Part shown: positions 1 to 13,583 of the stretch, piece by piece
How the letters are laid out: each line of letters starts with the position of its first letter
Position numbering within the stretch: position 1 is the first letter of the stretch
IMG/VR virus record: IMGVR_UViG_3300033892_000026
Location: 1 to 13,583 of that record
DNA length: 13,583 nucleotides
Strand: one strand, 5' to 3'
Notes under the pieces: model-generated
The model's database searches: none
Seen by the model: the letters and a program-made list of their open reading frames with translations, nothing else
What the model was told of the DNA's origin: nothing
Made by a program: the position numbers and the translations under genes

Positions 1-16
1 AAGAGGAGTGAAAGAA

Positions 17-745
17 ATGGACAGGGATGAGCTTAAACAAATTATTCAAAACCTTCCAGATAACTCACCTAAACTTTTAGAGTATTTGAAAGAGGCAAGG
101 GAGAAGGGATGGGCTGACGTTGTTGACATGATTGCAATAAAGCTGGGGCTGAAGGAAGAGAAGAAAAAAGGAAAGAGAGAGGAGAGCGAGTTACTTAGGA
201 AGATTCTGAAACCCTTGGGCAAAAAGAAGATAGAACACACGTGGGATTACTCGGTGGATTTCACCGAAGCCAGGAAAGTACTTACATCTGCCTACAAACA
301 GCTGTATGATATGAATCTCATGCCCTACGAGGCGTACGTCGCTATCCTCCTCATACAACTAACAAACGGATCTAGAATCAAAGAAGCGATAAGGGCGTTT
401 AAGACGTTCGTAGAGTCAGGGCAAAGAGAGTTCCAGTTACAGGCTGAGAAGCACGGTAACACAAGGTTTTTCATCATCCATGACGTCATCAGGAACAGGC
501 TAGCGTATAAATCGATACTGACAATCTCGGACGACAAACTAGAAGCGAGGATAAGGATGTTCGCACTGAAGTACCTGAAATGTAACACACATTCGTTACG
601 TTACGCACTGATCTCCTTCCTTGCAAAAAATGCCACAGACCCTGCAATCATCGCGAAGATAACAGGTCACAAAAAATTGAACAGGATAATACAGTACACA
701 CAGACAAAGGACGCCATCGATATTTTGCGTAAGCTTTCTTCCTAG
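17..745 (+). CDS. int: Tyrosine recombinase / integrase (small, about 242 aa)
   Basis: The catalytic set is visible in order: R (NGSRIKEA), K (AEKHG), HxxR (THSLRY), H (ITGHK), Y (IQYT). GAGGAG at 3-8 favours ATG at 17 over GTG at 8. Size is similar to the ~240-aa integrases of ATV-like viruses (recalled). Confidence 0.92.
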   Translation: MDRDELKQIIQNLPDNSPKLLEYLKEAREKGWADVVDMIAIKLGLKEEKKKGKREESELLRKILKPLGKKKIEHTWDYSVDFTEARKVLTSAYKQLYDMNLMPYEAYVAILLIQLTNGSRIKEAIRAFKTFVESGQREFQLQAEKHGNTRFFIIHDVIRNRLAYKSILTISDDKLEARIRMFALKYLKCNTHSLRYALISFLAKNATDPAIIAKITGHKKLNRIIQYTQTKDAIDILRKLSS

Positions 746-799
746 CTATCCTGACTAATTTTTTAAGCAAATAATTCATATTATATAATAGGTGAAAAG

Positions 800-1009
800 A
801 TGGTGGAACTAAAGTTACGATGGAGAATTAAGACAACGAAGAAAAATGGTAAAGTATATCCTATATATTATATTTCAGTGCCAGGAAGGTCGGCTATTTT
901 TCTGTTGGATTATGAGCCATACCTAGACCCGGTAAACAAGGTAATCGTTTTTAAACCTAAACAAAACACCCAACAGAACAGTACCCAAAATCAACCCCAA
1001 AGTCAATAA
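800..1009 (+). CDS. Small basic protein, probable AbrB/SpoVT/MazE-like swapped-hairpin DNA-binding protein
   Basis: RBS AGGTGA at 790-795. The pattern K..NGK.Y.IYYISVP...KVIVFKP resembles archaeal AbrB-like proteins (YYITIP ... IVLKP). C-terminal tail is Q/N-rich. Confidence 0.6.
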   Translation: MVELKLRWRIKTTKKNGKVYPIYYISVPGRSAIFLLDYEPYLDPVNKVIVFKPKQNTQQNSTQNQPQSQ

Positions 1010-1024
1010 TTCTTTTCTTTTTTT
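1010..1024 (+). terminator. Oligo-T archaeal terminator
   Basis: TTCTTTTCTTTTTTT directly after the stop codon at 1009. Confidence 0.65.
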
Positions 1025-1037
1025 CCTTCTCTCTTTT

Positions 1038-1049
1038 TAACAGCTGTTT
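1038..1049. promoter_or_regulatory. Palindromic site (1-mismatch copy, TAACA-GC-TGTTT)
   Basis: Same position relative to terminator and promoter as the exact copy at 1348-1359. Confidence 0.7.
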
Positions 1050-1075
1050 TAAGATGCTCGGCTCGTAGTTCCCGT

Positions 1076-1105
1076 CTAACTTGTTGTGCAGAAATTTTAA
1101 ATACC
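1076..1105 (+). promoter_or_regulatory. Conserved 30-bp promoter block, copy 1 (CTAAC box, BRE, TATA)
   Basis: CTAACTTGTTGTGCAGAAATTTTAAATACC aligns without gaps to 1397-1426 and 1773-1802. TATA lies about 25 nt before ATG 1129 (leaderless geometry). Confidence 0.85.
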
Positions 1106-1128
1106 ACTCCTTCCAATAATTAAGTACA

Positions 1129-1314
1129 ATGAACCCAGACGAAGTGATGGTCAAAAAAATAATAGACATTTTAGAAAAAGATTTAAATCAGTTACAACAA
1201 ACCCTGCAACAAATATCAAAGAAAAATTTAGACAGAAACACGCTAGATGAAGCATATTTTTTGTCTCAAGAAATCCAAATGTATCTGTACAAGTTATTCA
1301 CTTTCGCAACCTAA
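1129..1314 (+). CDS. Hypothetical 61-aa helical protein (cassette gene 1)
   Basis: Has its own promoter and terminator; amphipathic helical pattern. Confidence 0.75.
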   Translation: MNPDEVMVKKIIDILEKDLNQLQQTLQQISKKNLDRNTLDEAYFLSQEIQMYLYKLFTFAT

Positions 1315-1331
1315 AAGTCAACCCGTTTTTT
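1315..1331 (+). terminator. Conserved terminator AAG(T/C)CAACCCG-Tn, copy 1
   Basis: AAGTCAACCCGTTTTTT directly after the stop; near-identical to 1681-1703. Confidence 0.75.
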
Positions 1332-1342
1332 ATTCACTTCTC

Positions 1343-1364
1343 CTCTCAAACAGCTGTTTTAGAG
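1343..1364. promoter_or_regulatory. Palindromic site CTCTCAAACA-GC-TGTTTTAGAG
   Basis: 10-bp arms with 1 mismatch; exact AAACA-NN-TGTTT core at 1348-1359. Confidence 0.8.
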
Positions 1365-1396
1365 TTTCATTGGATGCCAAGCCCGTTAGCTTCAGC

Positions 1397-1426
1397 CTAA
1401 CAAGTTGAGTAGAAAATTTAAATACC
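1397..1426 (+). promoter_or_regulatory. Conserved 30-bp promoter block, copy 2
   Basis: CTAACAAGTTGAGTAGAAAATTTAAATACC, followed by RBS GAGGAGG at 1447-1453. Confidence 0.85.
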
Positions 1427-1460
1427 AGTCTTAACATAATAGTAATGAGGAGGAATAAAA

Positions 1461-1676
1461 ATGATAGAGGTAGAAGTTAAGAAAAAAGAAGATATAGTAC
1501 AATTTGTAATTAATTCAAACGAAGAATTTATAAGAAGTGGTATAGTGGAAATTCCTAAAAAAGAATTTGACGAATGTATCAAGATTAAAGAAGAAGAACT
1601 AGGTTATGAATCCTCTTCTGCAGAAAGAGAAGCAATTTTCAATTATATCTTTTACAAAAAGTGTACCCTAACATAG
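1461..1676 (+). CDS. Hypothetical 71-aa Glu/Lys-rich protein (cassette gene 2)
   Basis: Strong RBS, own promoter and terminator; very AT-rich coding sequence. Confidence 0.8.
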   Translation: MIEVEVKKKEDIVQFVINSNEEFIRSGIVEIPKKEFDECIKIKEEELGYESSSAEREAIFNYIFYKKCTLT

Positions 1677-1680
1677 ACGC

Positions 1681-1703
1681 AAGCCAACCCGTTTTTTTTT
1701 TTT
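1681..1703 (+). terminator. Conserved terminator, copy 2
   Basis: AAGCCAACCCG followed by T12, starting 5 nt after the stop. Confidence 0.8.
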
Positions 1704-1772
1704 AATCCTTTCTTCTCTCAAGCAGTCGTTAAGACCTCCTTTCTTCCACACCATTCTCCCAACTCTTTTCCT

Positions 1773-1802
1773 CTAACCTTTTATGCAGAAAACTTAAATA
1801 TC
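1773..1802 (+). promoter_or_regulatory. Conserved 30-bp promoter block, copy 3
   Basis: CTAACCTTTTATGCAGAAAACTTAAATATC, preceded by a degenerate palindrome CTCTCAAGCA-GT-CGTTAAGA at 1715-1734. Confidence 0.8.
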
Positions 1803-1832
1803 TGAGTTAGTACACACATATAGTGAACAAAT

Positions 1833-2393
1833 ATGTCCTCTCCACAACCACAAGTTAAGTCAAATCCTAAGTCAGATCAAACTACTAATTCTACTCTAAC
1901 GTGGGAGGAGGTCTTACGGGCTACAAGAATAGATAAACAGCATATAGATTTTGCAATAGCACATATCGATACTGCACCAGTTATGCCGTATGAATTCATT
2001 TACAGCAAATATATCCCTTCGGATTTCAAAGTCTTCCATCCCGCTAGTGTTGCGGTTAGCGGGGCAGGAGGAGTGATAGGGTCTATTTTAGCTTTAAGAC
2101 ATGCCAGAGCAGTTAAGTACTTTGTAACAACCCAGGAAGTACTGAATTCCAACGACAAATCGCCATTGTTTCTAGCGAAGTATGCTTTAGAATTATTAGA
2201 GAAAAAATACAGAGATGTAGAAATAATTACAATAGACCTTGGTGAGTTCGAGAAAATAAAAATGCTGTTAAGTTATGGCGGGATATATATATCAGGGTTG
2301 CCTAATGAGATTATCGTTGAGATTGCCCAATTAGCGGGTTTTGGAAGATTATGGCATTTCTCGCCTATTCATCGAAAGTTCTACGTGTTCTAA
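1833..2393 (+). CDS. Hypothetical 186-aa alpha/beta protein (possible Rossmann/CARF-like fold)
   Basis: Long ORF under promoter copy 3. Disordered N-terminus followed by an alternating strand/helix pattern. The fold call is speculative. Confidence 0.8.
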   Translation: MSSPQPQVKSNPKSDQTTNSTLTWEEVLRATRIDKQHIDFAIAHIDTAPVMPYEFIYSKYIPSDFKVFHPASVAVSGAGGVIGSILALRHARAVKYFVTTQEVLNSNDKSPLFLAKYALELLEKKYRDVEIITIDLGEFEKIKMLLSYGGIYISGLPNEIIVEIAQLAGFGRLWHFSPIHRKFYVF

Positions 2394-2410
2394 ATTTCGA
2401 GGTGACAACA

Positions 2411-3163
2411 GTGAGCGAACAACAGTTTGAGAGCGAACAACAGTTTGAGCCAGAAATAAAAAAATTTAGGTGGTTGATTTCACAAGGTTATATAACTTCT
2501 ACGGAGTTAGCATTTTATTCTAACTTTTACAATATCGAGTTAACCACTATAGTCAGCTTCCAGGGACATGATGTATTAACTCCACTATTTATAGTAGCGA
2601 GACCAAGCAGATTTTATCAGATAAAGAGAGAATTAGCAGAAGCGGAAATAGCAGACCCGATTTCAAGAAAGTTCCCTGTTGTTTCCTTACTAAGTCTAGA
2701 AAAGTTTATCAATTCCCTAGTAAACATGAAAATACCCTACTTCTTCTTCTCATTATTTCTAGATAAATCTTATAATCTCCCACAAGAAGTTAACAGATTC
2801 TTATCAATTTTGATAGAGCTGGCAAACAGTTCAGGGAAGTACATCATAAAACCTTACAACATAAAAACAGAACCCCTACCGCTGAGCATAGAACCAGTGA
2901 AAGACGAGTTATATAAAGTAATTTGCCATTTCAGGAAGATGCTAGGGAATACAGTTGAGTGTAATGATGACGGGTGGTGGAAGTACAATCTTTGGGGCAA
3001 CAGAAATACTGCCAGTGTTGACAGAAAAATGATAGAGAAAATAGCACTACAATATAACATCTCGCCGATTTGCGTACAGTACGTTTTGGCATATAACAAA
3101 AACCCTTGCCACCTTTCATCGGATATCGTAAGTAAAATAAAATCCCATCTCTCTTCTTCTTAA
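2411..3163 (+). CDS. Hypothetical protein (about 250 aa)
   Basis: RBS GAGGTGA at 2399-2405 precedes an in-frame GTG at 2411, which removes the overlap implied by the 2351 start. T-run follows the stop. Confidence 0.8.
   Translation: MSEQQFESEQQFEPEIKKFRWLISQGYITSTELAFYSNFYNIELTTIVSFQGHDVLTPLFIVARPSRFYQIKRELAEAEIADPISRKFPVVSLLSLEKFINSLVNMKIPYFFFSLFLDKSYNLPQEVNRFLSILIELANSSGKYIIKPYNIKTEPLPLSIEPVKDELYKVICHFRKMLGNTVECNDDGWWKYNLWGNRNTASVDRKMIEKIALQYNISPICVQYVLAYNKNPCHLSSDIVSKIKSHLSSS
2414..2449 (+). repeat. Perfect 18-bp tandem duplication (encodes SEQQFE x2)
   Basis: AGCGAACAACAGTTTGAG at 2414-2431 and 2432-2449. Confidence 0.95.
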
Positions 3164-3175
3164 TTTTTTCTCTCC

Positions 3176-3697
3176 TTACGAAATGTTCGTATTCTGTTTT
3201 CTCTCCTTTTTCTTTATCTTTTTTGCATCTATCACTTCTATTACCCCTTCTTCTTCCAGATATTCTAGCACAACGTCACTATCATCTATCATTATGGCTT
3301 TATTCTGATCGTATTTTTCCATTAGCTCCTTTACGATAATTCTCTTAAATTCATGGTCTTTCCTGAAGTCCTTTTCGCCCCTCAGCACGACCTCGTTCGG
3401 CTCTATCCCTATCTCTGACAGTTGTTTGAGAGTTGCTTCGCGTTGTTTTTCCGAACGACCGCTGACTACTGCTATCACTTCTGGCTTTTCCTCCTCAATC
3501 AGCCGTTTGACAAACCTGATAACTTCCCACTTAGGTTCGTCCAGGTTCATGAACCTCGGTGATTGATAACATTCCCAAAACGCACGGTCGGGTTTCCAGG
3601 ATAATGTTTTCTTGTCTCCTCTGGATATCTTCTCGCATTCGTTCCACCTGGCAGAAGTATCGAAAAGCGTGCCGTCCATATCCAAGACCAGCATCAT
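3176..3697 (-). CDS. HAD-superfamily phosphatase, similar to the polynucleotide kinase 3'-phosphatase domain
   Basis: Motif I LDMDGT, motif II VVSGR, motif III RKDHEFK, motif IV IDDS. GGAGG RBS; ATGA overlap with the upstream gene. Confidence 0.88.
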   Translation of the reverse strand: MMLVLDMDGTLFDTSARWNECEKISRGDKKTLSWKPDRAFWECYQSPRFMNLDEPKWEVIRFVKRLIEEEKPEVIAVVSGRSEKQREATLKQLSEIGIEPNEVVLRGEKDFRKDHEFKRIIVKELMEKYDQNKAIMIDDSDVVLEYLEEEGVIEVIDAKKIKKKERKQNTNIS

Positions 3698-4275
3698 TTT
3701 CCTCCACTCCCTTGTGGTTCCTTAAAACCTAATATTGTTATTTTCCCGTTCTCTTCTTTGAACTCTAACTCCTTTCCCTTCCCCTCGACACTGTACACGA
3801 AGTAAAACGTTTTGAGACCTTTTTGGTCTCTTTCCCATGCTAATTTGCTACACTTCCCATCAAACCTAGTATTAAAGTAGTCTATCGCCTCCTGGTCGTT
3901 CTCTTCTTTTGCTATTTTTTCTAACGTTGCAGGGTCAAAAGGTTGATAGAATAAGTAGACCTTCTTATTGCCTTTTCCATCATCAAAAAAGAAGTATATT
4001 CCGTATTTGAACAGGTTAAGGTTTGATTGTACCATTATTTCACGGTGTTTCATGATATATTCGTTATCTGCAACGGCAGAAACATAAAGTGTATCGTGTC
4101 CGTCGCCTATGCCTATACATAGCAGGTTTGTATGTACGAACTTGTCGTTTTTGATCCTGTCTATTCTGACATAGAAAGAGACGTATGCTACGCCTATGGT
4201 CGGTGTATCTTGGGGCATAAAACCTTCGACACGCACTATGAAGTATTTGTCTATGTCGACTTTCGAGTTTACCAT
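3694..4275 (-). CDS. Hypothetical 193-aa beta-rich protein
   Basis: Minus-strand TATA (TTTTTAAAG, 4305-4297) lies about 22 nt upstream of the ATG; translationally coupled to the HAD gene. Confidence 0.8.
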   Translation of the reverse strand: MVNSKVDIDKYFIVRVEGFMPQDTPTIGVAYVSFYVRIDRIKNDKFVHTNLLCIGIGDGHDTLYVSAVADNEYIMKHREIMVQSNLNLFKYGIYFFFDDGKGNKKVYLFYQPFDPATLEKIAKEENDQEAIDYFNTRFDGKCSKLAWERDQKGLKTFYFVYSVEGKGKELEFKEENGKITILGFKEPQGSGGK

Positions 4276-4296
4276 GTTAGATTCTTCGCATGATAG

Positions 4297-4363
4297 CTTT
4301 AAAAAGTCGAATCACCTCTCAAACATCTGTTTAAGAGCAAATTCCTTCTGGCTGGTTTTTAAA
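4297..4363. promoter_or_regulatory. Divergent promoter with central palindrome CTCTCAAACA-TC-TGTTTAAGAG (4316-4337)
   Basis: Back-to-back TATA boxes (4297-4305 minus, 4356-4363 plus) flank a 22-bp palindrome with 1 mismatch. Confidence 0.8.
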
Positions 4364-4387
4364 CCTTTTCTGTGGAAAGTTAAAGAC

Positions 4388-4675
4388 ATGAAACCGGAGT
4401 GTAAAGTTCTGTTAAAAGCGTTTGAGATTCTTTCTACAGTCCAAAGCAAATACGATAATGATTTTCCTGAGATGTTATCGTACATATACCTTGTGGTGAA
4501 AGGGTACTGGAGAGTAAACGATAACGGAGAGACCGTGGAAGTGAAAAAACCACCGTTTTCGAGCATAGCCCTCCTTAACGCCATGAAGGAGATCACAAAA
4601 AGAGTCAGGAACGGTACCACAATTGAAGAAATCGTAAATGAAAAGGAACTCTGCGGTGATGTTGAGGAGATATGA
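4388..4675 (+). CDS. Hypothetical 95-aa protein
   Basis: Start moved from 4196 to ATG 4388, which is 25 nt after a TATA and avoids overlap with the divergent gene. ATGA coupling to the next gene. Confidence 0.75.
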   Translation: MKPECKVLLKAFEILSTVQSKYDNDFPEMLSYIYLVVKGYWRVNDNGETVEVKKPPFSSIALLNAMKEITKRVRNGTTIEEIVNEKELCGDVEEI

Positions 4676-5088
4676 CAGTAGCAAATTCAACTGTAATAAA
4701 TGCGTTACCTCCATTTTTTTACACTCAAGTCTTCCTTATTGACGTTGCAGGTGGGTTCGTTGTACTGACAATAATTGAGTTATTTCTGCTAAGAAACAGC
4801 AGTTTGACACACTTACGGCTCGCTCTGCCGTTCCTAACGTTTTCGATAGGCTTTACTCTTATTTCCCTATACCTTTCCCCTTACATAACGTATAACCCGG
4901 TATATACTACGCCGTACAACGTAACGTATAGAATTACGCCTTACAGTACCGACGGTGTCGTACTCCTATACATCAGTATCGCAGTCCTTGCCATGGCTAT
5001 AGCATACTTTGTTTATGCGTTTGCTGTTGACGTATTACACATTTCCTTTGGCGGTAGTAGTGATAATGACGGTTATTTCATACCTTAG
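4672..5088 (+). CDS. Membrane protein with about 3 transmembrane segments
   Basis: Three hydrophobic stretches; Tyr/Thr-rich loop containing an NVT sequon. Confidence 0.8.
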   Translation: MTVANSTVINALPPFFYTQVFLIDVAGGFVVLTIIELFLLRNSSLTHLRLALPFLTFSIGFTLISLYLSPYITYNPVYTTPYNVTYRITPYSTDGVVLLYISIAVLAMAIAYFVYAFAVDVLHISFGGSSDNDGYFIP

Positions 5089-5090
5089 GG

Positions 5091-5678
5091 GTGATACCAG
5101 TGTTACTGTTTAAGAAGAAGAAAAATACATCACCGGTCGTCTATAAGGATTATGACGCATTATTACTTTTGCCTCCAGCATTAGTCAAACTTGATAAAAA
5201 AACGCAGATAAGAGAAAACAACGGTGTACATGTGGCTATAATGTATTCTGAAACTAGCGGTATTTCCGTGATGATGGACTTACCCACGGATTTCTTGAAA
5301 TTATACTATAAGATGACCACACAGATAAACCAAGGAAACCCCAGTGACAGGATAGTCTATTTTGCAATGGTTTACATTTCTCCGCAACTGTATGCAGAAA
5401 AAAGAGCGAAAATACTGAAAATGGGTGCGAACGCTAAAAGGAAGTTTTTCGTCTACCCAAGGTGGATCTGGCTCATCTTAGAACGTTATAACGACACACT
5501 GAATTATTTCGTCATAAACAAATTTGAAGACGACGACCCTGGAAACTTCTCTAAGGAATTTGACACATTCGGTGCCGTTGGGCTTACCTACAATAATTAC
5601 TTCATTTTCGCCAGCGTTGCAAGGAAGGACTACATAGATTCAATAAATAAACGGAGATCCCTCGGTCTCTGGTGGTAA
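5091..5678 (+). CDS. Hypothetical 195-aa protein
   Basis: GTG start 2 nt after the previous stop; operon-like packing. Confidence 0.75.
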   Translation: MIPVLLFKKKKNTSPVVYKDYDALLLLPPALVKLDKKTQIRENNGVHVAIMYSETSGISVMMDLPTDFLKLYYKMTTQINQGNPSDRIVYFAMVYISPQLYAEKRAKILKMGANAKRKFFVYPRWIWLILERYNDTLNYFVINKFEDDDPGNFSKEFDTFGAVGLTYNNYFIFASVARKDYIDSINKRRSLGLWW

Positions 5679-5680
5679 TA

Positions 5681-6202
5681 ATGTCCCTCTCGCATTTACA
5701 ATCGCTCGTAGGGAAAAACGTGATATTATTCAACTACCTACGTAATGTATTCAAGAATAAGATATACAAAATAGCTGAAAATGAAAACGAATATATCCTC
5801 CATGTCGATATGGGAATACCCAGCAGGTTACAGCACAGGATTACTTACCCTGGGATTTACTTTGTCACAGACGTCATGATACAAGGTACTAACTATGCGA
5901 TTTATCTGAAAAAACAGGTCGACCTAAAGAAGTTTGCATTGGTAAGCTCCATAGCAACGTCTGAGTATTACATTTCATCATACCGTAAAATACAATACAA
6001 GACTGATAAAGGGTTCGTGTTCGACTCCTTAGAATTCGATATAGGTGGGTTTCACCACCTTGTGTTTAACTACAACAAATGTATTATAGCGAAAGTGAAA
6101 AAGTCAGGTCAGAGACGCATCGCCGTATGTCTAGGTGATAGTGTAGTTATAGATGATATAAACAATGTTACATGCAATGATGAGTGGTTTAGTGTAGAGT
6201 GA
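5681..6202 (+). CDS. Hypothetical beta-rich protein (about 173 aa)
   Basis: RBS GGTGG at 5671-5675 favours ATG 5681 over GTG 5672. Confidence 0.75.
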   Translation: MSLSHLQSLVGKNVILFNYLRNVFKNKIYKIAENENEYILHVDMGIPSRLQHRITYPGIYFVTDVMIQGTNYAIYLKKQVDLKKFALVSSIATSEYYISSYRKIQYKTDKGFVFDSLEFDIGGFHHLVFNYNKCIIAKVKKSGQRRIAVCLGDSVVIDDINNVTCNDEWFSVE

Positions 6203-6213
6203 GGTGGTAGACA

Positions 6214-6870
6214 ATGGCATATACTAAAAAACAAAACGAAGTCCCTACTCCTGAACAGTTCCAATTCATTGTCTATAAAGAGGTGTGTATGGGGGACAAA
6301 AGCCTTGTACATCCTACCATAGCCATAGAGAGGTTAAACACTATAATGCTTACCTATTACAGCGACGAGATAGAGGAACTGTGGAGGGAATTAGTTCTCA
6401 AAAGATATGAGAACGCCACGTCTGAGGACGAACTAAGGCAGATTCTGCAAATTGGCTGTGACCTCATGTTTATCGTAATGAACGCGTCTGGCGAAGATGT
6501 CAAGTCGTTAGTAACGAAAATACTGAACAACACAAGGAAAAAACATCTGTTTTATGTCAACGAGGAAGGACTAGTTGCTGAAAGTTCGTATCTCATAGAC
6601 GTGCTGACAAGGTTTGTGAACCCCAACGGGTTCGATGTGTTGACTGTTTTAAGCATACTAAAGGACGTGCAAATTAGGACGGCTACTATGATTAGCAGTA
6701 TTAAGGGGACGTCACTGTATCAGTCGCTTATAAGTGAACTAGGCATTGATGAAAATACTATTGAGAAAAAATGCACGGCGAAGTACTATAGGGAATGCGT
6801 AACTGAGAAGAAAACGCAGTTGCTGAAAGCGTTACAGTTTATCAGGATGAACATAAATATTCCGCGTTAG
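6214..6870 (+). CDS. Hypothetical 218-aa all-alpha protein (weak MazG-like pattern)
   Basis: RBS GAGGTGG at 6201-6207; helical composition. Confidence 0.8.
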   Translation: MAYTKKQNEVPTPEQFQFIVYKEVCMGDKSLVHPTIAIERLNTIMLTYYSDEIEELWRELVLKRYENATSEDELRQILQIGCDLMFIVMNASGEDVKSLVTKILNNTRKKHLFYVNEEGLVAESSYLIDVLTRFVNPNGFDVLTVLSILKDVQIRTATMISSIKGTSLYQSLISELGIDENTIEKKCTAKYYRECVTEKKTQLLKALQFIRMNINIPR

Positions 6871-6909
6871 AACTAACCTAAAAAAGAATTTATAAAAAAT
6901 GGGGGTTAA

Positions 6910-6952
6910 GGGGACGGAAAGCCTCGCCCTTCCAAGGCGGGGAGGAGGTCAG
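6910..6952 (+). mobile_element. 43-bp IS200/IS605-family remnant (single hairpin; probable left-end/right-end fusion scar)
   Basis: GC-rich island in AT-rich DNA: GGGGACGGAAAG-CCTCGCC-CTTCCAA-GGCGGGG-AGGAGGTCAG. It follows TTAA (6906-6909) and ends in TCAG, resembling the subterminal hairpins of Sulfolobales IS605-type elements (recalled). Clean removal restores a TAA stop and adjacent terminator for the neighbouring gene. Confidence 0.75.
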
Positions 6953-7236
6953 TATGTATTTACATTTACATTTAGTTTTTTGAGCAGTTCATCCATGAGG
7001 CGTTTATCCTTTTTTAAAATGTCTGCGATATCATCAATATAGTCCTCGACAATCTCTTCTAGGATATCGTCAATGTGTTCTCTGACAATCTCTTCTAAAT
7101 CGTTACGGTCGAACTCGACATCATCAACATCAACATCAACATAACCTTTGTAGTCGTCGCATATGATTCCTTCGTATGTATCATTATAACAAATGTCCTC
7201 TAAGTCTTTGTATCTTATAAACACCGGGACTTTCAC
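6949..7236 (-). CDS. Highly acidic 95-aa protein (29 D/E) with an internal 12-aa duplication
   Basis: GTG start with a GGGGCG RBS-like element; minus-strand TATA TTTATATA (7282-7275); T-run terminator on the minus strand at 6899-6894. Confidence 0.85.
   Translation of the reverse strand: MKVPVFIRYKDLEDICYNDTYEGIICDDYKGYVDVDVDDVEFDRNDLEEIVREHIDDILEEIVEDYIDDIADILKKDKRLMDELLKKLNVNVNTY
7027..7098. repeat. Imperfect 36-bp tandem duplication (LEEIVREHIDDI / LEEIVEDYIDDI)
   Basis: GATATCATCAATATAGTCCTCGACAATCTCTTCTAG versus GATATCGTCAATGTGTTCTCTGACAATCTCTTCTAA. Confidence 0.85.
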
Positions 7237-7273
7237 TTAAGTCGCCCCAACATTAATAGTATTAATAAAACCA

Positions 7274-7301
7274 GTATATAAACCTCAAACAGCTGTTTTT
7301 T
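7274..7301 (-). promoter_or_regulatory. Promoter of the acidic ORF with a palindrome over the BRE region
   Basis: TATA at 7282-7275; CTCAAACA-GC-TGTTT at 7284-7298 directly upstream of it. Confidence 0.75.
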
Positions 7302-7325
7302 AAAGCGGAATACGGATTTCACTCC

Positions 7326-7991
7326 TTAACTTCCATTTAAAACTACGGTAAATATCGTGGTGTTTTGTGCATATATAACTAGAGTATTATCGCATATGTA
7401 CGATTTTACTTCTCCGCCATTATGAATCACTGTTATGCTTCCGTTTATCGGGTAGTATAATGTCTGTTCTATCAGTGCTGTCCCGTTTACCGTGATTTTT
7501 CCTTTTTGCACTGTTATATGCCCGTTATACAGTATCTGCCAACCGTATTCCGATATCCCATACGACGAGTTGTATATTACAGTAAAATTAGGATTTATCA
7601 CGGGGTATACCGTACCTGCAGGGGCGAACCCGCTTATAGCTAATACGGCAGTTTGAGTGCCGTAAAGGTAGAACGTAATTATATAGGCAGATTGTTGTGA
7701 AATAGCAATAGTAGGGTCTGGTGCTGTAACGTTTACTATGGCACGGTCGTGAGGTTTTAGGATTATGACGGTCGGGTACCAACGGTGACTGTTAATTACC
7801 GGCACCAATACATATGTTTTATTGGTAGGGTTTTGTATGCATACCGTTAACACGTTGTACTTATTTATTTCCCCTACATCGTAAAAACCCACTACCTTTG
7901 CGTGCAAAAGCGGGTGATAGAAAAAGATAGAGAACGTGAAGAGGGATGGTATTATGACTCCTAACGTTAGTACGGTTTCAAGCTTTTGCAT
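7326..7991 (-). CDS. Membrane-anchored extracellular beta-rich glycoprotein
   Basis: N-terminal hydrophobic anchor; 8 N-X-S/T sequons (NKT, NVT, NFT, NSS, NGT, NGS, NTT, NGS); GGTGG RBS; overlaps the upstream gene by 14 nt. Confidence 0.82.
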   Translation of the reverse strand: MQKLETVLTLGVIIPSLFTFSIFFYHPLLHAKVVGFYDVGEINKYNVLTVCIQNPTNKTYVLVPVINSHRWYPTVIILKPHDRAIVNVTAPDPTIAISQQSAYIITFYLYGTQTAVLAISGFAPAGTVYPVINPNFTVIYNSSYGISEYGWQILYNGHITVQKGKITVNGTALIEQTLYYPINGSITVIHNGGEVKSYICDNTLVIYAQNTTIFTVVLNGS

Positions 7992-9033
7992 CTTCTACCA
8001 CCATCCACTTGACGTATTGCAACGCAAAATAAAACGTAAAATACGCTAAATCTCTATAAGAGAATATCCATATTAACGCCGGAAGACCCCAAGCTAATTC
8101 TTTCTTATTATTATATAATAGGATTAATGTGAAAAGAGACACTTCAAGTACGGTATACACGAACGAGGGGATAGGCAAGCCGAAGGCTGTAAGGAGCGAA
8201 AACGAAACGCCCTGCTGTGCAACAGGTTGTGTAATAGTTATAACGGACGCAAGGTACTGCTTTGAAATGAAGGGTATTGATGAAAGCAGTAGTGGTAACG
8301 CGAATTCTGCTATCTTCCTAAGTTTCTGTCTTTCAAATTTAATTAGAAGAATAGCTATCAGTATCGCAAACTGCTTTACGTCTGCAGAGATTCCCAGTAA
8401 CAAGTATCTGAACCTCTCGTTTAGTAGGGCAAGAAACGCCAGGGAGTAAGCGACGAGGTTCAACTCCTGTCCTGTCGCAAAATCATACGAAAGTGCGGGA
8501 AATAGGAAAAAAGACCCAATGAAAACGTTTTCGCGTCTTTTGATGAAGGAATATGTAAAAGCTAAAACAGCTGATATTACGTCTACTGTTTCGAGGTTGT
8601 GAAAAACTGCGACACTGATAAATGATAACGGTGGGTAAATATAGACTGACGGCATAAATGAGCTTGACGTAGTGCCAGTCACAACGTTGTACGGGACGTG
8701 GTATATGGAAAACGCTTTAGCCATGGAGTAAAGGTACGGGTTTTTTCCTTCTAGGAATAGCTGTGACGCGTATAATATTATTGCTTCTTCATCCGTCAGG
8801 ATAGGTAACCCCGTCACTATATTCGCTACAGCTGTAACGGTTGCGATAACAAAAGCAGAAACAACGAGTATCCTTTGCCTCACGAATATAGAGAGCATAC
8901 CTAAGGCGACGACGAGGAACGCGGGAGGTAGTAAATACGGTTTTCCGTCACCTAAGAACGCTGTCCCTATACTGGTTAGACCTAGTCCTGCAAAAAACCA
9001 CGATAAATTTTCTTTCAGTTCCATAACAGGCAC
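7978..9033 (-). CDS. Polytopic membrane protein, probable GT-C fold glycosyltransferase (GT87/DUF2029-like)
   Basis: Many transmembrane segments. The first large loop carries TDEE...LFLEGKNPY...YIYPP, and a later KQ motif is present, as typical of GT87-like enzymes. Confidence 0.72.
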   Translation of the reverse strand: MPVMELKENLSWFFAGLGLTSIGTAFLGDGKPYLLPPAFLVVALGMLSIFVRQRILVVSAFVIATVTAVANIVTGLPILTDEEAIILYASQLFLEGKNPYLYSMAKAFSIYHVPYNVVTGTTSSSFMPSVYIYPPLSFISVAVFHNLETVDVISAVLAFTYSFIKRRENVFIGSFFLFPALSYDFATGQELNLVAYSLAFLALLNERFRYLLLGISADVKQFAILIAILLIKFERQKLRKIAEFALPLLLSSIPFISKQYLASVITITQPVAQQGVSFSLLTAFGLPIPSFVYTVLEVSLFTLILLYNNKKELAWGLPALIWIFSYRDLAYFTFYFALQYVKWMVVEDAKA

Positions 9034-9036
9034 CAG

Positions 9037-9696
9037 CTACAGCCTGTCTGTACTTATTGGAGTAATACCCAACGTTTGTGCTATTTCTAGTGGTGACAAC
9101 ATCTCTACTCTCATTTTCGACGTAGTTACTCCTCCGACTTCCATTATACTCCTTTCGAACGCTAACAACAGTAAGACTACTAGCTTGTGTGCCTGGTTAA
9201 GCTTAGCCATTATTTCATCGTAGTTCGCGTCGCTCGCTATCAAACTCTGAAGCTCCGAAAACTTTTCGGTCAATTCATCGGTTGCAAGGCTTGTAAATCT
9301 GTCGGTTAAAATCGATAATAAGATTTGGAAGGTCTCATCTACGTTATATGGGGTACCGTAAAACTGTAGAGATCCACTCTTGAGGTCTTTTGTTAGAATT
9401 AGGACGTAATTGTTTAGGATTTCCTGGATAGTCGTTATTTGGACTGCTTCCTTCTGTGTTACTTGCCTAGTCGGTATGATAGCTTTTTCCCTAATTGCTT
9501 GTCTGACTAAGTTTGGGTCTACTTTTACAATGTTCCTCTTCCCTAATGGCGATAACTGAGGTTGCTGTTGGGTTTGTTGTAATTGTGTGAATAGTGGCGT
9601 TGGTGGTGGAGGGGACGCAGTGCCTCCTACTTCATAGACGGGTTCCTGTTGCTGTTGTTGTTGCTGTTTTTTATTATTTGGATTATTTAGACTCAT
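9037..9696 (-). CDS. Hypothetical 219-aa protein with a poly-Q/poly-P N-terminus and helical C-terminal domain
   Basis: Minus-strand TATA (TTTAAAAA, 9726-9719) about 22 nt upstream; first gene of a 3-gene operon. Confidence 0.85.
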   Translation of the reverse strand: MSLNNPNNKKQQQQQQQEPVYEVGGTASPPPPTPLFTQLQQTQQQPQLSPLGKRNIVKVDPNLVRQAIREKAIIPTRQVTQKEAVQITTIQEILNNYVLILTKDLKSGSLQFYGTPYNVDETFQILLSILTDRFTSLATDELTEKFSELQSLIASDANYDEIMAKLNQAHKLVVLLLLAFERSIMEVGGVTTSKMRVEMLSPLEIAQTLGITPISTDRL

Positions 9697-9718
9697 GTTA
9701 TTTTCTTGTCCCAGAAGG

Positions 9719-9769
9719 TTTTTAAAGCGATTCCAAGACTCAAACAGATGTTTGAGGAAAATTTATAAG
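9719..9769. promoter_or_regulatory. Divergent promoter with perfect palindrome CTCAAACA-GA-TGTTTGAG (9739-9756)
   Basis: Minus-strand TATA at 9719-9726; plus-strand BRE GAAAA at 9757-9761 and TATA TTTATAAG at 9762-9769; perfect 8-bp arms between them. Confidence 0.85.
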
Positions 9770-9790
9770 TTTCTGACGCCAGATGTTCTT

Positions 9791-11542
9791 ATGCAATTGC
9801 AAGAACAACAAGGACAAAACACCGAAAATCTGTCTCCTTCTACCGACGTCTCCACTATTGCACAACGCTTGAAAGACGAGTTAGATAAATACGTTGTCGG
9901 AAATGAAGACGTCAAAACAGCTGTTATAACAGGGCTATTGACTGGGTTTCCTACTTTGCTCATCGGAGACCCAGGTACTGCGAAAACGTATACTATTGAG
10001 ATTTTATCGAAGATGATTGACGGCATTAAACCAGAAGAGCTTTTCATAGTGTTAGCTCATGAGGCAATGACACCAGAGGACATTTTTGGAAATGTAAACC
10101 TGAAAAAACTGAGAGAAGAAGGAGTACTGGAATATATTACCGAAGGCTTCCTACCTTCTGCTAAGTTAGTTTTCATAGACGAGATATTCAAGAGCAACAA
10201 AGTCCTTGCCGAATCGCTGTTCAGAGCGATCAACGAAAAGAAGTTCAAGAACGGGAGTAAAGAGGTCTCTTTACCTTGGTTGGCGTTCTTTTCCGCGTCA
10301 AACGAAGTGAGGGTAAACACACAAGCGGACAGAGCATTTCTAGACAGGTTCAAGATATTCGCTACAGTTCTTTCGCCTAACCTTGAAGATATACAAGACC
10401 TCAAGTCGATCGCAGAAAGGTATTATAAAGTCCTCACAGCGACTAAGCCTACTTCCATCCCGATTGTAACGAGTTACGACGAAGTCAAAAAAATACAGGA
10501 CAAAATCCTTTCAGATTACACTAAATATGTGACAGAGGATATTACACTCGAAGCGATAAAGCAGGCTAACCTTATCTTGGGTGAGATAGGACGTGCTTTG
10601 CAAAACCCGAGGACGTTTGGAGATTCCGGAATTGTAAGGATGTACTTCAAATCCATGGGTGGATATCTGACGATCAGCGAGAGAAAGTTCAAAAGCATAA
10701 TGCAAGTGGCTAACGCACTACGTGAAATGTTCGGCAACTCAACAATTACACCAGTGCATACCGCGTTAGCGTTCTACCTTACAATCCCGTTCACTCCAGA
10801 GTTAAAGAACATAATTACTCCTATAATCTCGACAATGATCAAAACATATTTCGGTGCTGAAGAAGGATCGAACAGGACTTCTATTGATATTAAGGGCTTG
10901 TTAGACAACTTTTTTGAAATTACAAATGATATTTTTGTAGACAAAAATCTGAATAAGATAATAGACGAAACGACCGCTTATGCTGTAAATGTTATTACTA
11001 ACTCATTCCCTGGATCGTCATCCGATTTAGCAAAAGACAAAGCAGACCTTATTTCGAAATTTTCCGATGTAACAACTAGTAAAGACACAGTGGATAAATT
11101 GAATAAATTCATAAAAGCTGTAGGTGCCTTAAGCGATATTGAAACTAAGTACGCTAATAATATTAGAGTAAGGACTTTAGCACGTAAACTCCTTCAAAGT
11201 ATTATGTCTAGTGTCTCTACCAAGATAGATGTAAATCGTTTAAAGACCGATGCATTAGATCAGCTTCAGAAGGCTTATGCCAGGATAAAAGCAGAAATTG
11301 AAAGCAAATTTAACGAACTAACGAAACAAGGAGGTAATGATGAGAACAAAAAACTTATCGAAGGGATACGAAAATTCTTCCCGCAATTTTCTAACGTATT
11401 ACCACAAGAAGCAGTGTTACAAGACCAAAAACAGCAGATAATGGTGAACCTTGCCATTGCTTTTAATGAGGCGGAGAAAAAAATAGTAGATTTCATGGAC
11501 ACATTAGAAAAGACTATAAAGATGCTTTCCCAGATGAAGTGA
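9791..11542 (+). CDS. MoxR/RavA-type AAA+ ATPase (ATV p618-like), about 583 aa
   Basis: Walker A GDPGTAKT, Walker B VFIDEIFK, sensor I ASNE, arginine finger AFLDRF, and ISERK; long helical C-terminus. Start moved to ATG 9791 on promoter geometry. Confidence 0.93.
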   Translation: MQLQEQQGQNTENLSPSTDVSTIAQRLKDELDKYVVGNEDVKTAVITGLLTGFPTLLIGDPGTAKTYTIEILSKMIDGIKPEELFIVLAHEAMTPEDIFGNVNLKKLREEGVLEYITEGFLPSAKLVFIDEIFKSNKVLAESLFRAINEKKFKNGSKEVSLPWLAFFSASNEVRVNTQADRAFLDRFKIFATVLSPNLEDIQDLKSIAERYYKVLTATKPTSIPIVTSYDEVKKIQDKILSDYTKYVTEDITLEAIKQANLILGEIGRALQNPRTFGDSGIVRMYFKSMGGYLTISERKFKSIMQVANALREMFGNSTITPVHTALAFYLTIPFTPELKNIITPIISTMIKTYFGAEEGSNRTSIDIKGLLDNFFEITNDIFVDKNLNKIIDETTAYAVNVITNSFPGSSSDLAKDKADLISKFSDVTTSKDTVDKLNKFIKAVGALSDIETKYANNIRVRTLARKLLQSIMSSVSTKIDVNRLKTDALDQLQKAYARIKAEIESKFNELTKQGGNDENKKLIEGIRKFFPQFSNVLPQEAVLQDQKQQIMVNLAIAFNEAEKKIVDFMDTLEKTIKMLSQMK

Positions 11543-11546
11543 GAGT

Positions 11547-13583
11547 ATGCAAAACTTCTTTAATAATAATGAAGACGACGAGGAGAAACAACTAATACAA
11601 CTAACAGACACTGTCTTTAAAACAGTATCCAAATTACTTAGGATTGGAGCTGACATTAGTGACAGTGTATGGAATACTGTACATAAACTTGTTAAGATAG
11701 CATCAGAACAAAATAAACTTCTATTACAATTCCCAGCAATCCTCGCTTATTTCGTTTATAATTTTCTAAAAAACATCGACCTAGATAGAATTGACGACAT
11801 AAACGAAAAACTGGACGATATCCAACGTCTGATAAAGCGTAAGAACCTTCAGGGTTTATCATTCAACACCATCAAACAGATGTTACAACAGGAGTTGCAG
11901 GAGAGAAAATTCAGACGTAACAGACCTAACAAAACAGAAAAACAACAAGAAGGACAGAAGCAAGGCGAAAAAGAAGGAGAAAAACAGGAAGAGGGAGAAG
12001 AAGGGCAAGAAAGTGGAGAAGAAGGACAAAACATGAATCAAGAGGGTGAAGGAGAAGGACAGGAATCAGAAGGTGAAGGAGAGGGAGAAGAAGAATTAGG
12101 AGAAGAAGGAGAGGGAGGGGAAAGTGAAAATGAAGGGAGCCAGGAACAACAGAGACAGGAATTAGAAAAAGAAAGTCAGGAGAGTAACGGGCAAGAAAAC
12201 GGTGAGGAACAAGAAGGTGAAGAAAGCAATGAAGGGGAACAACAAGGTGGAGAAGGAGAATCACAGGAAGGTGTAGAAGAAGGAGAAGCTGAGGGGAGCC
12301 AGAGCGGAGAAGAGGGAGAGGAGGCAGAATCACAGGGTGAAGAAGGACAAAGCGAGGAAGAAGGAAACGAAGGAGAACAAGGTAATGCCCAGGAAGGACA
12401 AGAATTAGGAGAGGAAGAAGGGGAACAAAGCGAAAACGAAGGACAAAATGGCGAGGAGCAGGGAGGTCAGAACAGTGGAGAAGGACAAGAGGGTAATGAG
12501 GAAGAAAGTGAAGGAAGCCCGAGCGGGGAACAGGAATCAGAAGGAGAATCGCAAGAAGGCGAACAAGGAGGTGGTGAAGAGGGTGAAGGTGGAGAGGAAG
12601 GTGGAGAGCAGGAAGGTGGTGAAGGAGAAGGAAGCGAAAGTGAAAGTACCCAAGGTCAAAATGGTGAACAAGGTGGAGAGGGTTCAGAAGGTGGAGAAGG
12701 GCAAGAAGTTGAAGATATTTTCGAAGACCTCGAAGACAACATTAACGAGGAATCAATGATCTTAGATCAGTTGGAAGAAAGCCTGCAAAAATCACTGACA
12801 GCATTATCAGTTGGGAAAGGCTCGGGAGGAGGAATACTAAACGAAGTCAATCCTAGAATTTTAGAACTGTTAGAGAATGCTAACAGGATTCTGGCTCTGG
12901 CTAACCAGGTCGATTTAGAGTACGCTAACAGAGGCGTTAAGGATCAAGGAGGTGTAATGAAGGGGATAACGACTGGAAATAATATTAAACACATGTTTAA
13001 GAGTCAACTGCTCCTACCAGATGAGATTTTCCTAGAACGCTACACGAACAGAGCTTTACTACAAAGGGCAGTGGAAAACGAGGGAGTCGGAGACTTCTAT
13101 TTCCTTATAGACAAAAGCGGATCGATGAGAAGTACAATGCCGAACGGGTATACGGCATTTGAAAACGTTTCTGCCGTAGCCTTAGCTTCTGCTATGGAAG
13201 CTGAAAAGAATAATAAGAAGGTATTTGTACAGTACTTCGATACTTCATCAACTGAGCCTTTGGACGTTAACAACGTTTTCGAGATAGCTCAGACCGAACC
13301 TGGAGGAGGAACTGACATGATGGACGCACTAAAACACTTCATGGATTATTATAATAACTATCCAGGGTTAAAGGACGTTAGACAGATCTTCATAATGTCT
13401 GACTTTGAGACGAATTATGATAGATTTACTCTTGAGGAGTTTAAGAACTTTGCAAGAAATAATAACCTAGTAGTGACATGTCTGCATGTATATGGTGATG
13501 ATAAAGTGCCTGATGAAATGCAATACATAATAGACGAAATCTGTGACGAATATTACAAATTTAATAACTATGACGCCAGCGAA
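11547..13583 (+). CDS. VWA (MIDAS) domain protein with a long acidic linker, MoxR partner (ATV p892-like); truncated by the window end
   Basis: ATG 4 nt after the ATPase stop (MQNFFNNNEDDEEKQ...); 679 codons to the window end. The same frame gives YFLIDKSGSM (DxSxS at 13110-13124), PGGGTD and IFIMSDF. Absent from the ORF track, consistent with having no stop in the window. Confidence 0.92.
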   Translation, partial: MQNFFNNNEDDEEKQLIQLTDTVFKTVSKLLRIGADISDSVWNTVHKLVKIASEQNKLLLQFPAILAYFVYNFLKNIDLDRIDDINEKLDDIQRLIKRKNLQGLSFNTIKQMLQQELQERKFRRNRPNKTEKQQEGQKQGEKEGEKQEEGEEGQESGEEGQNMNQEGEGEGQESEGEGEGEEELGEEGEGGESENEGSQEQQRQELEKESQESNGQENGEEQEGEESNEGEQQGGEGESQEGVEEGEAEGSQSGEEGEEAESQGEEGQSEEEGNEGEQGNAQEGQELGEEEGEQSENEGQNGEEQGGQNSGEGQEGNEEESEGSPSGEQESEGESQEGEQGGGEEGEGGEEGGEQEGGEGEGSESESTQGQNGEQGGEGSEGGEGQEVEDIFEDLEDNINEESMILDQLEESLQKSLTALSVGKGSGGGILNEVNPRILELLENANRILALANQVDLEYANRGVKDQGGVMKGITTGNNIKHMFKSQLLLPDEIFLERYTNRALLQRAVENEGVGDFYFLIDKSGSMRSTMPNGYTAFENVSAVALASAMEAEKNNKKVFVQYFDTSSTEPLDVNNVFEIAQTEPGGGTDMMDALKHFMDYYNNYPGLKDVRQIFIMSDFETNYDRFTLEEFKNFARNNNLVVTCLHVYGDDKVPDEMQYIIDEICDEYYKFNNYDASE
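11935..12750 (+). repeat. Low-complexity purine-rich tract encoding an E/G/Q/S-rich linker of about 270 aa
   Basis: Reiterated GAA/GGA/GAG/CAA codons (EGEGEG, QESEGE, EELGEEEG motifs). Confidence 0.9.

What the first reader, a model, noticed from the sequence alone, without database searches (positions are those of the whole stretch)
296..13003. Dispersed palindrome AAACA-NN-TGTTT across the whole window, at promoters and inside genes
Seen in the sequence: exact cores at 1348-1359, 4321-4332, 6541-6552, 7287-7298, 9742-9753 and 12987-12998. One-mismatch cores are at 296-307, 1038-1049, 4794-4805, 7808-7819, 9915-9926 and 11874-11885, with weaker copies at 1715-1734 and 3412-3432. The best copies extend to CTCTCAAACA-NN-TGTTTGAGAG, and the central dinucleotide is mostly GC or GA/TC. 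A rough estimate at ~62% AT (composition judged by eye) gives about 0.04 exact and about 1 one-mismatch copies by chance. The motif sits between the TATA boxes of both divergent promoters, next to the BRE of the acidic ORF, and upstream of all three cassette promoters. It also lies inside int, the 218-aa gene, the ATPase and the VWA gene. Inference: it is the site of a dimeric DNA-binding protein, either a virus-wide master regulator (lysis/lysogeny or temporal switch) or, given the intragenic copies every 1-3 kb, a parS-like genome organisation, partition or packaging mark. I do not recall it being described for these viruses.
Basis: partly seen in the sequence, partly recalled or inferred. 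Interest (0 to 1): 0.85.

Follow-up and report, generated by a model that had tools for sequence, protein, structure and literature searches.

The report
Shared palindromic operator of SMV-type viruses
A conserved 12-18 bp palindrome (cTcAAACAK-MTGTTTgAg) marks most promoters of a group of large spindle-shaped viruses of hot-spring archaea. It is most likely the docking site of one still unidentified dimeric regulator that ties about 30 transcription units per genome into a single control circuit.

Summary
The window is a whole 13.6-kb metagenomic contig about 83% identical to Sulfolobus monocaudaviruses SMV1/3/4. It holds 6 exact AAACA-NN-TGTTT copies (0.03 expected) and 12 with at most one mismatch (1.3 expected).

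The motif is the most enriched palindrome in SMV1, SMV3 and SMV4, with 28-31 exact copies each against about 0.15 expected. It occurs at 3-7 copies per 10 kb in every SMV-like contig examined. It is weak in SMV2 and ATV and absent from ATSV and STSV2. The 18-mer form was found in no Sulfolobales reference genome.

[quoted passage not shown] Between genomes the arms diverge 0.4% against 16.5% for flanks, the centre varies within G/T-C/A, and the 2-bp spacing is strict. Several intragenic copies are also conserved at synonymous positions.

The best reading is an operator for a sequence-specific dimeric transcription regulator. The binder and the sign of regulation are unknown. A parS-like or packaging role is not supported. 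I found no published description of the motif.

The parts
9739..9756 (.). Strongest copy, CTCAAACAGATGTTTGAG. It lies between the divergent promoters of the 219-aa gene (-) and the MoxR-type ATPase (+). TATA-like boxes are at about 9717-9728 and 9758-9769; the right one starts 4 nt after the core.
   Evidence: 26.9 bits. The arms are invariant in 14 relatives while the centre varies GA/GG/CC/GC.
1345..1362 (.). Exact copy in cassette 2. It follows the T-tract terminator of the D63-like gene and lies ~50 nt upstream of the GTAGAAAATTTAAATA promoter (1409-1424) of the 71-aa gene.
   Evidence: (26.7 bits).
4318..4335 (.). Exact copy between the divergent promoters of the 193-aa gene (-) and the 95-aa gene that heads the + operon. 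TATA-like boxes are at about 4297-4309 and 4354-4365.
   Evidence: 24.8 bits. The arms are identical in 7 relatives while the centre varies TC/TA and there is an indel next to it.
7284..7301 (.). Exact copy abutting the TATA/BRE (7274-7286, read on the - strand as GAGGTTTATATAC) of the acidic 95-aa ORF (6949-7236, -).
   Evidence: 23.1 bits. The arms are identical in 6 relatives.
1035..1052 (.). One-mismatch copy (TAACAGCTGTTT) in cassette 1, ~40 nt upstream of the GCAGAAATTTTAAATA promoter (1088-1103) of the D63-like 61-aa gene.
   Evidence: 17.7 bits. The same sequence is found in SMV3.
1720..1731 (.). Decayed copy (AAGCAGTCGTTA, 3 mismatches) at the equivalent place in cassette 3, upstream of the GCAGAAAACTTAAATA promoter (1786-1801) of the 186-aa virion protein gene.
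   Evidence: 2.2 bits. The SMV3 orthologue at 38727 is an exact copy.
6541..6552 (.). Exact intragenic copy in the 218-aa gene.
   Evidence: 18.5 bits. It is identical in 8 relatives. Third-codon positions of the arms changed 0 of 24 times against 37% in the flanks.
12987..12998 (.). Exact intragenic copy in the VWA-domain gene (frame K-H-M-F).
   Evidence: 17.0 bits. Arm third positions changed 1 of 36 times against 36% in the flanks.
296..307 (.). One-mismatch intragenic copy in the integrase gene. The orthologous site is an exact copy in SMV1, SMV3 and SMV4.
   Evidence: 16.6 bits.
9915..9926 (.). One-mismatch intragenic copy in the ATPase gene. It is partly conserved: the mismatched end varies among relatives.
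   Evidence: 16.1 bits; arm third positions 10 of 52 against 35%.
11874..11885 (.). One-mismatch intragenic copy at the start of the VWA gene, conserved in all relatives.
   Evidence: 15.8 bits; 1 of 33 against 28%.
3416..3427 (.). Weak copy (TGACAGTTGTTT plus a GAGAG flank) inside the polynucleotide-kinase-phosphatase gene. The SMV3 orthologue has one mismatch.
   Evidence: 12.7 bits.
7808..7819 (.). One-mismatch match in the 221-aa gene of doubtful standing. It is kept in most relatives but not in SMV3 or SMV4.
   Evidence: (12.6 bits).
4794..4805 (.). One-mismatch match in the 138-aa gene, most likely chance. It is not conserved in relatives.
   Evidence: arm third positions 7 of 24 against 34%.

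Best explanation
The palindrome is the operator of one sequence-specific, two-fold symmetric (dimeric) DNA-binding regulator that acts on transcription initiation at most promoters of SMV1/3/4-type viruses. Each half-site reads cTcAAACA(G/T). The two halves are held at a fixed distance, 2 bp between the AAACA arms and about 10 bp between the centres of the extended half-sites.

The operator is used in three geometries.
[quoted passage not shown] It then covers roughly -15 to -3 of the inferred start site, or overlaps the TATA itself, mostly in the virion and structural module. A bound dimer there would compete with RNA polymerase, TFB or TBP.
(II) Abutting the BRE/TATA, often shared by two divergent promoters. 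It could block or recruit TFB/TBP there.
(III) About 55 nt upstream of the strong cassette promoters, right after the upstream gene's T-tract. It could act as an upstream site or a roadblock there.

The window holds only types II and III plus intragenic copies. Conserved intragenic copies are auxiliary sites, serving as roadblocks or for cooperative binding.

What is shown: enrichment, clade specificity, positions, selection on arms and spacing. What is inferred: that a protein binds, that it is a dimer, where transcription starts, and any sign of regulation. The binder is most likely virus-encoded. The only recognised DNA-binding family restricted to this clade that I found is the RHH protein of the SMV1 gp50 type, which lies outside the window. 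That link is a guess.
For: 1. Enrichment: window 6 against 0.03. SMV1, SMV3 and SMV4 have 28, 31 and 30 copies against about 0.15, and the motif is the top palindrome in an unbiased scan.
2. All SMV-like IMG/VR and metagenome contigs carry 3-7 copies per 10 kb.
3. 66 of 89 exact copies lie outside annotated CDS, which make up 86-88% of the genomes. In the window 4 of 6 lie in the 6.5% that is non-coding, P=2.4e-4, and the four best PWM scores are all intergenic.
4. The distance to the start codon is bimodal: 34 cases at 24 nt or less, clustered at 9-16 nt, with an A/T-rich TATA-like box ending 6-10 nt upstream or overlapping the left arm; 23 cases at 25-80 nt next to a TATA; 4 cases at about 100-111 nt.
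5. Selection, SMV1 against SMV3/4: intergenic arms changed at 1 of 240 positions, the centre at 4 of 48, the flanks at 16.5%. At window 9742 the arms are fixed in 14 relatives while the centre changes.
6. Spacing is strict: AACA-N2-TGTT occurs 37-43 times per genome against 0-3 for N0, N1 and N3.
7. Intragenic copies exceed codon-preserving shuffles: SMV1 12 against 1.7, SMV3 5 against 0.85, SMV4 6 against 0.92, each 0 of 500 shuffles. They are conserved at third-codon positions, 1 of 42 against 26%; for window copies.
8. The 18-mer occurs in no Sulfolobales genome among the 80 hits listed of 88 in 185,579 reference genomes. In 2.9 million viral contigs it occurs almost only in SMV-like ones.
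9. The gp50-type RHH family (Pfam RHH_1 1e-8; phrog_876 'transcriptional repressor' 9e-29) is confined to SMV and hot-spring contigs.
Against: No binding protein is shown and none could be identified in the window. AlphaFold models of the 69-aa and 95-aa proteins gave no fold match. The transcription start sites are inferred from TATA-like boxes only. A simple repressor model fits poorly with published SMV1a data: gp03 and gp11 carry type-I copies yet are expressed at high level throughout, and gp05, gp06 and gp09 are early (PMC12199143). The gp50 gene has no consistently placed copy upstream. SMV2 keeps gp50 and gp51 homologues although its copies have decayed by 1-3 mismatches. RHH dimers usually read the centre of a palindrome, which is the least conserved part here.
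Confidence: 0.7

Rival explanations
1. The same kind of site, but read by a host transcription factor that the virus exploits, as SIRV1 promoters use host Sta1. The palindrome would be a recruiting element that lets viral promoters fire as soon as the genome enters the cell.
For: Type-I promoters drive genes that are already highly expressed at 0.5 h after infection, before much viral protein can exist (PMC12199143). The half-site AACA/TGTT is that of the host ARA-box AACATGTT bound by XylR (PMC7264815). No viral binder was identified.
Against: The 18-mer form is absent from all Sulfolobales among the listed hits in reference genomes. The ARA-box spacing (N0) is not enriched in the viruses, 0-2 per genome against 37-43 for N2. 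The motif is confined to one virus clade and has decayed in SMV2 and is absent from ATSV and STSV2, which infect related hosts. The host frequency of the 12-mer core could not be measured here.
Confidence: 0.2
2. A genome organisation, partition or packaging mark (parS-like), read by a structural or segregation protein and not by a transcription factor.
For: There are about 30 dispersed copies per genome, and some inside genes are under selection at synonymous sites. ATV encodes a ParB-like protein.
Against: Copies are not clustered. 74% lie in the ~13% of the genome that is non-coding, at fixed distances from TATA boxes and start codons. The strongest copies are all promoter copies. ATV, the one relative with an annotated ParB-like gene, has only a weak variant of the motif.
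Confidence: 0.05
3. No dedicated protein: the sequence is a by-product of core promoter, leader and ribosome-binding requirements, of a terminator hairpin, or of a recombination joint between gene modules.
For: In type-I promoters the right arm and GAG flank lie where an AT-rich proximal promoter element and a GGTGA-like ribosome-binding sequence would be. In the cassettes the motif follows a T-tract terminator. The copies flank gene modules.
Against: The same perfect palindrome occurs upstream of, downstream of and overlapping TATA boxes, and inside genes. The left CTC flank mirrors the right GAG. Hairpins are weak, -0.3 to -5.1 kcal/mol at 37 C, for a host living near 75-80 C. There is no Rfam match. 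The copies are not part of longer repeats apart from the three cassettes.
Confidence: 0.05

Closest known systems
Dispersed operator networks of temperate phage repressors (P1 C1 operators; 'stoperators' of mycobacteriophage L5 and other cluster A phages). From my own knowledge, not tested here.
   Same: One short site is repeated some tens of times over a viral genome. Most copies sit in short intergenic spaces at or near promoters and some sit inside genes. Together they tie many transcription units to one regulator.
   Different: Those sites are asymmetric and, for stoperators, depend on orientation. This one is a perfect dyad. The host is an archaeon with a TBP/TFB/RNAP-II-like machinery, and no repressor has been assigned.
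ARA-box AACATGTT of Sulfolobales, activated through XylR (PMC7264815)
   Same: It is a palindrome with the same AACA/TGTT half-sites, lies upstream of promoters in the same host group, and acts as a protein-dependent promoter element.
   Different: The ARA-box has no spacer. The viral motif has a strict 2-bp spacer and longer arms, and the N0 form is not enriched in the viruses. The ARA-box is a host sugar regulon, not a virus-wide element.
aCcr1-box and viral aCcr1 homologues of ATV and SMV3 (PMC9976878)
   Same: [quoted passage not shown]
   Different: The sequence is different (9 bp, A(T/G)G(A)TA(G)A(T/G)TACN) and the targets are host cell-division genes, so it is not the same site.
Early 'anti-defence gene' promoter consensus of archaeal viruses, including SMV2-4 (PMC11065993)
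   Same: It is a shared regulatory sequence found by motif search upstream of viral genes. The window's three cassette promoters correspond to SMV3 gp46-48, which that study lists as predicted early genes.
   Different: That consensus is the strong BRE/TATA core and its surroundings within 100 bp of the start codon. The palindrome lies ~55 nt upstream of that TATA in the cassettes and is also present at structural-gene and divergent promoters. The main text and held supplements do not mention it, but the figures were not readable.
SSV1 F55 repressor sites and SIRV1 SvtR sites (from my own knowledge, not tested here)
   Same: An archaeal virus regulator binds repeated sites in several viral promoters.
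   Different: Those systems have a handful of sites per genome with different architecture (tandem repeats for F55), and the binding proteins are known.

Membership tests
Palindromic operator of a dimeric transcription regulator | Dyad symmetry with fixed spacing of the half-sites | tested here: met
   AACA-N2-TGTT occurs 37-43 times per genome against 0-3 for N0, N1 and N3. The symmetric half-site is cTcAAACAK.
Palindromic operator of a dimeric transcription regulator | Contact positions conserved among relatives more than the spacer and flanks | tested here: met
   Intergenic arms diverge 0.4%, the centre 8%, the flanks 16.5%. Site 9742 has fixed arms and a variable centre in 14 relatives.
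Palindromic operator of a dimeric transcription regulator | Placement at set positions relative to core promoter elements | tested here: met
   Three position classes relative to TATA-like boxes and start codons. The TATA boxes and start sites are inferred from sequence only.
Palindromic operator of a dimeric transcription regulator | A protein binds it specifically and changes transcription | not testable with these tools
   This needs EMSA or pull-down, ChIP and reporter assays.
ARA-box / XylR regulon | Sequence AACATGTT without a spacer | tested here: not met
   The N0 form occurs 0-2 times per genome and is not enriched. The box sequence is taken from PMC7264815.
aCcr1-box | 9-bp box A(T/G)G(A)TA(G)A(T/G)TACN | tested here: not met
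   The sequence is different.
parS-like centromere or packaging site | Sites clustered at one or a few loci, independent of promoters | tested here: not met
   The copies are dispersed and 74% lie in promoter regions at fixed offsets.
parS-like centromere or packaging site | A cognate ParB-type protein is encoded by the element | not tested
   Annotated only in ATV, which has just a weak variant of the motif. Not searched for in the SMVs.
Stoperator-type dispersed repressor sites | Many copies of one site in intergenic spaces and genes across a viral genome | tested here: met
   28-31 exact copies per genome, with 23 intragenic among 89.
Stoperator-type dispersed repressor sites | Asymmetric site oriented with transcription, blocking elongation | tested here: not met
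   The site is a perfect palindrome, so it carries no orientation. Elongation block was not testable.
Intrinsic terminator or structured RNA/DNA hairpin | Stable stem-loop, for terminators followed by a T-run | tested here: not met
   Free energies are -0.3 to -5.1 kcal/mol at 37 C. The terminator scan found none in 900-1900. No Rfam family matched.
Mobile repeat (MITE-like) or duplicated segment | Copies embedded in longer repeated units | tested here: not met
   Only 16-26 nt are shared between copies, except in the three cassettes at 1010-1830.

The most novel reading that the evidence does not exclude
A single virus-encoded factor reads about 30 identical operators. By their position alone it shuts one promoter class (operator between TATA and start site) while opening or insulating the others (operator at the BRE or far upstream). 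That would be a whole-genome, position-coded switch in an archaeal virus, with the conserved intragenic copies acting as elongation roadblocks. A more remote variant: the dense array of bound sites also contributes to SMV1's known escape from CRISPR spacer acquisition.
Probability: 0.25. Interest if true: 0.75.

Novelty: new member of a known kind. Interest (0 to 1): 0.6.

Why it matters
How large spindle-shaped archaeal viruses control their genes is almost unknown. The authors of the only temporal transcriptome of SMV1 call its pattern complicated and name no cis-element (PMC12199143). A single, sharply defined operator at most promoters gives a direct handle. It can be used as bait to find the regulator, to sort the roughly 30 transcription units into mechanistic classes, and to correct gene starts; the SMV1 gp11 start is one example. 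It can also recognise SMV-type contigs in metagenomes. It offers a compact natural test of how operator position relative to TATA/BRE decides repression or activation on the archaeal, eukaryote-like transcription machinery, and a possible switchable promoter part for Sulfolobus genetics.

Tried and rejected
1. Binder by phyletic pattern. No SMV1 protein is present in SMV1/3/4 and absent from all motif-poor relatives. gp50 and gp51 looked specific until the last 918 bp of SMV2 were fetched; SMV2 has both.
2. gp43 / ATV ORF98a family. It is always next to a motif copy and shared with ATV. I rejected it because homologues are common in Sulfolobales chromosomes and conjugative plasmids, and plasmid pKEF9, which carries one, shows no enrichment: 1 exact copy, and 5 with at most one mismatch against 2.1 expected.
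3. Window 69-aa protein (800-1009). I guessed an AbrB-like fold from the sequence. The family is confined to SMV-like contigs, but there is no Pfam or PDB sequence match, and the AlphaFold model (pLDDT 75) has no fold match. The guess is unsupported.
4. Window 95-aa protein (4388-4675), the first gene after the 4321 operator. The model was poor (pLDDT 66) and had no fold match.
5. Autoregulation of gp50. Only SMV4 keeps a copy upstream of its homologue.
6. aCcr1-box and ARA-box identity were both rejected on sequence or spacing.
7. Hairpin or RNA function was rejected.
8. One literature search was too broad and gave nothing. The exact-string search for the 12-mer found only unrelated papers.
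9. The supplements of PMC12199143 are not held, so per-gene temporal classes could not be matched to motif classes beyond what the text states.
Full report
**What the window is.** The 13,583-base window is a complete metagenomic viral contig, IMGVR_UViG_3300033892_000026. It is 78-83% identical over two thirds or more of its length to Sulfolobus monocaudaviruses SMV3, SMV4 and SMV1, which are large tailed spindle viruses filed under Bicaudaviridae. By homology it carries, in order:
- an SSV-type integrase;
- a 69-aa gene;
- three small 'cassette' genes (a D-63-like 61-aa protein, a 71-aa protein and a 186-aa virion protein);
- a second virion protein;
- a polynucleotide-kinase-phosphatase-like HAD protein;
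- a five-gene operon and an acidic 95-aa ORF;
- a three-gene minus-strand block with a membrane protein;
- a MoxR-type AAA ATPase;
- the start of a VWA-domain gene, which stays open to the end of the contig.

**The observation.**
- There are 6 exact AAACANNTGTTT copies against 0.03 expected, and 12 with at most one mismatch against 1.29 expected. No shuffle reaches either number.
- An unbiased scan of all 5-Nx-5 palindromes ranks this one first. The repeat finder recovers the family on its own and shows that the copies share only 16-26 nt, so they are not parts of longer repeats; the exception is the three cassettes at about 1010-1830.
- The extension to CTC...GAG is real, and the 'NN' is not free. 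The half-site is c-T-c-A-A-A-C-A-(G/T), so centres are GC, TA or GA/TC.

**It is a clade-wide feature.**
- SMV1, SMV3 and SMV4 hold 28, 31 and 30 exact copies against about 0.15 expected.
- All 12 metagenomic SMV-like contigs found through the ATPase carry 2.3-5.5 copies per 10 kb.
- The 18-mer CTCAAACAKMTGTTTGAG occurs in 2.9 million IMG/VR contigs only in SMV-like stretches, plus four isolated unrelated hits.
- Among 120 metagenome stretches with the 18-mer, 63 are SMV-like and hold 165 cores in 294 kb. The rest essentially hold only the hit itself.
- In 185,579 reference genomes there are 88 hits, close to my rough chance estimate of about 70. None of those listed is in Sulfolobales.
- SMV2 has only 3 exact copies. 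Its orthologous promoter sites carry 1-3 mismatches.
- ATV has no exact copy but a weakly enriched shorter variant, (G/A)AACAGCTGTT(C/T), 6 against 0.31 expected. SMV2 shows the same 10-mer core 5 times against 0.26.
- ATSV has 2 exact copies in its whole genome, and the first 50 kb of STSV2 have none.

**Where the copies lie.** In SMV1/3/4, 66 of 89 exact copies lie outside annotated genes, although genes cover 86-88% of these genomes. In the window, 4 of 6 lie in the 6.5% that is non-coding (P=2.4e-4). With a weight matrix trained on the other genomes, the four best window sites are all intergenic at 23-27 bits; the intragenic ones score 16-18.5. The distance from the motif to the next start codon falls into classes.
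- Class I (34 cases): 24 nt or less, clustered at 9-16 nt. An A/T-rich TATA-like box ends 6-10 nt upstream of the motif or overlaps its left arm. With the usual Sulfolobus TATA-to-start distance (my own knowledge), the motif would sit at about -15 to -3. These are mainly the structural-module genes: the major capsid and head proteins and the large virion proteins.
- Class II (23 cases): 25-80 nt, with the motif touching or close to the TATA/BRE and often shared by two divergent promoters.
- Class III (4 cases): about 100-111 nt, in repeated cassettes. Each cassette consists of a T-tract terminator, a CT-rich stretch, the motif, about 55 nt, and a strong GCAGAAAATTTAAATA-type promoter.

The window corresponds to a region with classes II and III only. 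Sites 4321 and 9742 lie between divergent TATA boxes. Site 7287 abuts the TATA of the acidic ORF. Sites 1038, 1348 and the decayed 1720 lie in the three cassettes.

**Selection.**
- Taking SMV1 copies and reading the aligned bases in SMV3 and SMV4, intergenic arms differ at 1 of 240 positions, the central two bases at 4 of 48, and the flanks at 16.5%.
- At window site 9742 the arms are identical in 14 relatives while the centre reads GA, GG, CC or GC.
- Spacing is strict: AACA-N2-TGTT occurs 37-43 times per genome against 0-3 for N0, N1 or N3.
- Intragenic copies are fewer but not chance. They exceed codon-preserving shuffles: SMV1 12 against 1.7, SMV3 5 against 0.85, SMV4 6 against 0.92, each 0 of 500. 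The window alone, with 1 against 0.16, is not significant.
- Their third-codon positions are conserved: 1 of 42 changed against 26% in the flanks.
- For window copies the third-codon figures are: 6541, 0 of 24 against 37%; 12987, 1 of 36 against 36%; 11874, 1 of 33 against 28%.
- Site 4794 is not conserved and is probably a chance match. Sites 7808 and 9915 are intermediate.
- Seven of nine intragenic SMV1 copies lie in the frame K-(Q/H)-(L/M)-F. The frame that would need a cysteine is avoided.

**What it most likely is.** Dyad symmetry, fixed spacing, conserved arms with a tolerant centre, positions locked to core promoter elements, and restriction to one virus lineage are the signature of an operator for a two-fold symmetric sequence-specific protein. 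I put 0.7 on that. The three geometries suggest different outcomes at different promoters: competition with RNA polymerase, TFB or TBP in class I; occlusion or recruitment at the BRE/TATA in class II; upstream action or a roadblock after the terminator in class III. The sign of regulation is inference only.

Published SMV1a expression data put the structural region in the early class, with gp05, gp06 and gp09 early. However gp03 and gp11, which also have class-I copies, are full-time/late, as are gp23 and gp24 (PMC12199143). The motif is therefore not a simple marker of one temporal class. A plain 'late-gene repressor' model does not fit.

**Who binds it.** This stays open. The absence of the 18-mer from host reference genomes and the clade restriction favour a viral protein. 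The very early activity of class-I promoters keeps a host factor in play (0.2). The only recognised DNA-binding family I found that is restricted to the clade is the RHH protein of the SMV1 gp50 type. It lies outside the window, SMV2 also has it, and it shows no consistent autoregulatory copy. Two window proteins were modelled, the clade-specific 69-aa protein and the 95-aa first gene after the 4321 operator. Neither gave a fold assignment. The gp43 / ATV ORF98a family, which always sits beside a copy, was rejected because it is common in conjugative plasmids that lack the motif.

**Rivals.** A parS-like or packaging mark is unlikely (0.05) because the copies are dispersed and tied to promoters. 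A by-product of promoter, leader or terminator requirements, or a hairpin, is unlikely (0.05). The same palindrome occurs on either side of TATA boxes and inside genes, the left flank mirrors the right, the hairpins are weak, and no RNA family matches.

**Comparison with what is known.**
- The motif is not the aCcr1-box.
- It is not the host ARA-box AACATGTT. It shares the half-site but not the spacing.
- The window's cassette promoters match genes listed as predicted early anti-defence genes in SMV3 (gp46-48, gp69, gp71; PMC11065993). That study's consensus is the BRE/TATA core within 100 bp of the start codon, and the palindrome lies beyond it.
- Functionally the nearest analogues are the dispersed operator sets of phage repressors such as P1 C1 and the L5 stoperators (my own knowledge). 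Those sites are asymmetric.
- I found no paper that describes this motif. The original SMV genome papers may not be in the searchable library.

**Verdict.** The feature is real, strongly selected and lineage-specific. It is a cis-regulatory element of a familiar kind (an operator) with an unusual reach of about 30 copies covering most promoters. It is apparently undescribed and its binder is unknown.

Noticed in passing
window 1010-1830: Three tandem 'cassettes' with the same build: the upstream gene's AACCCGTTTTTT terminator, a CT-rich stretch, the palindrome, ~55 nt, a GCAGAAAATTTAAATA-type strong promoter, then a small gene. The SMV3 counterparts (gp46-48) are listed as predicted early anti-defence genes in PMC11065993.
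   Followed up: partly
window 11928-12716: A long GAA/GGA-rich low-complexity coding repeat (a Glu/Gly/Gln-rich acidic tract) inside the VWA-domain gene. The gene's frame stays open from 11547 to the end of the contig.
   Followed up: no
L003 (SMV1) 16772-17233: The annotated start of SMV1 gp11 ('major head protein') is probably about 115 nt too far upstream. In SMV3 and SMV4 the orthologue starts 10 nt after the conserved motif copy, which in SMV1 lies at 16864.
   Followed up: partly
L009 (ATV) and L010 (ATSV): The palindrome TAGTA-N1-TACTA occurs four times in each (0.12-0.17 expected). It resembles the published aCcr1-box, whose RHH binder has homologues in these viruses.
   Followed up: no
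L008 (SMV2) 36939-37349: SMV2 gp40 is a tandem duplication of the 69-aa family encoded at window 800-1009. Two-domain forms of 122-142 aa also turn up in metagenomes. The family is confined to SMV-like sequences.
   Followed up: partly
L054 (SMV1) 5630-6043; L047 970-1263; L052 7900-8196; L009 (ATV) 7554-7850: A ~97-aa family (SMV1 gp43 / ATV ORF98a), shared with Sulfolobales conjugative plasmids and chromosomes, always has a motif copy at or just after its 3' end in SMV1/3/4 and ATV. The SMV1 annotation (137 aa) looks over-extended.
   Followed up: partly
window 7022-7093: A 36-nt tandem duplication (75% identical) inside the acidic 95-aa ORF.
   Followed up: no
L003 (SMV1) 33927-34177: In SMV1 a MITE (SMN2) sits where the window and SMV3/4 carry the acidic ORF pair. 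The motif copy next to it (34246) is retained.
   Followed up: no

What the first reader, a model, noticed from the sequence alone, without database searches (positions are those of the whole stretch)
1010..1833. Array of modular expression cassettes next to the integrase
Three consecutive intergenic regions share one layout: stop codon, oligo-T terminator (AAG(T/C)CAACCCG-Tn in two of them), pyrimidine tract, palindrome, variable spacer, a gaplessly aligned 30-bp CTAAC..AGAAA..TTAAATA.C promoter, then an unrelated orphan ORF. The cargo genes show no evident similarity to each other while the flanks are conserved. Inference: this is an exchangeable early-gene array in which shared flanks allow gain, loss or shuffling of cargo by homologous recombination. 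An integron-like role for the adjacent tyrosine recombinase is possible but speculative. In archaeal viruses, anti-CRISPR and other anti-defence genes are known to be small genes behind a shared strong early promoter.
Basis: partly seen in the sequence, partly recalled or inferred. Interest (0 to 1): 0.8.

Follow-up and report, generated by a model that had tools for sequence, protein, structure and literature searches.

The report
Shuffled promoter-terminator gene cassettes, archaeal virus
Next to the integrase of a Sulfolobus spindle-virus genome fragment sit three self-contained gene units that share one promoter/terminator module, and comparison with relatives shows that these shared modules are where genes get swapped, added, lost and reordered, much as in the hyperplastic regions of T4-like phages.

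Summary
Window 1010-1833 holds three intergenic regions with one layout: oligo-T/pyrimidine tract, palindrome (degenerate in the third), spacer, CTAAC box, BRE/TATA. The promoter pattern occurs 3 times against 0.01 expected, and nowhere else in the window. The window is a fragment of an SMV3-like Sulfolobus monocaudavirus.

The cargo is not orphan. ORF61 is an SSV1 D-63-family protein. ORF71 is a small protein restricted to this lineage. The third unit drives a conserved two-gene operon annotated as virion structural proteins.

The shared promoter is already published. Bhoobalan-Chitty 2024 listed the SMV3 counterparts gp46-48 as predicted early/anti-defence genes. In SMV3 the same module also precedes gp63, an aCcr1 homologue that arrests cell division.

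New here: at least 10 cassette architectures occur at this locus in relatives. Homology breaks fall in the shared modules, a chimeric promoter exists, ORF-only allele swaps lie between 95-97% identical flanks, and identity of D-63 and the structural protein is uncorrelated across contigs. This fits homologous recombination between repeated regulatory modules, like the PeSLs of T4-type phages.

An integron-like role for the integrase is not supported. Early timing and anti-defence function remain untested. The distal palindrome is a genome-wide intergenic motif of unknown function.

The parts
8..745 (+). Tyrosine integrase (245 aa). This is the conserved left anchor of the variable locus, not shown to act on the cassettes.
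   Evidence: phrog_9208 integrase, E 3.6e-140. Pfam Phage_integrase 25.5 bits, just under the cut-off. NCBIfam XerA/integron-integrase model only 16 bits against a 220-bit cut-off.
800..1009 (+). ORF69, a small conserved gene probably co-transcribed with the integrase (AGGTGA Shine-Dalgarno, no room for its own promoter). It forms the left border of the array.
   Evidence: phrog_18276, E 2.4e-30. Homologues follow the integrase in SMV3 gp49, SMV1 gp33 and the metagenomic relatives.
1010..1050 (+). Joint 1: oligo-T/pyrimidine terminator tract (1010-1036) plus the distal palindrome TTAACAGCTGTTTT (1037-1050).
   Evidence: In L006, L008 and L019 a 317-aa minus-strand gene is inserted exactly at window 1038/1039.
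1076..1103 (+). Promoter 1: CTAAC box, BRE GCAGAAA (1088-1094), TATA TTTAAATA (1096-1103). The ATG lies 25 nt after the TATA, so the mRNA is predicted to be leaderless.
   Evidence: PWM 56 bits. 95-97% identical to L010 although the ORF downstream is only 47-77% identical.
1129..1314 (+). Cargo 1: ORF61, an SSV1 D-63-family helical-hairpin protein. It is the most constant member of the array. A published hypothesis makes it the regulator ('ADa').
   Evidence: Pfam PF20940, E 1.6e-12. PDB 1SKV, E 8.6e-4. SMV3 gp48 is listed as ADa in PMC11065993. 47 D-63-family cargo instances lie behind this promoter in relatives, 39 of them short D-63 and 8 long D-63-like.
1315..1364 (+). Joint 2: AAGTCAACCCG plus T6 terminator, pyrimidine tract, and the 22-bp palindrome CTCTCAAACAGCTGTTTTAGAG (1343-1364).
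   Evidence: AACCCG-Tn follows 37 of 39 D-63 genes, and the palindrome follows 39 of 39. Homology to SMV3, L006, L008, L012 and L019 ends at 1364-1366.
1397..1424 (+). Promoter 2: CTAAC box, BRE, TATA (1417-1424). GAGGAGG Shine-Dalgarno ahead of the ATG at 1461.
   Evidence: PWM 48 bits. Orthologous promoter in L010.
1461..1676 (+). Cargo 2: ORF71, a lineage-restricted small protein (three strands then two helices) of unknown function. This is the exchangeable slot, occupied in relatives by a C2H2 zinc-finger protein, a 145-aa D-63-like protein, a 172-aa protein, or nothing.
   Evidence: 11 close homologues, all unnamed and all from environmental sequence. AlphaFold pLDDT 88.5. No PDB fold match, best E 0.25. 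phrog_15325, E 1.4e-5. No match in the phage records. Slot contents.
1677..1734 (+). Joint 3: AAGCCAACCCG plus T12 terminator, pyrimidine tract, degenerate palindrome (1715-1734). It is a chimera of two joints that are separate in L010.
   Evidence: window 1681-1725 aligns to both ends of the 585-bp extra cassette of L010. Homology to the SMV3-type loci resumes at 1695-1698.
1773..1800 (+). Promoter 3: CTAAC box, BRE, TATA variant CTTAAATA (1793-1800). ATG at 1833.
   Evidence: PWM 44 bits. The orthologous promoter precedes the same gene in 47 relatives.
1833..3163 (+). Cargo 3: a two-gene operon, ORF186 (1833-2393) and ORF250 (GTG 2411-3163, GAGGTGA Shine-Dalgarno). It is conserved, annotated as virion structural proteins, and forms the right anchor of the variable locus.
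   Evidence: phrog_17386 and phrog_16306. tblastn hits in SMV3, SMV4, ATV ORF187 and ATV2.

Best explanation
The window is part of an SMV3-like Sulfolobus monocaudavirus genome. Downstream of the integrase-ORF69 operon lie three autonomous transcription units in tandem.

Each unit starts with the same lineage-specific regulatory module:
- a distal palindrome (CAAACAGCTGTTTG-like)
- a 19-95 nt spacer
- a CTAAC box, which in relatives is an imperfect CTAACnnGTTAG inverted repeat abutting the BRE
- a purine-rich BRE
- a consensus TATA box about 25-38 nt before the start codon

The single-gene units end in an AACCCG-oligo(T) archaeal terminator followed by a pyrimidine tract. The host RNA polymerase with TBP/TFB would start at each module and stop at each T-tract. 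A factor binding the CTAAC box would then switch the whole set together (inferred).

The same module drives about 15 unrelated cargo families in related viruses. It has six copies in SMV3, one of them in front of the aCcr1 homologue gp63. It is therefore a regulon promoter, published as a predicted early/anti-defence promoter.

Because terminator, palindrome and promoter recur between every pair of genes, they act as portable homology. Recombination between them, within one genome or between co-infecting relatives, deletes, inserts, replaces and reorders cassettes.

Shown: the anatomy, the regulon membership, the variability and the positions of the junctions. Inferred: promoter and terminator activity, timing, the regulator, and the recombination pathway.
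For: Anatomy and non-chance occurrence.

Identity of the virus and synteny.

Regulon:
- Six module copies in SMV3, at gp46, gp47, gp48, gp63, gp69 and gp71.
- 187 non-redundant instances with about 20 cargo clusters in IMG/VR and JGI contigs.
- None in the Sulfolobales of 185,579 species genomes; only 4 bacterial hits.
- Supplementary Data 1 of PMC11065993 lists SMV3 gp46, gp47, gp48, gp62, gp69 and gp71 on the basis of this shared sequence.
- gp63 is the tested aCcr1 homologue (PMC9976878).

Shuffling, at least 10 architectures between ORF69 and the structural operon:
- D63 then VP187
- D63, ZnF, VP187
- D63, F74, VP187 (the window)
- D63, F74, D63L, VP187 (L010), against D63, D63L, F74 (L140)
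- F74, C13, ZnF, VP187 (L065)
- acidic55 then D63 (L026), against D63 then acidic55 (L055)

Junctions:
- Homology to SMV3-type loci stops at 1364-1366 and resumes at 1695-1698.
- The extra cassette of L010 is flanked by a 45-bp repeat that is present once in the window.
- L066 and L028 join the D-63 terminator to the VP187 spacer at the palindrome. L044 carries a chimeric promoter, ZnF-type up to the TATA and VP187-type after it.
- Window against L010: flanks 95-97% identical, D-63 ORF 47-77%, VP187 92-100%.
- D-63 and VP187 identities are uncorrelated over 171 contig pairs (Spearman -0.0007).

Terminator and joint conservation.

The terminators are T-tracts rather than hairpins, and there is no known RNA family.
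Against: - No transcript, TSS, timing or binding data exist for this virus or for SMV3. Promoter, terminator and regulon behaviour are inferred from consensus and conservation.
- Most promoters still travel with their own cargo (for example 40 of 47 VP187 promoters are VP187-type in all three segments). Much of the pattern is therefore vertical inheritance of whole units.
- Within the window the modules are only 64-79% identical to each other, with no more than about 13 bp of exact identity. Recombination between this genome's own copies would need very short homology.
- Most relatives are short-read metagenome contigs. Where the flanks are about 150 bp and identical (L026 against L055), an assembler could mis-order the cassettes.
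- One large difference, the roughly 3.3-kb gap in SMV1, has its junction inside genes and not in a module.
- The third cargo is annotated as structural, which sits uneasily with a purely early/anti-defence regulon.
Confidence: 0.72

Rival explanations
1. Integron-like system. The palindrome (8-bp arms around a CAGCTG core) is a site for the adjacent tyrosine recombinase, which excises cassettes as circles and reinserts them.
For: - The array abuts the integrase in the window, SMV3, SMV4, L006, L008, L010, L012, L032 and L065.
- Several breakpoints lie right beside a palindrome: 1038/1039 and 1364-1366.
- A minus-strand cassette (F83) lies between two palindromes.
- The arm-core-arm geometry resembles recombinase core sites (from general knowledge, not tested).
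Against: - Junctions occur at several different positions: the promoter TATA in L044, the T-tract in the window against L010, and the ORF edges for the D-63 allele swap.
- Each cassette has its own promoter and terminator, unlike integron cassettes.
- The palindrome sits in 22 of 32 cases in intergenic regions all over SMV3, between core genes whose order is conserved. It is equally dense in SMV1, which lacks the array.
- The F21 insertion has no palindrome at its other end.
- The integrase is not IntI-like.
Confidence: 0.06
2. Plain regulon. The modules are conserved only because they co-regulate genes. The variability of the locus comes from ordinary illegitimate recombination and gene flux in an accessory region, and the modules play no part in it.
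For: - Promoters mostly cluster by cargo rather than by genome.
- The deletion in SMV1 has junctions inside genes.
- Regulon members elsewhere in SMV3 and SMV4 are dispersed and often lack the terminator joint.
Against: - Breakpoints in independent comparisons coincide with the joints.
- A 45-bp repeat flanks the inserted cassette.
- A chimeric promoter exists.
- ORF-only replacement occurs between 95-97% identical flanks.
- The same cassettes occur in permuted order.
Confidence: 0.15
3. Artefact. The apparent cassette diversity is produced by misassembly of metagenomic reads at repeated intergenic sequences.
For: Most relatives are short-read metagenome contigs. In L026 and L055 the flanks are about 150 bp and identical, long enough to confuse an assembler.
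Against: - The deposited complete genomes of SMV3, SMV4 and SMV1 already differ in architecture.
- In the window the repeats share no more than about 13 bp exactly, far below assembler k-mers.
- The same architecture recurs in contigs from different samples, for example D63, F74, VP187 in the window, L051, L088 and L106.
Confidence: 0.04
4. Tandem duplication of one ancestral gene with its flanks, followed by divergence. The cargos would then be old paralogues and no exchange would be needed.
For: The spacers share remnants (ccagctcg-like stretches), showing that the modules themselves are paralogous. D-63 and the 145-147-aa protein share a D-63-like C-terminus.
Against: - ORF61 (helical hairpin), ORF71 (three strands plus two helices) and ORF186 show no similarity in an all-against-all BLASTP.
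- Duplication alone does not explain the different occupants of the same slot in close relatives, or the lack of any correlation between D-63 and VP187 identity.
Confidence: 0.03

Closest known systems
PeSL (promoter-early stem-loop) mobile regulatory cassettes of T4-type phages (Arbiol 2010, PMC2839356; Comeau 2014, PMC4122927)
   Same: - A short composite terminator-plus-strong-promoter unit is repeated between small, mostly uncharacterised genes in a hyperplastic region bounded by conserved genes.
- Insertions, deletions and replacements between close relatives have their junctions in the repeated unit.
- Homologous recombination is the proposed mechanism.
   Different: - The parts are archaeal: BRE/TATA with an oligo-T terminator and no stem-loop, plus two extra palindromic boxes.
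- The host is a crenarchaeon and the virus a large spindle virus.
- Promoter and terminator activity and mini-circles were demonstrated for PeSLs and are untested here.
Shared early/anti-defence regulatory sequences of archaeal viruses (Bhoobalan-Chitty 2024, PMC11065993)
   Same: - A strong BRE plus TTTAWATA core sits inside a virus-specific conserved sequence in front of single small genes.
- SMV3 gp46 and gp48 (homologues of ORF186 and ORF61) and gp47 (the C2H2 zinc-finger protein in the slot that ORF71 occupies here, not homologous to ORF71) are in that paper's list.
- The paper notes inverted repeats overlapping the BRE in SMV2 as a likely repressor site.
   Different: - The paper does not mention terminators, palindromes or recombination, and it describes monocaudavirus ADGs as randomly located.
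- Here three members form a tandem array with composite joints and documented cassette exchange.
- Early timing was shown for SIRV2, not for monocaudaviruses.
PeSL-like motif of haloarchaeal tailed virus HGTV-1 (Sencilo 2013, as summarised in PMC3950731)
   Same: An archaeal virus in which many ORFs are preceded by a conserved motif with a TATA-like box and an inverted repeat. The motif was suggested to serve both regulation and genome shuffling.
   Different: Different virus realm (a tailed virus of a haloarchaeon). Going by the summary I read, shuffling was suggested by analogy, without comparative breakpoints.
Integrons
   Same: An array of small, variable, unrelated genes lies next to a tyrosine recombinase gene, with a palindromic element between the genes.
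   Different: - Cassettes here carry their own promoters and terminators.
- Junctions are not at one site.
- The palindrome is genome-wide.
- The recombinase is not IntI-like.

Membership tests
PeSL-type mobile regulatory cassettes | A composite terminator plus strong early-type promoter in one short intergenic unit. | tested here: met
   An oligo-T terminator followed within 60-130 nt by a consensus BRE/TATA in all three IGRs. This is the archaeal equivalent, with no stem-loop. Activity was not measured.
PeSL-type mobile regulatory cassettes | Multiple copies clustered in a variable region, flanking small accessory genes between conserved anchors. | tested here: met
   3 copies in 0.8 kb between integrase-ORF69 and the structural operon, and none in the other 12.7 kb. 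Up to 4 tandem copies in relatives.
PeSL-type mobile regulatory cassettes | Indels and replacements between close relatives with breakpoints inside the repeated unit. | tested here: met
PeSL-type mobile regulatory cassettes | Excised mini-circles formed by recombination between neighbouring units. | not testable with these tools
   Needs outward PCR or long reads on virus DNA.
Archaeal-virus early/anti-defence regulon (PMC11065993) | A strong purine-rich BRE plus a TTTAWATA TATA box. | tested here: met
   GCAGAAA followed by TTTAAATA in IGR1. IGR2 has GTAGAAA with TTTAAATA. IGR3 has CTTAAATA. Definition taken.
Archaeal-virus early/anti-defence regulon (PMC11065993) | Conserved sequence around the core promoter, shared by several single genes of the same genome. 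| tested here: met
   3 copies in the window and 6 in SMV3. The SMV3 genes at the corresponding positions are listed in the paper's Supplementary Data 1.
Archaeal-virus early/anti-defence regulon (PMC11065993) | Immediate-early transcription. | not testable with these tools
   I found no transcriptome for SMV3-like viruses.
Archaeal-virus early/anti-defence regulon (PMC11065993) | The cargo inhibits a host defence system. | tested here: inconclusive
   - ORF71 has no fold or family match.
- ORF61 is D-63 family, with no known activity.
- ORF186 and ORF250 are annotated as structural.
- One regulon member in SMV3 (gp63) manipulates the host cell cycle rather than a defence system.
Integron | An IntI-type integrase. 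| tested here: not met
   16 bits against a 220-bit cut-off for the NCBIfam XerA/integron-integrase model. The best match is the archaeal-virus integrase phrog_9208.
Integron | Promoterless cassettes expressed from one common promoter. | tested here: not met
   Each cassette has its own BRE/TATA and its own T-tract terminator.
Integron | Exchange at one defined site (attC/attI). | tested here: not met
   Junctions lie in the T-tract, beside the palindrome, in the TATA box and at the ORF edges.
SSV1 D-63 protein family (cargo 1) | A match to Pfam PF20940 above the gathering score. | tested here: met
   47.6 bits against a cut-off of 27. PDB 1SKV, E 8.6e-4.

The most novel reading that the evidence does not exclude
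The 22-bp palindrome (8-bp arms around CAGCTG) marks most transcription-unit boundaries in SMV1, SMV3 and SMV4-type genomes, at about 5 copies per 10 kb and roughly 100-fold over chance. On the most novel reading it is a dedicated boundary or linker element bound by a viral protein, and it also serves as a programmed exchange point. That would be a virus-wide, built-in system for modular gene exchange, possibly catalysed by the adjacent tyrosine recombinase. The integrase-proximal cassette array would then be only its most active instance.
Probability: 0.07. Interest if true: 0.85.

Novelty: new variant of a known kind. Interest (0 to 1): 0.5.

Why it matters
- It gives the first comparative, breakpoint-level evidence I could find that a crenarchaeal virus diversifies its accessory genes by recombination between repeated terminator/promoter modules. 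That principle was previously worked out for T4-like phages.
- It turns a published in-silico promoter signature into a locus-level model with testable parts: two operator-like boxes, a conserved terminator and a defined variable slot.
- It yields a catalogue of about 15 cargo families behind one promoter in Yellowstone-type hot-spring viromes. These are candidates for host-takeover or anti-defence functions.
- It places a known cell-cycle manipulator, the aCcr1 homologue, in the same regulon.
- It also flags an unexplained genome-wide intergenic palindrome in monocaudaviruses.

Tried and rejected
- Bacterial sigma-70 and hairpin-terminator scan: no enrichment, and not relevant to an archaeal virus.
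- Rfam at E up to 1: only two weak hits outside the region (snoR41, HgcC), both far below their gathering scores. tRNA scan: none.
- RNA folding of the three terminator/palindrome regions: no significant structure (z from -0.6 to +1.1). The palindrome is therefore not a terminator hairpin.
- ORF71 function:
  - no Pfam or NCBIfam hit
  - a weak PHROG of unknown function
  - no match in the phage records
  - only close unnamed environmental homologues
  - a confident AlphaFold model with no PDB fold match
- Promoter pattern in 185,579 species genomes: only 4 bacterial chance hits, so there is no host regulon that could identify the regulator.
- The SMV1 gap as a module-mediated deletion: rejected. 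Its junction keeps the 3' end of the F21 gene and the start region of F13.
- aCcr1-box as the CTAAC box: the published 9-bp motif does not resemble it. I left this as not supported.
- Pfam on ten further window ORFs, to look for a DNA-binding candidate: only the PNK phosphatase matched.
Full report
**What the window is.** Megablast places the 13,583-bp window in the Sulfolobus monocaudavirus group. It is about 83% identical over 77% of its length to SMV3, and it also matches SMV4 and SMV1. It is IMG/VR contig 3300033892_000026. The plus-strand genes at the left end are:
- an integrase (8-745; phrog_9208, E 3.6e-140)
- ORF69 (800-1009; phrog_18276)
- ORF61 (1129-1314)
- ORF71 (1461-1676)
- ORF186 (1833-2393)
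- ORF250 (GTG 2411-3163)

They are followed by a convergent polynucleotide-kinase-phosphatase gene.

**Checking the observation.**
- The 28-nt promoter pattern matches exactly three times. Shuffles give 0.01 expected.
- A weight matrix built from relatives finds nothing else in the window.
- The AAG(T/C)CAACCCG-Tn terminator is present after ORF61 and ORF71.
- The palindrome is good in IGR1 and IGR2 and degenerate in IGR3.
- RNA folding gives no significant hairpins. The terminators are therefore of the archaeal oligo-T kind, and the palindrome is a DNA-level element.

**The cargo is not orphan.**
- ORF61 belongs to the SSV1 D-63 family (Pfam 47.6 bits against a cut-off of 27; PDB 1SKV).
- ORF186 and ORF250 are a conserved pair with homologues in SMV3, SMV4, ATV (ORF187) and ATV2. 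RefSeq annotates them as virion structural proteins.
- ORF71 has only close, unnamed environmental homologues. It has a confident model of three strands plus two helices (pLDDT 88.5) with no fold match.
- The three cargos are unrelated to one another.

**The promoter module is a regulon signal, and that part is published.**
- Scanning SMV3 piece by piece finds six copies, in front of gp46, gp47, gp48, gp63, gp69 and gp71.
- Bhoobalan-Chitty et al. 2024 (PMC11065993) list SMV3 gp46, gp47, gp48 (as 'ADa', a helix-turn-helix protein of the fuselloviral T5 transcript), gp62, gp69 and gp71 as predicted anti-defence genes. Their basis is a shared regulatory sequence around a strong BRE/TTTAWATA core.
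- gp63 is the aCcr1 homologue whose over-expression arrests cell division (PMC9976878).
- Exact-pattern scans found 17 stretches in IMG/VR and more than 120 in JGI metagenomes, but nothing in Sulfolobales genomes.
- These scans give 187 non-redundant promoter instances in front of about 15 credible cargo families.
- In relatives the box upstream of the BRE is an imperfect CTAACnnGTTAG inverted repeat, in the position of an operator.
- 75% of instances have the distal palindrome within 180 nt upstream. This holds even where the upstream neighbour is a divergent gene rather than a terminator.

**The locus is hyperplastic.** Between the anchors ORF69 and ORF186 I found at least ten architectures:
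- D63 then VP187
- D63, ZnF, VP187 (SMV3 and several contigs, some with an extra 317-aa minus-strand gene before D63)
- D63, F74, VP187 (the window, L051, L088, L106)
- D63, F74, D63L, VP187 (L010)
- D63, D63L, F74 (L140)
- D63, D63L, ZnF, VP187 (L027)
- acidic55, D63, C05, VP187 (L012)
- F74, C13, ZnF, VP187 (L065)
- D63L then VP187 (SMV4)
- ZnF, F83 (minus strand), VP187 (L018)
- nothing at all (SMV1)

**Where the junctions are.**
- Against SMV3, L006, L008, L012 and L019, homology ends at window 1364-1366, just after the IGR2 palindrome. It resumes at 1695-1698, in the IGR3 T-tract (L019: 1735). The exchanged unit is therefore spacer, promoter, ORF and stop.
- L010 has one extra 585-bp cassette at window 1695. 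Window 1681-1725 aligns to both of its ends, so the window's IGR3 is a chimera of the two L010 joints.
- L066 and L028 join the D-63 terminator to the VP187 spacer at the palindrome. L044 has lost the zinc-finger gene through a crossover inside the promoter core: it is ZnF-type up to the TATA and VP187-type after it.
- Window against L010: IGR1 is 95-97% identical, the D-63 ORF 47-77%, IGR2 85-95% and VP187 92-100%. This is an ORF-only allele replacement between conserved flanks.
- Across 19 contigs, D-63 and VP187 identities are uncorrelated (Spearman -0.0007, p 0.99). For example, L010 and L044 share an identical D-63 protein but are only 64% identical in VP187.
- The joint itself is strongly conserved. 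Of 39 D-63 genes, 39 are followed by a T-tract and the palindrome, and 37 by AACCCG-Tn.

**Mechanism.** Junctions at several positions inside the repeated modules, a flanking direct repeat, chimeric promoters and complete reassortment all point to homologous recombination between repeated regulatory sequences. This is the PeSL model of T4-type phages (PMC2839356, PMC4122927). The idea was earlier suggested by analogy for haloarchaeal virus HGTV-1 (PMC3950731). Bhoobalan-Chitty et al. do not mention recombination, terminators or palindromes.

**Why not an integron.**
- The cassettes have their own promoters and terminators.
- The junctions are not at one site.
- The integrase is not IntI-like.
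- The palindrome is a genome-wide intergenic mark. In SMV3, 22 of 32 sites are intergenic against 14% expected (p 4.5e-12). Its density is about 5 per 10 kb in the SMV1, SMV3 and SMV4 loci and in the window (2.9 in L016), and it is absent from the ATV fragment.

**Caveats.**
- Nothing here measures transcription, timing, binding or recombination.
- Most promoters still travel with their cargo.
- The window's own modules share no more than about 13 exact bases.
- Order permutations between contigs with identical 150-bp flanks (L026 against L055) could be assembly errors. The variants with diverged flanks and the deposited complete genomes cannot be.
- The SMV1 gap is not module-mediated.

**Verdict.** The shared promoter is already known. 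The cassette-shuffling role of the composite joint is a new variant of a known kind.

Noticed in passing
window 295-308, 3411-3432, 4316-4337, 7282-7303, 9737-9758, 12982-13003 (and the three array copies): The palindrome CAAACAGCTGTTTG (up to 22 bp, CTCTCAAACAGCTGTTTGAGAG) is dispersed over the whole window: 14 hits with up to 3 mismatches against 0.5 expected. It lies mostly at transcription-unit boundaries. In SMV3, 22 of 32 sites are intergenic (p 4.5e-12). It is equally dense in SMV1 and SMV4 and absent from an ATV fragment. Its function is unknown; it may be an operator, a boundary element or an exchange point.
   Followed up: partly
window 2413-2448: A perfect 18-bp tandem duplication (GAGCGAACAACAGTTTGA, twice) lies at the start of ORF250 and repeats six residues. 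Each copy contains a half-palindrome (AACAGTTTGAGAG). L010 shows an 18-column gap in this block of the alignment, consistent with a single copy there.
   Followed up: no
window 295-308; SMV3 record 40348-40361: A copy of the palindrome lies inside the integrase ORF. It is perfect in SMV3 and has one mismatch in the window. SSV-type integrases carry attP inside their own gene. I did not examine whether this site is related to attP.
   Followed up: no
L145 (SMV3 record 49768-49807, minus strand): The array's promoter module also sits directly upstream of SMV3 gp63. This is the aCcr1 RHH homologue shown experimentally to block host cell division (PMC9976878). An RHH gene with the same promoter occurs in SMV4 (L009) and in three metagenome contigs.
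   Followed up: partly
L002 6990-7180 (SMV1): SMV1 lacks everything from the array to the gene before window 4276, about 3.3 kb including the two 'structural' genes and the PNK phosphatase. The junction keeps the 3' end of the 317-aa minus-strand gene seen in other relatives and the start region of the window's 3694-4275 gene. It is therefore an intragenic deletion, not a module-mediated one.
   Followed up: partly
L010 7462-8850; L027 6787-8166: Two relatives carry an extra gene of about 460 aa between the homologues of window 6214-6870 and 6949-7236. The window lacks it. It was not identified.
   Followed up: no
L032 (minus orientation) 3760-4149; L013 1060-1801 and 2076-3025: In L032 the ORF69 homologue is duplicated in tandem and fused into a 129-aa ORF. 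In the SMV4 locus the integrase and the 317-aa gene each appear split into two ORFs.
   Followed up: no
L012 (minus orientation) 6613-6652 and 6963-7002; L026 and L055: A small, very acidic 46-59-aa protein (ending DSVSM) forms an extra cassette. Its promoter and terminator are nearly identical to those of the neighbouring D-63 cassette. It lies before D-63 in L026, L135 and L012 and after it in L055.
   Followed up: partly

What the first reader, a model, noticed from the sequence alone, without database searches (positions are those of the whole stretch)
6906..6960. 43-bp IS605-like hairpin scar that silently replaces a stop codon
Removing 6910-6952 changes the minus strand from AAT ACA TAC TGA to AAT ACA TAT TAA CCCCCATTTTTT. 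The protein still ends N-T-Y-stop and is now directly followed by an AACCC..Tn terminator like those of the cassettes. This fixes the insertion boundaries: after TTAA, ending at TCAG. IS200/IS605 elements insert 3' of a short AT-rich motif without target duplication and have similar hairpins at both ends. One hairpin with a left-end-like 5' flank and a right-end-like 3' flank suggests the tnpA/tnpB body was deleted by recombination between the two hairpins. Such a scar would also separate the TAM from the target sequence and so could protect the site from TnpB re-cutting (inference).
Basis: partly seen in the sequence, partly recalled or inferred. Interest (0 to 1): 0.65.

Follow-up and report, generated by a model that had tools for sequence, protein, structure and literature searches.

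The report
Solo-hairpin IS605 remnant on stop codon
The hairpin is the fused left and right tips (59 bp, not 43 bp) of a TnpB-type IS200/IS605 insertion sequence that landed on the stop codon of a small gene in a Sulfolobales spindle-shaped virus; such "terminal-only" remnants are already known from salt-loving archaea, so this is a cleanly resolved but ordinary case.

Summary
The stretch is a single-hairpin remnant of an IS200/IS605 (IS1341-group, solo-tnpB) element: a left-end 5' part fused to a right-end 3' part.

- **Match to a real IS.** The 5' half matches the left end, and the 3' half the right end, of the same tnpB-carrying IS in Acidianus two-tailed virus.
- **Match to a known RNA family.** The hairpin plus AGGAGGTCAG is the 3' terminus of Rfam family HgcC, the archaeal omega-RNA "RE-like tetraloop".
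- **Right boundary confirmed.** The element ends at TCAG (6952).
- **Left boundary wrong.** The element starts at 6894, right after TTTAT (6889-6893), not after TTAA (6909). TTTAT is the published TAM of Sulfolobus solo-tnpB elements. The "AACCCCCATTTTTT terminator" is therefore part of the element.
- **Not strictly silent.** The insertion split a TAA, added one Tyr, and supplied TGA from the element's own tip.
- **Evidence of insertion.** Relatives show two empty sites and at least four independent insertions of such elements in this roughly 60-bp gap between convergent genes.

Equivalent 52-bp "terminal-only PATEs", made by deletion between the two hairpins, were described in Haloquadratum in 2011. 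Verdict: new member of a known kind, low to moderate interest. The TnpB-escape idea is logical but untested.

The parts
6889..6893 (+). TTTAT: target / transposon-adjacent motif immediately 5' of the element's left end
   Evidence: 14 of 16 tabulated independent left-end copies are preceded by TTAC or TTAT, with unrelated sequence further out. TTAY occurs at only 1.3% of positions in the window. TTTAT is the TAM reported for solo-tnpB elements of S. islandicus (PMC10640517).
6894..6917 (+). Left-end (LE) linker, including the conserved G5-TTAA-G4 block.
   Evidence: 89% identity to the LEs in STSV4 and UViG_3300033892_000017, and 94% to the LE of the ATV gp43 IS.
6918..6921 (+). AAAG, four bases 5' of the hairpin foot. 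It sits in the position of the IS608 left guide tetranucleotide (GL = AAAG).
   Evidence: Read from the sequence. IS608 GL AAAG / GR GAAT come from PMC3597680. AAAG copies almost never have tnpB upstream (1 of 27), against 20 of 30 for GAAC copies.
6922..6942 (+). Subterminal hairpin: arms 6922-6928 and 6936-6942, loop 6929-6935. It is the shared LE/RE palindrome, also known as the 'RE-like tetraloop' stem.
   Evidence: Fold. Aligned with high posterior probability to the terminal stem of Rfam HgcC. Covarying closing pair.
6943..6952 (+). Right-end (RE) linker AGGAGG plus terminal TCAG; 10 nt from hairpin foot to element end
   Evidence: 91% identity to the RE of the ATV gp43 IS. Identical to the HgcC consensus AGGAGGUCAG. 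Similarity stops after CAG in 104 of 125 copies.
6953..6972 (+). RE-flanking DNA. This would have been the omega-RNA guide/target of a full-length element at this site (inference).
   Evidence: Position relative to the RE. Non-conserved 3' sequences are described as guides in PMC10640517. Not tested here.
6949..7236 (-). 95-aa gene of unknown function. Its stop TGA (complement of 6949-6951) and last codon TAC straddle the element's right tip.
   Evidence: ORF list. Homologues in SMV2/3/4 and four IMG/VR contigs end in TAA followed by ATTCTTTTTT. No Pfam match.
6880..6889 (-). Native ATTCTTTTTT tract (minus strand) that directly follows the stop codon in all relatives. It is the likely original oligo-T terminator.
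   Evidence: alignment of nine orthologous loci.
6214..6870 (+). Convergent 218-aa gene ('conserved archaeal viral protein' in SMV1)

Best explanation
Window 6894-6952 is a 59-bp 'terminal-only' derivative of an IS200/IS605-family insertion sequence of the IS1341 group (solo tnpB).

It sits 3' of TTTAT, on the plus strand, and so antisense to the 95-aa gene. It keeps four parts:
- the left-end linker;
- one copy of the subterminal hairpin that full-length elements carry as a direct repeat at both ends;
- the 10-nt right-end linker;
- the terminal TCAG.

The tnpB gene and nearly all of the omega-RNA scaffold are gone. The most likely cause is deletion between the two hairpin repeats (inferred). 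This could have happened at this site, or in a parent copy before a short element arrived here.

The insertion split the gene's TAA (ACA TA|A TAA). The frame now reads TAC TGA, using the complement of the element's TCAG tip. Transcription then meets a T6 run made by the complement of the left-end A6, 16 nt before the native T-run.

The remnant is probably inert today. It encodes nothing and retains only the last stem of the guide-RNA scaffold. Its single hairpin carries the left-type AAAG tetranucleotide, which under the IS608 rule does not match the right cleavage site TCAG.
For: 1. **Halves match one real IS.** In ATV, the gp43 transposase (Cas12f1-like_TNB 6.6e-19, with a sub-threshold OrfB_IS605 match) is flanked by a left end matching window 6895-6926 at 94% and a right end matching 6919-6953 at 91%. 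ATV ORF457 (OrfB_IS605 3e-30) and ORF409 (annotated transposase; not scanned) show the same ends.
2. **Right-end motif is widespread and known.** HgcC was already equated with IS1341-type RE/omega-RNAs in PMC4615843.
3. **Left-versus-right signature.** GAAC before the hairpin goes with tnpB upstream in 20 of 30 copies, AAAG in 1 of 27 (p = 4e-7). GAAC pairs with TCAG in 41 of 42 copies, and GAAT with TCAA in 3 of 5 (p = 1e-3). This is the IS608-type guide/cleavage-site logic.
4. **Left boundary.** TTAC or TTAT precedes the conserved start in 14 of the 16 tabulated copies. Homology with the 98.7%-identical contig L247 ends at 6895. The published TAM is TTTAT.
5. **Insertion polymorphism.** Two empty sites (L172, SMV2). 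Other mini or full copies sit at three other points and in both orientations in the same intergenic gap.
6. **Full versus mini at one site.** L171 has a left end with interior sequence, while L169 and SMV1 have terminal-only copies, all at the same TTCGAACTTAC junction.
7. **Size series.** About 1.3-kb IS (ATV), a 337-bp tnpB-less copy (L182) and roughly 60-bp copies (five or more in one Sulfolobales genome).
8. **Precedent.** 52-bp terminal-only PATEs made by repeat-mediated core deletion in Haloquadratum (PMC3119063).
Against: - No full-length element and no exact empty allele was found at this very site in a close relative. Empty sites come from relatives only 64-74% identical in the protein, so in-situ deletion versus arrival as a short element is unresolved.
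- Left ends of several full elements have degenerate or missing hairpins (ATV gp43 and ORF457 ISs).
- The stem is almost invariant in sequence, so covariation support rests mainly on one closing pair.
- TAT occurs on both sides of the element. This makes the deduced ancestral gene end ambiguous by three bases.
- No Y1 transposase was found in the window, in ATV or in the two host MAGs searched.
Confidence: 0.85

Rival explanations
1. The short element is itself mobile. In this reading a 59-bp single-hairpin PATE was transposed into this TTTAT site by a Y1 TnpA supplied in trans, rather than arising here by deletion of a full IS.
For: - At least five similar ~60-bp copies lie at different sites in one Sulfolobales genome.
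- Several copies occur in other viral contigs.
- At least four separate insertions occupy this one intergenic gap.
- Six strain-specific insertions of the 52-bp ISHwa23 version in Haloquadratum were taken as a hint of mobility (PMC3119063).
- SMV1 encodes a Y1 TnpA.
Against: - There is only one hairpin and one guide-like tetranucleotide (AAAG). Under the IS608 rule this matches TTAC/TTAT but not TCAG.
- Copies differ by 10-20%, with no sign of a recent burst.
- At one orthologous junction a longer copy and terminal-only copies coexist, as in-situ deletion predicts.
Confidence: 0.3
2. One reading: a 43-bp scar inserted after TTAA (6906-6909), with AACCCCCATTTTTT as the gene's native terminator and a fully silent stop-codon replacement.
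For: - The arithmetic works.
- TTTAA is the TAM of Sulfolobus elements that carry both tnpA and tnpB.
Against: - 6894-6909 is conserved as part of the left end in 16 or more copies with unrelated outer flanks.
- No relative has that tract after the gene.
- Homology with L247 runs through TTAA and stops at 6895.
- BLAST matches of host copies start at window 6887-6890.
- No second copy of the tract is in the window.
Confidence: 0.04
3. A native, lineage-conserved terminator or regulatory hairpin of the convergent gene pair, unrelated to mobile DNA.
For: - It sits between convergent genes and is followed on the minus strand by T-runs.
- A related hairpin is also present in SMV3 and SMV4.
Against: - Position and orientation differ between relatives, and two relatives lack it.
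- The same motif flanks tnpB genes.
- Fold energy is not better than shuffles.
Confidence: 0.03
4. A tRNA-derived attachment site or other small RNA gene.
For: The loop CTTCCAA with a 5-7 bp stem superficially resembles an anticodon arm. There is also a weak Rfam HgcC hit.
Against: - ARAGORN finds no tRNA.
- Only the last hairpin of HgcC aligns; the rest of the model is unmatched.
- HgcC itself is the IS1341-type RE RNA.
Confidence: 0.01

Closest known systems
Terminal-only PATEs of Haloquadratum walsbyi (HqIRS46 core-deleted form; 52-bp form of ISHwa23) - Dyall-Smith et al. 2011, PMC3119063
   Same: - Derived from IS605-type (IS1341-type tnpB) elements.
- No inverted repeats and no target duplication.
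- One near-terminal palindrome left after deletion between the two direct-repeat palindromes.
- About 50-60 bp long.
- The 5' linker is longer than the 3' linker.
- A 4-5 nt target sequence lies at the 5' end.
   Different: - Found in a crenarchaeal (Sulfolobales) virus genome rather than a haloarchaeal chromosome.
- 59 bp rather than 52 bp, with a different left-end linker (G5-TTAA-G4 block).
- Here it overlaps and replaces a stop codon.
RE-like tetraloop / Rfam HgcC (RF00062) and the PATE-derived RNA VNG_R0052 of Halobacterium salinarum - Gomes-Filho et al. 2015, PMC4615843
   Same: The same G+C stem followed by AGGAGGUCAG. Fused LE-RE elements were reported as common in haloarchaea.
   Different: - Only the last stem of the HgcC model is present in the window (20.6 bits against a gathering score of 50).
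- The loop is 7 nt rather than UUCA.
- Expression is not known.
IS608 of Helicobacter pylori (mechanistic reference for IS200/IS605). GL AAAG and GR GAAT are from PMC3597680; TTAC / TCAA cleavage sites are from my own knowledge of Barabas et al. 2008.
   Same: - AAAG before the left hairpin, with TTAC/TTAT as the target.
- 10-nt right linker.
- The right tetranucleotide covaries with the last base of the cleavage site (GAAC-TCAG, GAAT-TCAA).
   Different: - Left linker of 28 nt rather than 19 nt.
- The window copy has a single hairpin.
- The family here mostly lacks tnpA in cis.
Solo-tnpB IS200/IS605 elements of Sulfolobus islandicus (SisTnpB study, PMC10640517) and the SMN1/SMN2 non-inverted-repeat elements of Sulfolobus (PMC3839810)
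   Same: - TAM TTTAT at the left end.
- Conserved RE hairpins as part of the omega-RNA, followed by a non-conserved guide.
- Non-autonomous derivatives occur in Sulfolobus viruses and plasmids.
   Different: - Those elements are 250-1500 bp and keep an omega-RNA or small ORFs.
- The annotated SMN2 in SMV1 does not share these ends on inspection.

Membership tests
IS200/IS605 family (as a non-autonomous derivative) | No terminal inverted repeats and no target-site duplication | tested here: met
   The ends (A6-T-G5... and ...GGTCAG) are not inverted repeats. Flanks of eight or more copies show no consistent duplication. The TAT on both sides in the window is not seen elsewhere.
IS200/IS605 family (as a non-autonomous derivative) | Subterminal imperfect palindromes of similar sequence at both ends of full-length members | tested here: met
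   The ATV ORF409 IS has the CCTCGCC / GGCGGGG-type stem at both LE and RE. The same holds for LEs in STSV4, L005 and L225. Some ATV LEs are degenerate.
IS200/IS605 family (as a non-autonomous derivative) | Insertion 3' of a short AT-rich target that abuts the left end | tested here: met
   TTAC/TTAT precedes 14 of the 16 tabulated left ends. The window has TTTAT. The published TAM is TTTAT.
IS200/IS605 family (as a non-autonomous derivative) | Guide tetranucleotide 5' of each hairpin matched to its cleavage site | tested here: met
   For the family: AAAG with TTAC; GAAC with TCAG in 41 of 42; GAAT with TCAA in 3 of 5. For the window copy, only the left-type AAAG is present.
IS200/IS605 family (as a non-autonomous derivative) | Association of the ends with tnpB (OrfB_IS605 / zinc-ribbon TNB domain) | tested here: met
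   Pfam hits on the ATV transposases. tblastn finds tnpB-like sequence upstream of 20 of 30 GAAC-type right ends. None is in the window itself.
IS200/IS605 family (as a non-autonomous derivative) | Mobilisation by a Y1 (HUH) TnpA acting on single-stranded DNA | not testable with these tools
   Y1_Tnp was found in SMV1 (1.9e-44). It was not found in the window, in ATV or in two incomplete host genomes. Binding and cleavage need biochemistry.
Terminal-only PATE (palindrome-associated transposable element) | Too short to encode a transposase, with a single near-terminal palindrome flanked by LE-type 5' and RE-type 3' sequence | tested here: met
   59 bp in total. 6894-6921 matches LEs and 6922-6952 matches REs.
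Terminal-only PATE (palindrome-associated transposable element) | [quoted passage not shown] | tested here: inconclusive
   A longer copy and terminal-only copies share one orthologous junction (L171 versus L169 and SMV1). No full-length copy was seen at the window's own site.
HgcC / omega-RNA gene (functional guide RNA) | Full scaffold reaching the Rfam gathering score | tested here: not met
   20.6 bits against 50. Only the terminal stem and tail align.

The most novel reading that the evidence does not exclude
Terminal-only solo-hairpin remnants may be the characteristic 'escape products' of RNA-guided homing. Precise excision recreates TAM plus target and is cut by TnpB-omega-RNA. IS loss would then survive mainly as hairpin-to-hairpin deletions that keep TAM and target apart. 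That would explain why about a quarter of the copies sampled (34 of 125, across several archaeal phyla) and several viral copies are short AAAG-type fusions. Alternatively, these single-hairpin units may be mobile in their own right.
Probability: 0.2. Interest if true: 0.55.

Novelty: new member of a known kind. Interest (0 to 1): 0.3.

Why it matters
- **Annotation.** It corrects how this virus group should be read. The G+C hairpins and the CCCCC-T6 tracts between genes in bicaudaviruses are IS200/IS605 end remnants, not native terminators. They mark a hot spot of repeated insertion at gene ends, where TAA stops and T-runs create TTTAY targets.
- **Gene ends.** It shows that a transposon tip can donate a stop codon and an oligo-T tract to a viral gene.
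- **Search key.** The motif (AAAG or GAAC, then the hairpin, then AGGAGGTCAG) finds TnpB/omega-RNA right ends and their fused remnants across Archaea.
- **Novelty.** The phenomenon itself was described in haloarchaea in 2011-2015. The gain is extension to Sulfolobales viruses, not a new mechanism.

Tried and rejected
- **Single-sequence folding** gave no signal above shuffles.
- **ARAGORN** found no tRNA, so the attP idea was dropped.
- **Consensus terminator scan** did not flag the site.
- **Searches within the window** for further copies of the TTAA-containing tract or of CGGAAAGCC found none beyond chance.
- **A looser left-end pattern scan of viral contigs** returned mostly chance matches and added only one usable copy.
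- **A first regular expression for right ends** was too strict and found nothing. It was corrected.
- **An apparent right end 1.7 kb downstream of the L005 left end** turned out to be an unrelated half-hairpin fragment.
- **Stem covariation beyond the closing pair** could not be shown, because the arms are nearly invariant.
No read-level test for empty or full alleles was made and read laying was not used. I did not try to get this by another route.
- **The metagenome scan** gave one near-identical contig but no empty allele of the exact site.

Full report
**What the window is**

The 13.6-kb window is a fragment of a bicaudavirus-like genome from IMG/VR, estimated about 25% complete.
- It is about 80% identical in DNA to Sulfolobus monocaudaviruses SMV1, SMV3 and SMV4 around the finding.
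- It carries the MoxR-type AAA ATPase and VWA genes, and an integrase C-terminal fragment.
- The finding lies between two convergent genes. One is a 218-aa plus-strand gene (6214-6870). The other is a 95-aa minus-strand gene (6949-7236). Neither has a Pfam match.

**Checking the observation**

The 43-mer at 6910-6952 reads as stated and occurs once in the window.

The hairpin is a 7-bp stem with arms at 6922-6928 and 6936-6942. Its energy is no better than that of shuffled sequence: z = -0.39 as RNA and +0.44 as DNA. On this sequence alone the hairpin would not count as significant.

**The motif is a multi-copy family tied to tnpB**

A short BLAST of 6885-6960 found several copies each in ATV, ATV2, SMV1, SMV3, HAV2 and an STSV4 fragment. 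The copies fall into two kinds.
- **Kind one.** It shares the window's 5' part: an A-run, G5-TTAA-G4, then CGGAAAG and the hairpin. It continues into ATGGATA-CCCCC and a TATA-like box.
- **Kind two.** It shares the window's 3' part: the hairpin, then AGGAGGTCAG.

In ATV these two kinds bracket annotated transposase genes.
- gp43 (20979-22130) has kind one upstream and kind two downstream.
- ORF457 and ORF409 behave the same way.
- Pfam identifies gp43 and ORF457 as TnpB: OrfB_IS605 (3e-30 in ORF457, sub-threshold in gp43) plus the Cas12f1-like TNB zinc ribbon in both. ORF409 was not scanned.

So kind one is the left end (LE) and kind two the right end (RE) of IS1341-group IS200/IS605 elements. 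The window copy is an LE 5' part and an RE 3' part joined through one hairpin. Against the gp43 IS, window 6895-6926 matches the LE at 94% and 6919-6953 matches the RE at 91%.

**The right-end motif is ancient and already has a name**

Hits came from Sulfolobales, Desulfurococcales, Thermoproteales, Thermococci, Archaeoglobi, Halobacteria, Nitrososphaeria and others. Some hits overlap the 3' end of 380-445-aa open frames.

The Rfam family HgcC has as its consensus 3' end GGaaC, an 8-bp stem with a UUUA loop, then AGGAGGUCAG. The ATV ORF457 RE and a 337-bp tnpB-less copy in a Sulfolobaceae genome align along the whole model. The window aligns confidently only over the last stem and tail, at 20.6 bits against a gathering score of 50.

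Gomes-Filho et al. 2015 had already linked this 'RE-like tetraloop' to IS1341-type tnpB 3' ends, to HgcC, and to fused LE-RE elements (PMC4615843).

**Statistics on 125 distinct genomic copies**

- The base pair that closes the loop is Watson-Crick in 105 of 125 copies: C-G 85, T-A 8, G-C 6, A-T 6 (p about 1e-43 against 25%). This is the structural evidence that the single fold lacked.
- After GGTC comes AG in 104 of 125 copies, and the following bases are random. This fixes the right boundary at TCAG.
- The four bases before the stem are GAAC in 42 copies and AAAG in 34. GAAC copies have tnpB-like sequence upstream in 20 of 30 assessable cases. AAAG copies have it in 1 of 27 (p = 4e-7).
- GAAC goes with TCAG in 41 of 42 copies. 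The haloarchaeal GAAT goes with TCAA in 3 of 5 (p = 1e-3).
- IS608 has GL = AAAG and GR = GAAT (PMC3597680). From my own knowledge, its cleavage sites are TTAC and TCAA. The family therefore follows the IS608 logic, with a covarying last pair at the right end. The window copy carries the left-type tetranucleotide.

**The left boundary**

Sixteen left-end-type copies were aligned on the internal TTAA. They share the A-rich start and the G-run. In 14 of them, TTAC or TTAT comes immediately before this start, and beyond that the flanks are unrelated. TTAY occurs at only 1.3% of positions in the window.

Four further observations agree.
- In five Sulfolobales genomes the BLAST matches of the full-length short copies begin at window 6887-6890 and end at 6952-6954, and their sequences show the same boundaries.
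- A metagenome contig 98.7% identical over the gene end and the element loses homology at 6895. It continues with TTAC and unrelated DNA.
- Xu et al. 2023 report TTTAT as the LE-adjacent TAM of solo-tnpB elements in S. islandicus, and TTTAA for elements with both tnpA and tnpB (PMC10640517).
- The window has TTTAT at 6889-6893.

The element is therefore 6894-6952, 59 bp.

**Orthologous loci**

Nine homologous gene ends were compared.
- L172 and SMV2 have no element.
- SMV4 and SMV3 have a 33-nt hairpin version after ATTCTTTTTTGGA.
- L170 has a full short copy at a third point.
- L169 and SMV1 have short copies, and L171 has a left end with interior sequence. All three sit at one TTCGAACTTAC junction in the opposite orientation.

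In every relative the stop TAA is followed directly by ATTCTTTTTT. The window shows this only after removing the 59 bp, giving ACA TAA TAA ATTC. After removing the 43 bp, an extra 16-nt tract would remain that no relative has.

So the insertion split a TAA, added one Tyr codon, and supplied TGA from the complement of TCAG. Because TAT lies on both sides of the element, the deduced ancestral end is uncertain by three bases. In either reading the present stop comes from the element.

**Origin of the short form**

Full elements carry the same stem at both ends as a direct repeat. A size series exists: about 1.3 kb, 337 bp and about 60 bp.

Dyall-Smith et al. 2011 documented, by strain comparison in Haloquadratum, repeat-mediated core deletions that turn a 1500-bp tnpB element into a 52-bp terminal-only PATE. 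They left open whether such units can also move (PMC3119063).

Here the L171 versus L169/SMV1 comparison favours in-situ deletion at that junction. For the window's own site I found neither a full-length allele nor a close empty allele. I rate in-situ deletion as somewhat more likely than arrival as a short unit, and I list the latter as a rival.

SMV1 encodes a Y1 TnpA. The window, ATV and the two host MAGs searched did not show one.

**The TnpB-escape idea**

Under the donor-joint model, precise excision rejoins TAM and target, which TnpB-omega-RNA then cuts (PMC10055086). A remnant that keeps 59 bp between TTTAT and 6953 onward cannot be such a target. This is sound logic, but it remains inference.

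**Verdict**

- The object is a new member of a known kind: a terminal-only PATE of an IS1341-type element, here in a Sulfolobales virus, sitting on a stop codon.
- Interest is low to moderate.

Noticed in passing
Loci, e.g. L071 6588-6615, L081 913-940 (minus), L134 6603-6630: An even shorter fused form is common in Desulfurococcales and other archaeal lineages. It is about 39 nt: TTAC, then AACTGAAAG, the same hairpin, and AGGAGGTCAG. It has no tnpB upstream. It appears to be a widespread class of terminal-only IS605 remnants.
   Followed up: partly
125 copies loci: The tetranucleotide before the right-end hairpin covaries with the last base of the element. GAAC goes with TCAG in 41 of 42 copies, and haloarchaeal GAAT goes with TCAA in 3 of 5. 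This fits the IS608 guide/cleavage-site pairing rule.
   Followed up: yes
L247 (LAFJ01000433.1), bases 1-229 versus window 7123-6895: A 98.7%-identical contig shares the gene end and the element. Beyond the left end it continues into DNA that, in UViG_3300033892_000017, flanks another left-end-like copy. This suggests recombination, or assembly joining, at these repeats.
   Followed up: partly
SMV1 HG322870.1 33827-34177 (L002 2503-2845): In SMV1 the 95-aa gene is absent. The same gap holds an annotated SMN2 element plus an inverted, right-end-degenerate short copy. The intergenic gap is a hot spot for mobile DNA.
   Followed up: partly
ATV NC_007409 49576-49632 and about 50810-50860 (L246 1677-1733, 2911-2960): Two short fused copies each lie right after the stop of the neighbouring genes gp63 and gp64, behind similar gene-end sequence, TTTTTAC and a T-run. 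They were possibly duplicated together with the gene ends; whether gp63 and gp64 are paralogues was not tested.
   Followed up: no
L182 (G003 contig 3, 800-1440, minus): A 337-bp tnpB-less element in a Sulfolobaceae genome. It has a complete left end with promoter-like box, an HgcC-like omega-RNA region (28 bits) and a right end, after TTTAT. It is an omega-RNA-only intermediate in the size series.
   Followed up: partly
SMV1 HG322870.1 27129-27161 (+), 48366-48399 (-), 26609-26959 (-): Two copies of another short class (GTGATAAATGAACGACAA, then the hairpin and GGTCAG). One lies next to a Y1 TnpA gene (Pfam Y1_Tnp, 1.9e-44). The two hairpin ends around that transposase point outward, which I did not resolve.
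   Followed up: no
window 2-745 (+), 9695-11542 (+), 11547-13583 (+): Context genes: an integrase C-terminal fragment running off the window start (Phage_integrase, 1.5e-5, below cut-off), a MoxR-type AAA ATPase (1.8e-31), and a protein with a weak VWA domain. A similar gene set is known from ATV-like viruses (from memory, not checked here).
   Followed up: no
L249 (Ga0208314_103954), locus 701-796: A homologue of the 95-aa gene that is 88% identical over the first 32 residues and then diverges into unrelated AT-rich sequence. It is possibly another disruption of this gene.
   Followed up: no

What the first reader, a model, noticed from the sequence alone, without database searches (positions are those of the whole stretch)
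6949..7301. Highly acidic 95-aa orphan in its own cassette: DNA-mimic or anti-CRISPR candidate
About 30% D/E, with an internal 12-aa duplication extending an acidic amphipathic helix. It is monocistronic, with the palindrome over its BRE and a cassette-like terminator, and lies at the junction of two convergent operons. Small acidic viral proteins often mimic DNA (Ocr, AcrID1, AcrIIA4).
Basis: partly seen in the sequence, partly recalled or inferred. Interest (0 to 1): 0.6.

Follow-up and report, generated by a model that had tools for sequence, protein, structure and literature searches.

The report
Acidic accessory protein of archaeal mobile elements
The 95-residue, very acidic gene is real, but it is not an orphan: it belongs to a small uncharacterised family found in Sulfolobus tailed-spindle viruses and pRN-type plasmids, and its role as a DNA mimic or anti-CRISPR is neither shown nor excluded.

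Summary
The window is a 13.6-kb fragment of an SMV-like (Bicaudaviridae) Sulfolobus virus.

**What holds up**
- The ORF at 6949-7236 (-) is real: 95 aa, 30.5% D/E, net charge -17, and dN/dS of 0.12-0.31 against ten relatives.
- The 12-aa duplication is real. It is an old 36-nt tandem repeat, found in only 5 of 30 family members.

**What does not**
- It is not an orphan. It matches phrog_17634 (E 5e-32). Its SMV4 and SMV2 homologues map to arCOG09859.
- Relatives occur in SMV2, SMV3, SMV4, 16 viral contigs, plasmid pHEN7 and integrated elements.
- The single-gene layout is derived. Thirteen of 16 related loci carry a translationally coupled upstream partner gene behind the same conserved promoter.
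- SMV1 lacks both genes, so a virion structural role is unlikely.
- The palindrome AAACAGCTGTTT is a genome-wide SMV motif (30-33 copies per genome), not specific to this gene.
- The "terminator" hairpin is not significant. It lies in a highly repeated, indel-polymorphic 60-70-bp element.

**Function**
- No Pfam, PADLOC, PDB or fold match was found.
- The family is absent from the published list of predicted archaeal anti-defence genes.
- In plasmid-type elements the gene sits just upstream of RHH/CopG and Rep genes.
- My best guess is an acidic decoy that binds a DNA-binding protein. This is inferred, not shown.

The parts
6949..7236 (-). Coding sequence of the 95-aa acidic protein (P0001), GTG start. 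Member of phrog_17634; its SMV4 and SMV2 homologues map to arCOG09859.
   Evidence: dN/dS 0.12-0.31 against ten homologues
7022..7093 (-). 36-nt tandem duplication (7058-7093 then 7022-7057 in gene sense), encoding LEEIVREHIDDI / LEEIVEDYIDDI. It lengthens the predicted helix 44-76 by 12 residues.
   Evidence: D7, 75% nt identity; present in 5 of 30 family members; helix
7275..7282 (-). TATA box TTTATATA of the gene's promoter, conserved in all related loci.
7283..7298 (-). GAGG (BRE position) plus the 12-bp palindrome AAACAGCTGTTT (7287-7298). This is a genome-wide SMV promoter-associated motif and a candidate operator.
7233..7253 (-). Six-codon mini-ORF (ATG TTG GGG CGA CTT AAG TGA) whose stop overlaps the GTG start. 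Its ATG lies about 25 nt from the TATA centre, so it may be a leaderless start with coupled re-initiation. It occupies the slot where related loci carry the partner gene. The stretch also holds an SD-like GGGGCGA (7248-7242).
   Evidence: read; inference, not tested
7252..7266 (.). 15-nt palindrome ATTAATACTATTAAT between the TATA box and the start codon. Not seen at this place in the related loci read.
   Evidence: read
6880..6899 (-). Two T6 runs on the minus strand (6899-6894 and 6885-6880), 50-64 nt after the stop codon. Plausible archaeal termination signals.
   Evidence: read; inference
6885..6953 (.). Repeated, indel-polymorphic element of about 60-70 bp, with core CGGAAAGCCTCGCCCTTCCAAGGCGGGGAGG and a 7-bp stem that pairs better on the + strand.

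Best explanation
Window 6949-7236 (-) encodes a genuine small protein of a conserved, uncharacterised family (phrog_17634; homologues map to arCOG09859).

**Where the family occurs (shown).** It is a backbone gene of pRN-type plasmids and integrative elements of Sulfolobales. There it lies just upstream of, and co-directional with, an RHH/CopG-like gene and the large Rep-like gene. It is usually translationally coupled to a small upstream gene. It is also an accessory cassette in SMV-type tailed-spindle viruses, always at the convergent junction after the 221-aa gene.

**This window (shown).** The upstream partner gene has been lost, so the conserved promoter drives the acidic gene alone.

**Predicted shape (pLDDT 73).** A short N-terminal beta-hairpin has two cross-strand cysteines. 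It is followed by one long acidic amphipathic helix carrying the family signature D-L-E-x-I-V ... Y-x-D-D-I-x-D-I-L. An old 12-residue duplication lengthens this helix by about 18 A and adds five acidic residues. A short basic helix ends the protein.

**Mechanism (inferred).** The protein has no catalytic features. I propose that it acts stoichiometrically by protein-protein binding, with the acidic helix serving as a decoy for the nucleic-acid-binding surface of a basic protein. The conserved synteny makes a DNA-binding regulator or replication protein of the element the most likely target. That would make it an antirepressor-like modulator. A rival element or the host could supply the target instead.
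For: - Real gene under purifying selection: dN/dS 0.12-0.31, similar to the neighbouring gene.
- Family membership and distribution.
- Conserved position in 16 viral loci, 13 of them with the partner gene and 3 without, plus SMV2 without.
- The same promoter is retained in the window.
- A strong SD (GAGGTGAGC) sits inside the partner's 3' end and the two genes abut, which implies coupled translation.
- Plasmid and integrated contexts follow the order small gene -> acidic gene -> RHH/DUF6290 -> 620-730-aa Rep-like gene. PMC11065993 Supplementary Data 5 lists CopG/RHH as the commonest neighbour of arCOG09859.
- The partner-acidic pair recurs at 42-43% identity in distant elements (hhalign 98.8-99.2%).
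- Acidity is conserved in all 30 members (net -7 to -18).
- The conserved residues are specific acidic and hydrophobic positions on the helix.
- Contigs in a metatranscriptome library cover the ORF, including the two-repeat allele. This is weak evidence, since DNA carry-over is not excluded.
Against: - No binding partner was identified. The co-fold of the SMV3 acidic protein with its partner gave no verdict.
- The structure model is only moderately confident (pLDDT 73, pTM 0.33) and no electrostatic surface could be computed.
- No RHH/CopG or Rep gene is recognisable in this 13.6-kb window. The proposed target class may therefore be absent from the virus, which would favour a host target.
- The gene sits in a variable hot spot and is dispensable in SMV1, a pattern also typical of anti-defence genes.
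- Synteny is circumstantial evidence.
Confidence: 0.35

Rival explanations
1. Anti-defence protein. This is the reader's idea: an acidic DNA mimic that blocks a host CRISPR-Cas, restriction or other DNA-targeting defence complex during establishment of the virus or plasmid.
For: - Very acidic, and this is conserved across the family.
- Small, with no enzymatic motif.
- Shared by viruses and plasmids.
- Accessory: absent from SMV1, and located in a hot spot where SMV1 has a MITE and SMV3 an extra 219-aa gene.
- dS is 2-3 times that of the flanking gene at equal dN/dS, which indicates cassette exchange by recombination.
Against: - No similarity to any Pfam, PADLOC, PDB or BFVD entry other than its own family.
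- Not in the predicted anti-defence gene lists for SMV2, SMV3 and SMV4 (PMC11065993).
- Its promoter motif is the general SMV palindrome, which also precedes the MoxR/vWA operon. It is not an early or Acr-specific motif.
- Stable synteny with RHH and Rep genes across distant plasmid-type elements is unusual for anti-defence cargo.
- dN/dS shows no sign of an arms race.
Confidence: 0.22
2. Obligate subunit of a two-protein complex with the upstream partner (arCOG09874-like, also acidic), whose function is unrelated to nucleic-acid mimicry. In this window the partner is lost, so the gene would be a decaying or neofunctionalised remnant.
For: - The genes abut, with an SD inside the partner's 3' end, in 13 of 16 loci.
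- The pair is conserved in distant elements.
- The window copy has a weaker SD-like sequence and a GTG start.
Against: - The acidic gene occurs without the partner in at least three junction types: the window, L017-L019 and SMV2.
- It pairs with unrelated upstream genes in pHEN7, L032 and L034.
- The window ORF is intact and a near-identical protein (93%) exists in other samples.
- The co-fold gave no verdict.
Confidence: 0.1
3. Virion structural or assembly protein of the spindle virus.
For: The window also carries genes whose PHROG families are annotated as virion structural proteins (1833-3163) and the MoxR/vWA pair. One distant homologue sits beside a MoxR-vWA pair (L029).
Against: - SMV1 is a complete genome record of a named virus and lacks the gene.
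- Homologues are on the cryptic plasmid pHEN7 and in integrated plasmid-like elements.
- phrog_17634 carries no structural annotation.
Confidence: 0.03

Closest known systems
phrog_17634 / arCOG09859 ('uncharacterized protein; likely a viral/plasmid protein'): SMV4 gp29 (ALG97053.1), SMV3 gp37 (ALG96974.1), SMV2 gp27 (AIZ11361.1), pHEN7 WP_011114822.1
   Same: - Clear sequence homologues: 48-75% identity, profile E 5e-32.
- Same length class and same acidic helix motif Y-x-DD-I-x-DIL.
- Same genomic slot in SMV genomes.
   Different: - The window copy carries the 12-aa duplication, shared only with SMV3 and three metagenomic proteins.
- It has lost the upstream partner gene that SMV3 and SMV4 keep.
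DNA-mimic proteins (T7 Ocr, ArdA, AcrIIA4, lambda Gam, CarS antirepressor); named from general knowledge, not from a search
   Same: Small, strongly acidic, carried by mobile elements, no catalytic motif. A long acidic helix is a plausible mimic surface.
   Different: - No sequence or fold similarity was found.
- No rigid charge-pattern analysis was possible.
- No target is known.
Archaeal anti-CRISPRs and predicted anti-defence genes (AcrID1, AcrIIIB1, AcrIIIB2, AcrIII-1; ADG families of PMC11065993)
   Same: Small single genes of Sulfolobales viruses with a TATA box and a conserved upstream motif.
   Different: - Not listed among the predicted ADGs of SMV2, SMV3 and SMV4.
- Its upstream motif is a palindrome found throughout the genome, including before the MoxR operon.
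Small regulators of pRN-type plasmids (CopG/ORF56, PlrA/ORF80)
   Same: Same neighbourhood: in pHEN7 the homologue lies between plrA and copG-repA.
   Different: - It is a separate gene from PlrA and CopG.
- It is acidic, and no DNA-binding domain was detected.
- It lies outside the minimal replicon defined for pRN1, which is orf56/orf904 plus flanks (PMC4234260 abstract).

Membership tests
phrog_17634 / arCOG09859 | Significant profile match over the whole protein | tested here: met
   phrog_17634 E 5.4e-32, in two stretches because of the duplication. The SMV4 and SMV2 homologues map to arCOG09859 in PMC11065993 Supplementary Data 5. The window protein is 48-75% identical to them.
phrog_17634 / arCOG09859 | Conserved genomic slot in SMV genomes (after the 221-aa gene, at the convergent junction) | tested here: met
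   16 of 16 related viral loci, plus SMV2, SMV3 and SMV4.
DNA-mimic proteins | High density of surface carboxylates (strong net negative charge) | tested here: met
   30.5% D/E and net -17. All 30 family members are net -7 to -18.
DNA-mimic proteins | Rigid fold whose acidic side chains reproduce the spacing of DNA phosphates | not testable with these tools
   The model has pLDDT 73 and pTM 0.33. No coordinates or electrostatics were available.
DNA-mimic proteins | Homology or fold similarity to a known mimic | tested here: not met
   Foldseek against PDB: best E 8.5. VIA-align wide search: best Z 4.0, long-helix matches only. BFVD: only its own SMV4 homologue. PDB sequence profile: nothing below E 0.08.
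DNA-mimic proteins | Binds the DNA-binding site of a target protein and competes with DNA | not testable with these tools
   Needs pull-down and competition assays.
Anti-CRISPR / anti-defence genes of archaeal viruses | Listed as, or similar to, a known Acr or predicted ADG family | tested here: not met
   The locus tags and accessions of the SMV2, SMV3 and SMV4 homologues and partners are absent from Supplementary Data 1 of PMC11065993, which does list other genes of these viruses. No Pfam or PADLOC hit.
Anti-CRISPR / anti-defence genes of archaeal viruses | Inhibits a defence system in vivo | not testable with these tools
   Needs interference assays.
Type II antitoxin (acidic protein neutralising an adjacent toxin) | Adjacent toxin gene | tested here: not met
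   The coupled partner is itself acidic (net about -5 to -10) and has no toxin domain. The window has no partner at all.
Virion structural protein | Present in all members of the virus group that build the same virion | tested here: not met
   Absent from SMV1 and SMV1a at this locus and not found elsewhere in them by tblastn. Present on plasmid pHEN7.

The most novel reading that the evidence does not exclude
The arCOG09859/phrog_17634 proteins are a new class of archaeal nucleic-acid-mimicking decoys shared by plasmids and viruses. They would either disarm a host defence complex or act as antirepressors of RHH/CopG-type regulators. The 12-residue helix duplication would tune the length of the mimic, one versus two repeat units, to its target.
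Probability: 0.2. Interest if true: 0.65.

Novelty: new member of a known kind. Interest (0 to 1): 0.33.

Why it matters
Very few archaeal virus proteins have a known function, and only a handful of archaeal anti-defence proteins or antirepressors are characterised.

This family is small, conserved, easy to express, and present on both model-system plasmids (pRN type) and SMV viruses that infect laboratory Sulfolobus strains. Natural alleles exist with one or two helix repeats, and with or without the partner gene. That makes it a tractable candidate for finding a new protein-protein inhibitory mechanism.

As it stands, the finding is another member of an already catalogued 'hypothetical' family. 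The by-products may be of equal interest: the genome-wide SMV palindrome and the repeated 3' hairpin element.

Tried and rejected
- **Co-fold of the SMV3 acidic protein with its partner** (alignments A7 and A6): no verdict, score 0.00. This is not evidence either way.
- **Structure.** An 11-sequence alignment gave an unusable model (pLDDT 50). A 30-sequence alignment gave pLDDT 73.
- **Fold searches** against PDB, PDB wide and BFVD found only generic long-helix matches or the family itself. The ESM Atlas gave only unnamed clusters scoring below 0.9.
- **Family scans.** Pfam, NCBIfam and PADLOC, run on the protein (Pfam, PADLOC) or on all 30 members (Pfam, NCBIfam), gave only sub-threshold noise such as SapB_2, CdiI_2 and MtrB.
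- **Longer relatives.** The only much longer hit in the unrestricted profile search (P0043, 1213 aa) is a bacterial Ig/cadherin adhesin. It is a compositional match, so no fusion relatives are known.
The deep alignment was too divergent for pattern scans.
- **PlrA/ORF80 of pRN plasmids** was considered and rejected. pHEN7 has a separate plrA gene.
- **Toxin-antitoxin pair** was considered and rejected. Both proteins are acidic and neither has a toxin domain.
- **Terminator hairpin** is not more stable than shuffled sequence on either strand.
- **Rfam** gave only a sub-threshold HgcC hit: 20.6 bits against a gathering score of 50.
- **The AcrIIIB2 paper** (PMC10681719) proved irrelevant. That Acr comes from SIRV3, not SMV1.
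- **A literature search for the palindrome** found nothing.

Full report
**1. What the window is.** The window is a complete IMG/VR viral record of 13,583 bp, estimated to be about 25% of a genome. Bases 6000-8500 are 84-86% identical at the DNA level to Sulfolobus monocaudaviruses SMV4, SMV1 and SMV3 of the Bicaudaviridae. Gene content agrees with this:
- an integrase fragment;
- an SSV1 D-63-like protein;
- two genes whose PHROG families are annotated as virion structural proteins;
- a HAD phosphatase;
- a MoxR-type AAA ATPase and a vWA protein.

**2. The observation.**
- The ORF is at 6949..7236 on the minus strand: 95 aa with a GTG start.
- It has 19 D and 10 E (30.5%), 12 K/R and pI 4.1. 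Among the window's ORFs only the low-complexity vWA protein has a larger net negative charge.
- Residues 47-58 (LEEIVREHIDDI) and 59-70 (LEEIVEDYIDDI) are a tandem duplication with 9 of 12 residues identical.
- At DNA level this is a 36-nt repeat (7022-7057 / 7058-7093) that is only 75% identical (D7). The duplication is therefore old.

**3. It is a real gene and not an orphan.**
- It matches phrog_17634 at E 5.4e-32.
- tblastn finds homologues in SMV3, SMV4 and SMV2.
- The word-based search of 5.8 billion proteins gives 10 homologues at 57-93% identity.
- A profile search of 1.84 billion representatives gives 26 clusters, nearly all 77-101 aa. This costly search was justified because the family scans left the protein open. 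It has no length filter, so it also covers fusions. The one long hit is a bacterial Ig/cadherin adhesin, which is a compositional match.
- Supplementary Data 5 of PMC11065993 maps the SMV4 and SMV2 homologues to arCOG09859. The authors comment 'likely a viral/plasmid protein' and give CopG/RHH as the commonest neighbour.
- dN/dS against ten viral homologues is 0.12-0.31, the same range as the neighbouring 221-aa gene.
- dS is 2-3 times higher than in that neighbour. The cassette therefore has a deeper or separate history, consistent with recombinational exchange rather than faster protein evolution.

**4.
- Only five of 30 family members carry the 12-aa duplication: the window, a 93%-identical metagenomic protein, two other metagenomic proteins and SMV3.
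- All the others have one copy, and none has three.
- Net charge is -14 to -18 with two copies, against -7 to -17 (mostly -7 to -14) with one copy.
- In a hot-spring mat metatranscriptome library, one contig covers 7023-7217 with 3 differences, which is the two-copy allele. Another contig shows a net 36-nt shorter form.
- These are assembled contigs from an RNA library, so DNA carry-over is not excluded.

**5. 'Its own cassette' is a derived state.**
- In all 16 related viral loci the gene follows the 221-aa gene at the convergent junction.
- In 13 of them, and in SMV3 and SMV4, an 84-97-aa gene (phrog_25804; SMV3 copy maps to arCOG09874) lies between the promoter and the acidic gene.
- That partner's stop abuts the acidic gene's start, and its last codons contain a strong Shine-Dalgarno, GAGGTGAGC.
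- The promoter CTCACAAACAGCTGTTTGAGGTTTATATAC is conserved in every locus and in the window.
- Three loci (L017-L019) lack the partner with a different junction from the window. There the promoter leader is fused directly to the acidic gene's start, at a GTGAGC..AAATG sequence that both start regions share.
- SMV2 also lacks the partner.
- SMV1 and SMV1a lack both genes and carry MITE-SMN2 at this place. SMV3 has an extra 219-aa gene there.
- The junction is therefore a hot spot, and the acidic gene can stand alone.
- In the window, the space left by the partner reads as a six-codon mini-ORF (7253-7233). Its ATG lies about 25 nt from the TATA centre and its TGA overlaps the GTG start. A leaderless start with coupled re-initiation is my inference and is untested.

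**6. The palindrome and the 'terminator' are generic.**
- AAACAGCTGTTT (up to 2 mismatches) occurs 13 times in the window against 1.15 expected.
- Copies lie in other promoter-like regions, including in front of the MoxR operon (AAACAGATGTTTGAGGAAAATTTATAAG at 9742).
- SMV3 and SMV4 carry 33 and 30 copies (up to 1 mismatch), against 0 for the reversed control.
- It is thus a genome-wide candidate operator and says nothing specific about this gene.
- Downstream of the ORF, the hairpin is no more stable than shuffled sequence on either strand.
- It belongs to a 60-70-bp element (6885-6953) with several marks of a repeated element:
  - its summed contig depth in hot-spring metagenomes is over 100 times that of the flanks, with many different neighbours;
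  - in some variant contigs its 69 nt are replaced by 9 nt;
  - it lies inverted beside the MITE in SMV1;
  - it recurs after the 221-aa gene in other loci.
- T6 runs on the minus strand at 6899-6894 and 6885-6880 are the likelier stop signals.

**7. Structure.**
- With 30 aligned sequences AlphaFold2 gives pLDDT 73 and pTM 0.33.
- The model has a beta-hairpin at 16-19 / 23-26. This register places C16 opposite C26, so a disulfide staple is possible (inference).
- A long helix runs from 44 to 76 and contains the duplication. A short basic helix covers 78-87.
- In the deep alignment D68 is invariant. I7, E13, D46, Y66, D69 and I73 are nearly invariant.
- No fold, PDB, Pfam, NCBIfam or PADLOC relative was found.

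**8. Context outside the viruses.**
- In plasmid pHEN7 the homologue lies between plrA and copG-repA. It is coupled to an unrelated 98-aa gene.
- In metagenomic and chromosomal elements the order is: small coupled gene, acidic gene, sometimes another small gene, an RHH/DUF6290 CopG-like gene, then a 620-730-aa Rep-like gene.
- The coupled gene is partner-like in L029 and L036 (hhalign 98.8-99.2%). It is an RHH protein in L032, L034 and L035.
- One such element is flanked by an SSV-type integrase in a 2.57-Mb chromosome.
- The acidic gene is the constant element and its upstream neighbour varies.

**9. Interpretation.**
- *Shown:* the gene is real, conserved and acidic. It belongs to a family specific to mobile elements, is accessory in SMVs, and is syntenic with RHH and Rep genes in plasmid-type elements.
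- *Inferred:* it acts by binding another protein through its acidic amphipathic helix, most plausibly as a decoy for a basic DNA-binding protein.
- The synteny favours a regulator or replication protein of the element as the target (confidence about 0.35).
- The accessory, hot-spot behaviour keeps an anti-defence role open (about 0.22).
- A virion role is unlikely, because SMV1 lacks the gene and plasmids carry it.
- The published motif-based anti-defence gene list for SMV2, SMV3 and SMV4 does not include this gene or its partner.
- The co-fold with the partner gave no verdict.

**10. Verdict.** 'Orphan' is refuted. The private-cassette features are generic or derived. The DNA-mimic/anti-CRISPR reading remains an untested candidate with no specific support. 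This is a new member, and a duplication-bearing, partner-less variant, of an already catalogued uncharacterised family.

Noticed in passing
window 1038, 1348, 4321, 7287, 9742 and eight further sites; SMV3 and SMV4 genomes (G001, G002): The 12-bp palindrome AAACAGCTGTTT is a genome-wide motif of SMV-type viruses. It has 13 copies in the window against 1.15 expected, and 33 and 30 copies in SMV3 and SMV4 against 0 for the reversed control. It often lies just upstream of TATA boxes, including the MoxR/vWA operon. This makes it a candidate operator for an unidentified dimeric regulator. No paper in the held library mentions it.
   Followed up: partly
window 6885-6953: An element of about 60-70 bp (core CGGAAAGCCTCGCCCTTCCAAGGCGGGGAGG) has more than 100-fold excess summed contig depth in hot-spring DNA and RNA libraries, with many different flanks. 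In variant contigs its 69 nt are replaced by 9 nt. It lies inverted next to MITE-SMN2 in SMV1, and related copies follow the 221-aa gene in other loci. It looks like a small mobile or repeated hairpin element at gene 3' ends. Rfam gives only a sub-threshold HgcC hit.
   Followed up: partly
window 6871-6981: The convergent transcripts probably overlap. The first T-run after the + strand 218-aa gene is at 6976-6981, inside the acidic ORF. The minus-strand T-runs are at 6899-6880. The 3' ends could therefore be antisense to each other over about 100 nt.
   Followed up: no
window 7233-7253: A six-codon mini-ORF (MLGRLK) has a stop that overlaps the GTG start of the acidic gene. It lies in the slot where related loci carry the partner gene, at the distance from the TATA box expected for a leaderless start.
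   Followed up: no
window 9695-9800: The 615-aa MoxR ORF is probably over-extended at its 5' end. A palindrome plus a TATA-like box (9742-9770) lies inside its first codons, an ATG follows near 9795, and SMV1 annotates a gap of about 90 nt here.
   Followed up: no
window 11940-12720: The vWA protein carries an E/G/Q-rich acidic low-complexity insert spanning roughly 260-280 residues (26 imperfect repeat copies; net charge of the protein -115).
   Followed up: no
window 1066-1109, 1387-1430, 1763-1806: Three copies of a 44-nt promoter-like module containing TTTAAATA (TTAAATA in the third copy) precede successive ORFs. These include the SSV1 D-63-like gene and a gene whose PHROG family is annotated as virion structural.
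   Followed up: no
L029:100-3960: In a 4.4-kb MAG contig the partner-acidic pair lies directly downstream of a cellular-type MoxR (bpMoxR) and vWA gene pair and upstream of an RHH gene. This is a second, independent co-occurrence of this pair with MoxR/vWA genes.
   Followed up: partly
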